A DNA stretch of 64,000 nt from the IMG/VR virus record IMGVR_UViG_3300035698_035310, positions 124,001 to 188,000 of that record. The stretch is one strand, 5' to 3'. This document shows, piece after piece, positions 1-64,000 of this stretch. The notes under the pieces were generated by a model that was not told the origin of the DNA, did not search any database, and saw only the letters and a list, made by a program, of their open reading frames with translations. The translations under genes were made by a program, and so were the position numbers. Each line of letters begins with the position of its first letter. Position 1 is the first letter of the stretch.

Positions 1-118
1 ATGCACAAGAGAAATTTGTCGATAATTTAGATGATATTGAAACAGAAATTCAAGATCACGTTAATGGTGTTTGGGACGATATCGCTGCGTAATTTAATTT
101 TATATAAGGAGAAATAAT

Positions 119-370
119 ATGACTGAAGAACAGAAAAAAGCAGAACAAAAGAAAAACACTACAAATGCTGCCGTAGGTGGTAGTGCAGGAATTGCTGGCG
201 AGGACGTTGTTGATACAATTCTTGGTATCGGCGAAACCGCACTGGATGTAACATTGGATGTGTTATCTGCTGGTACTGAAGTTGCTGGTGATGCATTAGG
301 CGTTGCAGGTGATGTTGCTGAAGGTGCCGCAGAAATCGTTGGTGGCGTGCTTGGCGCAATAGCAGATTAA
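119..370 (+). CDS. small Gly/Ala/Asp-rich hypothetical protein
   Basis: 83-aa ORF with AAGGAG SD upstream; no recognisable motif. Confidence 0.65.
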   Translation: MTEEQKKAEQKKNTTNAAVGGSAGIAGEDVVDTILGIGETALDVTLDVLSAGTEVAGDALGVAGDVAEGAAEIVGGVLGAIAD

Positions 371-372
371 TC

Positions 373-591
373 ATGGCTGAACAAAAATTGATTAATGCGC
401 TAGAACGTGAAACCGAAGGGCTACGAATTGATTACATGGATCACTTAAAGGTGCTGACGATGGTTAAAGATAATGACCATGATGGCGTTCGTGACCAACT
501 GTATGATATGGACACATGCCAACGTGATTCAATTTATAGCGAAATAGAACGATATGATACAGTGTTTTTTGAAGCATTAGGAGATATGTAA
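373..591 (+). CDS. hypothetical protein
   Basis: 72-aa ORF; its TAA overlaps the next ATG (TAATG). Confidence 0.65.
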   Translation: MAEQKLINALERETEGLRIDYMDHLKVLTMVKDNDHDGVRDQLYDMDTCQRDSIYSEIERYDTVFFEALGDM

Positions 592-1130
592 TGGATGAAC
601 GTGAATTTACCAAAACGTGGTGGAAAAATTTGTGTGCAGACGAAGATCGATTGATTAAATGGCTCCAGAAACTGCAACATACAGAACGACACGGTTTCTA
701 CGATAATCACGATGCGATAGAACGATTTACTGATCCAATGAAGGATAAAAATGCAATCAAAGTTCTTACACAAACCGCTATTGATGAATGGCGTCATGCC
801 GATTTGTTAGTAGGGTTGATTCATAATCGCGGTCTTGCTATTACCGCACCAGTGAAAAGTTTGTATTGGGACGAAATGGAAAAAGTTATCGTCGACCTTG
901 ATACATGCATGGCTGCATTTCACTTGGCAGAGACACTTGCCGCATGGAGATTTGAAATATTCTATGAATATGAAAATACACCCAATGATGTGAAACAATG
1001 GCTGGAGACAGTTATACCAGATGAACAATATCATGGCAAAATCTTTCGCAAATTAACATCCGAAGATACTATTGCACGAATTAAAATCGAACAGCAACGT
1101 GTCATCGAACTTATGAAATCTAAAAAATAA
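591..1130 (+). CDS. ferritin-like (di-iron four-helix bundle) protein
   Basis: two ExxH motifs (DEWRH, DEQYH) with helical spacing typical of the ferritin/rubrerythrin superfamily. Confidence 0.6.
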   Translation: MDEREFTKTWWKNLCADEDRLIKWLQKLQHTERHGFYDNHDAIERFTDPMKDKNAIKVLTQTAIDEWRHADLLVGLIHNRGLAITAPVKSLYWDEMEKVIVDLDTCMAAFHLAETLAAWRFEIFYEYENTPNDVKQWLETVIPDEQYHGKIFRKLTSEDTIARIKIEQQRVIELMKSKK

Positions 1131-1211
1131 TGGAGAGACAAATGGGATTAAATCATAGAAACACTTATATCGTGGTGAATATTGATACAGGAATAACATC
1201 TATTCTTGACA

Positions 1212-2123
1212 ATGATGAACAACTACAACAGTTTTTATAAAGATTCAGTAGAATATTATGAAAGTGAAGAAAAATTTAATAGAAATAATGTTGTGATTGC
1301 AGGTGGTAACATCGTTGAATTGAAAACTAGTGTTATCGTTGTTACTCCTAAAAAAGAACCGGTAACACGCGATTCTATGATTGAAGATTTATTAGGTGAC
1401 GCTGGTGTAAAACGCACTCGTATGCGTAATTCTGGTAATGAATTTGTGAAATATACCAAGCTACCCAATGACGATGACATCGATGACGATTTGACAGAAG
1501 AAGATTATATAAATGAATACGATATTGAAACCGTCGCGTATGATAACAAACAACGAATAAGTGGCGTTGACGAGGGATTGCTTTACGGTGGTTCAACCGC
1601 CAAATTGAATAATGAATTAGCCAAATCTATTGTAGATGATATGGACGACACAGGTAATACAACGGATAAACTTGACGAAGTGCTTGATCGCATAGGAAAA
1701 CGCGTTGAAACACCAACCGAAATCAATAAAATGATTGATCCTATTGTCGAAATAGCCGAAGATACAATCAATAAAGTTACCGATGCAGCACGTGAAGGAA
1801 TCGTCAGTGCACTTGATCGTATTTCATCACCCGATTATCCTGATTTCATTAATGAAATAGTCAATAAAAACATTGATCTTGAAATAGAAAATGATGATAC
1901 ATCATTAGGATCAATGCCACGAGCGTCTGATCCCAAACCACAGGTTGACAAATTGGGTGAAATAGACGATACGGAATATTTTAACAGCGATATCATTCGT
2001 GGTGGAGTGCCACAAAAAAATGATACACAAGAGAGTGATGCACCTACACCCGAAGCTGAACGTTTTCATGAAATGCTCCGTAAACGAGATTTCGGAATGG
2101 GCGGTGGTGGTAGTGCTGGATGA
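1212..2123 (+). CDS. acidic hypothetical protein
   Basis: long Asp/Glu-rich ORF; first ATG at 1212 (track start is TTG 1206). Confidence 0.7.
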   Translation: MMNNYNSFYKDSVEYYESEEKFNRNNVVIAGGNIVELKTSVIVVTPKKEPVTRDSMIEDLLGDAGVKRTRMRNSGNEFVKYTKLPNDDDIDDDLTEEDYINEYDIETVAYDNKQRISGVDEGLLYGGSTAKLNNELAKSIVDDMDDTGNTTDKLDEVLDRIGKRVETPTEINKMIDPIVEIAEDTINKVTDAAREGIVSALDRISSPDYPDFINEIVNKNIDLEIENDDTSLGSMPRASDPKPQVDKLGEIDDTEYFNSDIIRGGVPQKNDTQESDAPTPEAERFHEMLRKRDFGMGGGGSAG

Positions 2124-2340
2124 TGATTCGTTAAAGATAGTTAGAACCGCCGCAAGTGAGGCAGGAGACTATCTGAAGGATGTGTTAGAACCATGTGAAG
2201 GGCATCCTGTGCGAAATGCATACGCACACGTATGGGAGCGCCTTAAACACCATCTAGGCGGGTGTTCATACAAAGACTGTGATAACGACGATGTTCCACT
2301 ATTGTTGGAACTGATTGAAGAAATAAGAAACAAAAAATAG
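2113..2340 (+). CDS. hypothetical protein (start uncertain)
   Basis: C-terminal part of track ORF 1999-2340; GTG 2113 gives a short overlap with the upstream gene. Confidence 0.5.
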   Translation: MLDDDSLKIVRTAASEAGDYLKDVLEPCEGHPVRNAYAHVWERLKHHLGGCSYKDCDNDDVPLLLELIEEIRNKK

Positions 2341-2369
2341 TTGACAGTAAAGGGTTAATGTAGTAGATT
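2341..2369 (+). promoter_or_regulatory. sigma70-type promoter for the tRNA pair
   Basis: TTGACA-N17-TAGATT ending 11 nt before tRNA-Leu. Confidence 0.6.
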
Positions 2370-2380
2370 ATAGATATTAA

Positions 2381-2457
2381 GGGCGTGTATTCCAACCGGT
2401 AGAGAAACGAGACTTAAAATCTCGACAGTGTGGGTTCGAATCCCACCACGCCTACCA
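2381..2457 (+). tRNA. trnL: tRNA-Leu(UAA), short variable arm, encoded CCA
   Basis: acceptor GGGCGTG/CACGCCT; anticodon arm CGAGA-CTTAAAA-TCTCG; T arm GTGGG-TTCGAAT-CCCAC; A73 then CCA. Confidence 0.9.
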
Positions 2458-2461
2458 CATA

Positions 2462-2539
2462 GCTTCCGTCGTCTAACTGGATAAGGCACCCGACTTCTAA
2501 TCGGGATATTTGTAGGTTCGAGTCCTACCGGGAGCACCA
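2462..2539 (+). tRNA. trnR: tRNA-Arg(UCU), encoded CCA
   Basis: acceptor GCTTCCG/CGGGAGC; anticodon arm CCCGA-CTTCTAA-TCGGG; T loop TTCGAGT; ACCA end. Confidence 0.95.
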
Positions 2540-2540
2540 A

Positions 2541-3542
2541 TTAAAAAATATTAATATTTTTTAAAAACATATGAAATGAACTGTATTCGATATTAAAATA
2601 TTGTTGAATTTCATTTGGGGTTTTTTTATCTATATGATACATATGGCATAATATATTTATGCTGTTAAGTATATTGCGTTCAGTGTTATATGGATCACCC
2701 AACACAAAATTAAACATTTTGGATAATACTTTTGCTGATATTTTGTTGGGATTATTCCAACCTAGTGCTGGTTTCAATTTGTTATTATATACACGACCTG
2801 TTATAGATGAATATTTAATCGGAGTATATGGATGTTTAATCGCAGAACGTCGATTGATATGTTTTATATTGGCTGTATCGATTTTTTGTTCAAATAAATA
2901 ATTGTCAAATGGTTCATTGTGTTTAGTTGCCCATTTTAAAATATTATCAAATAATATTTCTTTGGATATTGCATTATCTGAACCTTTTAATGAATTAACC
3001 GAATTCATTAAAAATTGACAATTAGCAGGATGTGAAATAATATCAGGATGCATTTTTAAATCAAATCCGCTTTTTACTGAAAACATATGATCATGGCAGA
3101 CGCCATCTTTTTTTGTTAAGGGATTATAAAATCCATGCTTAACATATAAATCATAACCAAGAAATGTATCATAATATTTTTCAATAAATCTAAATGAACA
3201 TAATTGTTTATATCGTTTATATTGCACGCCGTGCGTTGTAGGCAAACCATTACTTTTTATTAATGACGCACGTTGCCGCTGTCTTGATTCGGTTGTGCGT
3301 ATATTATTAGAATGTATACCACCACATTTGGACGAACAAAAAATATTACCATTTTGATGCTTTTCGTATGATATAATAGATTTACATATGGAACATAATT
3401 TTGGATTTTCTTCATATACATTTTTAACTTTAGCACGACTGTATTTTTGTGAACAGGTTTGTGTACAAAATTTGCTATGACGCTTATCTTTTGGTGTAAA
3501 CTCTATTTTACACTGATGGCATATATATTTGTTTGTTGACAT
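2541..3542 (-). CDS. HNH-type homing endonuclease-like protein
   Basis: N-terminal CxxC/CxxxC repeats plus DHMFSV...HPANCQ...NSLK motif; free-standing, convergent on the tRNAs. Confidence 0.65.
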   Translation of the reverse strand: MSTNKYICHQCKIEFTPKDKRHSKFCTQTCSQKYSRAKVKNVYEENPKLCSICKSIISYEKHQNGNIFCSSKCGGIHSNNIRTTESRQRQRASLIKSNGLPTTHGVQYKRYKQLCSFRFIEKYYDTFLGYDLYVKHGFYNPLTKKDGVCHDHMFSVKSGFDLKMHPDIISHPANCQFLMNSVNSLKGSDNAISKEILFDNILKWATKHNEPFDNYLFEQKIDTANIKHINRRSAIKHPYTPIKYSSITGRVYNNKLKPALGWNNPNKISAKVLSKMFNFVLGDPYNTERNILNSINILCHMYHIDKKTPNEIQQYFNIEYSSFHMFLKNINIF

Positions 3543-3549
3543 ATTGGTA

Positions 3550-3646
3550 TCCTTTCGATTATAAATACGATGGCGGTTGGATTTTCCTTTCGGTGTCCTT
3601 GTGATATATATTTCCAGTATGTATCACGCCGCTATTACTATTTATC
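3550..3646. promoter_or_regulatory. convergent TATAAATA-type boxes flanking a structured element; SD-complementary repeat
   Basis: TATAAATA (+) 3560-3567; GATAAATA (-) 3646-3639; TCCTTTCG at 3550-3557 (SD of the HNH gene on -) repeated at 3585-3592. Confidence 0.6.
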
Positions 3647-3704
3647 TTGACAAACCTTATTTTCTCCTATAATATGAACACATCATTATAAAGGGAGAAA
3701 TAAT

Positions 3705-3884
3705 ATGTTTGATATTTTAGAAGATGCATTTGATATTTTAACTGCGCCAATTCGCAACACGGTTGATGTACTTGAAGGATTGTCGGAAGGCGAACTTCGA
3801 ACGCATGCTATTGCGCAACTTGGTTCGAGTGCGGTTGCGGGTTTGGAAGCATATGAAATCATTGAGCTATTGTTGGAAGATTAA
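3705..3884 (+). CDS. small hypothetical protein, 59 aa (not in ORF track)
   Basis: MFDILEDAFDILTAPIRN...ELLLED; GGGAG SD; TAATG overlap with the next gene. Confidence 0.75.
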   Translation: MFDILEDAFDILTAPIRNTVDVLEGLSEGELRTHAIAQLGSSAVAGLEAYEIIELLLED

Positions 3885-4120
3885 TGGCAAAAGTTATTTT
3901 ACGCGAACCAGTAGATGTAATACGTTGGTGGCCGGGGGGCGACGAAATTGAAAATGTTACCGAGGTTCGTCATACTCAACTAGGATTTATTGGTCATTTG
4001 CAACAAGATGGAAATACGCTCATGGTAAAACCTGGTGATTATGTATTGTCATTTCTTGGAAAGCAAATAATAATGAATGAAGAAATTTTCAAAATCAACT
4101 TTAAAGGTCACAAAGAATGA
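3884..4120 (+). CDS. hypothetical protein
   Basis: 78-aa ORF coupled on both sides (TAATG, ATGA). Confidence 0.7.
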   Translation: MAKVILREPVDVIRWWPGGDEIENVTEVRHTQLGFIGHLQQDGNTLMVKPGDYVLSFLGKQIIMNEEIFKINFKGHKE

Positions 4121-4509
4121 ATCAAGATATATGGGATCGATTAGATAAAGTTAGCACATTCAGGCTTACTTCATATTTGAAAAATGAATATCCACAAGTG
4201 GTTGGTGTCATTCTTTTCAATTTGTCTAGGAAAACGGTTGCTGGTGTAATGGATGAATTACCAGAAAATTTTGCTATGGAAGTTGTAATGCGTATGTTGC
4301 GCACGGATGATGTTCGCAAGGAAGTTATTGATATCATTGAAGACACATTACAGGATGAATTTTTTAATAATGTAGTCACTTATGACAATAAAGAAAAATT
4401 TATAGGTGATATGTTCGATGTTATGGTTCATTCTGATCACATGGTAGAACAGCTTGAAGAACGCAATCGTGAAATGGCTGAAAAAGTTAAGGGGTATATG
4501 GACACATGA
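4117..4509 (+). CDS. fliG: flagellar switch protein FliG, middle domain only
   Basis: YLKNEYPQ (EHPQ motif), LPENFAMEVVMRMLR and LEERNREMAEKVK match alphaproteobacterial FliG-M plus helix MC; N- and C-domains absent. Confidence 0.85.
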   Translation: MNQDIWDRLDKVSTFRLTSYLKNEYPQVVGVILFNLSRKTVAGVMDELPENFAMEVVMRMLRTDDVRKEVIDIIEDTLQDEFFNNVVTYDNKEKFIGDMFDVMVHSDHMVEQLEERNREMAEKVKGYMDT

Positions 4510-5024
4510 TTAATCAATCTATGATAGAAGCATTAATACCGACAATGAAGAACACTGCATTTAAAGGTATTTGCACTAATCCAGATATTCAACTTGATAA
4601 TTTGGCACTTATGACATTTGGTGAATATGTTGATACAATACCGCTTCCTGCAATGTGTTGTAAGTTTGATTTTGCTGGATATGCTGCATTTATCATATTT
4701 GATAGTTCATTGATATATTCTATGGTTGATGTTTTATCTGGTGGTCGTCGTGGCACCGCTGCAATGCGAATTGAAGGCAGGGGATATACAACAATTGAAA
4801 AGCGCATTATTAAAGAATTAGTAATGGAATCAATTGTGAATGAGTTATTGTATGAACTCAATATATTATCAAAAGATATATATATGGAAATAGAACATAT
4901 AAGTCTCAGTCCAGATAATATGAGAAAGCAATTATCTGAAAATGAAATGGTTCAAATTGCACGAATGAGAGTAGACTTGGATGACCGTGGTGGTCGTTTC
5001 GAATTATGCGTTGAAGAACATTAA
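4506..5024 (+). CDS. fliM: flagellar switch protein FliM, middle (CheC-like) domain only
   Basis: FGEYVDTIPLP, DSSLIYSMVDVLSGGRRG, RIEGRGYTTIE and RVDLDDRGG match alphaproteobacterial FliM-M; CheY-binding N-terminus and SPOA domain absent. Confidence 0.85.
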   Translation: MINQSMIEALIPTMKNTAFKGICTNPDIQLDNLALMTFGEYVDTIPLPAMCCKFDFAGYAAFIIFDSSLIYSMVDVLSGGRRGTAAMRIEGRGYTTIEKRIIKELVMESIVNELLYELNILSKDIYMEIEHISLSPDNMRKQLSENEMVQIARMRVDLDDRGGRFELCVEEH

Positions 5025-5036
5025 AGGAGAAATAAT

Positions 5037-5813
5037 ATGGGTTGTGACATTCACATATATCCTGAAATATTTAAAGACGGAGTTTGGCAATTATCTGAAC
5101 CGTTAAATCTTGCTGCATGGTGGGATGAACGTATTTTAGATGAAGCAGATGATTATGATGCTCTTGATGAAGAACATAAATCTATGTCGAAAGAGCAAAT
5201 ATTAGAACAATATAAAAACGACACGCGTGTTCAATGGGAAGGGCCGTGGGATTCTAATTATTCACTTAGGGGTAGAAATTATAATTGGTTTTCGATACTT
5301 GCCAATGTTCGCAATGGATATGGATTTGCTGGTGTAGACACTGGTGATAGTTTTGTTCCTATTCATGCACCTAATGAAGAACCACGCGGTCTTCCTGATG
5401 ATGTGTCATCGGATGTTAAAAAACTTTCTGATAGTTGGGATTCCGACGGTCATTCACATTCATATAACACACTGCAAGAATTATTAGATTATGATTGGGA
5501 TGGTCAAACACGGATAACACGTGGTATTGTTAACGTTGAGAATTTCAAAGAATTTAAAGAAAAAGGTGAACCATCAGCATGGGCGGGTGGTGTTTCTAAT
5601 GTAGAAATAGTTTCTAACGAAGTCATGGCACAAATCGCATTAGGAATTTATGGCACACTTGATAGAAATGAAACTAGATATTATACTCATGTAGAATGGA
5701 AAAATACTTATCGTGAAAATGTTGGTGCAAGTTATTTGCAAGGCATTCTTGATGAACTAACAAAATATGGTAAACCAGAAAATGTAAGAATAGTATTTTG
5801 GTTTGACAATTAA
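5037..5813 (+). CDS. conserved phage hypothetical protein (MGCDIH...VFWFDN type)
   Basis: MGCDIH start, RNYxWFxxLAxVRN, EPRGLPDD, terminal RIVFWFDN. Confidence 0.75.
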   Translation: MGCDIHIYPEIFKDGVWQLSEPLNLAAWWDERILDEADDYDALDEEHKSMSKEQILEQYKNDTRVQWEGPWDSNYSLRGRNYNWFSILANVRNGYGFAGVDTGDSFVPIHAPNEEPRGLPDDVSSDVKKLSDSWDSDGHSHSYNTLQELLDYDWDGQTRITRGIVNVENFKEFKEKGEPSAWAGGVSNVEIVSNEVMAQIALGIYGTLDRNETRYYTHVEWKNTYRENVGASYLQGILDELTKYGKPENVRIVFWFDN

Positions 5814-5821
5814 GGAGATCA

Positions 5822-6037
5822 ATGATGAAACACAATCTTCGGCATATAAATGATGCCCCTATAGATAAACCATTTATTGCATATAAAACGGATGGCGATA
5901 CTGTTATAGCAAAATATGGAGATAGCAATCAACCAGATAATTTACCTTGGGTTAGCGAAAGTCGTGGTTTTGGTAATGAAGATTTTATTGCTTGGCAACC
6001 GCTGCCTGATCTATACATGAATCGTGGTGATTTGTAA
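5822..6037 (+). CDS. hypothetical protein
   Basis: 71-aa ORF, AAGGAG SD, terminal AWQPLP motif. Confidence 0.65.
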   Translation: MMKHNLRHINDAPIDKPFIAYKTDGDTVIAKYGDSNQPDNLPWVSESRGFGNEDFIAWQPLPDLYMNRGDL

Positions 6038-6474
6038 TGCCACATGACAAAATTATAAAAGCGCGTGAAGAAATGCGCAAATCATATGGTTTTTATGGAA
6101 AACTATTAGATGTGTTTGATATACACGCAACTGGCAATGATGAACAACCTGTTTCGACCATTGCTATATATGATAATATTATAGAGTATAATCCTGATTT
6201 TATAAATGATTTAGAACATGATCAAATTATATTTGCTTTGGCGCATGTTATATTGCTTATGATATTCAAATGCAATGAACGTCGTGGTGATCGTGATCGG
6301 TTAATATGGAACAGTGCGTGCAATTATTCAATTAACAATATACTTGTTAAACAAAACATAGGTCGCAAGACTAATGAATGCTTGCTATCTGATGATTATG
6401 ATGATATGATAATTGAACAAATTTACGAAGATTTAATATCAAAAGGATTCAATTATGGGCAAGGTAAAAAATAA
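6037..6474 (+). CDS. DUF2201 N-terminal (putative metallopeptidase) domain-like protein with degenerate HExxH
   Basis: YNPDF, FALAHVILL, RRGDRDRLIWNSACNYSINNIL. Confidence 0.6.
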   Translation: MPHDKIIKAREEMRKSYGFYGKLLDVFDIHATGNDEQPVSTIAIYDNIIEYNPDFINDLEHDQIIFALAHVILLMIFKCNERRGDRDRLIWNSACNYSINNILVKQNIGRKTNECLLSDDYDDMIIEQIYEDLISKGFNYGQGKK

Positions 6475-6502
6475 TAATTGAATATATTATAGAAAGGACT
6501 TT

Positions 6503-6946
6503 ATGATGGGTAAATCCATTTCACAAAACCGCAAAGTGCGCCATAACTATACCATTGATGATGAGTATGAAGCGGGTATTGTATTACAGGGCAACGAAGT
6601 AAAAAGTTTGGCTGTTGGACAGTGCAGCATTGCTGAATCGTATGTTACCATTGAAGGCAATGAAGCATTTTTGGTTAATGCGCATATTGATCCATATGAT
6701 TTAGGTTCTAAGTTTGTGGCACAAGAGCCACGACGTCGGCGCAAATTATTGTTGCATAAACGCGAGATAAAGAATTTGCTTGTCAAATCGCAACAAGGGG
6801 GTTATACTATAGTTGCATTATCGATGTACTTCAATGACACGGGCAAGGTAAAACTTAAAATTGCCACTGCCAGAGGAAAGAAGAACTACGATAAGCGTGC
6901 CACGGAGAAGCAACGTGATTGGGATCGTGATAAGCGCAATTTATAG
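6503..6946 (+). CDS. smpB: SsrA-binding protein SmpB
   Basis: NRKVRHNY, EAGIVLQGNEVKSL, RRRKLLLHKREI, ARGKKNYDKR. Confidence 0.95.
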   Translation: MMGKSISQNRKVRHNYTIDDEYEAGIVLQGNEVKSLAVGQCSIAESYVTIEGNEAFLVNAHIDPYDLGSKFVAQEPRRRRKLLLHKREIKNLLVKSQQGGYTIVALSMYFNDTGKVKLKIATARGKKNYDKRATEKQRDWDRDKRNL

Positions 6947-6960
6947 GAAAGGTTAATACA

Positions 6961-7320
6961 ATGGATTCAGTGTTTATTATTTCATCGACCTCGGCTGGAT
7001 ATGAACATTCAGATACTGTGTTACAGGGTGCATGTTTGACTATGCAAGACGCAATAATTTCATTGGATCGCGTTAAAAAATGCATTGAGTTTGGTTACTT
7101 GAAAAAATTATTTAAAAGATATAGCGAACGCAAATATAACGACAATGATGAAAATTTATATATTAACGTCGTTTCACCAGAATATCGAATAATTGTCATG
7201 GAACAATATAACCAATTTGTAAAAAGTATGACACACAATGATGATATGTATTCTTGGGATTTGGGGCACGGCGATTGGATGGATTTGTTTATCGAAGAAG
7301 TTGAATTTTTTAATAGTTAA
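6961..7320 (+). CDS. hypothetical protein
   Basis: 119-aa ORF with SD, in gene run. Confidence 0.65.
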   Translation: MDSVFIISSTSAGYEHSDTVLQGACLTMQDAIISLDRVKKCIEFGYLKKLFKRYSERKYNDNDENLYINVVSPEYRIIVMEQYNQFVKSMTHNDDMYSWDLGHGDWMDLFIEEVEFFNS

Positions 7321-7334
7321 GAAAGGAAGACAAT

Positions 7335-8366
7335 ATGTTTAATTTTAAAGATGTAGGATGGAAAAAATTAACGGCAGTGGGGACAATTAGTTTCTTTGTT
7401 ATATATTTCATTGTTACGAGCATTCATGTTCAATACGCATCGGTTCGACCACATGTACTCAATGAAAACATTATCGTATATGATGAAATTGATGTTGTTG
7501 GTTATCGAACGATTTCTGCTGCAAGGCAGCTTATCACAATGTTGACTAATAAAACTGGTGGATATATGTCTAACGACAAACTACCACCATATAGTTGGGC
7601 TGATGATATGCCTAATTGGGAGTTTGGTGTTATTAAAGTTCTTCGTGGTTATAACATTGTTCTTCGTGAAAACTTTACACGATCACAAACACAATCAGTT
7701 GAAGATAAAGACGCGGTTGCAGCGATGACTGCACTTAACGTAGACAATCTTTCATGGATGTTCCCATCAGTTGAAGGGTGGCCTTGGACAAAGGGCGAGT
7801 ATGTTAAATCCAGCGAATCGTTGTTTGCACTTGAAAAACGATTACTTGATAACAATCCTGCCGACGGAAACTTTTTCACACGTGCTACATCGTTGGCGAC
7901 ATTTATTAATCGCAGCAATAAAGTTTTAGGTAGCCACAGCCAACTATTATCGGCATCTGTTACCAAAGAACGCATTAACACCGATATGACGGGTGACAAA
8001 AATGCAGAAGAAGCCAAACCACAAGAATATATCAACTCTGATATTTTAACATCGTGGTTACAAATCGATGATAATTTTTGGGAAGCACAGGGTTCAATCT
8101 ATGCATTGAGTGTTATCCTTAAAGCGATGGAAAGCGATTTTTATAAAGTGCTTGAAGATAAGAACGCACTGCCAGCGCTACGCCAGATCATTGTTGAACT
8201 GGAAACTGCTCAGGGATTGGTTTATTCGCCACTAATTATTAATGGTGCAGGTTTAAACTCGACGCCTTATGGACTTGGTGCAAACTATTCGTTAATTTTG
8301 GCAAACTACGTTAGCCGTGCAAGTGCTGCATTGACTGATTTGGAAAAGTTGCTTAAAAACGGATAA
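7335..8366 (+). CDS. DUF2333 family membrane-anchored protein
   Basis: N-terminal TM helix; DDMPNWEFG, FTRSQTQSVED, IDDNFWEAQG, KNALPALRQIIVELE, ANYVSRASAA. Confidence 0.85.
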   Translation: MFNFKDVGWKKLTAVGTISFFVIYFIVTSIHVQYASVRPHVLNENIIVYDEIDVVGYRTISAARQLITMLTNKTGGYMSNDKLPPYSWADDMPNWEFGVIKVLRGYNIVLRENFTRSQTQSVEDKDAVAAMTALNVDNLSWMFPSVEGWPWTKGEYVKSSESLFALEKRLLDNNPADGNFFTRATSLATFINRSNKVLGSHSQLLSASVTKERINTDMTGDKNAEEAKPQEYINSDILTSWLQIDDNFWEAQGSIYALSVILKAMESDFYKVLEDKNALPALRQIIVELETAQGLVYSPLIINGAGLNSTPYGLGANYSLILANYVSRASAALTDLEKLLKNG

Positions 8367-8372
8367 TAACAC

Positions 8373-8400
8373 TTGACGTAATGTAGTATTATGTTATATT
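8373..8400 (+). promoter_or_regulatory. sigma70-type promoter with extended -10
   Basis: TTGACG-N16-TATATT with TG at -15/-14. Confidence 0.55.
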
Positions 8401-8432
8401 GATAATGAAATTGAAACTGTAGGAGAGATTAG

Positions 8433-9512
8433 ATGCAAGAATTTGAAACACAGATTAAAGAAATTAGACAACAGATTAAAAATGGTGATGTTGATCAGGA
8501 TGCGATTGCTGATGTGTTACAAAAATCTGGTATGGATATTGGTGATCTTGGTATTGACATCGATATGGAAAATGCCAAACTTTCTGATATCATGCAACAA
8601 CAAGAAGTTATGACTGGTAACATTGCTGGTTTGATTGTTGATTTGGATGGTGTTACCTCTGCCTTTGGTAGCCAGTTTAATGAAATGAAAGAAAAAACTG
8701 CGCTTGAAACGATTGTTGGTATTTTTATGAAATCCAAATCGATTGAAATGAGCCAAACACGTGTTCGTAATACTGATATCAGCGGCAACTTGAATGAGTT
8801 GATTCGTAAATCAGATACGATCACAACCATTCTCCAACAACAGTTGGAAGTTCTGGACGGCAGATTTAATATTTCTAAAGACAGCCTTAAAGGCGTATTA
8901 TCTGATCGTGAACAAACTGTTGGCGAACTTACTGATACACGTGAAAAGATTTCGGCACTTGATCCGAGACTCATTGAAGCGGAACAAGCAGTTGAAAACG
9001 AAGCAGACCCCAAATTGCGCACACAAAAAGAAACTGCGTTGCAATTGTTGAATGAAGAATACAACACACTTGTTAATGATGAGCAGCGGCTTACTGCACT
9101 TTCACAGACGCAAGAAAAATATGTGGAAATGTATAAAACGTTTGTTGATTCATTGGAGAACCAACGTTCTACGCAGATGGTGTTGATTGCCAAGTTGCAA
9201 ACAGACACGAAGCATCGTACTGTATTATATGATGCGTTAGCCAAATCATTGGTTACTGCATCACAGCAAGAAGTTGCTCATAAAATCAACGACATCGGTT
9301 CAGCGGTTGATAATGAATCACAAGTAACAATGGCAAATCTTGGTTCGGCGGCAAACAATCGCATGGCAGATATGATGGAATCACATGATGGCAATATGCT
9401 CGTTGCTAAAAAGGTTCAAGAAGAGAAAGCGAAAGCGGATGATCGTTTTGAGCGACGGTTTGGTGAAATTATGAAAAAGCACGATGCTGGAGAATATGGC
9501 AAAGCTGCTTAA
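8433..9512 (+). CDS. long coiled-coil protein
   Basis: 359 aa, helical heptad-like composition, GGAG SD. Confidence 0.75.
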   Translation: MQEFETQIKEIRQQIKNGDVDQDAIADVLQKSGMDIGDLGIDIDMENAKLSDIMQQQEVMTGNIAGLIVDLDGVTSAFGSQFNEMKEKTALETIVGIFMKSKSIEMSQTRVRNTDISGNLNELIRKSDTITTILQQQLEVLDGRFNISKDSLKGVLSDREQTVGELTDTREKISALDPRLIEAEQAVENEADPKLRTQKETALQLLNEEYNTLVNDEQRLTALSQTQEKYVEMYKTFVDSLENQRSTQMVLIAKLQTDTKHRTVLYDALAKSLVTASQQEVAHKINDIGSAVDNESQVTMANLGSAANNRMADMMESHDGNMLVAKKVQEEKAKADDRFERRFGEIMKKHDAGEYGKAA

Positions 9513-9549
9513 TCAATAGTTTTTATCTAAGATTAGAAAGGGATAGATT

Positions 9550-10707
9550 ATGAATAATGCGCGAGTAGTACAACAAGCAAATGACGAACACTTTGAGTTA
9601 ACTGACAATGCTGAAACGAAAAGATATTTTGCTAAATTCTCGCGCATTATTTCCCTTTTGAGTTCGATATCGGAATCAGAACGCAAAGCACATAAAGAAG
9701 ATTATGAAGCCGACATTATCATTGATGAATTAAGAAAGTTGTCGAATACATTCGAAGCATTATCGATGAAGTATTTGTTTACAGGTGTTGTTCACAATAA
9801 ACTACCAAAAAATCTTGAGATTGACACAACCGATTCTGGATTTCCGGTATTTCATGAGATATTACAACTTGAAAATGATATGAGCCGGGCAACTGATGAA
9901 TTTGATTCGTTGCCAGATTTTAAAACATTTAAAGATGATATGATCGATCACATGTTAAAGTATCGCACACCCGCCCGTGAATTGCAATTTGGTATGTCAC
10001 AAAAATGTTATTATGATTTGTTGACGCAGCGACGCATGTTTGTTACACGCAATATGCCAACGATTGTTCCAATTGCAACAGAAGGCGACAACGAACTTAC
10101 TTCAAAAAATAAAAAATATCTTATTCATTGGAGTGTTTATGATAGCGCCAAAAACTATCCTAATGTTTATATCATGGTTGTAGAAGATTCTGCCAAACGT
10201 TTTGGTGAGAATACATTGTTGGACGATCCTGAAATATTGAAAGAACTTAAAGATACCATTCTAAATCAATCATTGTCATCATTGAAAATGGTAACGATTG
10301 CGATGAATATCGACAAAGATTTTGAACACTTGCATCCATTAAGTTTGAAACGGATTTATATTGGACCAATGTATAGCAATCGTTATACACACCACAATGA
10401 TAACATCCAACGGGTTCTTAAAGAAGCAAAGCAGGGTTCAGATTGGGTGTTTGCATGGACGGTAGAAACATTGCTTTCAAAAGGAACCAAGACAATCAAG
10501 AAAGGATTGTTTGGCGACCAATTGCTTCAAGTGTATTATGTTGATCAGCACGATCATGAATCATTCCAAAGCGGTAGCACTGAAACTGAGTATCATATGG
10601 TATTACCATACGAATCGTATCAGTGTTTACACGAAGACCCAACCAATCCATTGCATGGAATTTTCATCAAGGTGGTTGATAAAGATGGGCGGATATTGGA
10701 ATTATGA
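9550..10707 (+). CDS. hypothetical protein of the DUF2333/AAA/DUF6638 cluster
   Basis: 385-aa ORF directly following the coiled-coil gene. Confidence 0.75.
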   Translation: MNNARVVQQANDEHFELTDNAETKRYFAKFSRIISLLSSISESERKAHKEDYEADIIIDELRKLSNTFEALSMKYLFTGVVHNKLPKNLEIDTTDSGFPVFHEILQLENDMSRATDEFDSLPDFKTFKDDMIDHMLKYRTPARELQFGMSQKCYYDLLTQRRMFVTRNMPTIVPIATEGDNELTSKNKKYLIHWSVYDSAKNYPNVYIMVVEDSAKRFGENTLLDDPEILKELKDTILNQSLSSLKMVTIAMNIDKDFEHLHPLSLKRIYIGPMYSNRYTHHNDNIQRVLKEAKQGSDWVFAWTVETLLSKGTKTIKKGLFGDQLLQVYYVDQHDHESFQSGSTETEYHMVLPYESYQCLHEDPTNPLHGIFIKVVDKDGRILEL

Positions 10708-10931
10708 TACATTTTGATTTTGTATTAAGTGATGTCGATGCAGAGAATTTAATGTCTTTATTCGGTACTGCTATTGGCAATGATAATAATCAAATCATGA
10801 AAGAGATGGTTAAAGACGACCATGATGTTGATATCATTAAAGCATACAAACGCGATATTGAATATTTAAAAGAGTTGAAACTCAAAATGTCGAATACGCG
10901 GGTTGCAGAAAATGAAATCATTGCCGAGTAA
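10704..10931 (+). CDS. hypothetical protein
   Basis: ATGA overlap with the upstream gene. Confidence 0.6.
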   Translation: MIHFDFVLSDVDAENLMSLFGTAIGNDNNQIMKEMVKDDHDVDIIKAYKRDIEYLKELKLKMSNTRVAENEIIAE

Positions 10932-11116
10932 AGGTCATTTATTTTGGCGCAAAGAATTTTATTCTATGTGTTCTAAACATCAGATTAATAATCCCGATTG
11001 TTCATTGTGTAAAAATGGTAGATGGTGTAATGTATGGAAGCAGCACGTATCGCATATAATATTTATGATTGCTCCAGAGTTGTGGCGTTGGTGGGTTAAT
11101 AAAAGGAGATCGTAAT

Positions 11117-11302
11117 ATGGCATCATTTTCAAAAGAAGAATACATTGCTTATTTGACTAGCAAAATGAAACATCGATGCACAAGATATAAACGTGCTTCT
11201 GATGATAATCAACTTATCAAAAATGATTTGGATATCATATACGATGAACTATCAGAGTTGGAAACAATTATGAATAGTTCTAGAGACACATTTTACTTAT
11301 AG
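11117..11302 (+). CDS. hypothetical protein
   Basis: AAGGAG SD before ATG 11117 (in frame with track ORF 11069). Confidence 0.65.
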   Translation: MASFSKEEYIAYLTSKMKHRCTRYKRASDDNQLIKNDLDIIYDELSELETIMNSSRDTFYL

Positions 11303-11313
11303 GAGATTGTGAT

Positions 11314-11523
11314 ATGACTTTATTATATTTTAATGACGAAGAAAATGCTGCGATTGAAGAATTGGCGGCAAAACAAGGTCTTAGTTGTGCTGGTGTGTTA
11401 CGCCAAGCAGTTCGGCTATATCAACAAGCGCACCATGAACTTGAAAAGGGAAATCAACTTGGTTATTATAATGCACAAGGGAATCGAGTGATTGATAAGC
11501 CGTTTGGATGCATGGGCGATTAA
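11314..11523 (+). CDS. ribbon-helix-helix (CopG-like) small DNA-binding protein
   Basis: LYFNDEENAAIEELAAKQGLSCAGVLRQAV pattern. Confidence 0.55.
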   Translation: MTLLYFNDEENAAIEELAAKQGLSCAGVLRQAVRLYQQAHHELEKGNQLGYYNAQGNRVIDKPFGCMGD

Positions 11524-11531
11524 TAAAGCAC

Positions 11532-11559
11532 TTGACGAATATTGTATTGCGAGTATAAT
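11532..11559 (+). promoter_or_regulatory. sigma70-type promoter
   Basis: TTGACG-N16-TATAAT upstream of the AAA gene. Confidence 0.55.
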
Positions 11560-11602
11560 GTAATCAAACGCCCTATAATGAATGAAATGGAGATAAAGAA
11601 CA

Positions 11603-13525
11603 ATGGATAAAAATTTAATGGAAATCAAAGAAGCAGACATTCTTAAACATTATACATCGGTGTTTGGATTGGTTACTGACTTCAGTTATACTCCTAAAGC
11701 CAAAAAAGATTCAGGCACAGAAGAAGTAGTTTCCGATACCACATACGTTCGTCGCACTAAGCGTTCTCATGTGTCGGGTATTAAATCAACTGGTTCTAAA
11801 TCTAGTGTTGCATTAATGGATACAATCGAAGGCGTTGATGGTGATGATCCGTTGATTACCGAAATTCAAAGCCATATGATTCGTGTCATTCGCCGTGCTA
11901 TGGCTATTGCCAGTGAAGTGGTAGACGTGTTTGGAAATTCAACTAATCTCAATCGTCTTAAAGAAGCAAATGGCAATGGACGTGTTTCCGAAATTGAACG
12001 AATTGAATTTCAAGAATTATTGAACACTGCGTCATTGATTGGATTGTTTGTTACCACAAGTTATGTAACATTTATTCTTTCTGATTATATGACCGACAGT
12101 GACACCATGCAAATTTCCATCGATCCAACCGAAGAAATTGTAATTGACAATCCGGTTATCGCACTGAAAGGCGCACTATGGGAACTTGATGACAATATTA
12201 AAAAATACGCAAAAGATGATATTACGCTAGTCCGCGTAGTGAAAGATTATTTTGCACAGTTGATGGCTGAATTGCAAATTCGTAAATCAGGAATTCGTCA
12301 CGCCGAAGTATTCATTGACAATAACTATCGGGTTGAAGAAGATAAATTTGACATCATTGGTTTTGATACAGCCAAAAAAGGTAAATCAACCAAACTTATT
12401 ATGCAATTTGTTAGACCAGATCAAGTTGTTGGTAATCACATCGCGAAATATCAAGCATTAAAATTAGCAAAAATGGTTGCACTATATGATTTCACACGCC
12501 AACGTAATCCGATATTGGATGTTGCTGGATTTCCACTTGGTGTTATTGGCGACGGTAATCCTGGAACTGGTAAGACAACTCTTTATCAAATGTTTTGTGG
12601 ATTGGTTAATGATTATGCACAGGCGCAAAATCGCCCATTCGTTGTTGAAGTGTTTACGCCTGATATGATTAGTTCATATCAAGGTAAAACCGCACAGAAC
12701 GCTAAACAGGCGCTAACAAGCGGTATGGACCCACACGTATTCGGCAGTGTGCTGTTTGATGATGTCGATCAAACGACAGCAAGCCGTGGTGATGATAAAG
12801 CATCCGCTGGACAACAAGAAGTAACGTCGGTTCTTATGGAAACACTTGCTGGTGCCAATACAATCATCCGTGGGAACGCTTCTGCCTTTTTGTTTAGTAA
12901 TTATCCAGAAAAAGTAGATGACGCCCTACGGCAGCGATGTGGGCTTCGTTGGTTGGTTGATGGGCCACAAACATTGGAAGATTATCAAGATATTCTTGCT
13001 TTATTGTTGGGTAAAAATCATACACTTGACTTGGGTGGTATTGAGTTGTATACTACACAAGATATCAAGAAAGCGATTGGACGTAGTTACGAGAAGCATA
13101 ATCGCCCCACAGAAACTGCATTGATTGAAGTATTTGATCGCGTAGTTGATGAACAGGGCGAGTTGAATACCATCGAAAAAGTTGGTATTTACCTGAAAGC
13201 GATTCAAGGTGCTGATCCACGATTTACAGGTCGATCAATTAAGAATATTACCGATACTTGTAAAATGCGTTCGGCTGATTTTGAAGTTCCTGACGAATGG
13301 GTTGAAAATCCAGAAGTATTTGTTGAACTTGACTATGATCGCAAGGTTGATATGCTTAAAGAGTTAGTTACGCCTATTACAAGCGAAATGGTTTTACAAG
13401 AAACTAACCGTTATGCTGATTCAGAGTTTCGTTATTCTGATAAAAGCGATGAAGCCGAAATTGTAAATATGGTTCGTTATCACCATAATAAAACTGAGGC
13501 TGACAAACGTATCAGAAATGATTGA
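11603..13525 (+). CDS. AAA+ ATPase
   Basis: Walker A GNPGTGKT, Walker B VLFDDVDQ, sensor/Arg-finger FSNYPEKVDDALRQR. Confidence 0.9.
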   Translation: MDKNLMEIKEADILKHYTSVFGLVTDFSYTPKAKKDSGTEEVVSDTTYVRRTKRSHVSGIKSTGSKSSVALMDTIEGVDGDDPLITEIQSHMIRVIRRAMAIASEVVDVFGNSTNLNRLKEANGNGRVSEIERIEFQELLNTASLIGLFVTTSYVTFILSDYMTDSDTMQISIDPTEEIVIDNPVIALKGALWELDDNIKKYAKDDITLVRVVKDYFAQLMAELQIRKSGIRHAEVFIDNNYRVEEDKFDIIGFDTAKKGKSTKLIMQFVRPDQVVGNHIAKYQALKLAKMVALYDFTRQRNPILDVAGFPLGVIGDGNPGTGKTTLYQMFCGLVNDYAQAQNRPFVVEVFTPDMISSYQGKTAQNAKQALTSGMDPHVFGSVLFDDVDQTTASRGDDKASAGQQEVTSVLMETLAGANTIIRGNASAFLFSNYPEKVDDALRQRCGLRWLVDGPQTLEDYQDILALLLGKNHTLDLGGIELYTTQDIKKAIGRSYEKHNRPTETALIEVFDRVVDEQGELNTIEKVGIYLKAIQGADPRFTGRSIKNITDTCKMRSADFEVPDEWVENPEVFVELDYDRKVDMLKELVTPITSEMVLQETNRYADSEFRYSDKSDEAEIVNMVRYHHNKTEADKRIRND

Positions 13526-13541
13526 TTGAAGGGATAAAATA

Positions 13542-14819
13542 ATGCAATTACTTGTCGATAATGAGTTAAAGTATGGAAATTTGTTGTTGGTTGATTCTGC
13601 ACATTTAATCGCACGGTATAATCGTGCATTGAATGTTATATGTGGAAAAAAGACCGAGTTGGAAATTTTTCATATTGATGGCAGTGGATATAGCCCCGAA
13701 GTCGCGAAAGAACTCGACGATAAAGAATATATGAATCCACACGGTGTTAATAAGAAAATCATCATTTTGTCATTAGAACAAGAAGGTCTTCCAGTATTGG
13801 ATTCTTATTTCTCCACTACACGTGATTTGATTAGACGATTTATTCAAGATAATAAATCTGAACTTTTTGCACTAACGAGTCGTGATGTGGTTTATGGCGA
13901 ACTGGAGAATTCAACATTCAAAATTGAAAGTTTCACGGATTTGCTATGTATTAAACGCATCATATTTGAAATCAATACAGTTGGTGATTCCATCAAAAAA
14001 GGAAAACAGCTTACCAGTTTGATTAAATCATTTATGGTTAACGATAATATGTGGCATGATGAAAAAACGGTTGAAGAGATTATTGGGTTATCATCTGTGG
14101 TTGGTGATATTCGTCGACACCAAGTGACGCCGTCGCACACCGAATATAAACAAATCAATTTTTATTCACGGCATTACGGCGGCGTATATGTATTCAATCA
14201 CGACAATGGTGATTATACAGTTATTGCGCATGAAGAACAATACAGAAAAGAGGCTGAAACTTGTCATTTAAATGTTAAATTCATCCACATAGATGATAAA
14301 AAAGAAGTGATTGCATTTTTAAAGAAGAATAACATCGTTGAGATGTATAGTGATCGATATTTGCGCAAGAATATAGATTTGATGCGTGAAAAAATTAATT
14401 TCATCGCAATTGATCATATGTCACAGACGCACACAGACGCAGATTTGACGGATATTAGCGATGATGAAATTAAAAAATATATTTATGATCACTATGATGA
14501 GTTACCTAAAGAGTTCCGCGTTCTTTCAAAAGCAGTAAAATTGATTGATAACGGATATTCTGTGGATTTGGAATCTGGTTCTGATGATATATTTTTCTAC
14601 TTTGCTCGTTCTAGCGATCACGATCTCAAAGATTTGGTTAATCAATTGATTGCGTATTACACGCCGTTAGATTTTCTAAATGTGTTTATATCCAACAAAC
14701 GTGCTTTTTATGAGTTGTATGACGAGTGGTCCAATAGTAAAAAATCATTTGTTGTTAATTACTTGGTTAGAGAATATCAACAAGATAAACACAGAATTAA
14801 AGGTAAATTCTTTGGGTAA
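13542..14819 (+). CDS. DUF6638 family protein
   Basis: YGNLLLVDSAHLIARYNRAL, FHIDGSGYSPE, LFALTSRDVVYGEL, NFYSRHYGGVYVF recalled as family motifs. Confidence 0.7.
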   Translation: MQLLVDNELKYGNLLLVDSAHLIARYNRALNVICGKKTELEIFHIDGSGYSPEVAKELDDKEYMNPHGVNKKIIILSLEQEGLPVLDSYFSTTRDLIRRFIQDNKSELFALTSRDVVYGELENSTFKIESFTDLLCIKRIIFEINTVGDSIKKGKQLTSLIKSFMVNDNMWHDEKTVEEIIGLSSVVGDIRRHQVTPSHTEYKQINFYSRHYGGVYVFNHDNGDYTVIAHEEQYRKEAETCHLNVKFIHIDDKKEVIAFLKKNNIVEMYSDRYLRKNIDLMREKINFIAIDHMSQTHTDADLTDISDDEIKKYIYDHYDELPKEFRVLSKAVKLIDNGYSVDLESGSDDIFFYFARSSDHDLKDLVNQLIAYYTPLDFLNVFISNKRAFYELYDEWSNSKKSFVVNYLVREYQQDKHRIKGKFFG

Positions 14820-14835
14820 TGCAAAATATCGATAT

Positions 14836-15477
14836 ATGAAAACTCGCGAACAACAATGGAAATATGATGTTGAGGCAGTAATATGTAGATTGGAGCAATA
14901 CACTAAACTCGCAGTGCATAATATATATAATTTTTCTCACGACCATGAAGTAATGCGTTATGGATTGTATAAAACATGCAATTATAAAATGACAAAAAAT
15001 AAATGGTATGTTACATTAATGCGGTGGATTAAAACTGAAGATGTATTTGGGCCGTTTGATTCTAAAAAAGAAGCAGAAGAATATATCGAAATTAACCATG
15101 TTATATATTTAACATCGGGAACCAAATTTGATGAGTTAAAAAAAGGCAACGCAATGAATAATTTAGAAGCAGAAAGCAAAGAAGCAATCGTGGATTGGAT
15201 TAAAGAAAATAGCGGATATGTGTATTCACAATTTACATTTGTAAAACAAACCGAAGACGAAATATTACCAACAGTTGACGAGTTTGAAAAAAATTTATAT
15301 AATGTAGCTGAATGGTTGCTTGAATCCGAAGAAGTGTTATCTGATGAAAATAGAGACAATTATCCAGATGCAGAATATCATCAAAAATATATTTTTGGTC
15401 CACTTGATGGTAATTTATATGCACACACCTTTTCAAATGAAAGTGGTGATATTCTATATGTAGTTGTCGGATCGTAA
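14836..15477 (+). CDS. hypothetical protein (may be two in-frame genes)
   Basis: ATG 14836 avoids a long overlap with DUF6638; internal MNNLE after AAGG suggests a second start. Confidence 0.55.
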   Translation: MKTREQQWKYDVEAVICRLEQYTKLAVHNIYNFSHDHEVMRYGLYKTCNYKMTKNKWYVTLMRWIKTEDVFGPFDSKKEAEEYIEINHVIYLTSGTKFDELKKGNAMNNLEAESKEAIVDWIKENSGYVYSQFTFVKQTEDEILPTVDEFEKNLYNVAEWLLESEEVLSDENRDNYPDAEYHQKYIFGPLDGNLYAHTFSNESGDILYVVVGS

Positions 15478-15561
15478 AAATAATCTATATATATTAAAAC
15501 CGTATAATATAACTGATAAATATATCATAAATATTAAACCGAAACAGTTGAGGATAAAACA

Positions 15562-16437
15562 TTGTTTACAGGATATGAAAGTTGGGTGGAGCAATATTTC
15601 AAAGATATTGAATCATCAGAAAAAGTCGTTATTTGTTGTAACGATACATCTGCGTGGAAAATGTATCCAGACTATAATTGGGTGTACAATAAACTTGAGT
15701 TATGCAAATCACAAAATATAGAATCTGGCCCACATGGCGTAAAGCCATCATTTGAACCTGTTTTTAGTAAACCAGTTATTAATTTATATGGTCAAAATCG
15801 TCGTGCGTTGAAAATATTCAGTTGGGAAGATGCGGAGTATTATCCTGGACATTTTTGGATGCCGGTATTTAATGGAACACATCTATCGTCTGATATGGCT
15901 TTGGTTGATGGCGTAAGTCAATGGTGTTATACAATGCAAGCATTTGAAAACGATGACGGGCAATTAACAAGGTATGAATCTGCAAATGGCGAATTTGAAG
16001 AATTGGTTGACAAAGCAAAACTTTGGGCACTGACTAATTTAAAAGGTTATACAGGTATCGTTAATATAGAAACCATAAATGGTAAAATTATTGATTGTCA
16101 TTTGCGTATGATGCCACGATTGGTTGATTTATATAGCGAGGGTTGGTTGGAAGCAGTTTCTATATTATATGACAAACAAACATGGACTTTTAATCGTGGC
16201 ACTGAAAGTGGATACAGTTATACGTTACGTGCATCAGAAAATGGAACATGTTTGATATCTGATAAGGATCGATTTGATGAAATAAAAAACACAGTGAGTT
16301 CTATTCAAAAAATATTTAAAAACGATTGTAATATAGTAAAAAATGGGAGACTTGTAATAGTTAATGGATGCGATGCAACAATAGTAAATGATGCAATAAA
16401 TGAACTTAATGAAATTATTATTTTGACTGATGAATAG
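15562..16437 (+). CDS. ATP-grasp-like hypothetical protein
   Basis: PVFSKPVINLYG, GHFWMPVFNGTHLSSD, YTGIVNIETINGKIIDCHLR. Confidence 0.45.
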   Translation: MFTGYESWVEQYFKDIESSEKVVICCNDTSAWKMYPDYNWVYNKLELCKSQNIESGPHGVKPSFEPVFSKPVINLYGQNRRALKIFSWEDAEYYPGHFWMPVFNGTHLSSDMALVDGVSQWCYTMQAFENDDGQLTRYESANGEFEELVDKAKLWALTNLKGYTGIVNIETINGKIIDCHLRMMPRLVDLYSEGWLEAVSILYDKQTWTFNRGTESGYSYTLRASENGTCLISDKDRFDEIKNTVSSIQKIFKNDCNIVKNGRLVIVNGCDATIVNDAINELNEIIILTDE

Positions 16438-16481
16438 ACAGTGTGTTATTATATATAAAATAACATAATGGAATATTATAA

Positions 16482-17282
16482 ATGACAAAAATTCAAGAAT
16501 TTCTACAAGAAGCTACCGTAATAGATACCGAAACTACCGGCGTAAATTTTAAAGAAGATGAAGTAGTCGAAGTTGCAGGTGGACGTTTAATAAATGATGA
16601 ATGGAAAGTTGAATCGCTTCTCATGGGTTCAAATAATCCAGTTCCACCCGGTGCAAGTGCCGTTAATAACATCAGTAATAAAATGATTGCAGGGCTACCA
16701 AAATTTGATCAATGCATAGAAACTATAAATGATATTGTACATGTAGATTCAACAAAATATATGGTTGCACATAACTCCAATTTTGATAGACGAATGATGC
16801 TTGTTTCTTATGAACGAGCAAATGATACAGTATTCAATAAATTCGAAATTCAAGAAGATTGGATTTGCACATGGAAACTGGCACAACAATTATATCCAAA
16901 AGATGGTGTGATGAAATACAGTTTGGCGTATTTGCGATACTATCTTGAGTTAGACATCAGTGATGATATGCTTGCTCACCGCGCTGGCGCAGATGTTACA
17001 ATGTGTGGCATATTGCTTCAACGATTGATAGAAGAAGCCATCAAGCAAGATAAAATCGATGATACACAAGACATTGGTACACAATTACAAAAACTTTGTT
17101 GGCAACGAATGAATATAGATTTATGGCCTTTAGGAAAGCACAAAGGAACTAAGATATCAGAAGTTCCAACAAAATATCTCATGTGGTGCACCGATAAAAT
17201 TGATTTATTGGATGAAACTCACACTAAATTCGATAAAGATTTATTCACTTCAGTAGTAAAAGTATTAGAATCGAGGCTGTAA
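16482..17282 (+). CDS. DEDDh 3'-5' exonuclease (ExoX/DnaQ-like) with C-terminal DUF3820-like domain
   Basis: IDTETTG, VAHNSNFD, HRAGAD; WPLGKHKG...VPTKYLMW. Confidence 0.85.
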   Translation: MTKIQEFLQEATVIDTETTGVNFKEDEVVEVAGGRLINDEWKVESLLMGSNNPVPPGASAVNNISNKMIAGLPKFDQCIETINDIVHVDSTKYMVAHNSNFDRRMMLVSYERANDTVFNKFEIQEDWICTWKLAQQLYPKDGVMKYSLAYLRYYLELDISDDMLAHRAGADVTMCGILLQRLIEEAIKQDKIDDTQDIGTQLQKLCWQRMNIDLWPLGKHKGTKISEVPTKYLMWCTDKIDLLDETHTKFDKDLFTSVVKVLESRL

Positions 17283-17325
17283 TAGCCGGTTTTTAATAAA
17301 TATCATTAGATCAAAGGGAGATTTA

Positions 17326-17844
17326 ATGATGTTTGGATTGGGTACACTTGGAACTAAATTAATTATTGCTGGTATTGTAGTTGCCGTTATTAGTACTGCT
17401 GTTGGTGGGTTTTTTCTTTATCAAAAAAGCATTGTTTCGGATTTGCAAGATAAAATAGACTTTCAGGCTGAAGAAATAACGACGCTGACTGGCAATGTTA
17501 TAAAGTTGAAGGCAAGCAATGAAAGCTTGGAGTTACAGGCAACAAAAAAAGCAGCAGAAACAAAAGCAGCGTATGCTGAAATAACACGCTTGCGTGTGGT
17601 AGACAGCGAATCTACGGCTCGGGTTAATGAAGTGGAAAGTATACTTCGTGATAGTAATAGAAATAAACAATTAGATTCTGTCAGAAAATCTAAAAGAGCT
17701 AGTTTTCTACTTAGATTGATGGATTTGGATGCTACATGTCAAGTTGTTAATTTCGATAATGTTAATGGAAAATGCGTAAGAGGAAAATGGGTTCCAAAAG
17801 GAGAAAGAGTTATTGAGTTGGAGGTAAAATCCGATGAAAAATAA
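17326..17844 (+). CDS. probable inner-membrane spanin (Rz-like)
   Basis: N-terminal TM helix, long coiled coil, C-terminal Cys pair; overlaps a lipoprotein gene; AATAAATA box upstream. Confidence 0.55.
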   Translation: MMFGLGTLGTKLIIAGIVVAVISTAVGGFFLYQKSIVSDLQDKIDFQAEEITTLTGNVIKLKASNESLELQATKKAAETKAAYAEITRLRVVDSESTARVNEVESILRDSNRNKQLDSVRKSKRASFLLRLMDLDATCQVVNFDNVNGKCVRGKWVPKGERVIELEVKSDEK

Positions 17845-18394
17845 CATTTTATATGCCGTAGTATTATTGATGGTGTTAACTGGATGTGAACAAGTGCAAA
17901 AAACTGAATCTATTAAATTGGTAACTGCTACCACTTATCCTGAATTACCAGACATCGAACCATTATCTGATCCGGGGTTACTACCATGGAAACATAATAT
18001 GCCACGCGATATGGAAGTTATGTCAGTTATAAACAACACTGCATGTCGTAAAGTTAAAACCAAAATAAATGAACGCATACCTTATGTGGTTGAACCTGTT
18101 GAAGAACAAACTAAAACATGGTGGAAAAAATGTGGTGAGCATCCAATATTTCCAGAAACTAATATTCATGTTGGTTTCGATTTAGAAAATTGGAATATAG
18201 TACTTTCTAATTTATTCAAATTAAAAGAACGCAATTGGCAGTATAAACAACGTGTATTGGAAATAAATAATCAACGCGAAACATGGCGCAATCAAGCAGA
18301 GCGCGAACGTATAAAAATACCCATAGAACCACCAAAAAAAGAAGAACCAAAAGAAGAAAAATCGTTTTTTAAATCATTGTTCAGTGACGATTAA
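17834..18394 (+). CDS. lipoprotein, probable outer-membrane spanin (Rz1-like)
   Basis: signal peptide with lipobox VLTG-C, Pro-rich segment; 11-nt overlap with the upstream gene. Confidence 0.55.
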   Translation: MKNNILYAVVLLMVLTGCEQVQKTESIKLVTATTYPELPDIEPLSDPGLLPWKHNMPRDMEVMSVINNTACRKVKTKINERIPYVVEPVEEQTKTWWKKCGEHPIFPETNIHVGFDLENWNIVLSNLFKLKERNWQYKQRVLEINNQRETWRNQAERERIKIPIEPPKKEEPKEEKSFFKSLFSDD

Positions 18395-18398
18395 GTTA

Positions 18399-18427
18399 TT
18401 GACAAATATGCATTATTGACGTATATT
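18399..18427 (+). promoter_or_regulatory. sigma70-type promoter; predicted leaderless dnaJ transcript
   Basis: TTGACA-N17-TATATT; ATG lies 7 nt after the -10 box. Confidence 0.5.
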
Positions 18428-18433
18428 ATATCT

Positions 18434-19279
18434 ATGAAAAAATATTATGAAACATTAGAAGTCGAAAAAACAGCAACCGATGCCGAAATTAAAAAATCGT
18501 ATCGCAAGTTGGCTATGAAATATCATCCTGATACAAATCCCGATGATGTAACAGCCGAAAATAATTTCAAAGAAATAAATGAAGCATATGAGGTTTTATC
18601 CGACGAAACGAAAAAATCTAACTATGATACATTTGGCGATCCTGATGGTAGACCTACACCACACACTAGCCAGCACGGTTTTGGTGGTGGTTTTCAATCA
18701 GCAACAGATTTTAATGATATTTTCAATGATATTATGAATGCACGAAGTGCACCAAAAAATGCTCATGCACAATCACAAATGACTATTACATTGGAAGAGG
18801 CGTATGTAGGATCATCAGTTGAGATAGAAATAACTAATCATAAAAATATATCATCAAAGCAAAATATAAGAATTCCCGCTGGTATTAAACATGGTATGAC
18901 GTTACGCCTTGCGGGTGCCGGTCATCATCACATTGAGGAGTTGCCACCCGGTGATTTATTGGTTAATATACAAATCACACCACATTCCATATTTACTGTG
19001 GTAGATTACAATTTAATCATGGAAGAAAAAATTAGCATGATCGAAGCCGTGTTTGGCAAGGAAATAGAAGTTACTACATTGGCTGGAAAAACTTTGAAAT
19101 TAGAAATTCCAAAAGGAACGCAACCAAATCATAAAATTCGATTAAAAGGTAAAGGAATGCCCGTATTAAACAGAAAAGATGTATTTGGTGATTTATATAT
19201 AATTGTCAATGTTGAAATACCTACGAATATAACACAAAAACAACGAGATTTATTAAGTGAATTTAATGAAGTTTCTTGA
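18434..19279 (+). CDS. dnaJ: DnaJ/CbpA-type co-chaperone (no zinc finger)
   Basis: J domain YYETLEV...YRKLAMKYHPD; G/F linker; C-terminal IPAGIKHG, GDLLV, IPKGTQ. Confidence 0.9.
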   Translation: MKKYYETLEVEKTATDAEIKKSYRKLAMKYHPDTNPDDVTAENNFKEINEAYEVLSDETKKSNYDTFGDPDGRPTPHTSQHGFGGGFQSATDFNDIFNDIMNARSAPKNAHAQSQMTITLEEAYVGSSVEIEITNHKNISSKQNIRIPAGIKHGMTLRLAGAGHHHIEELPPGDLLVNIQITPHSIFTVVDYNLIMEEKISMIEAVFGKEIEVTTLAGKTLKLEIPKGTQPNHKIRLKGKGMPVLNRKDVFGDLYIIVNVEIPTNITQKQRDLLSEFNEVS

Positions 19280-19304
19280 CAAAATATAAGTGTTAAGTTA
19301 TAGT
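19276..19304 (+). promoter_or_regulatory. sigma70-type promoter
   Basis: TTGACA-N17-TATAGT upstream of def-clpA. Confidence 0.55.
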
Positions 19305-19336
19305 TAGTTAATAGTTAATAGCACATAGGATGAAAT

Positions 19337-19867
19337 ATGATAGAAATTGTTTTAGAAGATGATCCAGCATTAAAAATTGTTGTGCCACTATATGATTTTG
19401 ACGAGCCGTTGAATATTGTAACTACACAAGATGAATTCGGTTTAACTGAATTCATTGATGCTATGTTTGTGACCATGAAATTGAATAAAGGTCTCGGTTT
19501 GGCGGCTAATCAAATAGGACAAAACGTTCGCGTATTTGTTATGGATTTTTACGGCGAAGAATTTATTTGTATCAATCCAATAATTGAACAGTCATCAACA
19601 GAATTTACAATAGATCAAGAAGGCTGTTTAAGTTTTCCAGATTTATCATTAAATGTAAAACGATCATCTGAAATATTTGTATCGTATTCAAATATCGATG
19701 GCGTTGAAATTCAAAGATGGTTATCTGGTATTACAGCTAGGTGTTTTCAACATGAACTAGATCATTTGAATGGGATAACATTCGATTCACAAGTTGCAAA
19801 GCTAAGTTTAAAAATGGCTAAAGACAAAAGAAGAAAAAAAATAAAACAAAAACAAAGGAATACCTAA
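19337..19867 (+). CDS. def: peptide deformylase
   Basis: GLGLAANQIG, EGCLS, QHELDHLNG. Confidence 0.95.
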   Translation: MIEIVLEDDPALKIVVPLYDFDEPLNIVTTQDEFGLTEFIDAMFVTMKLNKGLGLAANQIGQNVRVFVMDFYGEEFICINPIIEQSSTEFTIDQEGCLSFPDLSLNVKRSSEIFVSYSNIDGVEIQRWLSGITARCFQHELDHLNGITFDSQVAKLSLKMAKDKRRKKIKQKQRNT

Positions 19868-22126
19868 ATGCCTAACGGATTTGACCAACGACACATTTCT
19901 ATAATGCTTCAAAAAGCAGTAACATTAGCAGAAAAATACGATCACATATATATAACATTAGAACATATCAGTTTAGTATTACTGGATGATAAGTCCGTTG
20001 ATCACGGTATTAAAGAATGCGGCGGCGACATAAAACTTATTAAAGAAATGGTTTTGACTGCATTGTTAGATGAAGCAGATATAACTGAAGCAGGAACTGA
20101 GCCACAACCAACAAGAGCAGTCATCAATGTTATTCAACGGGCAATCCAGCATTCTGTTGGATCAGGCCGCAATACAGTTGAACCATTTTATCTTATGGCA
20201 AGTTTGTTAATGGAAAAAGATTCCGTTGCTGTATGGGCATTAGCACAACAAAATGTTGATCGTGTAAGTTTTATTAGAACTATAAATGTTCCACCATCAG
20301 GACAAAATAAAGGTGGCCCGATGAATGAACTCGATCCTATAACGGGTCAACCTATGCCACAACCTGAAAATGCATTAAGAGATTATTGTGTTAATTTGAA
20401 TGAAAAGGTAATTGCTGGTGATATTGATCCATTGATAGGTCGCGAAAAAGAAATTGAACGGTCACTACAAGTTTTATCTAGACGACGCAAAAACAATCCA
20501 TTGCTTGTTGGTGAGCCAGGAGTTGGTAAAACCGCTATTGCAGAAGGATTGGCATGGAAAATTGTTAATGAAACCGTGCCAAATTATATCAAAGATTCTA
20601 TTGTATATTCGTTGGATATTGGTGCACTTATGGCTGGTGCCAAATTTCGCGGTGATGTCGAAGAACGATTAAAAGCGGTTCTTGCCGGATTGGAAGAAGT
20701 TGGCAAAACCAACAAAACCATATTATTCATTGATGAAATTCATACCATTATTGGTGCGGGTGCTACATCAGGTGGAAGTATGGATGTTAGTAACCTATTG
20801 AAACCCGCACTTGCTGCTGGTTCATTACGTTGCATGGGTTCCACCACATATGCTGAATATAATAAGTATTTCGAAAAAGATGCGGCACTTAAGCGTCGTT
20901 TCAAAAAAATTGATATTATTGAACCTACTGTTGATGAAACAAAAACTATTATCAAAGGTTTGGCAAAATATTTTGCTGAGTATCATGAAGTTAAATTCAC
21001 AAAAGAAGCATTAATGAGTGCAGTTGATTTATCCGTTAAGCATATACACGATAACAAACTTCCAGATAAAGCGATTGATGTTATTGATGAGGCGGCGGCA
21101 GCACAAAGATTATTCGATGGCGAAGATCGCCTTGAAATCATTGATGTTAAACAAATTGAAGAAACCGTTGCAAAGATTGCAAGGATTTCTATTGATGCAA
21201 CATCAAAAACCGACAAAGATAGATTGCGTAACCTTGCAGAAAATCTAACAACACATGTGTTTGGTCAAGAAGAAGCGATTGATGTTCTAACCAAGGCAGT
21301 TAAATTAAGCAAATCTGGATTGCGTGAAGAAAATAAACCGATTGGTAATTTCTTATTCAGTGGACCTACAGGCGTAGGTAAAACCGAAGTTGCAAAACGT
21401 CTTGCCGATGAACTAGACGTTCCGTTGGTGCGATTTGATATGTCTGAATATATGCAAAAGCACGAAGTGTCTAAACTTATTGGATCGCCACCTGGTTATG
21501 TTGGTCATGATGATAGTGATGGATTTTTAATTGAAGAAATTGATAAGCATAATTATTGTGTTTTATTGTTAGATGAAATCGAAAAAGCACACCAAGATAT
21601 ATTCAACGTTCTGTTACAAGTTATGGATAATGCAACACTAACCGGTGGTCGCAATAAAACAGTGCGCTTTGACAATGTTATAATCATCATGACATCAAAT
21701 GCTGGTGCATCAGACCTTGCAAAAGAAGTTATGGGATTTGGCAACGAAGAGCGAGTTGGCGATGATCTTATAGCCATCGAAAAATTATTTACACCTGAAT
21801 TTAGAAATCGTTTGGATAAAATCGTTGGATTTAAACCATTACAACAAGAAATAATGAATAAAGTTGTTGTTAAATTTATAAAACAATTGAAAGTTCAACT
21901 TAAAACACAGGATGTTAAACTTACGTTGATGAAGAAAGCCATTGAGTGGCTTGCCGTTAAAGGATACAGTTCCAAATATGGAGCACGACCACTTTCGCGT
22001 GTAATAGACAATCATATCAAGCAGCCAATATCTGAAGAGTTATTATTTGGTCAACTTGAAAATGGTGGTTCAGTTAAAATTGACATCGTTGAAGACGAAC
22101 TTGAATTCACTTACAAACCAAAATAA
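19868..22126 (+). CDS. clpA: ATP-dependent Clp protease ATP-binding subunit ClpA
   Basis: Clp-N domain, GEPGVGKT and GPTGVGKT Walker A motifs, FIDEIH, RFDMSEY, no ClpB M-domain. Confidence 0.92.
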
Positions 22127-22140
22127 CGGAATAATACGCG

Positions 22141-22326
22141 ATGACAGAAGTATTAAAATCATTATATATACAAAGTGAAATATCGCGCATAACTAAACGC
22201 ATTAAACAATATAATCAAATTTACCATTCGTTAGAAATAAAAGATTTGAATTTAAAACGATTGATAACTAATAAACAACGAGAAATAGATATCTTAGATA
22301 TGATATCAAGAGGAAACAATCAATGA
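22141..22326 (+). CDS. hypothetical protein
   Basis: 61-aa ORF, ATGA overlap downstream. Confidence 0.55.
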   Translation: MTEVLKSLYIQSEISRITKRIKQYNQIYHSLEIKDLNLKRLITNKQREIDILDMISRGNNQ

Positions 22327-22646
22327 CTGAAATAGAAACAAGAGCTACATTATTCGCCGTAAAATCTATGTTCCCAGCAGAACACATTGAAACAGCCAAT
22401 CGATTAGAATGGTGTCAAGAAAACAACATGGAATTTTTTAATGTTAGCATTCGTGGCACCAAAGTGGGTGATGTATTTTATGACGAACAAGAAATGCAAG
22501 AAATTGGCGTTCTTGAATTGCTTGATGCAGATGGTGTCAAAAAAGGCGAGATAAACCTTGAAACATTACCACCAATCAACATCGGTATGGGATTTGTGTT
22601 TCATGATGAAACAGATGCCGCAGCATTTAAGCTGCAATGGAACTAA
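22323..22646 (+). CDS. FKLRW-family small protein
   Basis: LEWCQEN...DETDAAAFKLQWN. Confidence 0.75.
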   Translation: MTEIETRATLFAVKSMFPAEHIETANRLEWCQENNMEFFNVSIRGTKVGDVFYDEQEMQEIGVLELLDADGVKKGEINLETLPPINIGMGFVFHDETDAAAFKLQWN

Positions 22647-22840
22647 TAAAAGTATCAGTTGGCAGTGATACAAATTTAGTTGATAATTCTATAATATGGT
22701 GCAAAGAAAATAATATAAACTTTGAAAAATATGAACCAATTCATAAATCTAATAAATTTGATCGTGATATAATCGTTGGTTTTATTTTTTATTTTTTAGC
22801 AGAAGAGGACGCGTTTGCATTTAAACTGCGATGGGTTTAA
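22637..22840 (+). CDS. FKLRW-family small protein
   Basis: IIWCKEN...EEDAFAFKLRWV. Confidence 0.75.
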   Translation: MELIKVSVGSDTNLVDNSIIWCKENNINFEKYEPIHKSNKFDRDIIVGFIFYFLAEEDAFAFKLRWV

Positions 22841-22906
22841 GTGTTGACATTACCATATTATTAATATATTATATAGTATAGTGAAAATAGAGAAGGATTA
22901 TAAAAT

Positions 22907-23686
22907 ATGAAATTTACATTTCTAGGTGCAGGTAGCGCATTTACGATGGAAAACTATCAATCTAATATGATAGTGACATCAGATTCTGGAAAAAATTTAT
23001 TAATTGATTGCGGTGGCGATGTGCGCCATAGTATGAAAGCGGCAGGATTTGGCGTAGCCGATATTGATGCGATATATGTCAGTCATCTACATTCAGATCA
23101 CACTTCTGGAATCGAATGGTTGGCGTTTAATACATATTTTAATGATGCCTTAAAACAACCAAAAATGTTTATCAATGAAAAACTTTCACGTGAACTTTGG
23201 GAAAATACACTACAAGGTGGACTTGGAAGCATACAAGGAAAAATAACCACCCTTGATTCATATTTTGAAGTTACTCGTGTTATAAAAAACAAATGTTTCA
23301 TTTGGGAGGATATTGAATTTAGACTCGTTCAAGTGATTCATTATATGGATGGATTTGACATTGTTCCATCATATGGTTTGTTGTTTACAGTGAATGGATT
23401 GAGATATTTCTTAACTACTGATGCTCAACATGCTCCTTCGCAAATTCAAGATTTTTACAACATGAGTGATGTTATCTTTCAAGATTGTGAAACTACCCCG
23501 TTTGCATCCGGTGTTCATGCGCACTATGAAGAACTTATAACACTTAATGAAGAAACAAAAGCCAAAATGATACTATATCATTATTCAGATGGCGACAAGA
23601 AAGATTGCACCAACGATGGATTTAGATGTTGGGCAACAAATCAAATGGAAATTGATTTAAATACAGGAACGGTAATTAACGCATGA
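22907..23686 (+). CDS. metallo-beta-lactamase-fold hydrolase (RNase Z / phosphodiesterase-like)
   Basis: FLGAGSAF, LLIDCG, SHLHSDH, TTD, MILYHY. Confidence 0.85.
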   Translation: MKFTFLGAGSAFTMENYQSNMIVTSDSGKNLLIDCGGDVRHSMKAAGFGVADIDAIYVSHLHSDHTSGIEWLAFNTYFNDALKQPKMFINEKLSRELWENTLQGGLGSIQGKITTLDSYFEVTRVIKNKCFIWEDIEFRLVQVIHYMDGFDIVPSYGLLFTVNGLRYFLTTDAQHAPSQIQDFYNMSDVIFQDCETTPFASGVHAHYEELITLNEETKAKMILYHYSDGDKKDCTNDGFRCWATNQMEIDLNTGTVINA

Positions 23687-23886
23687 CAAAAACGTGGTGG
23701 TTTTGGATAATGTTAGCATTGGGTATTATAATACAATATCCATTTGAATTATTCACTTATGGAATGTTGCTAGAGTCAGGCGTGGCTGCATTTTTAGGAC
23801 TCACATCTGGACTAAATATTTTAGAATATTATATGTGGGTTTTGGTGCTATATGCATATCATATGGACAAATTATATATTAAATAA
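23683..23886 (+). CDS. small membrane protein
   Basis: hydrophobic 67-aa ORF, ATGA overlap. Confidence 0.55.
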   Translation: MTKTWWFWIMLALGIIIQYPFELFTYGMLLESGVAAFLGLTSGLNILEYYMWVLVLYAYHMDKLYIK

Positions 23887-23918
23887 TATAGACAATCTAA
23901 CACAAAAATGGTATTATA

Positions 23919-24227
23919 ATGGCAGAACTAAGTGAAGATGAAGAATTAAAACAACTATTAGACGACGATGATTTAAGAGATTATTTCAACGGACGCGACC
24001 CTAATAGAAAAAAATCAGACCCTTTTATATCTGAAGAGACCGCGAACCGTCATAGAGGAAAATCCACTGTTTTAACGACAAAGGATGTTCCAGAAGAAAA
24101 ACAAGAAACACACGGAATATCTTTTACACAACACGTTAAAAGCATTAAAGAAACAGCTAGGCAATACATGTGGATAGGCATATCTGTTGGATTATTCTTA
24201 GCAATTATCATAACCTTAATATTATAG
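23919..24227 (+). CDS. tail-anchored membrane protein
   Basis: C-terminal hydrophobic helix. Confidence 0.6.
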   Translation: MAELSEDEELKQLLDDDDLRDYFNGRDPNRKKSDPFISEETANRHRGKSTVLTTKDVPEEKQETHGISFTQHVKSIKETARQYMWIGISVGLFLAIIITLIL

Positions 24228-24236
24228 AGGAAAAAT

Positions 24237-24608
24237 ATGCAATCTATCGATACATTTATGGCCGATTGGTCATCTAGACAAGATGCACCGGCACATACTT
24301 CCCGTGCTAAAATTTATGAACATTTATTAGTTGAGCTAACAAAGAGCGCACGCGACAATAAAACGGTTCGTATTAACCACATTAAATCAACATATAACAG
24401 AAGTGGCGATTTAAGAACTTTCTTGAAATGGATTACTGGCGAAGCTGATCAAAAATCATTTTCGTTAACTATGGCAGTTCAACCATCTGGTCGTCATTTT
24501 GAAGATGCCCCCAACAAAGATAAGTTGAAAACTGTCGCAGAAAAGTATGGATTTAGGGTCAAATTTGAATATCCTGATAATCAAGGGTATGAGATGGAAC
24601 GAAACTAG
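24237..24608 (+). CDS. hypothetical protein
   Basis: 123-aa ORF with GAGG SD. Confidence 0.7.
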   Translation: MQSIDTFMADWSSRQDAPAHTSRAKIYEHLLVELTKSARDNKTVRINHIKSTYNRSGDLRTFLKWITGEADQKSFSLTMAVQPSGRHFEDAPNKDKLKTVAEKYGFRVKFEYPDNQGYEMERN

Positions 24609-24628
24609 GATTCCGAACGTATGTTAAC

Positions 24629-24668
24629 AAAAAAGGCTACAACGATAAATATTGGTGTAGCCTTTTTT
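24629..24668. terminator. intrinsic terminator (potentially bidirectional)
   Basis: AAAAAAGGCTACA / TGTAGCCTTTTTT inverted repeat. Confidence 0.8.
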
Positions 24669-24835
24669 ATGGGAAATTATTGATACATGGAAGACAAAAA
24701 AGATTTATGGTGGGTGCTTTACGAATATGGATTATATGATGCTATTAAAATTATATATCCCCCACCTTGGAATTTTACATATATATCAAAAAACTAGCAT
24801 ATAAGGTTATTAAACTGATAATATAACTAATACGG

Positions 24836-25084
24836 GTGGAAAAAACTATGAAAAACATTAGACCTGCTACCGATTATAAAATATCTTGTCAAATTACTGA
24901 ATACTTTGCGGAATATAACGAAATAAGCAAATGTGTTGAAATGCTATCAGAAAAAATAGATAATACATCATTATCACCAAAAGAAATGGATATGATTCAT
25001 CAAGAATTGGATGAAAACATGGGAAAACTGGAGGAAGTATCTGGCATCCTTGCAGATTTGGGTTATATACGATTATATGATTAA
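24836..25084 (+). CDS. hypothetical protein
   Basis: 82-aa ORF. Confidence 0.55.
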   Translation: MEKTMKNIRPATDYKISCQITEYFAEYNEISKCVEMLSEKIDNTSLSPKEMDMIHQELDENMGKLEEVSGILADLGYIRLYD

Positions 25085-25138
25085 ATAATGACTATTTACT
25101 AAATTTATGCTACAATAATAAAAAATAAGGAAGCATTA

Positions 25139-25927
25139 ATGAAGCAATTTACGAATAATATATACTTAGGCGATACTCTCGATATGATGAAACAGATTGA
25201 TGACGAATCTATTGATCTGATTATCACCGATCCACCATACGGAATGGCTTATCACGGCAATAGACGCAATGAAAAGGCTGATGCATGGGGAAATGTCGAT
25301 AAAAAATTTGATCATATCGAAAATGATAGCGGCGAAGAGTTTGAAGCGTTATTGTTGAGTTATATCACGGAATGCCTACGTATAATGAAACCAGATACTG
25401 CAATGTATATGTTTTGTAGTTGGCACAAAGTTGGTTTCTTTCAAGCAGAACTTGAAAAGCATTTCACATTAAAGAATTTATTGGTGTGGAACAAAAATAA
25501 TCATACAGTTGGTGATTTGTACGGCAGTTATGCACCAAAGCACGAACTTGTGTGGTTCTGCCATAAAGGTCGCGTGACTATGCAAGATACCAAAAGACAC
25601 ACCGATGTATTAGATCACGATGATGAAACTATATTGAATGATATGGTTATAATGGATCATAAAAAAATACATGATCCAGTTCATCCAACAATGAAACCGA
25701 TTGATATGTTACGAAAGTTTGTTAGAACATCAAGCAAAGAGAATGATTTGATATTTGATGGATTTATGGGTAGCGGCTCAACTGCGGTTGCAGCAGCAAA
25801 AGAAGGTAGACAGTTTATGGGTGCAGAACTATCACCTGAATATCATAAAATAGCATCAGATAAAGCAAATGCAGCCATACAGGATAAGGAAGCAGAAGAT
25901 GCTAGTAAAAGTTACCTTGAATGGTAA
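25139..25927 (+). CDS. beta-class N6-adenine/N4-cytosine DNA methyltransferase
   Basis: TDPPY, HPTMKP, FDGFMGSGST in beta order. Confidence 0.92.
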   Translation: MKQFTNNIYLGDTLDMMKQIDDESIDLIITDPPYGMAYHGNRRNEKADAWGNVDKKFDHIENDSGEEFEALLLSYITECLRIMKPDTAMYMFCSWHKVGFFQAELEKHFTLKNLLVWNKNNHTVGDLYGSYAPKHELVWFCHKGRVTMQDTKRHTDVLDHDDETILNDMVIMDHKKIHDPVHPTMKPIDMLRKFVRTSSKENDLIFDGFMGSGSTAVAAAKEGRQFMGAELSPEYHKIASDKANAAIQDKEAEDASKSYLEW

Positions 25928-25929
25928 AT

Positions 25930-26154
25930 TTAGCCCCAGCGTAGCTTAAAAGCCATCGCTGATTCAAGATTAAAAAATAAAACACCAGTGGAACACATGC
26001 ATGCACCACTGGTGTATCCATCTAAAATAAAATCTTCTTTTACTTTTAGATTTTCAAATAACCAATTATCTATAAATTTTTCAGATATCACTGTATCATA
26101 TTCAAAATATAAATCACTTGTTCTTCTTATTTTATAAAATTCTTCTACAGCCAT
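25930..26154 (-). CDS. FKLRW-family small protein
   Basis: IDNWLFEN...ESAMAFKLRWG. Confidence 0.75.
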   Translation of the reverse strand: MAVEEFYKIRRTSDLYFEYDTVISEKFIDNWLFENLKVKEDFILDGYTSGACMCSTGVLFFNLESAMAFKLRWG

Positions 26155-26351
26155 CTCATTTTGAATCCCATTGAATCTTCTTCATCTAACAACCAGACCA
26201 CCGATGATGGTGGTTTTCGGACATCGGCAGAATCACATATGGCATAACTGTCTTCATCGATATTGTCGATCAGCCATAGTTTAACTTCATCCATTTCGTT
26301 GTTGGAAATATAGAATTTTGTGTTGTTTATTTGACGTATTTTCATATCCAT
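26145..26351 (-). CDS. FKLRW-family small protein
   Basis: KLWLIDN...[12 protein letters not shown]. Confidence 0.75.
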
Positions 26352-26710
26352 CGTAATTTAAATGCAACCACGTCGCTTTCATTATTGAATACAAATTTAT
26401 ACGTTAAATTATTTCGTTTGTCTTCAGTATAAGACCGGACGTAATATTCTTCAACGTTTTCTTTGAGCCACTCATTCATGTTATTTACCGTGACTTCATC
26501 ATAGTTTTGCAACAACGCATAATATGATTGCTGTTCAACAATTTCAAATGATGGCTCCAATGATTTAGACTGAACTGTGTGTATCGTTTCACTGCATATA
26601 TCAACGCATTCATTGCAAATATATACATCTACACTAGCAATTAAATGTTTTACTTGCGATTGATCTTTTTTACAAAATGAACATGTAGGTACTTTATTTT
26701 TTATAGCCAT
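26342..26710 (-). CDS. ClpX C4 zinc-binding domain fused to an FKLRW-family domain
   Basis: [30 protein letters not shown] followed by NEWLKEN...[12 protein letters not shown]. Confidence 0.85.
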
Positions 26711-27051
26711 TTTAATTTAAACGCTGTAACGTCTTCCTTGCATGTAAAGGTGAATTCAACGGTATTAGTGCCGTTGATCGAATAATTGGTTTTGTTTTCA
26801 AATATGTATACTATATCATTATCCACGCACCAATCATCTATTAAATCAACGCCGTCTGCAATCATGGCTGAATATACGTCATACGTTACAATAAATTTAT
26901 ACTTAAAAAATTTTTCTACTTGAGAATGAAAGCCAACTATATCATTTAATAACGTAATATTTGTTGGATTGTTTATTTTTTTAGTATCGACATCAAAATC
27001 TTGTAATATTTCAAATAATACTGCTTTGCGTAATGTATCTATATCATTCAT
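26701..27051 (-). CDS. FKLRW-family small protein
   Basis: IDDWCVDN...[12 protein letters not shown]. Confidence 0.75.
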
Positions 27052-27070
27052 AATACTCGCCCATTATTTA

Positions 27071-27418
27071 TTATATCCATCTTAATTTAAACGCCATCGC
27101 AGATTCTTTGTCATCATAAAACAACACTTCTATTTCTACCATTCCATTATCATCTTCGTCCCAACCAGACCAATCCCAACGCCAATCACTAGTGCAATTT
27201 TCAAGCAACCAATCATGTTCTTCGTGATTGTTAAAATCCCATTCTTCACTAACTTTCGTTCCGTTTTTTTCACGACGTGGTGGATTTATTTTTGTCCCTG
27301 ATATTTTAATATTAACTGTATTTTCGGATATGATCGATTTGTTATATGATGGCGTCGGTATAGACGCTGTCGATACTTCTAATGTATATTTTCTACCACA
27401 ATGAATATCGCCTTCCAT
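27071..27418 (-). CDS. FKLRW-family protein
   Basis: likely start MEGDIH at 27418; DWLLEN...KESAMAFKLRWI. Confidence 0.7.
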   Translation of the reverse strand: MEGDIHCGRKYTLEVSTASIPTPSYNKSIISENTVNIKISGTKINPPRREKNGTKVSEEWDFNNHEEHDWLLENCTSDWRWDWSGWDEDDNGMVEIEVLFYDDKESAMAFKLRWI

Positions 27419-27550
27419 GATTAATCTCTTTTTAATTGTTAATACTTTTTCAGTATAATACCAAATATATACTGATAATGTCAATATCTCTTGACATACA
27501 TTAATGATGTGATATAGTGTTCTTATAACTGATCTTGAAAGGATTTTATA

Positions 27551-28294
27551 ATGGCTTATGTTCGCGCAGTTCAAAACATTTTAGATATGGAAATTGAAGA
27601 TTTATATTTTGAAAGTGATGGAAAATATCACAAAAAAGGCGAGTTGAGGCGATTGGGTGCACGCACAAAATACGTCAAATTAAAGATTTTATTTTATAGT
27701 GCACAAGACAACATGGATGACGAATTGGCATCACAAGCAGAAAAAGCAGCAGATGAAATTAAAAATCCTTGTTACGTCGGCGATGAACGTCGCGAGGAAA
27801 TTTTAGCAAAAATATCACACATCACAGAAGAAGAACGTGCTCAAGGTAAAACGAAACATGCCACATTTTCAGTGGAGGATCGCAACTGGCGCACAAAAGG
27901 TGTTCATGGTATATTTCATAATGAATCTAATTCTATTGTTATTTTCAAAGAGAAACATGGTGATTCATTGTATGATATGAGTTCTGCATTTAATGCTGCT
28001 AGCGCGTTTCTTACTGTGCTACGCGAACGATTGAATGATGGTTGGTATAACGATCAACTCGAGGATGAAGATCATGAATCCAACCAATTGGATTTATTGA
28101 AATCCAATGAAATTATATTAACCGAAGAACAGGAAGCTAGAAAAATTGTCGACATGGCTACCAACCGTAAAATAACAGGAGATTTTATTCGTGCTGGAAA
28201 AGATGCGTATGAATTCTTGCAAGATCGTAGCGAATATGAATATGGTTGTTTTTCTATTGAGACGCCATCGGTTGCTGATTTTACATTGACATAA
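27551..28294 (+). CDS. hypothetical protein
   Basis: 247-aa ORF with AAGGA SD. Confidence 0.7.
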   Translation: MAYVRAVQNILDMEIEDLYFESDGKYHKKGELRRLGARTKYVKLKILFYSAQDNMDDELASQAEKAADEIKNPCYVGDERREEILAKISHITEEERAQGKTKHATFSVEDRNWRTKGVHGIFHNESNSIVIFKEKHGDSLYDMSSAFNAASAFLTVLRERLNDGWYNDQLEDEDHESNQLDLLKSNEIILTEEQEARKIVDMATNRKITGDFIRAGKDAYEFLQDRSEYEYGCFSIETPSVADFTLT

Positions 28295-28346
28295 TTGATT
28301 AATGTGTTATTATTCTATATGAAACATATAGAAAAGGATTATCGCT

Positions 28347-28742
28347 ATGGTACAAAAAATGACACGTGACGAATTTCAAAAAATGGTTGATGACGCGGCT
28401 GGTTATCAGTGCAAGAAAACTGATGGAGTGGTGACTGCACTTAAAATCGAATGGTCTGTTGGCGGTCAATCTGGTGGTAGTTGTTGGGATGAAGGAGACT
28501 CGACATATCATGGAACAAGCGGTGAAGCAGAGCCAGAGTTCGAAGACCTTGATAGTATCTTGCTGGCGGTTGCCCCACAACTCAGTTTTTTACATTATAA
28601 AAAATTAATGCAAAAAATTGAAACCGACGATTACCGTCAAAACGATTACTATGGAAACTACACCGATTACGCAACAAAAACAATCACAGTCGATGATATT
28701 TGGGTGTTTTTGATTGAGTATGACATGATTGAACAAGCATGA
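28347..28742 (+). CDS. conserved phage hypothetical protein
   Basis: WSVGGQSGGSCW, EPEFEDLD, DYYGNYTDY. Confidence 0.7.
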   Translation: MVQKMTRDEFQKMVDDAAGYQCKKTDGVVTALKIEWSVGGQSGGSCWDEGDSTYHGTSGEAEPEFEDLDSILLAVAPQLSFLHYKKLMQKIETDDYRQNDYYGNYTDYATKTITVDDIWVFLIEYDMIEQA

Positions 28743-29119
28743 CGCATATATTTTTAATAATCGGTTTGCCCGGTAGTGGTAAAACACACTTAGCAAACCG
28801 ATTAAAAAATACTTGTGGTTTAATCATAGATGATATTGTATCATTAGATCAGTTGCCTGATGACGGTAATATCATCATCACTGATGTAAATTTATGCGAT
28901 AATGGCATCTACCATAAAGCATGTGATAAGTTAAAAGAAAAATATGACAATGATGTTAACATACATTCAATATTTTTTCAAAACAATTCTTATGCTGCAC
29001 GATGCAATGTTGAATATAGAAACGACGGACGCGATGTTGAAGGAACTATTCGGAGGTTTGAGAAGATTTATAAACCGCCTATTAATGCAAGGAAAATATG
29101 GAATGGTGTTAACGGTTAA
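28739..29119 (+). CDS. P-loop NTPase / kinase-like protein
   Basis: IIGLPGSGKT Walker A. Confidence 0.7.
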   Translation: MTHIFLIIGLPGSGKTHLANRLKNTCGLIIDDIVSLDQLPDDGNIIITDVNLCDNGIYHKACDKLKEKYDNDVNIHSIFFQNNSYAARCNVEYRNDGRDVEGTIRRFEKIYKPPINARKIWNGVNG

Positions 29120-29234
29120 TCAGTTCTATGATTATTTGATAATTGTAATATATTTTCCGCTAATTTTTGCATTGACATTATCTATTTTTACTGTTAAAGT
29201 GTATTATTATTTATCATAAAAAGGATTAATTATA

Positions 29235-30536
29235 ATGACACATATATCGTTATATAATAGCATGTCGAGAGAAAAAGAAAAATTCAAACCAATAGACGAT
29301 TCTCGCGTAACTATGTATTATTGCGGTATCACCCCTTATGATAAACCACATCTTGGTAACGTAAGAGCGAGTATCACTGGTGATATGATATATAGACTGT
29401 TGCGGGTTTTTTATAAATCAGAAAATGTCATATATGCTAGAAATATTACTGACATAGATGATAAAATCGAAGCAAAAAGCCAAGAAACAGGAAGGTCTGC
29501 GATTGATATAACGAATGAAACTATTCAATGGTTTCATGAAACTATGAAAGTATTACATGTATTGCCACCGGATTTGGAGCCAAGGGTTTCTGATAATGAA
29601 GAATCTATGATGGATATGATTAACATATTACTTGATAAAAATATCGCATATAAATCAAATAATGGTGACATTTATTTTGAATTAGATAAATTTCCAGAAC
29701 ACGGAAAATTATGCCGCCACAGTCGCGAAGATTTAAATATAAATGAAGAACATTCTTCAGAAAAAAAACATCCACAAGATTTTGTTTTATGGAAAGAAAA
29801 TCATCAACGATTTGGTTGGCATATTGAATGTTCCGCGATGATTAAAAAGCATTTGGGTGACACTATCGATATTCATGGTGGTGGTGGTGATTTACGTTTC
29901 CCACATCATGAGAATGAAATAGCTCAAAGTGAAACTGCTAATGGTGTCCCATTGGCTAATTACTGGATGCATAACGGTATGATTACAGTGAACGGAAAGA
30001 AAATGGCTAAATCTACTGGAAGCTTTATTACAGTCGATGAAGCACTAGATCGTGTTCCCGGCGAAGCGATACGATTTTACATGCTTAAGACGCATTACCG
30101 TAAACCGTTTGATTGGTCGTGGGATGGTTTGATGGAAGCCAAGTCTGAACTTGATGGGTTATATAGAAAGATGCAGAAACGCACTTATGTTAAAATGGGT
30201 GGCGTGTCAGTACAAGTATTATATGCGTTGGCTGATGATTTGAATACACCATTGGTGATATCAGAATTATACAAAGAAGCGGATAAGGAAATATCTTCTT
30301 TATTGGATTCGGCGCAGCTATTGGGTATACTGAATCATACACCAGAAGAATGGTTTCATGGCACAACGAAAGATTCATTACTTGATGCATCGTCAATCGA
30401 GGCACTTATTGAAGTACGGAAACTATTGAAAGAAAATGGCGACTATGAATCTGCGGATATAACAAGAGATATATTATTAGGACAAGGCATTATACTTGAA
30501 GATAAACCAGATGGGACAACTTGGCGAAAAATATGA
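29235..30536 (+). CDS. cysS: cysteine--tRNA ligase
   Basis: YYCGITPYDKPHLGNVR, RNITDIDDKI, GWHIECSAM, DIHGGGGDLRFPHHENE, KMAKS. Confidence 0.95.
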   Translation: MTHISLYNSMSREKEKFKPIDDSRVTMYYCGITPYDKPHLGNVRASITGDMIYRLLRVFYKSENVIYARNITDIDDKIEAKSQETGRSAIDITNETIQWFHETMKVLHVLPPDLEPRVSDNEESMMDMINILLDKNIAYKSNNGDIYFELDKFPEHGKLCRHSREDLNINEEHSSEKKHPQDFVLWKENHQRFGWHIECSAMIKKHLGDTIDIHGGGGDLRFPHHENEIAQSETANGVPLANYWMHNGMITVNGKKMAKSTGSFITVDEALDRVPGEAIRFYMLKTHYRKPFDWSWDGLMEAKSELDGLYRKMQKRTYVKMGGVSVQVLYALADDLNTPLVISELYKEADKEISSLLDSAQLLGILNHTPEEWFHGTTKDSLLDASSIEALIEVRKLLKENGDYESADITRDILLGQGIILEDKPDGTTWRKI

Positions 30537-30784
30537 TTATAACACAACAAACTAATAGTCTAGATGAGTGTAGATATGTATGTTTGGACGACAATCAAAA
30601 TCTTACAGAATTAATGGATTTACTATATTGGCTGTCTGAAAATTGTTATAGAGTGCCAGGATTGGAATGGGTGTTTAGACGATTGGATCGATATAATCAA
30701 ATAATTATCACATTTGGTTTTAATTCATTAAGTGATTGTTATAATGATGAATATCATATGGCATTCAAGTTAAAATGGTTGTAG
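30521..30784 (+). CDS. FKLRW-family small protein
   Basis: LYWLSEN...YHMAFKLKWL. Confidence 0.7.
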   Translation: MAKNMIITQQTNSLDECRYVCLDDNQNLTELMDLLYWLSENCYRVPGLEWVFRRLDRYNQIIITFGFNSLSDCYNDEYHMAFKLKWL

Positions 30785-30868
30785 TATAATGTAAATAATA
30801 GATAGACAATTACTTAATAAAGTGTTATATTTAAAGAACATAATATTTTAAAATAGGAAGAGTTATAT

Positions 30869-31923
30869 ATGTTATATAATGACGATTGTTTAGTCGCAAT
30901 GAAAAAATTAATTGAAGAAAATACACAAGTGGATTCTATTGTAACCGATCCGCCATATCATCTAACCAACACAAATGATGAAAATAAAGGTTTCATGGGT
31001 AAACAATGGGATGGTGGCGATATTGCGTTTAATGTTGAAACATGGAAACTCGCATACGATCTTTTAAAACATGGTGGTCATTTAATAGCGTTTAGTGCAT
31101 CAAGAACATATCATCATATGGTGGTAGCCATTGAAAATGCGGGATTTGAAATACGTGATCAACTTATGTGGCTTTATAGTTCAGGTTTTCCTAAAGGACA
31201 TAATATATCTAAAGGATTAGAAAAAACCGGTGCAACACCTGTTGACATTGAAACATGGGAGGGATGGAATACGGTGTTAAAGCCAGCACATGAACCAATA
31301 GTTTTAGCCAGAAAGCCATTAGAACCTGACTCGACTATTGCGCAAAACGTGTTGAAACATGACACAGGTGGTTTGAATATAGCCGACTGTAGCGTGGGCG
31401 ATGAAAAAAGATTCAATCCAAGTGCAAGTAGCAATAAAATTTATGGTCAATTTGAAGGATCAGAAAAAGATGGTAGAGATTCTACAGGTAGATATCCAAC
31501 AAACGTAATTCATGATGGATCAGATGATGTCAATGACGCTTTTCAAAAATATGCCCAATCGGGTGAAAATCCTATTCGTTTTTTTATGGGTCTAAAACAT
31601 CTGAAACTGAACGCAATCATGGATCAGCAAATATTAAAAATACACACCCAACTGTTAAACCACAAGATTTGATGCGTTATTTATGTCGTCTTATTACGCC
31701 TAAAAATGGAATAGTGTTTGATCCATTTATGGGTTCTGGATCAACCGGAATAGCTGCTAAAACTGAGGGTTTTGATTTTATTGGCATTGAACGCGAATTA
31801 GAATATTTTGAAATATCTAAAAAACGAATAGAAACTGCATATCATGTTCCTAACAAAAAAGTAGTGTTGTCTACAGACAACAATGATTCTGTGCCAGACC
31901 TTGATGATATATTCAAAGAATAA
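30869..31923 (+). pseudogene. beta-class DNA methyltransferase interrupted by a -1 frameshift at a T7 tract (31579-31585)
   Basis: TDPPY in ORF 30869-31672; shifting -1 at CGT TTT TTT restores RFFYGSK...NTHPTVKPQDLMRYLC...DPFMGSGSTG. Confidence 0.85.
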
Positions 31924-31943
31924 ATGTAATAGATTTAAATAAA

Positions 31944-32192
31944 ATGTGTAATCCATATATAAAAATATTTGAATATATCATGGATACACAATATTCAGAG
32001 ATATATAAATGGTTGCGCAATCACGGCGAAGATGGTATAGATTGGTGCATAGAAGACTACAATCAACAATATGTAATCAATGGTATGGATAATAACGTGA
32101 GTGTGGAATGTGATATGGTTGTAAAAATATATAATATTGATGTAGCGGCAGTTTTTGAAATGGAGCAAGTTGGTGGGCATAATGGAAAATAA
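31944..32192 (+). CDS. degenerate FKLRW-family small protein
   Basis: IYKWLRNH...DVAAVFEM. Confidence 0.55.
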   Translation: MCNPYIKIFEYIMDTQYSEIYKWLRNHGEDGIDWCIEDYNQQYVINGMDNNVSVECDMVVKIYNIDVAAVFEMEQVGGHNGK

Positions 32193-32403
32193 AAATAGAC
32201 ATATATCAGAAACAGGGCGTCATATTCTTGAAACACATCCATATGTAGTTGAGAATATTGATGACAGCGATTGTTTTGTTGATATCATATATTGGACACG
32301 GGCGGTGTTTGGTGGTAAGGAAGAACGGGTAATAACATGTTGGAATAATTATTATTTTAGACATGAAGTCGATTGTTTTAATTTTAAAATGAGGTGGTTG
32401 TAA
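32182..32403 (+). CDS. FKLRW-family small protein
   Basis: IIYWTRAV...HEVDCFNFKMRWL. Confidence 0.7.
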   Translation: MENKNRHISETGRHILETHPYVVENIDDSDCFVDIIYWTRAVFGGKEERVITCWNNYYFRHEVDCFNFKMRWL

Positions 32404-32996
32404 TGATTATAGGATTGACTGGTGGAATGGCATGTGGTAAATCGACATGTTCTAATATGATTAAGAAAATGGGAATTCAAGTGTTTGATGCTGATGCAGA
32501 AGCACACAAGTTGCTTGAGAGAGATGTGCGTGTTATTCGTGATATACAAGATCAACTACCACAGGCGGTGGACACAATTGATAGTAAAGAATTTATTAGT
32601 CGTGATAAATTATCGAAATTAATGCTAAATGATGATTCAGTTATTGAAATAGTCACTGAAGCAATAACTATTCCATTAAAATATGCTTTACTCCGATTTA
32701 TTGAACGCAATCGAGATAATAGATTCGCCGTTGTGGATGCGCCGATGTTATTTGAGTATAAGTGGGATACATATTGTGAAAAAATAATCACAGTTGATGC
32801 ACCGAGAGATCGACAAGAATTGCGAATAATGAAAAGACATGGTATGACTGAATTAAAAATGATGATATTACTTGATTTGCAGATGACATCAGAAGAACGA
32901 AATTTAAAATCAGATTATGTCATAGATAATGGATCGAGTTTATATAATACCAATGAACAAATAGTAAATATATTCTTGACATTGCAGCAAATATAA
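32403..32996 (+). CDS. coaE: dephospho-CoA kinase
   Basis: IIGLTGGMACGKST, VFDAD, VDAPMLFE, QELRIMKR, VIDNGS. Confidence 0.9.
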   Translation: MIIGLTGGMACGKSTCSNMIKKMGIQVFDADAEAHKLLERDVRVIRDIQDQLPQAVDTIDSKEFISRDKLSKLMLNDDSVIEIVTEAITIPLKYALLRFIERNRDNRFAVVDAPMLFEYKWDTYCEKIITVDAPRDRQELRIMKRHGMTELKMMILLDLQMTSEERNLKSDYVIDNGSSLYNTNEQIVNIFLTLQQI

Positions 32997-33030
32997 AGTA
33001 AAATATATTTTTAATCAATGGAGTATAAGA

Positions 33031-33192
33031 ATGGCAAAAAGTTCAAGAGGGCGCGGAAAAGGATCAACTGGAACCCGTAGCAAATCAAAACATAATAGCA
33101 AACGCGGTAAAGGCGTATTGAAAAAGGCAGCACGTCGTGTGACACGAACTAATTGTGTCCGCCGACCATGTCGTCAAGCAAGAAAGACATAA
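33031..33192 (+). CDS. 53-aa highly basic protein (not in ORF track)
   Basis: GGAG SD; MAKSSRGRGK...RRPCRQARKT, 20 K/R and no D/E. Confidence 0.7.
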   Translation: MAKSSRGRGKGSTGTRSKSKHNSKRGKGVLKKAARRVTRTNCVRRPCRQARKT

Positions 33193-33196
33193 TACA

Positions 33197-33799
33197 ATGC
33201 AGTTTCCATTCATCAAATCAAATGTAACATTGGGGCTATTCATGAAAAATGAATATGTCAAAGTGAAATCACGATATACCAAATTATATGAACTTGCGAG
33301 ACATTATTGGTTTGAATTGGTTTGTTTATCTATTTTAATGATGGTTATTATATCAAGTATGGATAAAACATATACGCCAGTGGTTATAACACCAGTAGGT
33401 GTGGAAACAACATCAAACACTATCGCCGTTCAACCATCAAATACATACATTGATTTAAATTCAATTGTGCGATATAAATCGACGATGATGGACAATGAAA
33501 CTGTTGGTGATATAGAACGGCACGATCTTATTAATGCGCATGAAAACAAGTTTGTTGGTCAACGTATAATTCACACTGGCAAACTTGATATAATAGATAC
33601 AAAATATGATCATTATGCATTATATATATCAACCGCCAGTATATATGATGACGCGAAGTGTAAAATTGATATAGATGATAAAAAAATAATATATACACTA
33701 CGCGAGGACGCAATTGTAACTATAAAAGGGTCAATTGAAGAAATCACGTTCAATTATAATATTGCAGATTGCGTTGTTGTGATGCCTGATGAAAAATAA
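33197..33799 (+). CDS. membrane-anchored hypothetical protein, possible OB fold
   Basis: one TM segment followed by a beta-rich domain; start uncertain. Confidence 0.55.
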   Translation: MQFPFIKSNVTLGLFMKNEYVKVKSRYTKLYELARHYWFELVCLSILMMVIISSMDKTYTPVVITPVGVETTSNTIAVQPSNTYIDLNSIVRYKSTMMDNETVGDIERHDLINAHENKFVGQRIIHTGKLDIIDTKYDHYALYISTASIYDDAKCKIDIDDKKIIYTLREDAIVTIKGSIEEITFNYNIADCVVVMPDEK

Positions 33800-34053
33800 T
33801 GAGTGATGAAAAATCTATATTTCATGACGTTGAAGAATCCAACACCGACGTGGGAATTGAGTATACACTTTGGGGAAGTTATGATATAATCATCGAAGTT
33901 ATGAATTGGCTACATGAACATTATCCATCGACGTGGGGAATTGAATGGACTGTCGATCATCATAATAGACACGACGCGATAAACGTTGTATTCAATTTAA
34001 AAGAATGCAATACTGATGCAGCACTTATGGGGTTTAAATTGAGATGGTTGTAA
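33799..34053 (+). CDS. FKLRW-family small protein
   Basis: VMNWLHEH...DAALMGFKLRWL. Confidence 0.75.
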   Translation: MSDEKSIFHDVEESNTDVGIEYTLWGSYDIIIEVMNWLHEHYPSTWGIEWTVDHHNRHDAINVVFNLKECNTDAALMGFKLRWL

Positions 34054-34433
34054 AAAATTTTATAGCATTGCCACACGATCCGTATTTTTCTAATGTAGTA
34101 ATAACTAATAGAGAGCCGGATAAAATGAGAGTGTATATACAACATAAAGGAGCAACGCCGTATAATAATCAATCACATACAACATTATCTATATTGGCTA
34201 CATCTGTTTATGTAATAGAATTAAACACCATGCCAATAGCAAAATATGTTTTTATAATGTTGTATCATTCAGATGTCATATTGATAAAAAATTTTGTTAA
34301 ACAAAACAACCTTGCTTGTTCGTTTTCAACGGGAAAAATTATAAAGGATCGAAATAATAATAAAAAGACTGGTTATCTATGTTCTACTAATGATGAAACC
34401 GCCGCAATGGCTATTAAAATGATGTGGAGTTGA
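34044..34433 (+). CDS. FKLRW-family protein
   Basis: ends DETAAMAIKMMWS. Confidence 0.65.
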   Translation: MVVKNFIALPHDPYFSNVVITNREPDKMRVYIQHKGATPYNNQSHTTLSILATSVYVIELNTMPIAKYVFIMLYHSDVILIKNFVKQNNLACSFSTGKIIKDRNNNKKTGYLCSTNDETAAMAIKMMWS

Positions 34434-34436
34434 ATA

Positions 34437-34712
34437 ATGAAAATTAACTGCGTGGAAAAAATGGATCATAAACCGGCATATGAAACTGTTGATGTTTGTA
34501 ATGACGGAATACAGGTACATATAATAAAACAGTGCCCGGCAAAATATACATGTTTGTTTCCTACTAGAAATGAGGCAATTATTTTTATTCGTGAATTGAA
34601 AAAAATACCAAGTATTGATTATCAACAGTATCATTTGGGTGATAGAAATCTATTGGAAGTTAATATTCATTCGAAAGACGCATTATTTTTGTTTTCATTG
34701 AGATGGTTATAA
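34437..34712 (+). CDS. FKLRW-family protein, tandem paralog 1
   Basis: ends SKDALFLFSLRWL. Confidence 0.7.
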   Translation: MKINCVEKMDHKPAYETVDVCNDGIQVHIIKQCPAKYTCLFPTRNEAIIFIRELKKIPSIDYQQYHLGDRNLLEVNIHSKDALFLFSLRWL

Positions 34713-34713
34713 T

Positions 34714-34992
34714 ATGTCAATACATATAGAATGCGTAAATCGAATGATTGAACGACCTGTATTCGTAGACATCGAAACTGTTGGTGGTAGAGGTGTTATA
34801 ATACAAGACCAGCATGATTCGATACCAGCAGAATTTAATATATTTTCAGATACGAATAAAGAGTTGCATAAAATAATGAATGAAATATCACGTATGCATG
34901 GTGTAACAATTACAGATACTCGTGATCTCTGGGCAACTATTAATGTTAATACAAAAGAATCATTGCTTTTGTTTTCATTGAGGTGGCGGTAA
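34714..34992 (+). CDS. FKLRW-family protein, tandem paralog 2
   Basis: ends TKESLLLFSLRWR. Confidence 0.7.
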   Translation: MSIHIECVNRMIERPVFVDIETVGGRGVIIQDQHDSIPAEFNIFSDTNKELHKIMNEISRMHGVTITDTRDLWATINVNTKESLLLFSLRWR

Positions 34993-34993
34993 T

Positions 34994-35275
34994 ATGACGG
35001 AATTGTATATACATCAAACTGTGCGGATGCACCATAAGCCATCATTTGAACAATACAACACCTTGGGTGGTGGTGGTTACATCAATTATACGAATGAGTT
35101 TGTACCAGCAGAATTTATTTGCAACGCAGATGATTCTGCAACATTACTTGCGTTTATAGACGAGTTGAGAATATTACCCGGTCTTCAAGTTGACAGAGAG
35201 CATCATCAATCTGAGATTACCGTTAAAATTCATTCAAAAGAAACATTATTAATATTTTGGTTGAGGTGGATGTGA
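34994..35275 (+). CDS. FKLRW-family protein, tandem paralog 3
   Basis: ends SKETLLIFWLRWM. Confidence 0.7.
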   Translation: MTELYIHQTVRMHHKPSFEQYNTLGGGGYINYTNEFVPAEFICNADDSATLLAFIDELRILPGLQVDREHHQSEITVKIHSKETLLIFWLRWM

Positions 35276-35433
35276 TGTTATATAGATTTAAAGATATGGA
35301 CGTTAAGCCGGATGAAAACATAAAAGAATGGTGCAATGAAAATTTAACAGACGGTGAAGTAGAATTTGGTGCTACTACCATTTACATACAATCGGAGATA
35401 GATGCAATGGCGTTTGAATTAAGATGGATTTAA
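35275..35433 (+). CDS. minimal 52-aa FKLRW-family protein (not in ORF track)
   Basis: MLYRFKD...IKEWCNEN...SEIDAMAFELRWI; TGATG overlap. Confidence 0.75.
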   Translation: MLYRFKDMDVKPDENIKEWCNENLTDGEVEFGATTIYIQSEIDAMAFELRWI

Positions 35434-35435
35434 CA

Positions 35436-36158
35436 TTATTTATGTTTACAATTGTCATTATGCCACCTATTTAATGCTCCATAATTTCGAGTTGATAAAT
35501 TGCAATGAGGGCATGTTTTATATGGCTGTGATAATTTTGCTTTAGACATTTTATTTTTAGCCGATATTGTTTTAGGTTTTCCTTTTGCCGCATTGCTCAT
35601 TTTTTGTTTAGTTGTTTCGGAGTGTGTTCTTCCGTATTTACCTGTTAATGCCGCGCTAATACATTTTTTAGTTTCTTTGCTGAGTTTTTTACCTATATTC
35701 GCCAAAAATAATTTTTGTTTGGTTTCTGCTGTATGTTTTTTGCCTACCCCCGCTAAAGATAATTTTTGTTTGGTTTCTTCTGATAATTTCTTACCTTTAT
35801 GAGCATTGCTTATTTTTAATTTAGTTTTTTCAGTATGTTTGTATCCACTTTTACAATAAAATTTATTGTCGCCGTTGTGTTGATTTAGATAATTTGTATT
35901 ATTGGCTGCGTCAATTTTTGATAAAACTTTGCTTTCCCATAATCTGGCTTTTTTTGGATTATTTGGAAATTCTTTACGTATTTCATATATAAAATTTTCT
36001 AATCCATATTTTTGTATAAGGCTTTCGATAATTGCCGATGAAGTAAAATATGTAGACCACAAATCAGATGGGTGGCAGTTTTTAGCATATCTTACCCCAT
36101 AATAATGTTGGCCCGTTTCTAAAAAAGTTATGCGATATGTATAAGGTATATGATTCAT
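35436..36158 (-). CDS. GIY-YIG-type homing endonuclease with NUMOD3-like repeats
   Basis: YTYRIT...HYYGVR, YFTSS; repeated (H/L)(T/S)EETKQK(I/L)S...GK units; terminal CPHC. Confidence 0.85.
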   Translation of the reverse strand: MNHIPYTYRITFLETGQHYYGVRYAKNCHPSDLWSTYFTSSAIIESLIQKYGLENFIYEIRKEFPNNPKKARLWESKVLSKIDAANNTNYLNQHNGDNKFYCKSGYKHTEKTKLKISNAHKGKKLSEETKQKLSLAGVGKKHTAETKQKLFLANIGKKLSKETKKCISAALTGKYGRTHSETTKQKMSNAAKGKPKTISAKNKMSKAKLSQPYKTCPHCNLSTRNYGALNRWHNDNCKHK

Positions 36159-36165
36159 CTTGATT

Positions 36166-36272
36166 TTCCTTGGCTTTTATGATAGTATAAATAATAAAGT
36201 AGTGGGACAGCCCAACTTCCTTGGCGGGTTTTAGTTGTTGAAACCAACTAATTACCACTATATCTATTTATT
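36166..36272. promoter_or_regulatory. convergent TATAAATA-type boxes flanking a structured element; SD-complementary repeat
   Basis: TATAAATA (+) 36186-36193; AATAAATA (-) 36272-36265; TTCCTTGGC at 36166-36174 (SD of GIY-YIG gene on -) repeated at 36217-36225; stem TAGTGG/CCACTA. Confidence 0.6.
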
Positions 36273-36288
36273 TTTTGGAGTTAAAATC

Positions 36289-37506
36289 ATGAATGACCAT
36301 CGCGAGATTGCTACAGCTTTAGACTTATTTCATTTTGAGGAGCATTCACCAGGAATGGTATATTGGCATCCTGAAGGGTTTAAATTATATCGAACCATAG
36401 AAGAATATATGCGAAGCATGCATGAAAAATATGGATATAAAGAAATTAGAACACCAATAATGGTCAATAAATCTTTATGGAAATTGTCTGGTCATTGGGA
36501 TAAATTTCAAGACAATATTTTTATTGCTGGTGAAATAGGTGAAGTAATAAGCGATGAGTTAATTTATACTGACGGGCAATATGTAATGTCTCCGATGAAT
36601 TGTCCAAATCATATACAAGTGTACCAAAAGGGAACAAAGTCTTACAAGATGCTACCTGATCGTTTATTTGAATTTGGTGTGGTGCATCGCAATGAACCAT
36701 CTGGATCATTGGCTGGCATTATGAGATTGCGAAGTTTTACACAAGATGACTCGCATATACACTGTACTGAAGATCAAATTTTGAGTGAAACAACCAATTT
36801 TATCAATATGCTTCAAGAAGTTTATTCTAAGTTTGGGTTCAATGACGTCGCTGTAAAACTTGCCACTCGATGTGAAGAACGCATTGGCGACGATGCCAGT
36901 TGGGATAAAGCCGAGAAAGCATTAGAAGATGCTTGTATACATCTTGGATTGGAATACACAATTAATCCCGGTGAATCAGCATTCTATGGCCCAAAACTTG
37001 AGTTCACGCTACAAGATAGCCTTGGTCGTGATTGGCAATGTGGAACCATCCAGATTGATTTTAACATGTGCGAACGATTGGGTGCTACATACATTGACGA
37101 AAATGGTGATAAGAAACATCCGGTATTGATTCACCATGCTGTATTGGGAAGTTTGGAACGCTGGGTTGGTGTATTGCTTGAGAACAGCAATGGTGAACTA
37201 CCGTTGTGGCTTGCCCCTACACAAGTGGTTGTTGCCAGTATTACCAGTGATGTTAATGACTATGCTGAAGAGAAAATGGTTACACTTAGTGGTATCGGAT
37301 ATCGAGTTGAGTTGGATGACCGAAATGAAAAAATCGGTAAGAAAATCAAAGACGCACAGAAACGACGTATTCCATATATGCTTATTGTGGGTAAAAAGGA
37401 AAAAGAGAATCAAATGGTCAACGTTCGCAAATTGAACGGCGACCAAGATGATATGGAGTTGATAGATTTTATAGGATCATTCGTCAAATCTACAAATGAA
37501 AGGTGA
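36289..37506 (+). CDS. thrS: threonine--tRNA ligase lacking the N-terminal TGS/editing domains
   Basis: starts at DHREI...DLFHF...PGMVYWHPEG; MNCPNH, HRNEPSG, FTQDDSH, AFYGPKL, WQCGTIQ; GGAG SD before ATG 36289. Confidence 0.93.
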   Translation: MNDHREIATALDLFHFEEHSPGMVYWHPEGFKLYRTIEEYMRSMHEKYGYKEIRTPIMVNKSLWKLSGHWDKFQDNIFIAGEIGEVISDELIYTDGQYVMSPMNCPNHIQVYQKGTKSYKMLPDRLFEFGVVHRNEPSGSLAGIMRLRSFTQDDSHIHCTEDQILSETTNFINMLQEVYSKFGFNDVAVKLATRCEERIGDDASWDKAEKALEDACIHLGLEYTINPGESAFYGPKLEFTLQDSLGRDWQCGTIQIDFNMCERLGATYIDENGDKKHPVLIHHAVLGSLERWVGVLLENSNGELPLWLAPTQVVVASITSDVNDYAEEKMVTLSGIGYRVELDDRNEKIGKKIKDAQKRRIPYMLIVGKKEKENQMVNVRKLNGDQDDMELIDFIGSFVKSTNER

Positions 37507-37699
37507 ACGTGTTTTTGATAAAATGAAACTCCCATATCCATGTTACGTTAATTATGGCGTTGACCCAGATATGGTAATCGAATGGTGTGATGAGAATATC
37601 GAGTGTAAATGGGGGTATTTTCATCAAAATAACGGAACTCTTTATATATACATTACAGATGATGTATATGGAATTGCATATAAGTTAAAATGGTCTTGA
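37496..37699 (+). CDS. FKLRW-family small protein
   Basis: VIEWCDEN...DDVYGIAYKLKWS. Confidence 0.75.
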   Translation: MKGERVFDKMKLPYPCYVNYGVDPDMVIEWCDENIECKWGYFHQNNGTLYIYITDDVYGIAYKLKWS

Positions 37700-37750
37700 C
37701 TGTTTTTATTTCTGTGTTAATATACGTATGAATATTAATGGAGAAGTAAA

Positions 37751-38056
37751 ATGGGCATGTTTGATTGGGTTAAAAGTGAATATTCGCTGCCACAAATGCA
37801 ACCACCAACCGATGAGTTTCAAACCAAAGACGCTTTCTGCAATCTTGATGTATACACATTAGATAAAGATGGCATACTGTGGGTTGAATATCAAGATTGG
37901 AGCATGAATGATCTTGGTGATAAAAAACTATCACATTTTGATGGCGAAATGTATTTCTATGGGTCTACCAAAGCTACAGGGCGCATGCAAGAATACTTAG
38001 CAGTATTCATTGATGGGACACTTGAAACAGTAGAGAAAGTTAATTATGGGCCGTAA
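37751..38056 (+). CDS. conserved phage hypothetical protein
   Basis: MGMFDWV, EFQTKD motif. Confidence 0.7.
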   Translation: MGMFDWVKSEYSLPQMQPPTDEFQTKDAFCNLDVYTLDKDGILWVEYQDWSMNDLGDKKLSHFDGEMYFYGSTKATGRMQEYLAVFIDGTLETVEKVNYGP

Positions 38057-39200
38057 ATCAAGACAGCGCGAAGAAGAAATGTTGGCTGGTGAACAAAAAA
38101 TCACCAACCGCTTGAGTTCGCATACGTCACAAACAAAGAAAAAATTTGGCGCACTTGGATGGCAGGAAGTTATATTCAAAGCGATTGCTGAAAATCATAA
38201 ACATTGGATCAATGCACCATCAACGTGGGTGAACACCAAAAAAACTAAAAATATAGACGCGTTGCGCCACGACATGGTTCGTTATGTATTCGGTGTATAC
38301 AAGTGTCCCAAATTTCTTGAAGACGTTTGGCTCCCAACCCATCGCGAAACATATAATTATGCTAATCATAGACGGCATGAATCAGATGAAATTGAGAATA
38401 AAGATGTTCATTATGTTGCATGGTATCTAACTGTCGCACAGGGCGGATCGTTATATAAGTCCAACACCAAAGGTATACTGACCAAAAAAGAAACACATGC
38501 ATTTTTACATGCACCCAAGAATAACACAGTCAAACAAAATATTTGGTGGGCACGTGCTTATTGCGAGAGTGATAACATTGGAACAGCAACAAGAATTGCT
38601 CAATCCAGACTTGTAAATCGCTCGATGTCTAATGAATTTTGGATTTCGGTGATGAGATTCTTTTCAAAATATCCAACCAGCGTCAATGAAATAAATGATT
38701 TGTTGGATTATTTTATATACGCATTACAAGAAAACGAGGATTACACACTTAAAGGTCGTTCATTGGAAGCGGTAAAAATTAGTTGCGTGGAATGGCATAG
38801 ATTTCTTAACAAACAAAAATCTATTGGTGGTGGAACGTGGGCTGGAAGTGCCGTTGATAACGGAAGTTATACCACAGGAAAAGATGAACATAAAGTCAAG
38901 TGGTTGATAACACAAATCAGAACAGGCAATGAATTACTCAAAGAAGGGCAGAAAATGCGCCATTGTGTTGTTTCATACAAACGACGATGCTCAGAAGGGC
39001 ATTGTTCTATTTGGTCACTAACTTCACATGATATGATTGGTAATAACAAACGCTGTTTAACAGTCGAGTTATCTAGTAACAATCAAATCATTCAGTGTCG
39101 TGGATTGGCGAATCGTATGCCGAGACCAATTGAAAATAATATCCTTGGACGATGGTGTGTTGATAATAGTCTTCAGGCCAATCGTAATTCAAGATGGTAA
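38046..39200 (+). CDS. PcfJ-like domain protein
   Basis: ELLKEGQKMRHCVVSY...SIWSL...LTVEL...IIQCRGLANR. Confidence 0.75.
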   Translation: MGRKSRQREEEMLAGEQKITNRLSSHTSQTKKKFGALGWQEVIFKAIAENHKHWINAPSTWVNTKKTKNIDALRHDMVRYVFGVYKCPKFLEDVWLPTHRETYNYANHRRHESDEIENKDVHYVAWYLTVAQGGSLYKSNTKGILTKKETHAFLHAPKNNTVKQNIWWARAYCESDNIGTATRIAQSRLVNRSMSNEFWISVMRFFSKYPTSVNEINDLLDYFIYALQENEDYTLKGRSLEAVKISCVEWHRFLNKQKSIGGGTWAGSAVDNGSYTTGKDEHKVKWLITQIRTGNELLKEGQKMRHCVVSYKRRCSEGHCSIWSLTSHDMIGNNKRCLTVELSSNNQIIQCRGLANRMPRPIENNILGRWCVDNSLQANRNSRW

Positions 39201-39264
39201 TGAATGGTTGACATTATGTTGATTATGATTTATACTCCATATTGTAATAATATAGGATACAAAA

Positions 39265-39615
39265 ATGCATAAACGAAATATACTCGACGAGCCATATTTT
39301 GCCAGAGAGCCTGATTGCAGAGGCGAAGGCGATGATGGCTATATCGGATTTGGCGCAGGTAGTGATTTTAATCGTGAAATAATCGAACCTGGAATTAACG
39401 ATAATTATCCTGATGGTGTTGTTGGTGTTCGCATTGATGGTGATTATTGGGTGGTTGCTATTTTGCCGTATGAAACATATAAAGACGTCTCGATGCAGGA
39501 CATTATTTCAGAATATTGGCCCGAGTTTACCGACGTCGTATGTAGGCCAGATAGTGGCGATCCATGGTGGGACGATGTATATTGGAAGAGAGATTATAAA
39601 GATGGAGAAAAATGA
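39265..39615 (+). CDS. hypothetical protein
   Basis: 116-aa ORF with AGGA SD. Confidence 0.6.
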   Translation: MHKRNILDEPYFAREPDCRGEGDDGYIGFGAGSDFNREIIEPGINDNYPDGVVGVRIDGDYWVVAILPYETYKDVSMQDIISEYWPEFTDVVCRPDSGDPWWDDVYWKRDYKDGEK

Positions 39616-39616
39616 T

Positions 39617-40036
39617 ATGAGCGACACAGATGAAATAAGAACACCAGTAGAAAATATTGATGCAATTCTTGATGTCGACAATTATTTTAATTTGCAAGAA
39701 AAAATTCACAATTATTTTGGATATGTTGAAGATTGGAAAGTGATGGCATTGGTCGATCATCGATCTGATTATTGGATATTACACGAAATTAAAAATGATG
39801 ACGGTGAAACATATGGCGGCGAAGTTTTTTATCACGATGATCCATTTATAGATGGATATAAAACCGAAGGAAATTACTACAGCGCAGTTCTTTATATGCA
39901 ACGATTTCTTCCACAGTGGATATATCGTACAAAAGATTTTACCATGATTTGTATGGACACGCAATGCGACGATAACAAATATATTGGTATATTTTCTAAT
40001 ATGAATGAACAACCAAATATAGTTCCATACGTATGA
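39617..40036 (+). CDS. hypothetical protein
   Basis: GGAG SD before ATG 39617, in frame with track ORF 39413. Confidence 0.65.
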   Translation: MSDTDEIRTPVENIDAILDVDNYFNLQEKIHNYFGYVEDWKVMALVDHRSDYWILHEIKNDDGETYGGEVFYHDDPFIDGYKTEGNYYSAVLYMQRFLPQWIYRTKDFTMICMDTQCDDNKYIGIFSNMNEQPNIVPYV

Positions 40037-40308
40037 TAATACGTTATTCAGACTCTTCAAAATTTTGGAGATATTTAACATTATTTATATTGCCAAAACA
40101 TAAAGCACGTGTATATAATGCAACAGATGAGGAAATAAACGAGTTAAAAAAATGGCTGAGTGATCAAAAAATATGGTTTTTTAGTAATAAAATAGATTAC
40201 TACTCTGCTAAAAATGCGGATCATGCAAAATCATCCAAACCATTGATAACAATACATATTAGAGATGAAGAAGTATTGATGGGTATGAAATTGGCATGGG
40301 AAAATTAA
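40033..40308 (+). CDS. FKLRW-family small protein
   Basis: LKKWLSDQ...DEEVLMGMKLAWEN. Confidence 0.65.
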   Translation: MIIRYSDSSKFWRYLTLFILPKHKARVYNATDEEINELKKWLSDQKIWFFSNKIDYYSAKNADHAKSSKPLITIHIRDEEVLMGMKLAWEN

Positions 40309-40331
40309 TAAGATAATAAAAAGGAAAAACA

Positions 40332-40625
40332 ATGAGTAATATGTATACCATACAGTGGATGGGGTTTAACGAACAACCCAATTACAATCGCGTCTGGGGT
40401 CATATAAAAATGAAAGACGGCAGAGATTATGTTTTTTGGGGAGTCAAAGATAAAAAAATAGAATTCAAACTTCATGATCACGATAATAAAATATCTTATA
40501 TTATTAACCAAAATGAAAAAAAAGGTTATAAAAAAATACATCCCGCACACTATGAAATAATATGTCCAGATTTTATTGAGAATATGGAAATATGGTTTAC
40601 CACACACGTGTTAATGGGAGATTAA
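40332..40625 (+). CDS. WGR-like domain protein, tandem paralog 1
   Basis: NRVWG...YVFWGVKDKKIEFK. Confidence 0.55.
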   Translation: MSNMYTIQWMGFNEQPNYNRVWGHIKMKDGRDYVFWGVKDKKIEFKLHDHDNKISYIINQNEKKGYKKIHPAHYEIICPDFIENMEIWFTTHVLMGD

Positions 40626-40626
40626 A

Positions 40627-40926
40627 TTGAACGGTTCATATGAAATGCAGTGGGTGGGATGGGATAACTCAAAAAACCATGATAAAGTATGGGGTTGGTT
40701 TATCATGAAAAACGGCAAAGCTTGGTGTTTTTGGGGTGCAAGAGGTAAAAAATTAAAATTTAAAATACATCCATCACATGATTCTGCTGAAAAGGTTATG
40801 GAACAAAAAGAAAAAGCAAAATATAAGTTTGTTCCACCGTCGAAGTATGATACACTGGTTAAAGATTTCCTCGACGACGTTGAAGTATGGTGTATGACCG
40901 CAATAATAGAAGAAAAGGTAATGTAA
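40627..40926 (+). CDS. WGR-like domain protein, tandem paralog 2
   Basis: DKVWG...WCFWGARGKKLKFK; TTG start after GGGAG. Confidence 0.6.
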   Translation: MNGSYEMQWVGWDNSKNHDKVWGWFIMKNGKAWCFWGARGKKLKFKIHPSHDSAEKVMEQKEKAKYKFVPPSKYDTLVKDFLDDVEVWCMTAIIEEKVM

Positions 40927-41624
40927 TGAAAATATTATTAGTAAGGCACGGACAATCCGAAGCTAATGCAAATAAAGATTTGCATTATACAATGGCGGAT
41001 CATGCCATACCATTATCAGAGTTGGGTGTAAAGCAAGCACGCGAAGCCGGTAAATTTTTAGGAACTTATTTAGATAACATTGTTGGTATTCCTGCGGTCA
41101 AACCACTTATAAGATTATGGTTAAGCCCATATGAAAGAACTCGCAGAACCGCAAGTAATATAATGATGGGCATCAATGACACCGCCAAGAGCGGCAAACA
41201 TTCAACTTTTAAAATGGATAAACGCGAAAGCATCCGATTGTGTGAACAGCAGTTTGGATTGTTTGATGGTATACCCGACGATGAACGCCACATTAAATAT
41301 CCTGATGAGGCAGATCATTATCAAAAATGCGAAGATCAAAATGGTCATTTTTGGGCACGGATGCCTCTTGGTGAAAGTCGATTCGATGTAGCAAATCGTG
41401 TTCACGAAACATTTGGAACATTTCATCGAGATAATGAAAAACACGGCATTAATACTATTGTTGTGGTATGTCACGGTGTTACGTTGCGTGCATTTGTGAT
41501 GGAATGGTTACATCTTACACCCGAATGGTTTAATGATGAACCCAATCCTGGTAATTGTGATATTCGATTGATTGAAAACAACAAGGATGAAGGTTATATT
41601 CACAGAGGTAAAATAGATGAGTGA
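40926..41624 (+). CDS. histidine phosphatase (phosphoglycerate mutase family)
   Basis: LVRHGQSEAN, SPYERTRRT, RLCEQQFG, GES, VVCHG. Confidence 0.9.
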   Translation: MKILLVRHGQSEANANKDLHYTMADHAIPLSELGVKQAREAGKFLGTYLDNIVGIPAVKPLIRLWLSPYERTRRTASNIMMGINDTAKSGKHSTFKMDKRESIRLCEQQFGLFDGIPDDERHIKYPDEADHYQKCEDQNGHFWARMPLGESRFDVANRVHETFGTFHRDNEKHGINTIVVVCHGVTLRAFVMEWLHLTPEWFNDEPNPGNCDIRLIENNKDEGYIHRGKIDE

Positions 41625-41919
41625 TATTACTATAACCATAACTGAACGCGAACGTGAAATATTAAACACAATCGTCAATGTTTGGGGCAGCGAGGATGAT
41701 GATTTACTTATGCATGGTCATGCATCATATTCAGAAGTTAACGATTTATTAGAAAAAATGAATATTGATATTCCAGAAGGATTGGCTAACATGATGTCTG
41801 GAAAAACATTTAAAAGATATGAAGATATCAAAAAACGTCAAGAAACAAAACATCATTTTGATAAAATAATTACCGACAATCTTAATTCAAAATTTATGGA
41901 GACTAAAAATGACAAATAG
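41617..41919 (+). CDS. hypothetical protein
   Basis: 100-aa ORF in coupled run. Confidence 0.6.
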   Translation: MSDITITITEREREILNTIVNVWGSEDDDLLMHGHASYSEVNDLLEKMNIDIPEGLANMMSGKTFKRYEDIKKRQETKHHFDKIITDNLNSKFMETKNDK

Positions 41920-42169
41920 TATAGATTTTAATATTAATGAAATGGTTCGTGTTAAACTTACTGATCATGGTCGGATGATGCACAAAAAATTTCATGATGA
42001 TTTATTTATGGATTTCTTATTGACACAAAAATATACGCCACCCGAAGAAGATTCCGAGGGATGGAGTAGATGGCAACTTTGGATGTTGATGGAAGTGTTT
42101 GGTTCGCATTTTTCACATGGCTGTGATCTTCCATTTGATATGGGCATACAAATAATACAGGAGAAATAA
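41909..42169 (+). CDS. conserved phage hypothetical protein
   Basis: FNINEMVRVKLTDHG...QLWMLMEVFG. Confidence 0.7.
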   Translation: MTNSIDFNINEMVRVKLTDHGRMMHKKFHDDLFMDFLLTQKYTPPEEDSEGWSRWQLWMLMEVFGSHFSHGCDLPFDMGIQIIQEK

Positions 42170-42170
42170 T

Positions 42171-42608
42171 ATGGGAATTTATATGACACATTACGCATTC
42201 ATTGGGGTTAAATTTTCACCTAGTACACAACTTGTTGATCGCATACAACGTGGATGTAGTCACGATGGTGCAAAAGCCAAATTTTGTTCCGAGTGTGGTG
42301 CTCCGATGTGGAAAGACAAACAAGATCGCGTGAATCAATTTGACGATATACATGAGGAATTAATAGAACCACTATATGAAGAACTAGAAGAGCATTTTAA
42401 TGAACATGTAGTTGTTGGAACAGATCACGATGGTGATGCGATTTATATTGGATACGGAACATCTGTTGAAAATTTTGAAGAATCTAATATTCCATTAATT
42501 GACCAAGAAATTGTAAAAAGTGTGTTACAGCCCATTCTTGAGAAATATAAAATATGGAATCAATGTTCTGATACATTAGGATTTTGGCTTGTGAGTACAG
42601 GGCATTAA
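42171..42608 (+). CDS. hypothetical protein with C..CxxC zinc-ribbon motif
   Basis: CSHDGAKAKFCSECG. Confidence 0.65.
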   Translation: MGIYMTHYAFIGVKFSPSTQLVDRIQRGCSHDGAKAKFCSECGAPMWKDKQDRVNQFDDIHEELIEPLYEELEEHFNEHVVVGTDHDGDAIYIGYGTSVENFEESNIPLIDQEIVKSVLQPILEKYKIWNQCSDTLGFWLVSTGH

Positions 42609-42614
42609 TAATAT

Positions 42615-42767
42615 ATGAAAATATTCAGTCCATGCATTGGTCGATGTAATCTTAAAGAAAATGTATGCACAGGATGTTTACGCACTAAAAATGAAATAAT
42701 TAAATGGCGAAATATGATATTCACTGAACGCATTAATGTAATTAAACGAATTTCTTCTATAAAATAA
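42615..42767 (+). CDS. DUF1289-like small Cys-rich protein (not in ORF track)
   Basis: MKIFSPCIGRCNLKENVCTGCLRTKNEIIKW. Confidence 0.75.
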   Translation: MKIFSPCIGRCNLKENVCTGCLRTKNEIIKWRNMIFTERINVIKRISSIK

Positions 42768-42833
42768 ATCAACACTTGACATAGATGTTAATTCGTTATA
42801 TATTATTCATACACAGAATGAAGGATAATTGCT

Positions 42834-43091
42834 ATGAAAACCAATCATCGACGCAGTTTCAGTGATAAACGACATTCACGTGCTGTATTCAATGAATACA
42901 TTGTCGGCAATTTTTCCAAAATTGCCGATGATGGAAAATATATATCTGCGGGATCGACGTCGGGTGATCATTGTTGTGGTAAACGCGGTATTCGACGCGA
43001 TAAAGCGGGTGCAAAGAAATATGTAAATTCGCGCACAAGATTTCATAACAAAATGGCATTAGATAGACAGATAAACGAAGTGGAGATTTAA
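42834..43091 (+). CDS. basic hypothetical protein
   Basis: 85-aa ORF after promoter and AAGGA SD. Confidence 0.65.
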   Translation: MKTNHRRSFSDKRHSRAVFNEYIVGNFSKIADDGKYISAGSTSGDHCCGKRGIRRDKAGAKKYVNSRTRFHNKMALDRQINEVEI

Positions 43092-43092
43092 A

Positions 43093-44007
43093 ATGAAAAC
43101 CGATGAATACGGAAATCGCATGAAAGATTACGAAAGAATGGAAACCGGAAGACGGTTTATGCCACTTCTACCCGTATATGCGCGGATTGATGGTCGTAGT
43201 TTTAGTAAGTTCACCAAAGGAATGCGCCGCCCTTATGATAAACGCATGTCACGATGTATGATTGAAACAGCAAAATATCTTGTCGATCAAACCGACGCTA
43301 TGATAGGATATGTCCAAAGTGATGAGATTTCTCTTGCATGGTATAGCGATTCAGTTGATAGCCAAATTTTCTTTGATGGCAAGATTCAAAAGATGGTTTC
43401 AGTTCTTGCTGGTATGGCATCAGTTAAGTTTCTCCACGAATATCGAAATACATTTGGTGCACAGGCAGATATGGATGCGCTACCGTTGTTCGACGCACGT
43501 GTATTTCAACTACCTACTAAGGTAGAACTTGCAAACACATTTCTTTGGCGAGAACGTGATGCTACCAAAAATGCTATCAGTATGGCTGCACGATCATTTT
43601 ATAGCCATGCTGAATTACATAAAAAATCTGGTTCTGAAATGCAAGAAATGATGTTCCTAGCAGGACAGAACTTCAACGACTATCCAGCATTTTTTAAACG
43701 TGGAACATTTGTTCGCCGTGAATTAGTAGACATTGAACTGTCTGCTGGTGAATATGCCAACATTCCAGATCGTCATAAACCACATAGCATGTGGGTTAAA
43801 CGCCATCGCATGGTTGAAATGGATATGCCATCATTTGGAACAGTAATGAATCGCGACGATGTAATATTTGAAAAAGATGACCCTATCACTGCCGCTAAAA
43901 AAGTTCATTTTGGTTTATTGGCAGATGATGACGATATAATGAGTTATAATAATCCAATGGGTATGGTATTTGGTGGTGAAAACCCTATCAAAAAAGAAGG
44001 AACGTAA
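43093..44007 (+). CDS. tRNA(His) guanylyltransferase Thg1-like protein
   Basis: RMKDYE, YARIDGRSFSKFT, GYVQSDEISL, FDARVF, WRERDATKNAISM, FKRGTF. Confidence 0.92.
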   Translation: MKTDEYGNRMKDYERMETGRRFMPLLPVYARIDGRSFSKFTKGMRRPYDKRMSRCMIETAKYLVDQTDAMIGYVQSDEISLAWYSDSVDSQIFFDGKIQKMVSVLAGMASVKFLHEYRNTFGAQADMDALPLFDARVFQLPTKVELANTFLWRERDATKNAISMAARSFYSHAELHKKSGSEMQEMMFLAGQNFNDYPAFFKRGTFVRRELVDIELSAGEYANIPDRHKPHSMWVKRHRMVEMDMPSFGTVMNRDDVIFEKDDPITAAKKVHFGLLADDDDIMSYNNPMGMVFGGENPIKKEGT

Positions 44008-44135
44008 TATGAGCATTGATATCACTCTCAATCCTGGTTATGATGGTTGGGGATACACCGATGTTCAGGCTATATATCACGACAGCCGCGAATTAAGTAT
44101 TGTTCATACAGTTGTTTTAAAGTAAGGAGACCATT

Positions 44136-44540
44136 ATGGGCGCTGAATCTATACTAATAATGTTATTCGTTACTAAACATTTAATCTTTGATTGGTGGTT
44201 GCAACCAGCATGGATGGCATTTGAGAAACACGATATGCGTAAGAAAGGCGGATACATCCACGCAGCGTTAAATGTTGTAGGAACTGGTGCAGCATTAATG
44301 ATGTTTTTAGTTGTTATGGCTCATTTTGATATTACATATACACTTGTAGCAGATAACATTATACATTGGTTTCTATTAGGCGAGTTCGTATCACATTATC
44401 TAATGGATTTTGTGAAGATGAATGTCAACCGTAAGATGGGTTGGAAGTGCAACGAACATCAAGCATTTTGGAACTGGACAGGATTTGACCAATGGTTTCA
44501 TATTATGTATCTCGTATTCATGGCAGGTATGATAGTATGA
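44136..44540 (+). CDS. DUF3307-like membrane protein
   Basis: KHLIFDWWLQ, HYLMDFVK, GFDQWFH. Confidence 0.8.
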   Translation: MGAESILIMLFVTKHLIFDWWLQPAWMAFEKHDMRKKGGYIHAALNVVGTGAALMMFLVVMAHFDITYTLVADNIIHWFLLGEFVSHYLMDFVKMNVNRKMGWKCNEHQAFWNWTGFDQWFHIMYLVFMAGMIV

Positions 44541-45037
44541 TTTTAGATTGGGAAAGTAAAATAAATGAAGTATGCACTAAACTTGGCATCGATCCAGAAA
44601 TATATTCAGAAACTGAAGACTTGCAAGAATGGATGGCAAAGCATTTGGGATTTGAAGACTATGCTACATTTGCAGCATTGCCGTCGCCATATGAAATCAT
44701 AAACAAGAAAGCATTTCCAATGCTTCCGGCACACAAAAGTTATGAATATCCACTTATGATGGTTTCAATTGATTTAATAATACATGATTTATTATTATTA
44801 AATGATATTGAGCAAATTGAATTTGAGTGTCAAAATTTCTTAAAATATATCATGGATAATTTTTCCACTGAAATTCAAATTGTATCATTGAGAACAATGT
44901 TCTTTACCAAAAGCAAAGATTTGCACATCGATAAACGAAGAATTCTATTTAATGCAATAAAAAACTCTATACAATGGAATATAATTTCTAAAAAACATAA
45001 TGATTTAGTATTAAATATGAACGGAATTGCTTTGTAA
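44537..45037 (+). CDS. hypothetical protein
   Basis: ATGA overlap at 44537. Confidence 0.55.
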   Translation: MILDWESKINEVCTKLGIDPEIYSETEDLQEWMAKHLGFEDYATFAALPSPYEIINKKAFPMLPAHKSYEYPLMMVSIDLIIHDLLLLNDIEQIEFECQNFLKYIMDNFSTEIQIVSLRTMFFTKSKDLHIDKRRILFNAIKNSIQWNIISKKHNDLVLNMNGIAL

Positions 45038-45040
45038 ATA

Positions 45041-45616
45041 ATGAAAGAATTTGAAGAAATATCACTAAAAGATATATCACAGGGCATAACACCAGACGGT
45101 GATATGTCATTAGAACAACTAACTGCAATTACTCGTAATATTTCAGGATATGATATCACCGATTTATACAAATATTCCAAATTTAAAAACGTTTGTCGTC
45201 GTGGGTTAAAGGACGATAAATCAGAATTAGACGAATTTATGTGGGAAGATTTTACAACATATATTGAAAATAGTAGAATGATGGTGTATGATACTATGAT
45301 AGAGAATGGGGTTAACGAATGTGAATCATATTTCTTATCATTGAAGTTTTTATGGAGTGCGTTACGAAAATTCAGAGGAAAATTCTTCACTGGTGTGAAC
45401 AGTAGATTAGAATACGACAAGATGCCATTAAAGATTGCCATTAATCATTTAATGCATGTTAGACTAAAAAATATAATGGCAACCGATAGCTATAAGTATA
45501 GCGCAAAAGCAGCGAACGGATCACTGGGGCAATTTAGAAAGGAAGCAGCATGGGAAGTATCACGTTATCTAGCAGAAGAGACTGGCACAATTTTTCACGC
45601 AAAAATAACATTATAG
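45041..45616 (+). CDS. hypothetical protein
   Basis: 191-aa ORF. Confidence 0.6.
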   Translation: MKEFEEISLKDISQGITPDGDMSLEQLTAITRNISGYDITDLYKYSKFKNVCRRGLKDDKSELDEFMWEDFTTYIENSRMMVYDTMIENGVNECESYFLSLKFLWSALRKFRGKFFTGVNSRLEYDKMPLKIAINHLMHVRLKNIMATDSYKYSAKAANGSLGQFRKEAAWEVSRYLAEETGTIFHAKITL

Positions 45617-45630
45617 GGAGTAGCAGCACA

Positions 45631-45822
45631 ATGCAATCAAAGCAATATACGTTTTCTATACTTAAAAATGAATCACGTGTAAATTCATCCGAACTATTAA
45701 AATGGATCAATGTGGTGGTTAAAGATAACTGGACTAAAAAAGATTACAAAACCAAAACTGTGTATACATTTAATGATCCGAATGATGCACTTAAATTCAA
45801 GATGCGCTGGACGTTTGCATAA
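45631..45822 (+). CDS. FKLRW-family small protein
   Basis: GGGAG SD; LLKWINVV...DPNDALKFKMRWTFA. Confidence 0.7.
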   Translation: MQSKQYTFSILKNESRVNSSELLKWINVVVKDNWTKKDYKTKTVYTFNDPNDALKFKMRWTFA

Positions 45823-45826
45823 TCAC

Positions 45827-45854
45827 TTGACATTCATATGAGATATGGTATTAT
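45827..45854 (+). promoter_or_regulatory. sigma70-type promoter, extended -10
   Basis: TTGACA-N16-TATTAT with TGn. Confidence 0.55.
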
Positions 45855-45876
45855 ATATTATATATTATAATAACTC

Positions 45877-46209
45877 ATGAAAGGAAATATTATGGAAAGC
45901 ACTCCTAAAAATACCCCTATCACAAAAGAAGAAATCGACAAACTCCGAGAACGATTGGGTCGATCCATGTGTGCCGAAGCGTGGAACGTTGAACTCGACG
46001 ATTATGAAAGACCGGATGACGTTGTCAAAGTAAATGGATTCGAATATCCACGATGGAGAACAAAAACACATTTGGTTGATGCATTTATCAGTGTTCTTAA
46101 TGACGATGGATTTATTGTTGTTTCAGATGGTAGAAAATTAGAATTTGATGAAATTATAGGCAAATCTGAAGAATTGATAAAGTTGATGAAAGAAGAACTT
46201 GGCACTTGA
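45877..46209 (+). CDS. hypothetical protein
   Basis: 110-aa ORF. Confidence 0.6.
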   Translation: MKGNIMESTPKNTPITKEEIDKLRERLGRSMCAEAWNVELDDYERPDDVVKVNGFEYPRWRTKTHLVDAFISVLNDDGFIVVSDGRKLEFDEIIGKSEELIKLMKEELGT

Positions 46210-46233
46210 CATAAACTGCAATTGTGGTATTAT
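46206..46233 (+). promoter_or_regulatory. sigma70-type promoter, extended -10
   Basis: TTGACA-N16-TATTAT with TGn. Confidence 0.55.
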
Positions 46234-46265
46234 AATTACAGATTGCAACAGATAAGGACTTCAAA

Positions 46266-46460
46266 ATGAACACAGTTATTGATATGAACACACGCACAGT
46301 AATCAAATCCGTAATGTCAGTTGAAGAAGCAGAGGCCATCGTAGGTGAAGGACTTATGATTGACGAACTGAACAGCACCTTGGCTTTGTGTGTTGACGAT
46401 GCTGAAATTTGTGAAGCATGTGGCGTGCTTATCGATCAAATCACATCGAAGGGAGAATAA
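46266..46460 (+). CDS. hypothetical protein
   Basis: 64-aa ORF with AAGGA SD. Confidence 0.6.
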   Translation: MNTVIDMNTRTVIKSVMSVEEAEAIVGEGLMIDELNSTLALCVDDAEICEACGVLIDQITSKGE

Positions 46461-46462
46461 TC

Positions 46463-47371
46463 ATGGGTCGCGAAGTAAAACGGGTTGCATTAGATTTTAG
46501 TTGGCCCATCAATAGAACGTGGTATGGTTACGTGAAGCCAGATGATTTATATCCAACCAATTGTGATACATGTGATGGGACTGGCATGACAGACGATTAT
46601 AGACAAATCAGTGAATCGTGGTATACACATCTTTGTCCTCCCGGTGAAGAAGGTTGGTCTGATAAAATTACACAAGATGAAGTAGATGCCCTTGTTGAAA
46701 ATAGGAGATTGATGGATTTCACGCATGAGTGGATTACATCTGAAACTGTCATTAAAATATCAACCAAAGACGAAGTTATTATTCGTCTTGGTCTTGAGCC
46801 AATGGAAGACGATGATGAAGATGTGGATTATGTACAAAATTGGATTGAAAATGGATCGATTGAGTTATCTGACACTGGTGAGTATACCATCACGAGTGGA
46901 TGGGTTAGACGTGAAGATCGTTACGTTCCGACTGCTGCCGAAGTAAATGAATGGTCAAAATCTGGAATGGGTCACGATTCATGCAATCGTTGGATTTGTG
47001 CAGAAACACGCGCCAAACGACTTGGCAAGTATGGTCACTGCACAGTGTGTGATGGTGATGGATCGATTTTTAAGGATGCAGACCATGAAGCCGCGTATGA
47101 TGCATGGATGGAACAAGACCCACGAGCGGGTGAAGGCTGGCAATTATGGGAAAACGTGTCAGAAGGTTCACCGCAAAGCCCCGTGTTTGCAACCAAAGAA
47201 GAATTATCAACATGGATGCAAAACAATGGCGATGGCAATAGCGGTGGTTATAGCAAAGAATCTGCTGACGCATTTATAAATCAAGGTTGGGCACCATCAA
47301 TGATGATTATCAACGGAACGATGATGACTGGTGTTGATAGCGCTGCTGCATTACAAAAAGATACCGTATAA
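46463..47371 (+). CDS. conserved phage protein with two CxxCxGxG motifs
   Basis: MGREVKRVALDFSWP, CDTCDGTG, CTVCDGDG, GEGWQLWENVSEGSPQSPVF. Confidence 0.75.
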   Translation: MGREVKRVALDFSWPINRTWYGYVKPDDLYPTNCDTCDGTGMTDDYRQISESWYTHLCPPGEEGWSDKITQDEVDALVENRRLMDFTHEWITSETVIKISTKDEVIIRLGLEPMEDDDEDVDYVQNWIENGSIELSDTGEYTITSGWVRREDRYVPTAAEVNEWSKSGMGHDSCNRWICAETRAKRLGKYGHCTVCDGDGSIFKDADHEAAYDAWMEQDPRAGEGWQLWENVSEGSPQSPVFATKEELSTWMQNNGDGNSGGYSKESADAFINQGWAPSMMIINGTMMTGVDSAAALQKDTV

Positions 47372-47389
47372 CAAATAGGGAGAAATATA

Positions 47390-47584
47390 ATGTTGGATAT
47401 TAACGAAACCCGTCAAGATGTTGAAAATAATGAAGGTGCATTGTTTTTCGTTGAAACATCAGATAACAACAAATTTCACATTTTCGATAAAGCAACCATT
47501 GAATTGGTCGGCAAGGTATTCGCAGAATCGAATACTGAACTAACCAAAAATGTGGACGAAGTTATTACATTCGTTGATGTATGA
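47390..47584 (+). CDS. hypothetical protein
   Basis: GGGAG SD. Confidence 0.6.
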   Translation: MLDINETRQDVENNEGALFFVETSDNNKFHIFDKATIELVGKVFAESNTELTKNVDEVITFVDV

Positions 47585-47940
47585 TGCAAACAAGGGGATA
47601 TAATATTATGATGAAAATTACACCATGGGCTATTGGATTATTAGTTTTTTCCATTGTAGGTTTTGTGATTGCCGATTTATGGGGCGTTGAATCACAAAGT
47701 GGTTATGCTACAGTAACTCAACATCGATATAATGAAGAATATTCTACATACGACTATGAAACAATGACGACTACCTATTATGATGAAGAATTCATTTTGA
47801 TTTATAAATATGAAAATAATGTTACATCAGATCATGTACGTGAACGCACTTATCATAATTATGATGATGGCGACAAAGCAAAAATTGCTTTCAAAATTGG
47901 TAAGTTCAGTGATAATTTTTACGCTAGTATAGTTGAATGA
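47581..47940 (+). CDS. membrane-anchored hypothetical protein
   Basis: N-terminal TM helix. Confidence 0.6.
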   Translation: MMQTRGYNIMMKITPWAIGLLVFSIVGFVIADLWGVESQSGYATVTQHRYNEEYSTYDYETMTTTYYDEEFILIYKYENNVTSDHVRERTYHNYDDGDKAKIAFKIGKFSDNFYASIVE

Positions 47941-48133
47941 TATGAATCGCACCGAAATAAAAAAAGAACGGAAGCGCATCGACAAAAAAATCGAAGAATA
48001 TCGAAAAGGTATTCTAATAGCACATGCAGAACTACGTGTTATTGAAATGCAATGCGAGCATCCTAAAGAATTTAAGACGATGCATCAAGGCGACAGTGGC
48101 ACTAAATGCCCTGATTGTGGGTATGCCACATGA
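47933..48133 (+). CDS. small protein with terminal CPDC
   Basis: coiled-coil plus CEH...CPDCG. Confidence 0.6.
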   Translation: MNDMNRTEIKKERKRIDKKIEEYRKGILIAHAELRVIEMQCEHPKEFKTMHQGDSGTKCPDCGYAT

Positions 48134-48561
48134 GCAAACCTACATCATGCGGTGTTATAATCACCGACGGCAAAAATATATTGTTGGGTCATTCAACTGG
48201 TAATAAACATTGGGATATTCCTAAAGGTCAAATGGATGCCGGTGAAAGTTATAGAGAAGCTGCGCTACGAGAGTTACACGAAGAAACCGGAATTTTTCTA
48301 ACAGATGACGATGTAGTGGAAATAGGCGTAATGGATTATACATTGCGAAAAAATCTATATTTGTGTTATTATAAAACACCAACGTTGCCAGACATCGATA
48401 CAATTGTGTGTACTTCCATGTGTGAAGTAAAGGGGCGGGTGTTTCCAGAACTTGATAAGTTTGAATATGTTCCGTTCAGTTACATTCGTACATACACTAC
48501 CGAAAATATGGCTAACACAATAGGAAATGTATTGACTTCGCATAAAGACATCGTTGAATAA
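48130..48561 (+). CDS. NUDIX hydrolase
   Basis: Nudix box GQMDAGESYREAALRELHEETG. Confidence 0.92.
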   Translation: MSKPTSCGVIITDGKNILLGHSTGNKHWDIPKGQMDAGESYREAALRELHEETGIFLTDDDVVEIGVMDYTLRKNLYLCYYKTPTLPDIDTIVCTSMCEVKGRVFPELDKFEYVPFSYIRTYTTENMANTIGNVLTSHKDIVE

Positions 48562-48745
48562 TGGTCAATATTACCAAACATGGATATTTTCATTTGATTA
48601 TATCTATGAAAATATTTTATATAACATTATGGTATCGACACACACGATATCATATATGCATTGGTGATAATTTATAAAAATATACTTGACTATGACGATT
48701 AATATGTTATATTAATCGTATCAGTTCAATCGTAGGAGATATTAT

Positions 48746-49951
48746 ATGCGCCAAGAATATGCAATCGACATCGCAACCAATCCCGGCATTCATGCAATCG
48801 GCGTCATCGTCGACGTTTTGACGTTTACAAGCGACCAATATCACAACAGCGAAGACGGCGAATCGCATTTAACGGATTCACTGTGGGATAATTTGTATCG
48901 GTTCTTACAGGTTACTGATCCAGTTAATAAGTATCTCATTGGCGTAGGCTCTGAAGTGCGCGGTGGGGCTGGTGTTCCATTGCCATATGTAATGCCTGGT
49001 TTAGATCAAGTTCACGAAGGCGATACCGTTAAATGGATTATGACTAATAATCTCATGGGTGCAACCATTATCACAATGGATAAGATGGATGGCAACTCTG
49101 GACAAATAATTTATGACACCAACGGCAATCTTCAAATGGCATTTAGTCGTGGTTCAAGCACTGATGGTCAAGATTTAACACGGCATTTCAAACGCATGAA
49201 AAATCTTCCCACTATTAATGTTGGCACCGATCTTCACACCAGTATAGCGGTTCGTGTTGAAGTTGAAATGAAAGAAGAAGTGTTTAATGATTTGAATGAT
49301 CGGGGATTGATTAACAAGCGCAGTGGTGAAAAACAGAGTAATGCGAGAAATTACATCGGAGGACAAATGAATTCCACCGAAGCAACGCAAATATTTTATG
49401 ACAACGTTGATGTTATCGCATATGAGATTATGTTTCCGTTGATGGATACAAAAAAAGAAGAACTTACCGCACTTGGTCTTTATGGCTTTACGGTTGTTAA
49501 ATGGTCAGAACACATTGGTGGTACACTTGGTGATGATATGCTAACAGCCGCGCTTGAACAAGCACATAAAACAACCCCTTGGGCGATTGATGGGTTTGTT
49601 ATGATACCAAATGACCGCGCAGTTCGTGATGCAATTCCTGCACGCAAAGGAAGCAGCTTGAATCCAGTACATACTAAAAAATTCAAGGTAGGGCAGGACG
49701 ACAATGTTGCTGGAACGACAGTTATAAAAGTAGAATGGAAAGTATCTAAAGATGGATATTTAAAACCAACCGTATGCATTGATCCAGTTGATTTGGCAGG
49801 CGTTACAATATCAAAAGCAACGGGAATTAACGCTAAATATATATATGATAATAAAATTGGACCGGGTTCAAAAGTGTCAATAACACGAGCCGGTGATGTT
49901 ATACCAAGGTTATTATCTAGTTCCCCGATGCCAGAACAAAATATGGACTAG
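48746..49951 (+). CDS. ligA: NAD-dependent DNA ligase, N-terminal part (Ia, adenylation, OB)
   Basis: KMDG motif I, SRG, RVEV, DGFV, WKVSKDGYLKPTV, PVDLAGVTISKATG, RAGDVIP. Confidence 0.88.
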   Translation: MRQEYAIDIATNPGIHAIGVIVDVLTFTSDQYHNSEDGESHLTDSLWDNLYRFLQVTDPVNKYLIGVGSEVRGGAGVPLPYVMPGLDQVHEGDTVKWIMTNNLMGATIITMDKMDGNSGQIIYDTNGNLQMAFSRGSSTDGQDLTRHFKRMKNLPTINVGTDLHTSIAVRVEVEMKEEVFNDLNDRGLINKRSGEKQSNARNYIGGQMNSTEATQIFYDNVDVIAYEIMFPLMDTKKEELTALGLYGFTVVKWSEHIGGTLGDDMLTAALEQAHKTTPWAIDGFVMIPNDRAVRDAIPARKGSSLNPVHTKKFKVGQDDNVAGTTVIKVEWKVSKDGYLKPTVCIDPVDLAGVTISKATGINAKYIYDNKIGPGSKVSITRAGDVIPRLLSSSPMPEQNMD

Positions 49952-49995
49952 ATTTATCAAATGGCGACGTCATTCCGCAACTAAAGGAGCAATAA

Positions 49996-50814
49996 ATGAG
50001 CACCACTAACGAATATAATGATAATTATGATAAATGGTTTCATTCACAACTCGCTGAATTTGGCGAATATGAATGGTCTAAACCCAACTCTGATGGAAAT
50101 CAAGTTGATTTGATTCTTGTTGATGTTGAAAATAGCGATGCTGCTAAAAAACAACAACTTATTGATTTTTTCTCAAAGTTGGGTGTTGAATTTCTTGCCC
50201 AAAAATCATTGATTAAATTATATGATGCAGGATTCAATATGCCGGAAGATATCATTAATGCAACCGTTTCTGATATTCAATCAATTGTTGGCGAGGCGAA
50301 TGGTCGCAAAGGAATGGCAAGCCTGAATGAAAAACTGAATCCAGTTGAACCATGGATGCTTGCAGGTGTTACCAAATATTTTGGGCGATCAATTGGTCGA
50401 AAGAAAATGAAAAAGATTTATGATGCTACTGGACATGTAAATGAAACATCAGTTTCAGAGTTAATTAAAATTGATGGCCTCGAAATGAAGAGTGCTGAAA
50501 AAATTGTTGCTGGTTATGATGAATATGCTTCCTTCCTTACCCGCATCCATGATAAGTATACCATCGCAGAGGTTCAAAATACGCCTATGGGTAGCGATTG
50601 GGAGAATCAGGTTGTGACATTCACTGGCTATCGTGATGCGGACGCACAAGCTAAAATCGAAGCACAAGGTGGGCGTATTGGTAGCAGTGTATCCAGTAAG
50701 ACTACATTGGTTGTTACGAAAGACCCTAATTCGACCAGTAGCAAAATTGTAAAAGCGAAAGATTTGGGAATTGAAGTTATCGATCCCGTAGAACTTTATT
50801 CACGACTTAACTAA
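49996..50814 (+). CDS. ligA: NAD-dependent DNA ligase, C-terminal part (HhH + BRCT)
   Basis: own AAGGAG SD; ELIKIDGLEMKSA; BRCT VVTFTGYRD...GGRIGSSVSSKTTLVV...KAKDLGIEVI. Confidence 0.85.
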   Translation: MSTTNEYNDNYDKWFHSQLAEFGEYEWSKPNSDGNQVDLILVDVENSDAAKKQQLIDFFSKLGVEFLAQKSLIKLYDAGFNMPEDIINATVSDIQSIVGEANGRKGMASLNEKLNPVEPWMLAGVTKYFGRSIGRKKMKKIYDATGHVNETSVSELIKIDGLEMKSAEKIVAGYDEYASFLTRIHDKYTIAEVQNTPMGSDWENQVVTFTGYRDADAQAKIEAQGGRIGSSVSSKTTLVVTKDPNSTSSKIVKAKDLGIEVIDPVELYSRLN

Positions 50815-50828
50815 AGGAGTACTATATT

Positions 50829-51311
50829 ATGAATATGATTAAAACAACTTTGATTGCACTAACGATGATGATTGGTTCCACAGCAGCAATGTCTGAAACT
50901 GTTGGTTCAATTAAATTGGCTGGCGGATATGTAACATCATACGCATTAAAAATTCAAGCGTTTGACGATCCACGCGTTCAAGGAGTTTCATGCCATGTGA
51001 GTGATGTAGAGGTCAGTGGAATAACGTTTAATTCTGACCCAAGCAATGCAAGTATTTCGTGTCGACAAACGGGCCAAATCAAAATACATGGTGCAACTAA
51101 AGAACAATGGTGGGGTGATTTGAATGCGGCACCAAACGGCGAAAGTGTGTTTGGTAAAACCAAAGGATGGAATAAAAGCCTTTCCGTTGTCAGAGTTATT
51201 GATAAAAAACGTAAAACTATGGTATATGTTGTATATACACCAAAATGGGGTGAAGATTCTAAGAAAAATGTTGTATCATCAATTAGCATGTATGCACAGA
51301 CTAAAAAATAA
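50829..51311 (+). CDS. creA: CreA family exported protein
   Basis: signal peptide; AFDDPRVQGVSCHVS, SISCRQTG, GESVF, RVIDKKRKTMVYVV. Confidence 0.85.
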   Translation: MNMIKTTLIALTMMIGSTAAMSETVGSIKLAGGYVTSYALKIQAFDDPRVQGVSCHVSDVEVSGITFNSDPSNASISCRQTGQIKIHGATKEQWWGDLNAAPNGESVFGKTKGWNKSLSVVRVIDKKRKTMVYVVYTPKWGEDSKKNVVSSISMYAQTKK

Positions 51312-51886
51312 TGGCTATTCCGACTAAAATATTAGATGTATTAAAACCGAGATTTTCGCTTGACGATATTAAAAAGTTGGAATATTCTAATGTATTCGAT
51401 CAACCAACAGTAAAGGATTATGCTATGATGACACGATATCACGACAATTCAGACAATTATATGAATGAAGTATTATCACATGTTGATAAGTACGCTAGAG
51501 ACGAATATCGTCAATTGGATAAAAGCGCCCCTCGGGGAAATAACTTTGGATATCAAGATCACTCATATAAATCACATACACCAAATGATATCATTTCGGC
51601 AATAGCCGAATTTATGCGTCAGCCATCAAACGTAGCGGCGTTGCTTCTCGATGAACGAAACATTGATCGTATATTAGATCACTCTTCAAGGACACGAGAC
51701 AAAATGGATAAACAGCAACGCGACAGCGAAAATAAACGAACTGAACGTGAAACAACTGAAAAATATAATGAAGCAGTTGATGTTATTGACGAGTTGGAAG
51801 AATTTGGTATAGATAAGTTAGACGAGGAACAACTAGAAATACATGATGAAATGATGGAGATTATAAAAAAATACGAATCTTCTTGA
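51311..51886 (+). CDS. hypothetical protein
   Basis: 191-aa ORF, TAATG overlap. Confidence 0.65.
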   Translation: MAIPTKILDVLKPRFSLDDIKKLEYSNVFDQPTVKDYAMMTRYHDNSDNYMNEVLSHVDKYARDEYRQLDKSAPRGNNFGYQDHSYKSHTPNDIISAIAEFMRQPSNVAALLLDERNIDRILDHSSRTRDKMDKQQRDSENKRTERETTEKYNEAVDVIDELEEFGIDKLDEEQLEIHDEMMEIIKKYESS

Positions 51887-51911
51887 CAACCCGAATGTAA
51901 TGGTATATATT
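51883..51911 (+). promoter_or_regulatory. sigma70-type promoter for RNA unit 1
   Basis: TTGACA-N17-TATATT, unit 1 begins 9 nt downstream. Confidence 0.6.
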
Positions 51912-51919
51912 ATATAAAC

Positions 51920-51982
51920 GGTGGCTAGGACGCTTCTTCCTTCTATTTTTTTGCATAAAACCTAGAGGTTCCAATTTCCACC
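51920..51982 (+). ncRNA. putative structured ncRNA unit 1
   Basis: GGTGG-CTAGGA-N4-TCTTCCTTC-N19-TAGAG-N3-CCAATTT-CCACC. Confidence 0.65.
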
Positions 51983-51992
51983 TAAATTTTTA

Positions 51993-52020
51993 TTGACATA
52001 TTATTATTTTGTGATACTAT
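51993..52020 (+). promoter_or_regulatory. sigma70-type promoter for RNA units 2-3 and downstream gene
   Basis: TTGACA-N16-TACTAT with TGn; unit 2 begins 7 nt downstream. Confidence 0.65.
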
Positions 52021-52026
52021 AAGAAC

Positions 52027-52098
52027 GTGGCAGCTAGGATTTTTCTTCCTTCTTACTCAACTTGAAAATGAAACTTAGAGAACCCAATTTCTGCCCAC
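52027..52098 (+). ncRNA. putative structured ncRNA unit 2
   Basis: GTGGCAG-CTAGGA-N4-TCTTCCTTC-N23-TAGAG-N3-CCAATTT-CTGCCCAC. Confidence 0.65.
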
Positions 52099-52104
52099 CA
52101 GATC

Positions 52105-52198
52105 GAACAGCTAGGAAATTTCTTCCTTCTCACAATGACAGAAGCCTGCCCCATGGGTGGGCTTCACTTACCAGAATTAGAGGTTTCAATTTCTGTTC
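52105..52198 (+). ncRNA. putative structured ncRNA unit 3
   Basis: GAACAG-CTAGGA-N4-TCTTCCTTC-N48 (contains GAAGCCTGCC/GGTGGGCTTC hairpin)-TAGAG-N3-TCAATTT-CTGTTC. Confidence 0.65.
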
Positions 52199-52230
52199 AC
52201 TTTTAATTGTTTTAACGGAGGTCAAAAACG

Positions 52231-54438
52231 ATGAATACACTTTTTGGATTTAATAAATTACACAACAGCATCGCATTACAGAACAAGCAGTCTGTTGTTA
52301 TCGAAACTTTGTCTGGTGATATCGATGATTCACTTATTCTTGCAATCCTTACAGATATTGCACAGTTTGGCTATACGCTAGACGGTAATGTTATCAGTGC
52401 GTTGAAGACGCAATCTGAAAATACATTGGTTGAGTTCCATAAAGAACTAACTGCACAATTGTCTATTATGGTTGGTGCACACGTTACGTATCGTCCATTA
52501 TTCAAGAAATTCCCTAATGATATTCCTGACGATGCAGAATATTTCACTAAACGATTCATTGGTCATGTTACCAATTTATTTGGATTAACACCAGAAAATG
52601 TGGCACCACTTTCGTGTGGTCACGTCATTGATACTCGTTTATTCAACATGGATGATTTCGGCGCTTGCCCAATCTGTCAAATGCAGGTTGATGAAACCAC
52701 GGCTGCGACTGATCGTCCATCGTTGGATGAATCGACACCATTTAAAATCATTGGCTTGGCTACTAGCGACGATGTATACGCCATCTTCACAAACTTATTG
52801 TCGGCTAAAGCATCTATCTCTGCGGAGAATAAAGAACTAATCACCGCATTGGTTGCGGAGAGTAATGTGTTTAATTACATTCCCGATGTTATCCCAATGA
52901 AGGAAAATGTTGCGTTGATTGCTGGTTTGCTTGTTAAACACACTAATGAAGCACTTGATGTATTGGTTAAGCACGTCAACACTTCAACTGATGTATTGCG
53001 CCTTGCTGTTCAATTAAATGATGGTGATGTATCACTTGCAGAACCAACCAAGTTTAAGTTGCGCAACAAAGAACGTCGTATAATCATGGGACTTCTGGAT
53101 GCAGTTAACAAACCAGAAGAAGACATGCTACGTTATCGTATGCAATGGATTCGTTTGGCTGAAGTGTTGCACATTGGTTCAAAGCGCCATCGTTTTCCTA
53201 ATGCATTTAATGCAGTGGACAAGTTGCGTAATGACGCCAAGTCGATTGAGACATTTAACAGCAAAGTTGAAAAGAATGTCCTTGTAGCAAAGGCAACTGG
53301 TTTAGATGATGGATTAATTAAACTATTGGCAACTCGCCCCGGTGAGTTTGCAAGACGTTTGGATTTCATGTTGAGTAATATTGGCAATGTTGTTACGGTT
53401 CTTGACACATTCAAGTCTATTGTTGATAGAGTGGCTTCACCAATGTTGTTGCAAATGGCTTCGCACTTCAACACCCGAACTGAAGTTGCACCATTTCGTT
53501 ATTTCTTACCGAAAGGCAACGTTGCAAAGATGCAAATAGTTGATGACACACGCGCAGTTCTTGATCTTACGATTGTTAAATCAGTTGTTAAGATCATCAA
53601 TGACGAATTAACAAAACGCTTTTCAACAATGGAAAGCCTTGGTAATGTTTTGATTGATCCGATGCTTGAAAATTATCTTGTTCCATTGGCGCAACGTGCA
53701 GCGACTAAAAGTTTGGTTACGGTTGCGCGTGGCTCACGTATCACGTTTTCTGATAAGAACACCATTCGTTTGTTCCTTTACTGGAAAGAAAATGCCGAGG
53801 TTGGACGCACCGATGTTGACTTAAGTGCGGTTGCATATGACCAAAATTGGGACTATGTTGAACATCTTTCTTACACCAACCTATCTGGTGTTGGCAGTGT
53901 CCACTCTGGTGATATTCAATCTGCTCCCAATGGTGCATCTGAGTTCATTGACTTCAATATTAAAGAAGCAATGGAACATGGTATTCGTTATGTAACGATG
54001 AACGTTCTTTCATATAGCGGTCAAGCATTCGACCTATTTGAATCAATCGCTGGAGTTATGGGACGCGATGAACCATCAAGCGGTGAACATTATGAACCAA
54101 CTACAGTTGAGAATAAGTTTGACGTTGGCGGTAACTCACGCCACAACATTCCGTTTGTTGTTGATTTGAAGAAACGCGAAATCATTTGGACTGATTTGGC
54201 TGTGAGTGGTGGTGCATTCAATAACGTAGAACAAAGTTCAGGGGCTATTGTAATGATGTCTAAGGCGGCTGAAGCAATGGTTGACACTAAACCTACCATG
54301 ATTGATTTGTTGCAACTACACTTCGATGCACGTGCCGACAGCGTTGACTATGAGCGTCAGCCTGATAAAGAATACGATACGGTGCTTGGTGTTTCTATGG
54401 CTTCTAATGTAGATGACATCCTAGCCAATTGGTTATAA
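52231..54438 (+). CDS. prokaryotic RING finger family 4 protein with ROT/TROVE-like repeats and C-terminal TerD domain
   Basis: LSCGHVID...GACPICQ RING; helical middle with RPGEFARRLD; TerD-like DVDLSAV, HSGDIQSAPNGASEFID, YSGQAF; GGAGG SD. Confidence 0.85.
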   Translation: MNTLFGFNKLHNSIALQNKQSVVIETLSGDIDDSLILAILTDIAQFGYTLDGNVISALKTQSENTLVEFHKELTAQLSIMVGAHVTYRPLFKKFPNDIPDDAEYFTKRFIGHVTNLFGLTPENVAPLSCGHVIDTRLFNMDDFGACPICQMQVDETTAATDRPSLDESTPFKIIGLATSDDVYAIFTNLLSAKASISAENKELITALVAESNVFNYIPDVIPMKENVALIAGLLVKHTNEALDVLVKHVNTSTDVLRLAVQLNDGDVSLAEPTKFKLRNKERRIIMGLLDAVNKPEEDMLRYRMQWIRLAEVLHIGSKRHRFPNAFNAVDKLRNDAKSIETFNSKVEKNVLVAKATGLDDGLIKLLATRPGEFARRLDFMLSNIGNVVTVLDTFKSIVDRVASPMLLQMASHFNTRTEVAPFRYFLPKGNVAKMQIVDDTRAVLDLTIVKSVVKIINDELTKRFSTMESLGNVLIDPMLENYLVPLAQRAATKSLVTVARGSRITFSDKNTIRLFLYWKENAEVGRTDVDLSAVAYDQNWDYVEHLSYTNLSGVGSVHSGDIQSAPNGASEFIDFNIKEAMEHGIRYVTMNVLSYSGQAFDLFESIAGVMGRDEPSSGEHYEPTTVENKFDVGGNSRHNIPFVVDLKKREIIWTDLAVSGGAFNNVEQSSGAIVMMSKAAEAMVDTKPTMIDLLQLHFDARADSVDYERQPDKEYDTVLGVSMASNVDDILANWL

Positions 54439-54471
54439 GTATAAGCACGTTTTTCGAGAGCGTGTTCGCCG

Positions 54472-54509
54472 AAAAGTGCCCCATAGCTTAGATTGTGGGG
54501 CACTTTTTT
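54472..54509 (+). terminator. intrinsic terminator
   Basis: AAAAGTGCCCCA / TGGGGCACTTTTTT inverted repeat with T tail. Confidence 0.85.
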
Positions 54510-54510
54510 C

Positions 54511-54538
54511 TTGACAATTTATCACCATATGATACAAT
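54511..54538 (+). promoter_or_regulatory. sigma70-type promoter, extended -10
   Basis: TTGACA-N16-TACAAT with TGn. Confidence 0.55.
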
Positions 54539-54568
54539 AAACACTTAATCATTAAAGGAGAATACACA

Positions 54569-55657
54569 ATGGGTTCATGGAATGCAACTTGCGGAATATC
54601 ACAGTTACCAATTCTTGCCGGTGAAAAAATTCGGGTATTCGTTCTTAAACCTGTTCTACATCGCGAGAGATCACCGAACATGATGTGTTACCCCACGGAT
54701 AATTATAGAACATTGGGGATTCCTTTTATTGCTGAATATAATGATTATGGGTCAGTTACAAATATTGAAGAAAACTATAACACCAAAATTATTCACGATG
54801 AATTATCTAAACTGGCAGTTCTACCAAAGGATAAACCATTCACTATTGGTGATGCTGTTGCGTACATTAAAGAACCATCACATGATGATGATCAATATCA
54901 CAGTAATTACTTTGAAGTAGTTGATATTAGTGATGAAAATATTTTAATCCGTGATCGACACAGTGCCAATAAAGATGTAATATCCGTTCCGGTGTCCAAC
55001 CTCAAACATGATAATGGCGAAGGATATTATGACGACTTTGGCGACTTGGGTCAAATTATCGATCTTACCGAACGTGGTGTTTTTGAGATTTCGGGTTGTG
55101 CTTACTTTAACTCAAAACTTCTTGCTGTCCCTGGTTTATTTTATGTTCGTGAAAACATTTGGCAAGCGTTGATTGCCGACATCGAAGAAGAAAGTGAATA
55201 TAAGTGGGGACATAAATCACGAGACACCATGCTAAAACAAATCGATGATTTTTTAGTAGAGTTGAAAGAAACGGTGGATGCGGTTGAAGAGAAAAATAAA
55301 ACTCCAGAAGATGCGGCGGTTGCTGCTTTTAGAATGATGCATGGTATGATAACGATGGGTGGTGAAGAAAATCGTATCGGTAGATTGTTCGAAAGTTCAA
55401 GTGATACTTTTAGTGCTACTCTCTATCGTGAACCGATGCTTGATGCTATACGCAACGATGACATAAAACTAGCAAAATCTATTCTAATTGATGCATACGA
55501 CACTTCATCGTTTATGTTAACAATGATGTGTCTTCGTAAATCATTAGCGCCACAGTGCGGTGCTGGTAGTCAATCTGTTGGTATTGATTATCACACTGCT
55601 CTAGTTGATGCTATTACAACTGAAATCAAGGCGATTGGCACTCATTGGGATGAATAG
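54569..55657 (+). CDS. conserved phage hypothetical protein
   Basis: MGSWNATCGISQLPI, YNDYG, PQCGAGSQ; AAGGAG SD. Confidence 0.75.
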   Translation: MGSWNATCGISQLPILAGEKIRVFVLKPVLHRERSPNMMCYPTDNYRTLGIPFIAEYNDYGSVTNIEENYNTKIIHDELSKLAVLPKDKPFTIGDAVAYIKEPSHDDDQYHSNYFEVVDISDENILIRDRHSANKDVISVPVSNLKHDNGEGYYDDFGDLGQIIDLTERGVFEISGCAYFNSKLLAVPGLFYVRENIWQALIADIEEESEYKWGHKSRDTMLKQIDDFLVELKETVDAVEEKNKTPEDAAVAAFRMMHGMITMGGEENRIGRLFESSSDTFSATLYREPMLDAIRNDDIKLAKSILIDAYDTSSFMLTMMCLRKSLAPQCGAGSQSVGIDYHTALVDAITTEIKAIGTHWDE

Positions 55658-56049
55658 GTGATATCAGGCGACGGTTTATTGCCTAATTCGTGTATCATGT
55701 TCCAATCAGATACAGATGTATTATGGCGTTGGTTATTTGATATAGGTTTTATATTTTTGTAATCATATTTGTTTAATATGTCAAATGGACTCGGCAGTTT
55801 ATCGGCAAAATATAATATCAATTCATCATAATCTTCCGATGTTAAATGATCGTCGTCAAGATATAGATCACTTTCAAATGACCTTGAATAACCATAATTT
55901 TTTAATGAATTGATATCACAATAATACAATAATGATAGAGCAGAGGCATATGGAAGAGCAGGGTAGCAATATTTTATGATACCTAATATTTCTTCTGTGC
56001 AATCCCAATTTCGTGTGAATTCATATCTTTTACACCATTCATTTATCAT
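55642..56049 (-). CDS. hypothetical protein
   Basis: 135-aa ORF. Confidence 0.55.
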   Translation of the reverse strand: MINEWCKRYEFTRNWDCTEEILGIIKYCYPALPYASALSLLYYCDINSLKNYGYSRSFESDLYLDDDHLTSEDYDELILYFADKLPSPFDILNKYDYKNIKPISNNQRHNTSVSDWNMIHELGNKPSPDITYSSQ

Positions 56050-56087
56050 TTGTATAAATCCTTATTATTCTCAATATATCATTTTAT

Positions 56088-56142
56088 AATAAATATAGAC
56101 ATAATCGAAAGTTATATAGTAGTTGGATACCATATAACTTTC
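56088..56142 (+). promoter_or_regulatory. AATAAATA box plus perfect 11-bp hairpin upstream of Seg-like endonuclease
   Basis: GAAAGTTATAT (56107-56117) / ATATAACTTTC (56132-56142). Confidence 0.45.
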
Positions 56143-56172
56143 TAAACAATACGCAACGATAGGAGTGGCGTC

Positions 56173-57036
56173 ATGTCTAAAGATATTTATAACACTAAAT
56201 TTATATTCGGTCAAGATTATCATGGATTTATTTATGAATGGGTTGATAATTCTAATGGTAAAAAATATATAGGATCGCATAAAGGGTCGATTGATGATGG
56301 ATATATAGGTTCAGGAACATATTTTATTTCTGCTTATAAAAAAAGAACCCATTGTTTTAGTCGAATAATATTAGAATATATATCAAAAAATATAGATGAT
56401 ATATATACCATTGAACAAAAATGGTTAAATATGGTAAATAATATATCATCAAATGAATCATATTATAATCTATCAAATAACGCAACAGGGGGAAATTCTG
56501 AAAAAAACTACGCACGAAAAAGAAATGGTGAATTTACTGAAAAAGAAATGATTGCACATGAGCGAAAAGCCAATGGTATATTTACACCAAAAGAACTAGA
56601 GTTTCATAAACGTCGAAAAAATAGATTTTTAAATGGTGATTATACAAAAGCAGAAAAACAGTCTTATATACGATCTAAAGAGCGAAAATCAGCAGGGAAT
56701 TTTACAGATGCAGAAATTAAATATTTTAGTGAACAAAAAAAGAGAAAATCAAATGGTATATTTACACCAAAAGAAATAGAGTTTCATAATAATCAAAGTA
56801 ATCGGAAGTCGGCAGGAAATTTTACAGATGCCGAGTTAAAATGTTTAAATCTCGATAAAATAAGAAAATCAAAAGGCTTATTTACCGATGCGGAATTAAA
56901 AAATTTTAAGAACATGAAGGGAAAACGATGGCTTACCAAAGATTTTATCAATAAATTAATATCAAAAAATTTAATACAACAATATATTGATGCCGGTTGG
57001 ATATTTGGAAAATATAAAAAAATCAATCCCAACTAA
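56173..57036 (+). CDS. GIY-YIG homing endonuclease (Seg-like) with C-terminal repeats
   Basis: GFIYEW...KKYIGSH...DGYIGSG, FSRIILE, EQKWL, YYNL; seven G-x-(F/Y)-T-x-x-E repeats. Confidence 0.88.
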   Translation: MSKDIYNTKFIFGQDYHGFIYEWVDNSNGKKYIGSHKGSIDDGYIGSGTYFISAYKKRTHCFSRIILEYISKNIDDIYTIEQKWLNMVNNISSNESYYNLSNNATGGNSEKNYARKRNGEFTEKEMIAHERKANGIFTPKELEFHKRRKNRFLNGDYTKAEKQSYIRSKERKSAGNFTDAEIKYFSEQKKRKSNGIFTPKEIEFHNNQSNRKSAGNFTDAELKCLNLDKIRKSKGLFTDAELKNFKNMKGKRWLTKDFINKLISKNLIQQYIDAGWIFGKYKKINPN

Positions 57037-60000
57037 ATTTATCAATCCCATCAAAATCTATTTCACTTCCGTCTGATAATGTTAAACTTCCTGACATTTC
57101 TTCCGATGTTGGAAGATTGTTTGGATTGCTATCTGCCGTAAATGTTTCACCATCAACTGTTAATGCCCACCCTTGTGTGCCTTCCATATTTAGTGTATCT
57201 GTTCCCTCGCCGCCCGATATCCAATCACCGCCACCAAATCCGTCGCCGCCTTCGCCACCGAAGATAAACATATCATCGCCACCATTGCCCATTACGTGGT
57301 CATTAGCATCTGTTGCATCGTCGCTATCAAATGTATCATCTGCTTTTTTTCCTTTGTCTTTTCCATCTATTTCATTATATTCAGAACCGCCTTCACCACC
57401 CTCGCCGCCTTCACCACCATCTTTATCTTTTTTATCTTTACCTTTTCCACCTTCACCGCCTTCACCGCCATGTCCATGCCCATGTGATCCACCTTCACCG
57501 CCTTCACCACCTTCATTGCCTTCAACGTCGATAATGGTCGTAGCGGTTCCGGTTCCACCTTCACTGTCCACTATATTATATGTGAAACTATCTTCACCAG
57601 AAAATCCTTCATATGGCGTATAAGTCCATGTTCCATTTTCATTATCTATTATAATTCCATTTTCAGGATCGTCAATGCTGGTAATAGTTATAGTGTCGCC
57701 ATCTAAATCTGTATCATTAGATAGCAAATCTTCAGAAGAAAACGTTATAGAATTATCATCATCAATATCAAATTCATCATCAACACCAAGAGGTGTGGTA
57801 TTTCCTGTTTCATCTACTAACCACGTGGATGATTGTGTGTCAACAGATACAACAGATGCCGTAACAGGTGTATCTCGTTCTATTTCTACTGTTCCATCTG
57901 AATACGTTAATGTGTTAACCGAAGTGTTTGATGTTTCTGTTGTTATGTCTGTAGTAGTTGTTTCTGTAAACACTCGATTAATCACAGTTGTTTTTGTTCC
58001 ATCGTCATTTTCAACAATCGATTCATTATTTACAAATGTTATGGTTGATTCTGGTTCACTCGTTATAATATTTTCTTCTGTTTCTATGGTTGTAACAATT
58101 TCAGGATCAACATATTCGGTTTCGACATTAGTTAATGTTTCCGTTCGTGTATCTGAGGTTATTTCGCTATCAATGTTGGGTGTTCCATTTTCGACTTCAA
58201 CCGTTCCGTCTGAATATGTTATTGTGCTGACGGGAGTTATCGTTGTGGTGGTTGTGGTTTCAGTCGCATATTCATTTGTGGTTGTTGTAGTAGTATCTAT
58301 TTGTTCGCGGTTATTATCCGTATCGATAGTTGTATCACTTTCTATTATGTCGTTAGTTGTTTCCCATGTTTCATCGCCCACAACAGCATCGGTAGTGGTA
58401 ACGTATTCAGTGGTTATTGTTGGTTCTTCATATGTAGTAACAATTTCGTCCGTGGTATCAACTCTTGATTCAGTTGTTGTATCTGCTGTAATAACAGGAT
58501 CGTCCTGTTCAATTTCAACAGTTCCATCTGAATACGTAATGGTTGTTATTTGTGTGGTTGTGGTTGTGGTTGTTGTATCAGTTTCATAATTGTTTGTGGT
58601 TGTGGTCGTTGTATCTAATTGCTCACGGTTATTATCCAAATCATTTGAACGTGACACATCATCTTCGGTTGATGTTGAAATTAAGGTTTCATCGCCTACG
58701 ACAACGTTGGTTGTTACTTCTTCTGACGTAACAATTTGTGGCTCTTCGTAAACAACGTTGGTATCAGTTAACACTTCTTCTCTTGTATCGGTTGTAGGTT
58801 CAACTGTTTCAACTGGCGTTCCGTATTCTATTTCAACTGTTCCATCTGAATAAGTGATAGTGATAACGGGTGTTGTTGTTACGGTTGTAGTTGTTATTGT
58901 ATCATATGTATTTGTGGTTGTGTTGGTAGTATCTAATTGTTCGCGGTTATTATCCGTATCAATAGTGCGAACAGTTTCTGATTCTGTTTCGGTGTTAGAT
59001 AATATTTCATCGCTAACAACTACTGTTGTTTCATGCTCATAGGTTTCAACAATTTCAGGGTCTTCATTCGTAGTTATTGTTTCTGAAGTCACTTCATCGC
59101 GTGTTGATGTATCAGTGGTAGTTTCTATCGCTGGTGTGCCGTATTCTGTTTCTACAGTGCCGTCGCTGTAAGTTATGGTATGAACAGGCGTAGATGTGGT
59201 TGTGGTGGTTGTATCAACCGCATAGGTATCTGTGGTCGTTGTTGTCGTATCTACCCGTTCGTTATTATATTCTGTTTCAATAGTTGTCACTACATTTTCT
59301 TCTGATGCTGTTCCAGTTTGATATTCATCGCCAATTGTATCCACTGATTGCACATCAGTCGTGATTGTAATAACAGGCTCTTCTGTACTTGTGGATATAT
59401 CAATTTCGCGGATTTCATCACGTGTTGATGTATCAATTTGAACTGTGTTATCGGTTGGTTCTGCGCGTTCGATTTCAATAGTTCCATCGCTATATGTAAT
59501 GGTTTGAACTTCGATTGTTGTTGTTGTTTCCAATATGGGCGTTTCAAATGTATCTGTATATTCACGCGTCACAGTAACTATTTCTTGATTATTATCTAAA
59601 TCGTTAACACGCGATGATGAATCATAGAACTCTGTATTAGTTAAAGTTTCTTTGCCGTTGTGAAGGTCGGTTGAAATTTCATATGTGACAACAATGGTTG
59701 GTTCTTCATATGTGGTAACTATTTCATCGGCAATATCGGTTCTTGTTTCTGTATTTGTATTTTTTGTAATAGACGGATCGCCCTGTTCAATTTCAACTGT
59801 TCCATCTGAATAAGTGATAGTTATTACTGGTGTTATTGTGGTGGTAGTCGTTGTATCAATGGCATAGTTATTCGTGGTAGTAGTTGTTGTATCTACTTGT
59901 TCACGATTGTTATCAGTGTCTATTATACGGTCAATTTCTGTCCCGGTTTCTGATCCAATTAGAATTTCATTACCAATTTCATTTGATATTTCAGTTGTAT

Positions 60001-61015
60001 ATTCGGTTGTGATAACAGGTAGTTCTATATCAGTAGCAAATATTGCATCTCTAATCGCAACTGTTGTATCAACTGTGGTGTTGGATTCTATCACAGGGTC
60101 ACCCACAATCGTTTCAATAGTGCCATCACTATATGTAATAGTTTCGGTTGGCGTTGTTGTTTCTGTGACCGTTGAATCAATCGTTGTGGTATCTGTATAA
60201 TTACGAGTCGTTGTGACTATTTCTTGATTGTTTGCTAGATCATTTTCTTTTGAAACTACATCTTCGTATGTTGTTACAACACATGGATCATCGATAACTG
60301 TATTTGAAATAATTTCGTATGAAATTTCTCTAGACATCTCGGTCACTGGTTCTACAGCATCATCGCCACCACCACCATTGGTGCCATTATCAATAGGAAA
60401 CCCAAGATCGGGGTTAAGCACAGAATTAAGAATTGCGTCAAAGTCAATTTCAGGCATAACGTCTGTATTCGCGAGTGGATCATTTGGCACCTCGTCAACG
60501 CTTTGATTTACATCATTTATTGTAGAAAATCCGCTATCTTCCGCACGCTGCTGTTCTTCTTCGGCTACTTTTTTAAATACATCATCGCCATGCATTTCGC
60601 GTGTATCAAATATCAAACTGGCACGATCTATAGCATAATCTATTTGTTCTGATGTAAACCCATTCTCAATTAATTCATTCCTTGTGTAACCATTGACGTC
60701 AATAGATACATTATTTATATCATTAAACGCTACTATATTATTTTCAGTATTGACATATATACCCAACGATGTCTGTATTACTGTGCCTTCTGTGATTAGT
60801 GCACTTAACAATTCCGCTTCTGTTAGTTGTGAACCCATGTGAATATTTTGTGAACCAGAACCAAACACATCTTCTTTATCGCCACCATCACCTTCGTGAA
60901 GTTGTTGTACCGATGCATCAAGGTCAATTTCATCTTCGGTCTGTAAGACAGTTAAATCATCAAGTATTGAGTGATTTTCGCGAACATCGTCGTCGTCATT
61001 TGTTATTTCAGCCAT
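57023..61015 (-). CDS. large acidic Thr-rich repeat protein with cadherin-like/Big domain and RTX-like Ca-binding tail (adhesin-like)
   Basis: eight ~106-aa T(I/L)TYSDGT repeats; LLSNDTDLDGD...GTWTYTP...DSFTY; GEGGEGG tracts; GNGGDD and GGEGTDTL nonapeptides. Confidence 0.8.
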   Translation of the reverse strand: MAEITNDDDDVRENHSILDDLTVLQTEDEIDLDASVQQLHEGDGGDKEDVFGSGSQNIHMGSQLTEAELLSALITEGTVIQTSLGIYVNTENNIVAFNDINNVSIDVNGYTRNELIENGFTSEQIDYAIDRASLIFDTREMHGDDVFKKVAEEEQQRAEDSGFSTINDVNQSVDEVPNDPLANTDVMPEIDFDAILNSVLNPDLGFPIDNGTNGGGGDDAVEPVTEMSREISYEIISNTVIDDPCVVTTYEDVVSKENDLANNQEIVTTTRNYTDTTTIDSTVTETTTPTETITYSDGTIETIVGDPVIESNTTVDTTVAIRDAIFATDIELPVITTEYTTEISNEIGNEILIGSETGTEIDRIIDTDNNREQVDTTTTTTNNYAIDTTTTTTITPVITITYSDGTVEIEQGDPSITKNTNTETRTDIADEIVTTYEEPTIVVTYEISTDLHNGKETLTNTEFYDSSSRVNDLDNNQEIVTVTREYTDTFETPILETTTTIEVQTITYSDGTIEIERAEPTDNTVQIDTSTRDEIREIDISTSTEEPVITITTDVQSVDTIGDEYQTGTASEENVVTTIETEYNNERVDTTTTTTDTYAVDTTTTTTSTPVHTITYSDGTVETEYGTPAIETTTDTSTRDEVTSETITTNEDPEIVETYEHETTVVVSDEILSNTETESETVRTIDTDNNREQLDTTNTTTNTYDTITTTTVTTTPVITITYSDGTVEIEYGTPVETVEPTTDTREEVLTDTNVVYEEPQIVTSEEVTTNVVVGDETLISTSTEDDVSRSNDLDNNREQLDTTTTTTNNYETDTTTTTTTTQITTITYSDGTVEIEQDDPVITADTTTESRVDTTDEIVTTYEEPTITTEYVTTTDAVVGDETWETTNDIIESDTTIDTDNNREQIDTTTTTTNEYATETTTTTTITPVSTITYSDGTVEVENGTPNIDSEITSDTRTETLTNVETEYVDPEIVTTIETEENIITSEPESTITFVNNESIVENDDGTKTTVINRVFTETTTTDITTETSNTSVNTLTYSDGTVEIERDTPVTASVVSVDTQSSTWLVDETGNTTPLGVDDEFDIDDDNSITFSSEDLLSNDTDLDGDTITITSIDDPENGIIIDNENGTWTYTPYEGFSGEDSFTYNIVDSEGGTGTATTIIDVEGNEGGEGGEGGSHGHGHGGEGGEGGKGKDKKDKDGGEGGEGGEGGSEYNEIDGKDKGKKADDTFDSDDATDANDHVMGNGGDDMFIFGGEGGDGFGGGDWISGGEGTDTLNMEGTQGWALTVDGETFTADSNPNNLPTSEEMSGSLTLSDGSEIDFDGIDKFSWD
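57890..60140 (-). repeat. degenerate tandem repeat, ~318-bp period, 8 copies
   Basis: SDGT-coding cores near 60123, 59802, 59484, 59160, 58842, 58524, 58205, 57893; 31-nt identity at 59791-59821 and 58831-58861. Confidence 0.8.
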
Positions 61016-61102
61016 GATACATCCCCTATATTAATATTATGTGCATGATATCAATATTTAAGAAATATGTCAATGAATATCAATGATTTGGTTCAGTCAA
61101 GA

Positions 61103-61342
61103 TTAATCCAATGACCTTATTATAACATCACCGCCAGAAAATTGAACCAGTTCTTCCATTGTTTCTGGCCCGATTATTGCGTCAGGCATCGTATTTTTTA
61201 TATACTGTAACACTGCTTCGGTTTCTGTCGAACTCAATAAATCAAATGTCAATTCAACCATATCGTCATATTTTTTCACGTTGACCGGGAGACCCATGAG
61301 ATGTATAAGTTCTGTTGATATAGGACCAATCATTTTGTTCAT
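61103..61342 (-). CDS. hypothetical protein
   Basis: 79-aa ORF, ATGA overlap. Confidence 0.6.
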   Translation of the reverse strand: MNKMIGPISTELIHLMGLPVNVKKYDDMVELTFDLLSSTETEAVLQYIKNTMPDAIIGPETMEELVQFSGGDVIIRSLD

Positions 61343-61575
61343 TGTTGTTCCTGATTTATAAAAACGCTGCGATGATAATTAGGATATAAACTATGCAAAT
61401 TTTCTTGTGTTAATGGAAAATTTTTACACGTTTTTTTTATAACAGTTAATAATTCTTTTCGATTAATAGACACTCTTACATCGGGTAATTTTTGTCCATG
61501 CCAACTTTTTCGATATATAAACACGATATCGCTATTGGTGCCGATTAAAACTATTTCTTTAATTTCTTCATTCAT
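61339..61575 (-). CDS. hypothetical protein
   Basis: 78-aa ORF. Confidence 0.55.
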   Translation of the reverse strand: MNEEIKEIVLIGTNSDIVFIYRKSWHGQKLPDVRVSINRKELLTVIKKTCKNFPLTQENLHSLYPNYHRSVFINQEQQ

Positions 61576-61611
61576 TATATACTCACTTACATTTATGTCA
61601 ACTATAAATAT

Positions 61612-61863
61612 TTATACCACCGTAATCCATACGTCATTAATATAATCAGCATAACATTCTATGATTTCAGCTTGTGTTGCAGTTGCAGTGTCGATATCAA
61701 GTTTTATTTGTATTTTTCCGTTTGATAATATATATATTAATTCATTCATTTCTTTAAGTGTAAGACCAAGCATACCATCACTCATGATAGATTTCACGAT
61801 ACTTGATGTTCCATCCACATATTGATCTAGTTCATCGATATAAATTTCTATCATTATAACCAC
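61612..61863 (-). CDS. hypothetical protein
   Basis: 83-aa ORF; start could be ATG 61854. Confidence 0.55.
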   Translation of the reverse strand: MVIMIEIYIDELDQYVDGTSSIVKSIMSDGMLGLTLKEMNELIYILSNGKIQIKLDIDTATATQAEIIECYADYINDVWITVV

Positions 61864-62126
61864 CTTAACTTGAATGCCATCGCATATATATCATCTTCAA
61901 GAGCAAACAAAACTTTAGATCGTTTTACACCTTCTCCGTGAAAAAATAGCCAATGTTCTAATTCGATGCTATTTTCATCAGCCCATTCATAATATTCAGA
62001 TAAATTCAACTCCCATCCATACGATGATTCTTTTGCCCACAATCTCATCACCACGCTATAACAATTGGATATCTTTCTATCATCCGGCATGATTTGGTCT
62101 GGAATGGTGTCAGTTATCTTCATCAT
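61854..62126 (-). CDS. FKLRW-family small protein
   Basis: YYEWADEN...DDIYAMAFKLRWL. Confidence 0.75.
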   Translation of the reverse strand: MMKITDTIPDQIMPDDRKISNCYSVVMRLWAKESSYGWELNLSEYYEWADENSIELEHWLFFHGEGVKRSKVLFALEDDIYAMAFKLRWL

Positions 62127-62364
62127 CCACCACGCCGTGCCATCTTAATTTATAACCCATTGAATCTATTTCATCATTAATTTGTATATCTACTGTATTA
62201 CTTGTTCTGTTAATGGTATGTGAAAAATCTATTTTATTATCAAATAACCAAAACAGTCTTTCGCGCTCACCTTCTGTTAATACTGCGCCCGTTCTTTCAT
62301 GTAGCGTCGATTCTATTATATCTATATTATCACAAGATGATAGTTTTTTGCCCATATGAAACAT
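62110..62364 (-). CDS. FKLRW-family small protein
   Basis: LFWLFDN...DEIDSMGYKLRWH. Confidence 0.7.
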   Translation of the reverse strand: MFHMGKKLSSCDNIDIIESTLHERTGAVLTEGERERLFWLFDNKIDFSHTINRTSNTVDIQINDEIDSMGYKLRWHGVVDDEDN

Positions 62365-62563
62365 CCTTATGTGTTGATTTAAAATCTAATATCGTTTTTT
62401 GTGTAATACCATACTCTTTTATAACTATACCAATCGAATTTTTACTTGCGGTTAACACCGACCAATCTCTATCTGTATATGTATATGACGTATCCACATA
62501 AAAAAAATCTAACCACCCTTTCTCAACTGGATTGTTACGACAATCAAAAAATTTATAGTTCAT
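62330..62563 (-). CDS. hypothetical protein
   Basis: 77-aa ORF. Confidence 0.5.
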   Translation of the reverse strand: MNYKFFDCRNNPVEKGWLDFFYVDTSYTYTDRDWSVLTASKNSIGIVIKEYGITQKTILDFKSTHKDVSYGQKTIIL

Positions 62564-62793
62564 ATTTTTATATTCTGTATTGTTTTATGATCTAGATTCA
62601 TTATTACAGCTAGCTCGTTTTGCGATAGAGTGTATTTTTCTACATATTTTTCAAGTAGCAAATCGCTCATTGGGTACGTGCTCATTTTTGGAAAAACCCG
62701 TCTGTGGTACTCACTAAACAATTCACTAGTAGGTTTAATCTTACCTAACACCGTGCCACCTGGAAGTTTCGTCACTGTTGATCCTCTACTCAT
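62560..62793 (-). CDS. hypothetical protein
   Basis: 77-aa ORF, coupled overlaps. Confidence 0.55.
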   Translation of the reverse strand: MSRGSTVTKLPGGTVLGKIKPTSELFSEYHRRVFPKMSTYPMSDLLLEKYVEKYTLSQNELAVIMNLDHKTIQNIKI

Positions 62794-63148
62794 CGACCAC
62801 CCCTATAGATACATACTTCTCATCCATATTAACTATATCTACCACAGTTAATTGATTCTCCATAACTAAAGCCTCTATCGTGGAATATGTCATATCAAGT
62901 GCGCCACCATCAGCAGTGCGACAATATAAACAATACAATCCACCAGCAATATAAACACAGACATGACCAGTAATAATATCTTCATCCTTACGAAGCGTTT
63001 CAACCGCATCACGTAATCCAGGTTCAGCATCAATAAACTTAGCACCATAATCGCCCATCAAACGATTATATTGTTCATCAGTCAATGAATGTATCTCCGC
63101 CGCCAATAACTCTAATAATTCTTTCTCGCCATTTTTATGTTCAGTCAT
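62786..63148 (-). CDS. hypothetical protein
   Basis: likely start MTEHK at 63148 (ATGA overlap), shorter than track ORF. Confidence 0.6.
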   Translation of the reverse strand: MTEHKNGEKELLELLAAEIHSLTDEQYNRLMGDYGAKFIDAEPGLRDAVETLRKDEDIITGHVCVYIAGGLYCLYCRTADGGALDMTYSTIEALVMENQLTVVDIVNMDEKYVSIGVVDE

Positions 63149-63324
63149 AACTGTGCCACACTTATATAATCCTTTAACCAATTCTCTGAATGAAATATAT
63201 ACATCAACCATGATTGAGTGCGTTTATTCTGTATTATATCTTGTATATATATCGCACCCACTTCTTCACGTGCAGCCATTATCGCACCTTCCGGTATATA
63301 CGGGCAATAATGACCAACTGTCAT
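63145..63324 (-). CDS. small protein, tandem paralog B (ends YISVAQL)
   Basis: start MTVGH at 63324 by ATGA overlap. Confidence 0.55.
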   Translation of the reverse strand: MTVGHYCPYIPEGAIMAAREEVGAIYIQDIIQNKRTQSWLMYIFHSENWLKDYISVAQL

Positions 63325-63533
63325 AACTGTGCCACACTTATATAATAACCCATCAGCCATCTCTCAGAATAAAGCAAGTCCACCAACCATTCACAATCAC
63401 GTTCATTATGTATTATATCATATGTATATCTCGCACACACTTCTTCGCGTGTTCCAGTTACACCATTAGGTCGATACCCTTCATAGTTTTCATATTTAAT
63501 GGTTATAGTTACCATCATAGAATCTGTCATTAT
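63321..63533 (-). CDS. small protein, tandem paralog A (ends YISVAQL)
   Basis: start MTDSM at 63533 by ATGA overlap. Confidence 0.55.
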   Translation of the reverse strand: MMTDSMMVTITIKYENYEGYRPNGVTGTREEVCARYTYDIIHNERDCEWLVDLLYSERWLMGYYISVAQL

Positions 63534-63994
63534 GGTATAACAACCCCCGCAACAGGTGCAACACCAACTATTTCGCATTCTACTTCATACACTATACCAT
63601 CTCTAGTCAACGGGCACATATAAGAAAATTCATCTTTATAACCATTCCATCCAGCAAAACCAAGTGCAACGATAGTAAGCAAACCAATCAACATATGCGC
63701 AATAGAGATAAACCATCCATTGTTTTTATAATAAGATTTCAATGTCGAAAGTTCGGTATTTGGTTTATAACTATTGTAGCCATCGTTGGTTATAAAATAA
63801 TCACCTTTGTTATCTATCTTGAGATCATCTTCAAGTAACATGATGCGAAGCGAACGCTGATAATCAAACAACGATATAGATTCTTTGCTGCCATCTACAT
63901 ATTGATGTGAATCATCAAATATAATACGAAATGAACCATCATCATGATTGGCGTATGATGTTGTGCTATAGACAGAACACAATAAAACCAACAC
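63530..63994 (-). CDS. membrane/exported hypothetical protein, probably 5'-truncated by the window edge
   Basis: signal-like N-terminus and one TM helix; frame appears open to the window end. Confidence 0.55.
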   Translation of the reverse strand: MLVLLCSVYSTTSYANHDDGSFRIIFDDSHQYVDGSKESISLFDYQRSLRIMLLEDDLKIDNKGDYFITNDGYNSYKPNTELSTLKSYYKNNGWFISIAHMLIGLLTIVALGFAGWNGYKDEFSYMCPLTRDGIVYEVECEIVGVAPVAGVVIP

Positions 63995-64000
63995 AGCAAT

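What the first reader, a model, noticed from the sequence alone, without database searches (positions are those of the whole stretch)
22323..62364. About 20 dispersed paralogous small proteins with a W-x-x-E-N core and terminal (D/E)xxAxxFKLRW motif
Seen: ORFs at 22323, 22637, 25930, 26145, 26342, 26701, 27071, 30521, 32182, 33799, 34044, 34437, 34714, 34994, 35275, 37496, 40033, 45631, 61854 and 62110 (plus degenerate 31944) end in F/Y-K-L/M-R/K-W or close variants. Most also contain an internal W(C/L)xEN-like helix. They occur on both strands, in clusters, with very divergent N-terminal and central parts. Inference: an expanded small alpha/beta scaffold used as a diversified arsenal, such as anti-defence factors, host-protein binders or adaptors. 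Its function is unknown to me.
Basis: partly seen in the sequence, partly recalled or inferred. Interest (0 to 1): 0.62.

Follow-up and report, generated by a model that had tools for sequence, protein, structure and literature searches.

The report
Expanded small-protein family in jumbo phage
A 359-kb salt-lake phage carries about 38 very divergent copies (20 in this window) of an uncatalogued, phage-only ~60-residue domain with a conserved core and variable surface, probably a set of binders for host or phage proteins, though its function is untested.

Summary
Twenty of the 21 listed ORFs belong to one homologous family; 31944 is not significant. Eighteen ORFs carry the C-terminal motif, against 0.03 expected by chance.

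The window lies in a 359-kb jumbo-phage record from salt-lake metagenomes. That genome holds about 38 copies, with a median pairwise identity of 22%.

AlphaFold2 gives a confident (pLDDT 92) beta-alpha-beta-beta-alpha fold, a ferredoxin-like fold without its last strand. Only generic structural matches (ACT, RRM) turn up.

No Pfam or PHROG model matches, and no paper holds the motif. An exhaustive profile search nevertheless finds 2,113 protein clusters, nearly all small proteins that end one residue after the conserved Trp. Members sit in tandem arrays in viral contigs of 26-61% GC. Counts in cultured phages:
- Sinorhizobium phage Phosso: 41 profile matches
- Pseudomonas phage PA5oct: 3
- Agrobacterium phage Atu_ph07: 4, weak
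- Eight other large phages: none
- Cellular genomes: essentially absent

The function is untested. The most likely reading is a conserved scaffold with a hypervariable surface, used as an arsenal of host or phage protein binders. A link to the Clp proteases encoded by these phages is a live alternative; it rests on one ClpX zinc-finger fusion and on family genes lying next to Clp genes in three phages.

The parts
22323..22646 (+). Family member, 107 aa, with a long insertion between helix 1 and the hairpin; ends AFKLQWN
   Evidence: Profile E 2.9e-12; lies 200 bases downstream of the ClpA-like gene
22637..22840 (+). Family member, 67 aa, close to the bare domain; first row of alignment A2 and so the sequence AlphaFold2 folded
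   Evidence: Profile E 1.7e-17; AlphaFold2 pLDDT 91.6, beta-alpha-beta-beta-alpha
25930..26154 (-). Family member, 74 aa; last gene of a five-gene minus-strand array
   Evidence: Profile E 9.4e-16
26145..26351 (-). Family member, 68 aa; its start overlaps the stop of the previous gene
   Evidence: Profile E 4.6e-17
26342..26710 (-). Family member, 122 aa, with an N-terminal ClpX C4 zinc finger (residues 9-44) fused to the family domain (residues 65-122)
   Evidence: PF06689 E 1.9e-15, 56.9 bits, cut-off 27; profile E 1e-17; P0057, from another sample, has the same architecture
26701..27051 (-). Family member, 116 aa, with the domain in the C-terminal half
   Evidence: Profile E 2.9e-12
27071..27574 (-). 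Family member and first gene of the minus-strand array; the open frame is 167 aa from a TTG, but the true start is probably further downstream
   Evidence: Profile E 7e-16; a sigma-70-like site (11 of 12) on the minus strand at 27484-27455 lies inside the long frame
27455..27518 (.). Pair of divergent sigma-70-like promoter matches (11 of 12 each) between the minus-strand array and the plus-strand gene at 27551
   Evidence: Consensus matches only: the count over the whole region is not above shuffles (119 against 110 +/- 11)
30521..30784 (+). Family member, 87 aa; its start overlaps the end of the cysteinyl-tRNA synthetase gene
   Evidence: Profile E 8.9e-16; neighbour identified
31944..32192 (+). 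Doubtful degenerate copy: has a W-C-I-E-D helix but no terminal motif
   Evidence: Profile E 0.1-0.4, not significant
32155..32403 (+). Family member, 82 aa or less; helix 1 reads Y-V-V-E-N; its stop overlaps the start of the dephospho-CoA kinase gene
   Evidence: Profile E 1e-12; neighbour identified
33799..34053 (+). Family member, 84 aa
   Evidence: Profile E 3.7e-16; P0007, 73% identical, comes from an independent 817-bp ENA contig
34044..34433 (+). Weak family member, 129 aa; ends AIKMMWS
   Evidence: Profile E 1.1e-5
34437..34712 (+). Divergent trio member, 91 aa; no W-x-x-E-N; ends LFSLRWL
   Evidence: Own-genome profile E 8.3e-10, independent profile E 1.5
34714..34992 (+). Divergent trio member, 92 aa
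   Evidence: Own-genome profile E 5.8e-9; no relative outside this genome in the word search
34994..35275 (+). Divergent trio member, 93 aa
   Evidence: BLASTP E 1e-12 to 34714; AlphaFold2 pLDDT 82: three extra N-terminal strands, then beta-alpha-beta-beta-alpha
35257..35433 (+). Minimal family member: 58 aa from TTG 35257, or 52 aa from ATG 35275
   Evidence: Profile E 5.9e-15
37496..37699 (+). Family member, 67 aa; its start overlaps the end of the threonyl-tRNA-synthetase-like gene
   Evidence: Profile E 5.9e-17; neighbour identified
40033..40308 (+). Family member, 91 aa; ends GMKLAWEN
   Evidence: Profile E 1.2e-13
45631..45822 (+). Family member (an alternative ATG lies at 45550); ends KFKMRWTFA
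   Evidence: Profile E 2e-12
61854..62126 (-). Family member, 90 aa
   Evidence: Profile E 2.1e-14
62110..62364 (-). Family member, 84 aa, with a 9-residue acidic tail after the Trp
   Evidence: Profile E 5e-11
19868..22126 (+). Context: phage ClpA/ClpC-like double AAA+ unfoldase, 752 aa, directly upstream of the first two family genes
   Evidence: Clp_N, AAA, AAA_2 (E 9.5e-57) and ClpB_D2-small; 42-48% identical to the ClpA of Phosso, Atu_ph07 and PA5oct

Best explanation
The ORFs encode a real, phage-restricted and so far uncatalogued domain family of about 60 residues.

Shown: the domain folds as beta1, helix 1 (ending W-[CL]-x-E-N), a beta2-beta3 hairpin of variable length, and helix 2 (E-E-D-A-M-A-F-K-L-R-W). 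The protein nearly always stops one residue after the Trp. This is a ferredoxin-like fold lacking its fourth strand.

Inferred from sequence periodicity: the conserved residues are the hydrophobic core and helix caps, so they hold the scaffold together. The exposed sheet face, the hairpin and the N-terminal extensions vary almost without limit.

The genes are small, mostly acidic, and packed head-to-tail with overlapping stops and starts between auxiliary genes (tRNA synthetases, DNA methylases, an Apyc1-like nuclease). They have multiplied to about 38 copies in this genome and to similar numbers in other phages.

Most likely (inferred, not shown): each paralogue is a soluble, non-virion binder whose variable surface recognises a different host or phage protein. 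Together they would form an arsenal for host takeover or counter-defence that grows by duplication and divergence.
For: Family and fold:
- Profile E-values down to 1e-17 among 4,402 ORFs; 18 motif-bearing ORFs against 0.03 expected.
- AlphaFold2 pLDDT 91.6; the divergent trio shows the same order of elements.

Conserved scaffold, variable rest:
- Information content is high only at Y (beta1), W/E/N (helix 1), W (beta2), F-x-F (beta3) and the terminal helix.
- Median identity between genome copies is 22%, maximum 40%.
- The distance from W-x-x-E-N to the C-terminus ranges from 29 to 73 residues.

Phage-only and multi-copy:
- 2,113 clusters at E <= 1e-3. ESM Atlas neighbours are 88-100% viral.
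- 41 profile matches in Sinorhizobium phage Phosso, about 30 in 20 kb of an ENA contig, and 7-10 per 6 kb in IMG/VR contigs of 26-61% GC.
- Only 3 pattern hits in 596 Gb of prokaryote genomes, about what I estimate chance would give.

Protein properties:
- Median pI 5.1.
- The three PA5oct members carry no ESI-MS/MS note, unlike several neighbouring genes.

Neighbours include an Apyc1-like protein (PF23023, 93 bits) and two DNA methylases.
Against: - No binding partner, phenotype or expression data exist. No RNA run holds the sequence.
- No member matches any known anti-defence or takeover family.
- In PA5oct the three members lie among nucleotide-metabolism and replication genes, outside the block defined as early (gp34-gp105; PMC7318152). 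This does not fit an immediate-early takeover role.
- The near-invariant Lys and Arg of helix 2, and the fixed stop one residue after Trp (138 of 158 proteins), hint at a shared functional site. A pure 'scaffold plus variable surface' picture does not explain that.
Confidence: 0.45

Rival explanations
1. Clp-linked family. The conserved C-terminal helix and tail would dock onto the phage's own ClpX, ClpA or ClpP machinery, either as adaptors that deliver proteins bound by the variable surface or as modulators or decoys. That would make the family a set of substrate selectors for targeted proteolysis.
For: - One member (26342-26710) is a fusion of a ClpX zinc-binding domain with the family domain, and the same fusion occurs in another sample (P0057).
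- The genome encodes a ClpA-like protein, a full-length ClpX and two ClpP.
- Family genes lie next to Clp genes in three phages: directly after ClpA here; 0.5 kb after ClpP in PA5oct, which has only three copies; around the second ClpP of Phosso.
- Every larger family-bearing record tested has ClpP: this genome (G000), Phosso, Atu_ph07, PA5oct and the IMG/VR contigs G003 and G004.
- The protein ends at a fixed point after a basic-hydrophobic stretch. From my own recollection, this loosely recalls the C-terminal ClpX-binding tail of SspB (L-R-V-V-K).
Against: - The co-occurrence may only reflect shared ancestry of Atu_ph07-like (group 2.2) jumbo phages, which are known to carry ClpA, ClpX and ClpP (PMC7824862).
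- Salicola phage SCTP-2 has ClpA/ClpX-like genes but no family member.
- The half-genome IMG/VR record G001 has nine copies and no ClpP or ClpA.
- Most copies are not near Clp genes.
- The zinc-finger fusion is a single evolutionary event.
- In the model the motif is a packed helix, not a free tail, and the last residue is variable.
Confidence: 0.2
2. Nucleic-acid-binding regulators. The RRM/ACT-like fold with a conserved Lys and Arg would bind RNA or DNA, and the paralogues would act as gene-specific translational or transcriptional regulators.
For: Structural matches to RRM domains, to the papillomavirus E2 DNA-binding domain and to the N-terminal domain of B-family polymerases, at Z 5.5-6.9. 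Lys and Arg are conserved in helix 2.
Against: - Those matches are at the level expected for any small ferredoxin-like fold; the tool notes that a best Z of 7-8 is typical for unrelated models.
- There are no RNP1/RNP2-type aromatic residues on the sheet and no Pfam RRM hit.
- The proteins are acidic, with median pI 5.1 and net charge about -4 per 100 residues.
- The conserved residues sit in the helices, not on the sheet face that RRMs use.
Confidence: 0.1
3. Duplicative filler. A gene that multiplies by tandem duplication and drifts, enlarging the genome without each copy having its own function, as proposed for tandem arrays in phage G and phage 121Q.
For: Tandem arrays of more than 30 genes have been read this way in jumbo phages (PMC5646251). 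Copy number differs widely between phages: 41, about 38, 4 and 3.
Against: - Copies are only 22% identical yet all keep open frames, the core residues and the exact C-terminal end. That means long-lasting purifying selection on each copy.
- For 26 of 37 genome copies the nearest relative is in another phage rather than a neighbour, so many paralogues are old and retained.
- Only one doubtful decayed copy (31944) is seen.
Confidence: 0.1
4. Virion-internal or assembly proteins, with the conserved C-terminus as a packaging or assembly signal.
For: The fixed C-terminal end could in principle be a targeting signal.
Against: - The three PA5oct members carry no mass-spectrometry note in a record where virion-associated proteins are marked (PMC7318152).
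- The genes lie among metabolic and auxiliary genes, not structural modules.
- The motif is part of the folded core.
Confidence: 0.05

Closest known systems
Tandem or lineage-specific gene expansions in jumbo phages (arrays of more than 30 genes in phage G and 121Q, PMC5646251; about 35 zinc-ribbon copies in phage G, PMC7824862)
   Same: Tens of copies of one small domain in a single jumbo-phage genome, of unknown function, seen as one route to genome enlargement or conflict adaptation.
   Different: - It is a different domain: the profile finds nothing in phage G or in GAP32.
- Copies here are very divergent (median 22% identity), not 'very similar'.
- They are spread over many clusters on both strands.
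- The family is shared by many unrelated-looking phage contigs of 26-61% GC.
ACT domain (for example the TyrA regulatory domain, PDB 5v0s) and other ferredoxin-like small domains (RRM, MzrA)
   Same: Best structural match: Z 8.5, rmsd 2.2 A over 60 residues. Same beta-alpha-beta-beta-alpha order, with two helices on one face of the sheet.
   Different: - The fourth strand is missing.
- No Pfam ACT or RRM match in 110 members.
- 13% identity.
- No sign of the ligand-binding loop.
- The Foldseek E-value is only 0.05.
Uncharacterised small proteins of uncultured Caudovirales in BFVD (A0A6J5L5R8 and others) and unnamed viral clusters in the ESM Atlas
   Same: Same fold (TM 0.65-0.79) with 23-25% identity, and the same size. 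These are probably members of the same superfamily.
   Different: I could not fetch their sequences to test membership with the profile.
SspB-type ClpX adaptors
   Same: A small protein with a basic-hydrophobic extreme C-terminus. Here one member is fused to the ClpX zinc-binding domain that such tails bind, and the phage has its own ClpX and ClpP.
   Different: - No sequence or fold similarity to SspB was found.
- The motif is helical and packed in the model, not a flexible tail.
- The resemblance is recalled from memory and was not tested.
NDUFS4 (complex I 18-kDa subunit)
   Same: Marginal profile hit (E 0.09) over a strand followed by an E-D-A-x-x-F stretch.
   Different: It is not among the structural matches, and helix 1 of the family aligns to a non-equivalent segment. 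I treat it as chance.

Membership tests
Any Pfam-A or PHROG family | Significant match of the domain to a curated profile | tested here: not met
   No consistent hit for 10 window members or for 100 homologues even at E <= 10 (Pfam) and E <= 0.1 (PHROGs). Only the N-terminal ClpX zinc finger of one member matches.
ACT domain | Four-stranded beta-alpha-beta-beta-alpha-beta fold | tested here: not met
   The model has three strands and two helices and ends with helix 2. Structural overlap with the TyrA ACT domain gives Z 8.5.
ACT domain | Sequence profile match (PF01842 and relatives) | tested here: not met
   No hit.
RRM | RNP1/RNP2 motifs on the central strands, and a profile match | tested here: not met
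   No PF00076 hit. Strand positions are variable apart from F-x-F. Structural Z is only 5.3-6.9.
ClpX adaptor with a zinc-binding-domain-binding tail (SspB-like) | The C-terminal peptide binds the ClpX zinc-binding domain | not tested
Only context points this way.
ClpX adaptor with a zinc-binding-domain-binding tail (SspB-like) | The motif lies on a flexible, exposed tail | tested here: inconclusive
   In the model the motif is a helix with pLDDT about 90. Only the last residue or two could be free.
Jumbo-phage tandem arrays of near-identical genes (phage G / 121Q type) | More than 30 copies in one genome | tested here: met
   37 profile hits plus 34994 in this genome; 41 matches in Phosso.
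Jumbo-phage tandem arrays of near-identical genes (phage G / 121Q type) | Copies very similar and in one contiguous array | tested here: not met
   Median identity 22%, maximum 40%. Copies are spread from 30 kb to 331 kb of the genome, on both strands.
NDUFS4 | Significant sequence or structure match | tested here: not met
   E 0.09 only; absent from the fold-search lists.

The most novel reading that the evidence does not exclude
The family is a bacteriophage counterpart of the expanded substrate-adaptor gene families of large eukaryotic viruses. The invariant C-terminal helix and tail would plug each paralogue into the phage-encoded ClpXP/ClpAP protease, and the hypervariable surface would capture a different host protein (for example defence proteins). 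The phage would then carry a programmable set of about 40 degradation adaptors.
Probability: 0.12. Interest if true: 0.85.

Novelty: new variant of a known kind. Interest (0 to 1): 0.6.

Why it matters
- **An unnamed family accounts for many 'unique' ORFs.** It has more than 2,000 sequence clusters and reaches 30-40 copies per genome in some of the largest known phages. It has no Pfam or PHROG model and no mention in the papers searched. Naming it would annotate roughly 5-8% of the genes of phages such as Phosso, by my own estimate of gene numbers. The paper on phage AP-J-162, of almost the same size and host genus, counts 304 'unique' ORFs (PMC11242549).
- **The pattern resembles conflict-driven gene families.** A strictly conserved scaffold, a free surface, old paralogues kept under selection and a phage-only range are what one sees in conflict-driven multigene families of large eukaryotic viruses. 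Few comparable cases are described in phages.
- **It can be tested now.** Members occur in cultured phages of laboratory hosts (Sinorhizobium meliloti, Pseudomonas aeruginosa PAO1, Agrobacterium).
- **The Clp link, if it holds, would be new.** It would reveal a way for phages to redirect proteolysis.

Tried and rejected
- **Word-based protein search with the family alignment.** It returned only the genome's own proteins plus one 78-aa ENA protein, which first suggested a nearly unique family. The exhaustive profile search overturned this with 2,113 clusters.
- **tblastn of consensus-like members against 50,697 phage records.** Nothing at E <= 0.01. At E <= 10 there was one weak Phosso hit, and a profile search of that genome then found 41 matches. 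BLAST is too insensitive for this family.
- **Megablast of window DNA against phages.** No match.
- **IMG/VR scan for the exact D-A-M-A-F-K-L-R-W pattern.** Only 2 loci.
- **The search for related loci.** It failed on alignment A2 and on A3 for genome contigs; a DNA pattern was used instead.
- **NDUFS4 lead (E 0.09).** Rejected after the fold searches.
- **Homodimer prediction.** 'No answer', score 0.00, controls not run. This is no evidence either way.
- **Pfam scan of the longer members and N-terminal extensions.** Nothing apart from the ClpX zinc finger.
- **Promoter and terminator scan.** Counts do not exceed shuffles. Only the divergent pair at 27455-27518 is worth noting.
- **Sequencing runs.** Only salt-lake DNA runs hold the stretch and none is RNA. 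Laying four runs showed identical low-depth pieces of the same phage, with no variants and no information on gene gain or loss.
- **PA5oct omics paper.** It has no per-gene text for gp247, gp274 or gp275, and no supplements are held.
- **Literature searches.** Searches for the motif, for 'Phosso' and for expanded families in jumbo phages found no description of this family.
- **The genome search 'relatives'.** Not available for a virus record.

Full report
**1. What the window is**

The window is bases 124,001-188,000 of a 359,044-bp IMG/VR virus record. IMG/VR classes the record as 'provirus' and CheckV estimates it 94% complete. Its proteins are also on record on a contig of 570,750 bp. G+C is 36%.

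The sequence is held by salt-lake metagenome runs. Other salt-lake samples hold identical low-depth pieces, and no RNA run holds it.

The gene content is that of a jumbo tailed phage:
- a ClpA/ClpC-like unfoldase, an Apyc1-like metallo-beta-lactamase-fold protein, two N6/N4 DNA methylases, cysteinyl-tRNA synthetase, a threonyl-tRNA-synthetase core, dephospho-CoA kinase and GIY-YIG/NUMOD3 endonucleases;
- two tRNAs;
- elsewhere in the genome, a full-length ClpX and two ClpP genes.

The ClpA-like protein is 42-48% identical to those of Sinorhizobium phage Phosso, Agrobacterium phage Atu_ph07 and Pseudomonas phage PA5oct. Atu_ph07 proteins serve as the ClpA and ClpX examples for group 2.2 jumbo phages in PMC7824862, and that paper names ClpP as the most prominent host-directed peptidase of some group 1 and 2.2 phages.

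**2. Check of the observation**

All the ORFs exist as described. Eighteen ORFs of at least 40 aa end in the relaxed motif, against a mean of 0.03 in 200 shuffles. Of 13 occurrences of [FY]K[LM][RK]W in the six-frame translation, 12 lie within three residues of a stop.

An iterated profile over all 4,402 ORFs of the genome converges on 35 ORFs, with E-values down to 1e-17. A second profile, built only from homologues in other samples, finds 32. The union is 37. With 34994 added, 20 of 38 copies lie in the window.

Three points need correction:
- The trio 34437/34714/34994 is a divergent subgroup without the W-x-x-E-N helix. Only the genome's own profile scores it well.
- 34994 is tied to the trio by BLASTP (E 1e-12) and by structure.
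- 31944 is not significant.

**3. Anatomy**

Alignments A1-A3 and the per-column information content show a core of about 60 residues:
- a strand with a conserved Tyr;
- a helix ending W-[CL]-x-[ED]-N;
- a strand starting with Trp, Tyr or Phe;
- a strand with F-x-F;
- the helix [ED]-E-D-A-M-A-F-K-L-R-W.

In 138 of 158 fetched family proteins the Trp is the penultimate residue.

AlphaFold2 on 30 aligned domains gives mean pLDDT 91.6 and pTM 0.74, with elements E3-7, H11-23, E28-37, E43-52 and H55-65. The trio model (pLDDT 82) has three extra N-terminal strands followed by the same five elements.

From helical periodicity, the conserved residues are those expected in the core and at helix caps. 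The conserved Lys and Arg would be exposed.

The remainder is free to vary. Median identity between genome copies is 22%. The segment from W-x-x-E-N to the end spans 29-73 residues, and N-terminal extensions differ from copy to copy.

Some homologues carry two domains in tandem (P0009, P0011, P0033, P0091). One window member, and P0057 from another sample, carry an N-terminal ClpX C4 zinc finger.

The proteins are mostly acidic, with a median pI of 5.1.

**4. Is the fold known?**

Only in a generic sense.
- Foldseek against the PDB has no hit below E 0.05.
- The exhaustive aligner's best match is the ACT domain of TyrA (Z 8.5), followed by RRMs, MzrA and the N-terminal domain of B-family polymerases at Z 5.5-6.9. 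The tool itself says this level is common for unrelated small folds.
- The domain is a ferredoxin-like fold without its last strand.
- Among viral predicted structures, the best matches are uncharacterised small proteins of uncultured tailed phages (TM up to 0.79, 23-25% identity).
- ESM Atlas neighbours are unnamed, 88-100% viral clusters.
- A marginal NDUFS4 sequence hit (E 0.09) is not backed by structure.

**5. Is the family known?**

No Pfam or PHROG model matches 110 members. No paper in the library holds the motif. Papers on jumbo phages, including two reviews and the paper on a 471.5-kb Sinorhizobium jumbo phage (AP-J-162), do not describe it.

The family is nevertheless large and widespread.
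- The exhaustive profile search of 1.84 billion representatives returns 2,113 clusters at E <= 1e-3. Nearly all are 55-110 aa, with the domain at the C-terminus.
- The genes come in dense tandem arrays: about 30 in 20 kb of a 110-kb ENA contig, and 7-10 per 6 kb in IMG/VR contigs whose G+C ranges from 26% to 61%.
- Among cultured phages the profile finds 41 places in Phosso (469 kb), of which the two I inspected are annotated 'hypothetical protein'. It finds 4 weak ones in Atu_ph07 and 3 in PA5oct (EST35_0247, _0274, _0275).
- It finds none in T4, RB43, CcrBL9, BcepSauron, SCTP-2, XacN1, GAP32 or phage G.
- A DNA pattern for D-A-x-A-F-K-L-R-W-x-stop hits only three times in 596 Gb of prokaryote genomes. 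That is about what I estimate chance would give, and one hit is a 434-bp, low-coverage contig.

The family is therefore essentially phage-restricted.

For 26 of 37 copies in this genome, the nearest relative is in another phage contig rather than a neighbour. Many paralogues are therefore old and retained, not recent duplicates.

**6. How it most likely works**

Shown:
- one homologous domain with a confident common fold;
- a conserved core and a variable remainder;
- restriction to phages and high copy number;
- long-term retention of each copy;
- dense co-oriented packing with overlapping stop and start codons among auxiliary genes.

Inferred: each copy is a soluble binder whose variable sheet and hairpin surface recognises a different target, most plausibly host proteins during takeover or counter-defence.

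Supporting hints:
- the proteins are acidic;
- an Apyc1-like gene and DNA methylases lie beside the arrays;
- the PA5oct members carry no virion mass-spectrometry note;
- a sigma-70-like promoter pair sits in front of the five-gene minus-strand array (consensus matches only).

Against an immediate-early role: the PA5oct copies lie outside the block defined as early.

I put the family and fold statement at about 0.95 and the binder-arsenal function at about 0.4-0.45.

**7. The main rival: a link to Clp proteolysis**

Evidence for:
- the fusion of a ClpX zinc-binding domain to the family domain;
- a full phage Clp set in this genome;
- family genes right after ClpA here, 0.5 kb after ClpP in PA5oct (which has only three copies), and around the second ClpP of Phosso;
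- ClpP in every larger family-bearing record tested;
- the fixed basic-hydrophobic C-terminal end.

Evidence against:
- the co-occurrence may be shared ancestry;
- SCTP-2 has Clp unfoldases without the family;
- a half-genome with nine copies shows no ClpP or ClpA;
- most copies are not near Clp genes;
- the motif is a packed helix in the model.

I give this reading about 0.2. My one complex-prediction job went to the homodimer question and returned no verdict, so binding to Clp remains untested.

Other rivals are weaker, for the reasons given in their entries: nucleic-acid binding, duplicative filler, and virion or assembly proteins.

**8. Novelty and verdict**

Large same-domain expansions in jumbo phages are known:
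- about 35 zinc-ribbon copies in phage G, called unprecedented in PMC7824862.

This case is a different, unnamed domain. It has far more divergent copies and a much wider spread across phage contigs. I rate it a new variant of a known kind, with interest 0.6. The family is real, large and testable in cultured phages, but its function is still an inference.

Noticed in passing
window 19868-22126; genome G000:C1 about 6006-6113, 297085-297597 and 324879-325427: The phage encodes a full Clp set: a ClpA/ClpC-like unfoldase in the window, a ClpX with its zinc finger inside a 423-residue open frame, and two ClpP paralogues (E 3e-81 and 4e-33).
   Followed up: partly
window 22907-23686 (+): A metallo-beta-lactamase-fold protein matches the anti-Pycsar family Apyc1 (PF23023, 93 bits against a cut-off of 50). 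It lies directly after two family genes and is a candidate cyclic-nucleotide-degrading counter-defence enzyme.
   Followed up: no
window 29235-30536 and 36235-37506 (+): The phage encodes a cysteinyl-tRNA synthetase (433 aa) and a short threonyl-tRNA-synthetase-like protein (423 aa) that has only the class II core and the anticodon-binding domain. A family gene overlaps the 3' end of each.
   Followed up: no
window 30869-31672 and 31669-31923 (+): An N6/N4 DNA methylase appears split into two overlapping ORFs. The first matches only profile positions 1-111 of 221; the second begins like the C-terminal part. This could be a frameshift, a programmed shift or a broken gene.
   Followed up: no
window 35436-36158 (-) and 56173-57036 (+): Two GIY-YIG/NUMOD3-type homing-endonuclease-like genes. 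One is inserted on the opposite strand between a family gene and the threonyl-tRNA-synthetase-like gene. The second was identified by eye from repeated NUMOD3-like motifs and was not scanned.
   Followed up: partly
window 57023-61015 (-): A 1,330-aa Thr/Glu/Asp-rich protein with about ten repeats containing T-I-T-Y-S-D-G-T-V-E, a Gly/Glu-rich spacer and a C-terminal region with Asp-rich calcium-binding-like motifs. It may be a surface or fibre protein.
   Followed up: no
window 48746-49951 and 49996-50814 (+): Two adjacent ORFs together look like an NAD-dependent DNA ligase split in two: a K-M-D-G adenylation motif in the first, and helix-hairpin-helix and BRCT-like sequence in the second. This was read by eye and not scanned.
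   Followed up: no
window 40332-40625 and 40627-40926 (+): A tandem pair of 97- and 99-aa paralogues shares the pattern W-G-x-(I/F)-x-M-K-(D/N)-G ... F-W-G ... K-K-(I/L)-(E/K)-F-K-(L/I)-H. There is no Pfam hit at E <= 0.001.
   Followed up: no
window 62786-63578 (-): Another small paralogous group. The ORFs at 63145-63360 and 63321-63578 both end Y-I-S-V-A-Q-L. The ORFs at 62786-63211 and 63145-63360 share an L-Y-K-C-G-T-V-M-T stretch, and the frames overlap, which is unexplained.
   Followed up: no
window 13542-14819 (+): A strong DUF6638 match (E 6e-100) that has no tblastn hit in 50,697 phage records.
   Followed up: partly
whole record (G000): IMG/VR labels the 359-kb record 'provirus', and its proteins are also on record on a 570,750-bp contig. 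The true genome may therefore be larger than the record, or a host boundary may have been called inside a very large phage genome.
   Followed up: no
G000:C1:199832-200236 (-), outside the window: By eye, one family member has an N-terminal stretch resembling a MORN-type repeat (G-x-L-H-R-x-N-G-P-A) in front of the domain. Pfam gave no hit.
   Followed up: partly

Follow-up and report, generated by a model that had tools for sequence, protein, structure and literature searches.

Is the 87-bp stretch that lies between a homing-endonuclease-like gene and thrS in a jumbo phage a chance arrangement of AT-rich words, or is it one copy of a regulatory element, and if so, on which strand and on which gene does it act? 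The window analysed here comprises 64,000 nucleotides, bases 124,001-188,000 of the 359,044-bp virus record IMGVR_UViG_3300035698_035310, which has 36% G+C, is estimated by CheckV to be 94% complete and was assembled from salt-lake metagenomes. Most genes of this phage are on the plus strand. The locus is the 130-bp spacer between a lone minus-strand gene lying among plus-strand genes and a short threonyl-tRNA synthetase gene (Table 1).

A sequence-only reading of the window had described two convergent boxes spanning exactly 87 bp, a closed structure with two arms between them, and a duplication of the Shine-Dalgarno (SD) region of the GIY-YIG gene, and had pointed to a second cassette of the same length and layout but unrelated sequence in front of an HNH gene. 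We confirm this observation, as every letter is present where it had been reported. Two details need correction. The box-to-box span ranges from 82 to 101 bp across the family with a mode of 87-88, and 87 bp is therefore not a constraint. The two window copies are also not unrelated in sequence, as a covariance model built from the subfamily of the copy at 36186-36272 also detects the copy at 3560-3646 (E about 0.005). The interpretation given in that reading, a general module for phage homing endonucleases in which each small RNA is matched to its own SD, is partly supported: its comparative predictions hold, while transcription from either box, a discrete small RNA and translational repression remain inferences.

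Table 1. Features of the two cassettes in the window and of their flanking genes (window coordinates).
Position	Strand	Feature	Basis
35436..36158	-	Free-standing homing endonuclease gene, 240 aa, preceded by the cassette; GIY-YIG-like N-terminal domain followed by three NUMOD3 repeats	Pfam NUMOD3 66.8 bits; SegE_GIY-YIG E 5.7e-4, below the cut-off; PHROG 314 'homing endonuclease' 2.4e-34
36166..36174	-	SD word of the endonuclease mRNA, GCCAAGGAA on the minus strand (TTCCTTGGC on the plus strand), 7 nt upstream of the ATG at 36158-36156	Sequence; identical to the word at 36217-36225; predicted mostly unpaired in the mRNA alone (P 0.71)
36186..36193	+	TATAAATA box antisense to the endonuclease; inferred promoter of the antisense RNA, T4-type +1 at about 36199, the first base of P1	First T conserved in all 11 copies of this genome, found with only ATAAATA specified; other copies retrieved with the 8-mer specified; this copy lacks a good -35
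36199..36205	+	P1, 5' strand of the closing stem; TAGTGG at 36200-36205 pairs with CCACTA at 36255-36260	Minimum-free-energy fold; all 5 modelled pairs show changes on both sides, 91% of cells paired
36209..36230	+	P2 hairpin; CCAA-CTTCC-TTGG at 36212-36224; apical region 36214-36225 carries the anti-SD word TTCCTTGGC (36217-36225); CUUCC unpaired at the apex	Predicted fold; cognate loop-SD duplex -16.4 kcal/mol against a mean of -10.5 for non-cognate targets
36231..36251	+	P3 hairpin, 7-bp stem and 7-nt loop; TAGTTG at 36233-36238 pairs with CAACTA at 36246-36251	Predicted fold; most variable helix, all 8 modelled pairs show compensatory changes
36255..36261	+	P1, 3' strand	Predicted fold; covariation
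36265..36272	-	AATAAATA box on the endonuclease-sense strand (TATTTATT on the plus strand); inferred -35-less promoter of the endonuclease mRNA, +1 at about 36259; on the plus strand the U-rich tail following P1	Sense box G/A/T-ATAAATA in 26/26 copies, -35 in only 1/26
36271..36280	+	T6 run followed by the GGAG SD of thrS	Sequence; no terminator-like or strong sigma-70-like site called
36289..37506	+	Short threonyl-tRNA synthetase gene (thrS), 405 aa; divergent neighbour downstream of the cassette	Pfam tRNA-synt_2b 5e-44, HGTP_anticodon 4e-19; blastn hits to phage thrS genes
3560..3646	+	Other cassette of the window, same plan, GGCGGT subfamily; word TCCTTTCG at 3585-3592 (P2 apex) and 3550-3557 (SD region)	Fold z -4.8
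2541..3542	-	HNH-like homing endonuclease gene, 333 aa, behind the cassette at 3560-3646	PHROG 23051 1.2e-18; HNH PHROGs 15471 and 1271 at 1e-6 and 3.5e-5; no Pfam hit

A repeated cassette in front of nuclease genes

Taken alone, this copy is unimpressive. Its predicted fold is only marginally better than that of shuffled sequences (z -1.9), and the bare word TATAAATA is not enriched in the window, with 8 occurrences against 11 expected. The significance comes from repetition. In the whole phage genome, ATAAATA followed by TATTTAT 80-100 bp later occurs 13 times, whereas the divergent arrangement occurs once and tandem arrangements never. Block-shuffled genomes give a mean of 1.0 and a maximum of 4 in 300. 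Eleven of these sites are cassettes 13-37 nt upstream of a homing-endonuclease-like ORF. Ten lie to the right of the start codon of a minus-strand ORF, and the eleventh is a mirror image in front of a plus-strand paralog. The eleven ORFs comprise GIY-YIG, several HNH PHROGs and PHROG 23051, which shares a domain with the HNH-like ones, and one of them looks decayed. The two remaining sites (121874-121969 and 345775-345868 of the genome) and a 102-bp site in the window (56088-56190) were excluded, as their right arm is formed by the codons ATT TAT of the (G)IY motif of a nuclease gene.

Pattern scans of IMG/VR followed by scans of whole records found 15 further copies in four other virus records, designated G001 (ten copies), G002 (two), G003 (two) and G004 (one). 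G004 is a distant relative of this phage with syntenic genes at 37-42% amino-acid identity. A generic scan with TATAAATA-N64-84-CTATTTATC returned mostly chance hits and cases in which the right arm is again the codons of a plus-strand nuclease gene, and these were not counted. A subfamily-specific scan (TATAAATA, GGGACA, TATTTAT) returned 76 distinct hits, of which 37 lie in further contigs and have an ORF of at least 150 aa on the opposite strand that starts 8-26 nt from the box. Sampled ORFs of this independent set are GIY-YIG with NUMOD3, HNH, homing endonucleases of PHROG 3339/559/314, PD-(D/E)XK-like endonucleases and one TnpB, and a few are unknown. The cassette precedes nuclease genes of at least four families, with products of 190-490 aa, in many virus records. 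All copies share one plan, with a perfect TATAAATA box on the strand antisense to the nuclease gene, a closing stem P1, two hairpins P2 and P3, and an N-ATAAATA box on the nuclease-sense strand.

A chance arrangement could be argued from the lack of enrichment of the bare box and from the many chance or codon-derived pattern hits in other viruses. It is refuted by the counts against shuffled and re-paired controls given here and below.

Blastn searches of the locus and of two cassettes against GenBank phages gave only thrS or chance hits, and a peptide-pattern search of IMG/VR with the ThrRS protein returned no relative. Relatives of the GIY-YIG protein (<=37% identity) lack the cassette. The cultured phages nearest by a ClpA-like protein, which are Atu_ph07, Phosso, PA5oct and Acinetobacter phage MD-2021a (one contig), carry no copy. 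The search for sequencing runs containing this phage found only salt-lake DNA metagenomes, and four of these showed identical sequence and no variant lacking the nuclease gene.

Helix covariation and the matched SD word

In each copy, the strand antisense to the nuclease gene is modelled as a closing stem P1 with two hairpins, P2 and P3. Alignment of all copies with MAFFT misplaced hairpin P2, and we therefore built a covariance model from 15 copies and used it to align 23. In this alignment, 86.9% of cells form standard pairs, compared to 55.9% when partners are shuffled and 37-51% when partners are slid by 1-3 columns. All 17 pairs vary on both sides, with 114 double-sided changes against 37.5, and the covariation score is 0.749 against 0.222. 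None of 500 shuffles reaches the observed value on four of the five measures, and for pairs changed on both sides one of 500 does. The alignment was fitted to the model, which inflates the pairing percentage, but the slid controls share this bias and stay low. G.U cells outnumber A.C cells 36 to 12, and pairing is 87.5% on the modelled strand against 80.9% on its complement. The folded strand is therefore the one antisense to the nuclease gene. No Rfam 15 family matches in the window apart from two tRNAs at gathering scores, and none matches at E <= 1 in 36120-36320 on either strand. ARAGORN finds no tRNA or tmRNA here, and a tRNA-like element was rejected.

In nearly every copy, the P2 apex repeats 7-12 nt of the SD region of the adjacent gene, while the letters differ from copy to copy. 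Examples are CCTTCCGG, TCCTTTCG, CTTCCTTGC, ACCCTAGT, TCCTCTAG, CTCCGGTT, CTCCAGT and TCTCCGA, with words up to 12 nt in the wider set. For the ten minus-strand copies of this genome, excluding the mirrored one, the longest shared words sum to 76 nt, a value not reached by shuffled interiors (maximum 64 in 2000) or by re-paired flanks and interiors (maximum 72 in 5000). For the first 26 copies, the predicted duplex between P2 region and SD averages -14.2 kcal/mol against -9.6 kcal/mol for non-cognate partners, and 0 of 20000 permutations are as good. For the copy at 36186-36272, only 2 of 25 foreign targets are as good as its own. Four of these 26 copies show no cognate advantage, and the CUCC/UCCU core would pair with any SD, so that specificity rests on a few flanking bases. 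In the 37 independent copies, the mean shared word is 8.05 nt against 5.69 nt when re-paired (0/20000). Closely related copies show parallel changes in loop and flank, as CCTTCCGG in two copies corresponds to CCTTTCG in both places of the window's first cassette. The shared word lies at the P2 apex and is predicted to be more accessible than the rest of the RNA (0.61 against 0.43).

Could the functional strand instead be the nuclease mRNA leader? In this view, the SD copy displayed in the leader hairpin would be a ribosome standby or decoy site, or both identical words would bind one protein, such as a translational repressor or the nuclease itself as autoregulator. The mRNA does carry two copies of the word, one of them in a hairpin apex, and I-TevI represses its own late promoter through an operator that resembles its homing site (PMC2988022). 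However, the G.U against A.C counts and the pairing percentages favour the opposite strand. Ribosome binding would constrain only the SD core, yet identity extends into variable flanks, up to 12 nt, and a 16S-pairing explanation was rejected. Nucleases with unrelated folds and DNA-binding modules share one architecture, and the invariance of a perfect TATAAATA on the antisense strand would go unexplained. We consider this reading unlikely.

A function at the DNA level, as a miniature inverted-repeat mobile element, a recombination or homing substrate or a hairpin in single-stranded DNA, with the repeated word as target-site duplication, appears very unlikely. The element has 7-8 bp terminal inverted repeats, many copies per genome and near-identical copies beside unrelated genes, and helix covariation cannot tell RNA from single-stranded DNA. 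However, the two copies of the word do not flank a unit. The stretch between them splits helices P1 and P2, so that an insertion bounded by them cannot have created the structure. Copies are not scattered but occur in front of nuclease genes, apart from the few unknown ORFs noted above, at a fixed distance from the start codon, and the outermost arm position is usually mismatched, with T opposite C in 19/26 copies.

Convergent boxes and the proposed antisense RNA

The two boxes differ. Of the first 26 copies, 15 carry at least 5/6 of TTGACA 17-18 nt upstream of the antisense box, and eight of these are perfect. In some copies this -35 overlaps the start codon, in others it lies between the SD and the start codon. 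In the independent set, the -35 is mostly absent. In this genome, CTTGACA is strongly oriented upstream of genes (30 against 2), and so are TAATAAA and AATAAAT. Two promoter classes are therefore likely. NATAAATA is the late-promoter form reported for S-PM2, and TATAAATA is the form in T4 and KVP40 (PMC2984593). A gp55-like late sigma is present in G002, but searches of this genome with T4 gp55, its homolog from G002 and PHROGs 12791 and 234 found nothing, and the class of the -35-less box is inferred from motif orientation and from T4-type phages. A Pfam Gp23 search gave only a 40-residue partial match. With T4-type spacing, the antisense and sense starts would fall on the two ends of P1, which accounts for the span of this copy (8+5+61+5+8 = 87).

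Our preferred explanation, held with moderate confidence, is a portable regulatory cassette that sits between a homing-endonuclease gene and its promoter. The sense box would start the nuclease mRNA, whose first ~60 nt would be the cassette interior. The antisense box would start an RNA of roughly 60-75 nt exactly at the foot of the three-way structure, and the U-rich complement of the sense box, which follows the structure, may end it, although the consensus scan called no canonical intrinsic terminator and its sigma-70-like sites are at chance level. The apical loop of P2 would pair with the SD of its own nuclease mRNA and hold down translation of a potentially harmful nuclease. This is the simplest model that explains the strand bias, the invariant antisense box and the loop-SD co-variation. 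The mRNA alone is predicted to leave its SD about half unpaired (mean 0.52) and has no anti-SD partner, and the T4 solution of a cis hairpin over the RBS (PMC2988022) is therefore not used here. The comparison of sequences establishes the conserved architecture, the helix covariation, the strand bias, the association with mobile nuclease genes and the co-variation of loop and SD. That both boxes are promoters, that a discrete small RNA forms, that its loop pairs with the SD and that this represses translation is inferred from sequence alone, as is homing activity of the nucleases.

The antisense RNA would also be fully complementary to the mRNA leader, which carries the second copy of the word, and loop-SD pairing would compete with this long duplex. 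The duplex may serve as a fast, irreversible capture step, may be an RNase III substrate, or may act as a sponge that sets a threshold. Where a consensus -35 is present, the antisense RNA could be made early by host polymerase and the nuclease mRNA later from the -35-less box, which would echo the late-only logic of T4 nucleases. This timing is inference.

A broader reading is about as likely as not: a widespread, undescribed class of phage small antisense RNAs that forms a portable guardian module, travels or recombines with selfish nuclease genes of unrelated folds, GIY-YIG, HNH, PD-(D/E)XK-like and even TnpB, and sets their translation through a loop co-evolving with the SD flank of each gene. 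Each promoter box would double as the U-rich tail for the opposing transcript. Homing endonucleases are abundant selfish genes in phages, and how a genome tolerates a dozen of them is only partly understood. A dedicated antisense RNA module shared by unrelated nuclease families would be a new layer of control and a clear natural example of loop-SD co-evolution. It could yield compact, orthogonal translational repressors, each matched to its own target, and would add a phage-encoded RNA family absent from Rfam. It also hints that some phage TnpB genes are held in check in the same way.

Relation to known systems and modularity of the cassette

Antisense-RNA control of a mobile or harmful gene is already known, and we place the cassette with it, though its design is distinctive and its distribution among uncultivated phages is broad. 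In IS10/Tn10, face-to-face promoters a short distance apart produce RNA-OUT, a small, stable stem-loop antisense RNA whose loop attacks the translation start region of a mobile-element gene (RNA-IN) and limits its translation. There, SD and start codon lie inside the transcript overlap. Here, the overlap would be 36199-36259, the SD lies just outside it and would be reached through the duplicated word in a hairpin apex, the RNA is a predicted three-way junction, and the target is a homing endonuclease rather than a transposase. In type I toxin-antitoxin loci, especially par (fst/RNA II) of pAD1, convergent transcription is combined with direct repeats read in opposite directions, which gives the antisense RNA complementarity to the ribosome-binding region of a harmful gene. 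The cognate-specific direct repeat of 7-12 nt between SD region and P2 apex agrees with this. The target here, however, is a 200-490 aa nuclease and not a small hydrophobic membrane peptide, there is no evidence of post-segregational killing, and the locus is a phage one repeated many times per genome. P22 sar, a 68-69 nt phage antisense RNA, pairs with the ribosome-binding region of the neighbouring gene ant and blocks its synthesis (PMC12197685). It is a single locus whose complementarity comes from direct overlap, without a duplicated word or an association with nuclease genes.

In T4-type phages, nuclease translation is kept low or late by an RBS-sequestering hairpin with an internal late promoter, as in I-TevI, segB and Aeh1 mobE (PMC2988022). 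The aim would be the same, and the same kind of TATAAATA box sits next to the SD. However, there the anti-SD strand lies in the same RNA and the box is on the sense strand, so that late transcripts lack the 5' arm of the hairpin. Here the sense RNA has no anti-SD partner, the perfect box points the other way, and the sense box lies about 100 nt upstream of the start codon. CfrI of cyanophage S-PM2 is an antisense RNA tied to a homing endonuclease gene in a T4-type phage (PMC2984593; PMC12197685). It is about 225 nt long, runs antisense to the nuclease ORF and to psbA, has no known function, and no matched anti-SD loop or convergent-box cassette has been described for it. Literature searches returned the T4 controls (RBS hairpin, autorepression and RNase E), CfrI, the classic phage antisense RNAs sar, OOP and c4, and PeSL cassettes. 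None describes a convergent-box cassette with a loop matched to the SD of a homing endonuclease, although absence from the library searched is no proof of novelty.

Does the cassette act mainly on transcription of the flanking phage genes? PeSL cassettes of T4-type phages are short repeated intergenic modules that combine a promoter with a stem-loop and are shuffled between genes (PMC2839356; PMC4122927). PeSLs flank variable genes in general, whereas the association here is with nuclease genes, and they are not known to carry convergent boxes, a three-way junction or a loop matched to the neighbour's SD. In the manner of PeSLs, the cassette would be a portable promoter-terminator or insulator that stops or processes plus-strand read-through coming antisense through the nuclease gene and restarts transcription toward the downstream gene, with the structure as terminator or stabilising 5' end. 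T-runs follow the right arm in several copies, including this one, and a review of T4 nucleases notes that invading genes may bring promoters that act on neighbours (PMC2988022). The sequence-only reading had suggested that the plus-strand transcript may lead into thrS, and this is plausible for this copy, because no other promoter is visible between the cassette and the thrS SD at 36277. However, this view gives no reason for the P2 apex to track the nuclease gene's own SD flank letter for letter in dozens of diverged copies. In addition, several copies (four of the 11 in this genome, and the G003 copies) are followed by their own TTGACA...TATAAT promoter for the downstream gene, so that restart is not needed there, and no canonical terminator was detected. 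We regard it as an unlikely main function, which may be an added role rather than an alternative.

The cassette plus translation start region is 87-95% identical between copies whose nuclease bodies share no DNA similarity, and cassettes within one genome resemble each other more than those of other genomes. This points to recombination or gene conversion of a portable module and would also fit a shuffled transcriptional module, as would the finding that nuclease paralogs co-oriented with their neighbours lack the cassette. These paralogs carry only a [G/T]ATAAATAG box five bases before the ATG.

Other nuclease genes and layouts

In the sequence L297 from IMG/VR, one cassette of the same subfamily stands in front of a TnpB gene rather than a classical homing endonuclease, and a related copy lies in L306, a second such sequence. 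The TnpB gene is identified by the Pfam families OrfB_IS605, Cas12f1-like TNB and HTH_OrfB_IS605. The loop word ACCTGTA matches its start region.

A third homing-endonuclease gene in the window, assigned to PHROG 314, has a different layout. Here, an AATAAATA box is followed by a hairpin leader, the SD and then the ATG, which is followed a few codons later by ATT TAT. The apparent right arm at this locus is coding sequence. Two further sites in the phage genome are of the same kind, and an antisense box inside the (G)IY codons may be coincidence. Outside the window, nuclease paralogs co-oriented with their neighbours carry [G/T]ATAAATAG followed by TTAT and then the ATG. With a T4-type start site, the mRNA would begin at the A of the ATG, making it leaderless.

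Coordinates of the loci and genes (window, the stretch analysed; genome, the whole phage record, G000:C1; L207 equals G004:C1:11450-14534 of the virus record G004)
Sequence	Position	Strand	Feature
L297	5435-6661	minus	TnpB gene
L297	6670-6757		cassette in front of the TnpB gene
window	56088-57036		locus of the third homing-endonuclease gene
window	56173-57036	plus	third homing-endonuclease gene
genome	121874-121969		site of the same kind as the third-gene locus
genome	345775-345868		site of the same kind as the third-gene locus
genome	about 26135-26155, 28640-28650 and 238385-238402		box sites of nuclease paralogs co-oriented with their neighbours
window	2381-3542		HNH-like nuclease gene and tRNA pair
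window	2541-3542		HNH-like nuclease gene
window	2381-2539		tRNA-Leu(TAA)/tRNA-Arg(TCT) pair
window	3647-3673		sigma-70-like TTGACA...TATAAT promoter
L207	about 1474-1476		in-frame ATT
L213-L222 (G001 cassettes)	about 1509-1514		AAGGAG
window	36289-37506		phage ThrRS
window	19868-22126		ClpA-like ATPase
window	26342-26710		protein with a ClpX-type zinc finger
window	38046-39200		PcfJ-like protein
window	57023-61015		protein with a cadherin-like domain

Start regions and possible alternative pairings

The nuclease ORF behind the cassette of G004 has no ATG, GTG or TTG at a normal distance from its AAGGAG. An in-frame ATT lies 8 nt downstream of the SD and may be the start codon. In the cassettes of the virus record G001, the five bases between the TATAAATA box and P1 read AAGGA, and with the first base of P1 they form AAGGAG. 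This can pair with the CUCC loop of P2 in transcripts that start further upstream, while its complement in the nuclease mRNA leader could pair with the true SD.

Neighbouring genes and promoters

A sigma-70-like promoter for the downstream plus-strand gene often follows the cassette directly, as observed at window 3647-3673 and to the right of several other cassettes. For the promoter at 3647-3673, the spacer is only 15 bp. The HNH-like nuclease gene ends 2 nt from the tRNA pair, which recalls T4 segB, a gene that sits in a tRNA cluster. The phage ThrRS is a short form of 405 aa that has only the class II catalytic core and the anticodon-binding domain, with no N-terminal domain hit. Among the other genes in the window, the ClpA-like ATPase shows 48% identity to phage homologs, and the protein with the cadherin-like domain has a length of 1330 aa.

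What the first reader, a model, noticed from the sequence alone, without database searches (positions are those of the whole stretch)
51883..54438. Three Y-RNA-like structured repeats with their own promoters in front of a RING/TROVE-like/TerD protein: candidate phage ribonucleoprotein system
Seen: the 340-bp intergenic region holds three units (51920-51982, 52027-52098, 52105-52198) with the shared core CTAGGA-N4-TCTTCCTTC-[19/23/48 nt]-TAGAG-N3-YCAATTT. Each unit is closed by a different terminal stem (GGTGG/CCACC; GTGGCAG/CTGCCCAC; GAACAG/CTGTTC), which is covariation between copies. An inner stem GGA-N4-TCT / AGAG-N3-YC also largely pairs, with N4/N3 varying together. This leaves a conserved CUA/AAUUU internal loop and a pyrimidine-rich top loop. 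Units 1 and 2 start 9 and 7 nt after TTGACA/-10 promoters, so the predicted +1 lies at or near the first stem base. Known: the Pfam Prok-RING_4 architecture (RING + ROT/TROVE-like repeats + TerD) was proposed to act in RNA processing, and Ro60/TROVE proteins bind Y RNAs built as terminal stem, bulge, upper stem and pyrimidine-rich loop. Inference: these are the cognate small RNAs or autoregulatory operators of this protein, possibly used for RNA repair or decay, or as decoys against host defence. I cannot tell whether the motif is already in Rfam.
Basis: partly seen in the sequence, partly recalled or inferred. Interest (0 to 1): 0.88.

Follow-up and report, generated by a model that had tools for sequence, protein, structure and literature searches.

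The report
Small RNA family tied to RING/TerD protein
The three repeats are genes for a widespread family of small folded RNAs, absent from the RNA family database, that always sits on the same strand beside one uncharacterised protein in giant phages and many bacteria, which points to a new RNA-protein particle built like the Ro60/Y RNA particle but with an unrelated protein.

Summary
Three units (51919-51983, 52028-52096, 52105-52198) share one fold: a terminal stem P1, a CUA(U)/AUUU internal loop, a stem P2, and an apical region that opens with invariant UCCUUCUA and closes with UAG.

A covariance model built from relatives found 214 copies in 79 viral loci and 140 copies in 79 of 80 bacterial loci. 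Every copy is on the strand of the RING/helical/TerD-like gene, usually within 100 nt of it. Pairing is 94-98%, against 32-54% in slid controls. G.U pairs far outnumber A.C (283 to 31), so the RNA strand is the functional one.

A search with the RNA motif alone recovered the gene in 81 of 116 loci. No other neighbouring gene is conserved. Rfam 15 has no matching family.

In some phage relatives the apical region carries a T-arm/D-arm tRNA mimic. These score below threshold against the bacterial Y RNA model YrlA.

The protein is not detectably TROVE/Ro60 by Pfam, Foldseek or hhalign. Its C-terminal domain is distantly TerD-like.

Best reading: these are small RNA partners of the protein, with Y-RNA-like modular logic. 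Binding and function are untested.

The parts
51883..51911 (+). promoter-like site before unit 1 (TTGACA-17-TATATT)
   Evidence: 11 of 12 consensus matches. The -10 hexamer ends 7 nt before the model start of unit 1. This is a consensus match only.
51919..51983 (+). RNA unit 1: P1 GGUGG/CCACC, CUA/AAUUU loop, P2, plain apical loop opening with UCCUUCUA
   Evidence: 57.1 bits, E 1.8e-11; fold. Missing from the closest relative L284.
51993..52020 (+). promoter-like site before unit 2 (TTGACA-16-TACTAT with TG)
   Evidence: 10 of 12 matches. TTGACA and much of the -10 are kept in the 74%-identity relative L284.
52028..52096 (+). RNA unit 2: P1 GGCAG/CUGCC
   Evidence: 47.0 bits, E 8.2e-09. Conserved in L284 with paired changes in P2.
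52105..52198 (+). RNA unit 3: P1 GAACAG/CUGUUC, with an extra apical hairpin at 52141-52165
   Evidence: 44.9 bits, E 2.9e-08; fold z -3.88. In L284 the apical hairpin has a different sequence but still pairs.
52217..52221 (+). Shine-Dalgarno GGAGG of the protein gene, 19 nt after unit 3
   Evidence: Read directly; conserved in L284.
52231..54438 (+). 735-aa protein of the MXAN_6230/SCO0854 RING-domain family
   Evidence: NCBIfam NF041916, E 5e-149, 498 bits against a cut-off of 600. PHROG 33734. AF2 model pLDDT 84.5. 4007 clusters at 50% identity in public data.
52609..52704 (+). RING-like zinc module (C-x-H ... C-P-x-C), residues 127-158
   Evidence: Pfam Prok-RING_4 27.6 bits against a cut-off of 27; found in 18 of 23 relatives. 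The cysteines are not invariant.
52744..53640 (+). alpha-helical repeat region rich in invariant Arg/Lys, residues 172-470
   Evidence: Domain model pLDDT 93.7. No significant PDB fold match. No TROVE signal.
53713..54246 (+). beta-sandwich, distantly TerD-like, residues 495-672
   Evidence: Pfam TerD in 5 of 32 domain slices, best E 2.7e-08. The only PDB sequence hits are TerD structures 2KXT and 3IBZ, E 0.03-0.1.

Best explanation
The three units are genes for small structured RNAs of a large family that Rfam does not hold. The RNAs most likely bind the protein encoded next to them and form a ribonucleoprotein.

Shown:
- The fold is P1, a CUAU/UUU internal loop, P2, and an apical junction that opens with invariant UCCUUCUA and closes with UAG.
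- The RNA (plus) strand carries the constraint.
- The RNA and the RING/helical/TerD-like gene are locked together in both directions across phages and bacteria, with no third conserved gene.
- Copy number is labile (1-5 copies).
- Copies lie upstream, downstream or apart from the gene.

Inferred:
- The invariant nucleotides, which sit at the two ends of the 9-bp P2 helix, are the handle that the 735-aa protein grips, probably with its Arg/Lys-rich helical region.
- The variable apical part is an exchangeable module. It is a plain loop in units 1 and 2, a hairpin in unit 3, and a tRNA mimic in some phage relatives. It would recruit, or act as a decoy for, a second factor, as in Ro60/Y RNA.
- In the window, units 1 and 2 start at their own promoters, and unit 3 and the gene are read through from unit 2.
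- The unit next to the start codon may also let the protein repress its own translation.
- The frequent placement inside phage tRNA arrays, and the tRNA-mimic modules, point to tRNA or RNA surveillance, repair or counter-defence as the field of action.
For: Structure:
- A MAFFT alignment made without any structure input gave 15 pairs, 12 of them with compensatory changes.
- In model-fitted alignments, 93.9% (viral) and 97.7% (bacterial) of cells pair, against 32-54% when partners are slid. Covariation scores are 0.87 and 0.63, against 0.19 or less.
- G.U pairs number 130 and 153, against 23 and 8 A.C.

Linkage:
- 214 and 140 model hits, all on the gene strand.
- The nearest unit is a median 22 nt from the gene.
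- The window has only these three hits in 64 kb.
- The motif-only search recovered the gene in 81 of 116 loci, and 129 of 129 motif matches there were on the gene strand.
- No other conserved neighbour. Bacterial flanking genes are unrelated housekeeping genes.

Free-standing RNA:
- 53 units lie downstream of the gene, and orphan copies exist.
- L089 2087-2148 has its own promoter and a U8 tail.
- A U-tract follows P1 in 54 of 133 bacterial units, against 1-5 at control offsets.
- Promoter-like sites sit at the right distance in 23 of 255 units, against 1-9 at control offsets, including both in the window.

Modularity:
- YrlA-like T-arm/D-arm inserts score 44.3, 34.7 and 34.3 bits against a gathering score of 69.
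- 35 of 67 distinct viral loci have tRNA genes within 3 kb, all 168 on the gene strand.

The family is present in cultured phages XacN1, LpeD, Weasels2 and RcXuper.
Against: - No binding, expression or processing data exist. All evidence is genomic.
- The last unit usually ends 10-90 nt before the start codon, which also fits a purely cis-acting leader.
- Most units (about 90%) lack a good sigma-70-like site at the right distance, and only 17-41% have a U-tract. How the ends are made is therefore unknown for most copies.
- The protein has no recognised RNA-binding domain, and no solved structure resembles its helical region.
- tRNA-like modules occur in only about 6% of distinct units, and none is in the window.
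- The alignments used for the large pair counts were fitted to the model.
Confidence: 0.65

Rival explanations
1. The units are only cis-acting leader elements of the protein's mRNA. They would act as an autoregulatory operator or an attenuator, bound by the protein or by a metabolite to set translation or read-through. They would not be free small RNAs with a role of their own.
For: 215 of about 290 located units are upstream of the gene, and the nearest unit is a median 22 nt from it. Unit 3 has no promoter and ends 19 nt before the Shine-Dalgarno sequence. P1 followed by a U-tract looks like an attenuator.
Against: 53 units lie downstream of the gene. Orphan copies lie kilobases away or inside tRNA arrays. 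One orphan has its own promoter and terminator. Loci hold 1-5 diverged tandem copies. Some units carry tRNA-mimic inserts. A leader would not need any of these.
Confidence: 0.15
2. The invariant single-stranded CUUCCUUCUA acts by base pairing. It would bind purine-rich, Shine-Dalgarno-like sequences (GAAGGAAG/GGAGG), or mimic the 3' tail of 16S rRNA. The RNAs would then be translation regulators or sponges, and the protein would be a chaperone or only co-regulated.
For: The motif is predicted to be unpaired in all units and is invariant across hosts from several phyla, as would suit a universal target. From my own knowledge of 16S rRNA, CUUCCUUC matches the 16S tail CCUCCUUA at 6 of 8 positions.
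Against: The motif lacks the CCUCC core. Sequence variants CUUACUUCUA and CAUACUUCUA exist in whole clades, which would weaken pairing to a Shine-Dalgarno sequence. The equally invariant GG-CUAU, UAG and UUUCC elements have no role in this model. No target was identified.
Confidence: 0.1
3. The RNAs are inhibitors of a harmful activity of the protein, in the manner of type III toxin-antitoxin RNA repeats. The cassette would then be a defence or addiction module.
For: Tandem RNA units lie directly upstream of a protein gene on the same strand. The cassette is a mobile two-part module spread patchily through phages and bacteria.
Against: The units are 69-75% identical with compensatory changes, not near-identical repeats. 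The protein matched no model of PADLOC-DB, the anti-phage defence library, which I expect to include type III toxin families though I did not check that; at 735 aa it is also far larger than the roughly 170-200-aa type III toxins (from my own knowledge). Units also occur after the gene.
Confidence: 0.07
4. The repeats act at the DNA level, as operator sites, recombination sites or a mobile repeat, and the apparent RNA fold is incidental.
For: They are repeated, palindrome-containing sequences in an intergenic region.
Against: All 354 model hits are on the gene strand. G.U pairs outnumber A.C by 283 to 31, which only makes sense for RNA of the plus strand. Stems change sequence freely while staying paired.
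Confidence: 0.02

Closest known systems
Ro60 (Rsr) with Y RNAs, especially bacterial and phage YrlA/YrlB (Rfam RF02553; Chen et al. 2014, PMC4201824; Thermus phage phiLo Ro60 with two upstream Yrl RNAs, PMC12135203)
   Same: One or more small RNAs are encoded within a few kb of the protein gene on the same strand, often two upstream. The 5' and 3' ends pair into a stem, followed by an internal loop and a second stem that carries the conserved nucleotides. The distal part is variable, and in some members it is a permuted tRNA mimic (T-arm, then D-arm). The system occurs in both bacteria and large phages.
   Different: The protein is not TROVE+vWA by Pfam, Foldseek or hhalign. The Ro-binding motif GNCGAAN0-1G is absent from 242 of 242 units. 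The conserved nucleotides are different (GGCUAU, UCCUUCUA, UAG, UUUCC). The core is not found by any Rfam model. My model finds nothing in 46 kb around the Ro60 gene of phage Bxz1. Most members have no tRNA-like part.
Pfam Prok-RING_4 (PF14447) / NCBIfam NF041916, MXAN_6230/SCO0854 family RING domain-containing protein
   Same: The window protein belongs to this protein family.
   Different: These entries describe only the protein. I found no paper in the held library on SCO0854 or MXAN_6230, or on an RNA partner. The Pfam note about ROT/TROVE-like repeats is recalled from memory, and my tests did not reproduce it.
Type III toxin-antitoxin systems (ToxIN and relatives)
   Same: An RNA array lies directly upstream of the protein it is presumed to bind.
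   Different: The repeats here are diverged, individually folded units of 57-130 nt. The protein is large, multidomain and matched no model of PADLOC-DB, the anti-phage defence library. Units also lie downstream of the gene and apart from it.
Large catalogues of unnamed candidate structured RNAs in phages (Fremin and Bhatt 2023, PMC10690425)
   Same: That catalogue was made from the same IMG/VR collection by covariation, so the motif may be among its 8495 unnamed DNA-virus candidates.
   Different: The main text does not mention this motif, TerD or RING. Its tables were not available to check.

Membership tests
Y RNA / YrlA (Rfam RF00019, RF02553) | Encoded beside, and bound by, a Ro60 protein (TROVE HEAT-repeat ring plus vWA domain) | tested here: not met
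   Pfam TROVE hit 0 of 23 and 0 of 70 sequences. Foldseek against the PDB gave no Ro60 match for the full or the domain model. hhalign against a 25-sequence Ro60 alignment gave 0.3-0.4% probability. Binding itself cannot be tested here.
Y RNA / YrlA (Rfam RF00019, RF02553) | Ro-binding motif GNCGAAN0-1G (bacteria) or GGUCCGA (vertebrates) in the 5' strand of the terminal stem (PMC4201824) | tested here: not met
   0 of 242 distinct units contain GNCGAAN0-1G anywhere.
Y RNA / YrlA (Rfam RF00019, RF02553) | Score at or above the Rfam gathering threshold | tested here: not met
   No Y_RNA or YrlA hit in the window even at E up to 10. Relatives with tRNA-like inserts reach 34-44 bits against a gathering score of 69, through the insert only.
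Y RNA / YrlA (Rfam RF00019, RF02553) | 5' and 3' ends pair into a stem interrupted by an internal loop, with a variable distal module | tested here: met
   P1, internal loop and P2 are supported by covariation. The distal part varies from 20 to more than 90 nt.
Y RNA / YrlA (Rfam RF00019, RF02553) | Within about 4 kb of the partner gene, on the same strand | tested here: met
   354 of 354 hits are on the gene strand; most lie within 300 nt.
Y RNA / YrlA (Rfam RF00019, RF02553) | At least one RNA per genome with a tRNA-like domain | tested here: not met
   None in the window. About 6% of distinct units have one, nearly all of them in phage loci.
Prok-RING_4 / NF041916 RING_SCO0854 protein family | Match to the family models | tested here: met
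   Pfam 27.6 bits against a cut-off of 27. NCBIfam E 5e-149, though 498 bits is below the equivalog cut-off of 600. The protein is a homologue, not a certified equivalog.
TerD domain (PF02342) | Beta-sandwich with the acidic Ca-binding GD...G.G..E/D motif; match to the TerD model | tested here: inconclusive
   The window protein itself gives no Pfam hit. 5 of 32 relatives do, best E 2.7e-08. The domain profile hits only TerD structures 2KXT and 3IBZ, at E 0.03-0.1, over the SGD...G..E..D motif. Foldseek against the PDB listed no TerD structure among the 50 best matches shown.
Type III toxin-antitoxin | Near-identical tandem RNA repeats upstream of a small endoribonuclease toxin | tested here: not met
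   The units are 69-75% identical. The protein is 735 aa and matched no model of PADLOC-DB, the anti-phage defence library.
cis-regulatory leader / riboswitch | Always in the 5' UTR of the regulated gene, one copy per gene | tested here: not met
   53 units lie downstream of the gene, and there are orphan units and 1-5 copies per locus.

The most novel reading that the evidence does not exclude
This is a second, Ro60-independent Y-RNA-like ribonucleoprotein system. It is spread over thousands of protein clusters in giant phages and bacteria. A RING/TerD protein grips a conserved RNA handle, and exchangeable RNA tops, including tRNA mimics, tether it to the cell's tRNA or RNA processing machinery, or act as decoys for it. 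For example, this could protect or repair tRNAs during phage-host conflict.
Probability: 0.3. Interest if true: 0.9.

Novelty: new variant of a known kind. Interest (0 to 1): 0.8.

Why it matters
If the RNAs do bind the protein, this defines a new RNA-protein particle that nobody has studied. It is as widespread as Ro60/Y RNA: 4007 protein clusters at 50% identity, at least 446 bacterial species genomes, and many giant phages.

It would give a first functional handle on a large protein family that has no function assigned in the sources checked. It would add a well-supported family to the RNA catalogues. It would also show that the design 'conserved protein handle plus exchangeable RNA module, sometimes a tRNA mimic' arose more than once.

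The system is directly testable, because it is present in cultured, harmless organisms: Paenibacillus, Brevibacillus, Lactobacillus phage LpeD and Rhodococcus phage Weasels2.

Tried and rejected
- Rfam at permissive thresholds on the region and at gathering threshold on the whole window: only two tRNAs far away, nothing on the units.
- ARAGORN: no tRNA in the region.
- Megablast of the locus against phage records: no match.
- phmmer and profile search of the protein against PDB sequences: nothing except a weak RING and, for the C-terminal domain, weak TerD.
- Foldseek against the PDB with the full model and with a high-confidence model of the helical region: only generic alpha-solenoids at TM 0.24 or less, no Ro60. 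I rejected the TROVE reading for this reason, and because of hhalign.
- PADLOC: no defence family.
- Search for a conserved third gene by clustering all ORFs of 160 loci: none. The recurrent 'families' are shadow ORFs inside the gene.
- Literature searches for Prok-RING/TROVE/TerD, SCO0854/MXAN_6230, and phage Y RNAs: no description of this RNA. Supplementary tables of two relevant papers are not held.
- Classifying apical loops into a few types: most are idiosyncratic. Only one clade keeps two recognisable subtypes.
- A sigma-70 promoter in front of every unit: rejected, since only about 9% have a good site.
Full report
**What is in the window.** The 5' core CTAGGA-N4-TCTTCCTTC occurs three times in 64 kb, against 0.03 expected. 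Each copy is followed by TAGAG-N3-YCAATTT. Each unit folds into a terminal stem, an internal loop, an inner stem and a pyrimidine-rich top. Fold energies alone are not convincing for units 1 and 2 (z about -1.2). Unit 3 is stable because of an added hairpin at 52141-52165. The units are 69-75% identical to each other. Two strong promoter-like sites (11/12, and 10/12 with TG) each end 7 nt before the first stem base of units 1 and 2. Unit 3 follows unit 2 after 8 nt without such a site, and it ends 19 nt before the GGAGG of the gene.

**The RNA is a conserved family.** The protein has hundreds of relatives. I fetched 80 viral loci with a protein alignment. The nonamer TCTTCCTTC recurred on the gene strand just before or after the gene in many of them. 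I aligned 36 short units from 24 sources with MAFFT, using no structural information. RNAalifold gave 15 pairs, 12 of them with compensatory changes. The consensus is:
- P1 of 6 bp, whose inner G-C, G-C pairs are conserved;
- a 5' CUAU and a 3' (N)UUU internal loop;
- P2 of 6+3 bp with one unpaired position;
- an apical region that opens with invariant UCCUUCUA, continues with a variable stretch, and closes with UAG.

**Model search.** A covariance model built from this alignment found 214 matches at E of 0.01 or less in the window plus 79 viral loci. All were on the gene strand. The window had exactly the three units. On the fitted alignment, 93.9% of cells pair, against 35-52% when partners are slid. 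The covariation score is 0.87, against 0.19 or less.

**Bacteria have it too.** They are mostly Paenibacillus, Brevibacillus and Bacillus relatives, plus MAGs labelled Bacteroidota, Cyanobacteria, Verrucomicrobiaceae, Acidobacteria and Hyphomicrobiaceae. In the 80 loci kept, the model found 140 units in 79 loci, all on the gene strand, typically two just upstream of the start codon. There, 97.7% of cells pair, against 32-54% in slid controls.

**Which molecule carries the constraint.** G.U pairs outnumber A.C by 130:23 in the viral set and 153:8 in the bacterial set. The constraint therefore acts on RNA of the plus strand, not on DNA or the other strand.

**The link runs both ways, and nothing else is linked.** I searched the viral collection with the RNA motif alone (GGCTAT-N7-CTTCCTTCTA). 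This gave 116 stretches. Of these, 81 contain the gene, and all 129 motif matches there are on its strand, 112 of them within 500 nt. Most of the other stretches had too little flanking DNA to tell. A few are extra copies elsewhere in genomes that hold the gene. Clustering all ORFs of 160 loci found no second conserved gene. Bacterial neighbours are unrelated chromosomal genes. The unit of inheritance is therefore the protein plus its RNAs. Copy number is labile: the closest relative (74% protein identity) keeps units 2 and 3 and the TTGACA box and much of the -10 of the unit-2 promoter, with paired changes in P2. It has no unit 1.

**Free RNAs or a leader?** The nearest unit is a median 22 nt from the gene, which would fit a leader. 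Several facts argue against a leader-only reading:
- 53 units lie after the gene.
- Orphan copies exist.
- A Brevibacillus orphan 1.8 kb from the gene has TTTACA-17-TAGAGT ending 6 nt before P1, and a U8 run straight after P1.
- A U-tract follows P1 in 54 of 133 distinct bacterial units, against 1-5 at control offsets, and in 19 of 114 viral units.
- Promoter-like sites at the right distance are enriched (23 of 255, against 1-9), mainly before the first unit of an array.
- In phages the cassette often sits in tRNA arrays. 35 of 67 distinct loci have tRNA genes within 3 kb, and all 168 are on the same strand. This suggests co-transcription and processing with tRNAs.

I conclude that the units are most likely discrete small RNAs. 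The proximal one may in addition serve the gene in cis.

**The Y-RNA comparison.** Rfam 15 has no family for the core. In some phage relatives the variable top is a tRNA mimic. L056 2176-2317 carries a T-arm, a hairpin and then a D-arm, which is the permuted order of YrlA. It matches the YrlA model end to end at 34.3 bits (gathering score 69). L068 and L073 reach 44.3 and 34.7 bits through the insert. L056 2654-2784 holds a near-complete tRNA fold with an odd anticodon loop. About 6% of distinct units have such inserts, and none is in the window. The architecture and the gene arrangement parallel Ro60/Y RNA, including the phage phiLo case with two Yrl RNAs upstream of its Ro60 gene (PMC12135203) and the criteria of Chen et al. 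(PMC4201824). This is a resemblance in how it is built, not membership. The Ro-binding motif is absent from 242 of 242 units. My model also finds nothing in 46 kb around the genuine Ro60 gene of phage Bxz1.

**The protein.** It matches NCBIfam NF041916 (MXAN_6230/SCO0854 family RING domain-containing protein) at E 5e-149, Pfam Prok-RING_4 marginally and PHROG 33734. A library-wide profile search gives 4007 clusters at 50% identity. The AlphaFold model (pLDDT 84.5) shows:
- an N-terminal alpha/beta part;
- a small zinc module (C-x-H ... C-P-x-C, which is one RING site);
- about 300 residues of helical repeats with many invariant Arg/Lys;
- a beta-sandwich, then C-terminal helices.

The beta-sandwich is distantly TerD-like. 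Pfam TerD hits 5 of 32 relatives, and the only PDB sequence hits are TerD structures, aligned over the acidic loop motif.

The TROVE idea failed four separate tests: Pfam on 23 full-length sequences and 70 domain sequences; Foldseek against the PDB with the full model and with a pLDDT 93.7 domain model; hhalign against a Ro60 alignment seeded from Bxz1 gp220; and a profile search against PDB sequences. PADLOC has no match. Structural relatives in BFVD are the same family in phages SCTP-2-like, LpeD and Campylobacter IBB35.

**Mechanism, with its status.**
- Shown: a covarying RNA fold; strand-specific, two-way genetic linkage to one protein family; labile copy number and position; a modular top.
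- Inferred: the protein binds the invariant nucleotides at both ends of P2. The variable top engages a second factor or acts as a decoy. The proximal unit may give feedback on translation.
- Field of action (weakest step): tRNA or RNA surveillance, repair or phage-host conflict. This is suggested by the tRNA arrays, the tRNA mimics, a Thg1-like gene 8 kb upstream in the window, and nucleotidyltransferase genes near the cassette in XacN1 and RcXuper.
- Rivals: a leader-only role; base pairing by the CUUCCUUCUA loop; an RNA inhibitor of a harmful protein; DNA-level repeats (already contradicted).

**Novelty.** I found no description of this RNA in Rfam 15 or in the searchable literature. It may be one of thousands of unnamed candidates in a phage-wide catalogue, which I could not check. 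The protein family is catalogued but unstudied. I rate the finding a new variant of a known kind (a protein-partnered modular small RNA of the Y RNA type), with high interest. The system occurs in cultured phages (XacN1, LpeD, Weasels2, RcXuper) and in common soil bacilli, so the decisive experiments are easy to set up.

Noticed in passing
window 43093-44007, 40887-41624, 48115-48561: A Thg1-like protein (tRNA-His guanylyltransferase fold, Pfam E 1.8e-29), a histidine phosphatase and a NUDIX hydrolase lie 4-11 kb upstream of the cassette. This may be an RNA-end repair neighbourhood, but it is not conserved in other loci.
   Followed up: partly
window 48746-49951 and 49996-50814: The NAD-dependent DNA ligase is split into two adjacent ORFs: adenylation plus OB domains, then HhH plus BRCT domains.
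   Followed up: no
window 50829-51311: A CreA-family protein (Pfam E 1e-28) is encoded in a giant phage, directly upstream of the ORF that precedes the RNA units.
   Followed up: no
window 56173-57036 and 57023-61015 (-): A homing-endonuclease-like ORF (PHROG 314), and a 1330-aa minus-strand protein with a cadherin-like domain.
   Followed up: no
L089 2087-2148 (Brevibacillus formosus): An orphan RNA unit 1.8 kb from the gene has its own TTTACA-17-TAGAGT promoter-like site and a U8 tail. It is the cleanest example of a free-standing small RNA gene of this family.
   Followed up: partly
L279 2233-2900 (Rhodobacter phage RcXuper): The 1.9-kb stretch with no annotated feature upstream of RCXUPER_7 holds four divergent units (CAUCCUUCUA or CAUACUUCUA). 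The first has a T-arm/D-arm module. My model missed them, so the family is broader than the model.
   Followed up: partly
L284 1150-1505 against window 51880-52235: The closest relative (74% protein identity) has a terminator-like hairpin where the window has unit 1, so unit 1 is a recent gain or loss. Unit 3's apical hairpin is replaced by a different sequence that still pairs.
   Followed up: yes
L013, L017, L029, L060 (upstream units): One phage clade keeps two apical-loop subtypes in fixed order: a UUGA..UCAA mini-hairpin, then a GGYGAAA loop. This hints at specialised paralogous RNAs, like YrlA and YrlB.
   Followed up: partly
viral loci L001-L080: 35 of 67 distinct loci have tRNA genes within 3 kb of the gene, and all 168 tRNAs are on the gene strand. 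Only 3 of 80 bacterial loci do. In the window the only tRNAs (Leu, Arg) are at 2381-2539, 50 kb away.
   Followed up: partly
L277 634-1497 (XacN1 ORF399) and L279 5551-6540 (RCXUPER_9): Genes annotated as nucleotidyltransferase lie within 2.5 kb of the cassette in two cultured phages. I did not check whether they are CCA-adding enzymes.
   Followed up: no
L109 3990-4004 (Paenibacillus sp. LS1): The second unit ends about 11 nt before the ATG, with no recognisable Shine-Dalgarno sequence between them. Translation start may therefore depend on the RNA structure or on bound protein.
   Followed up: no
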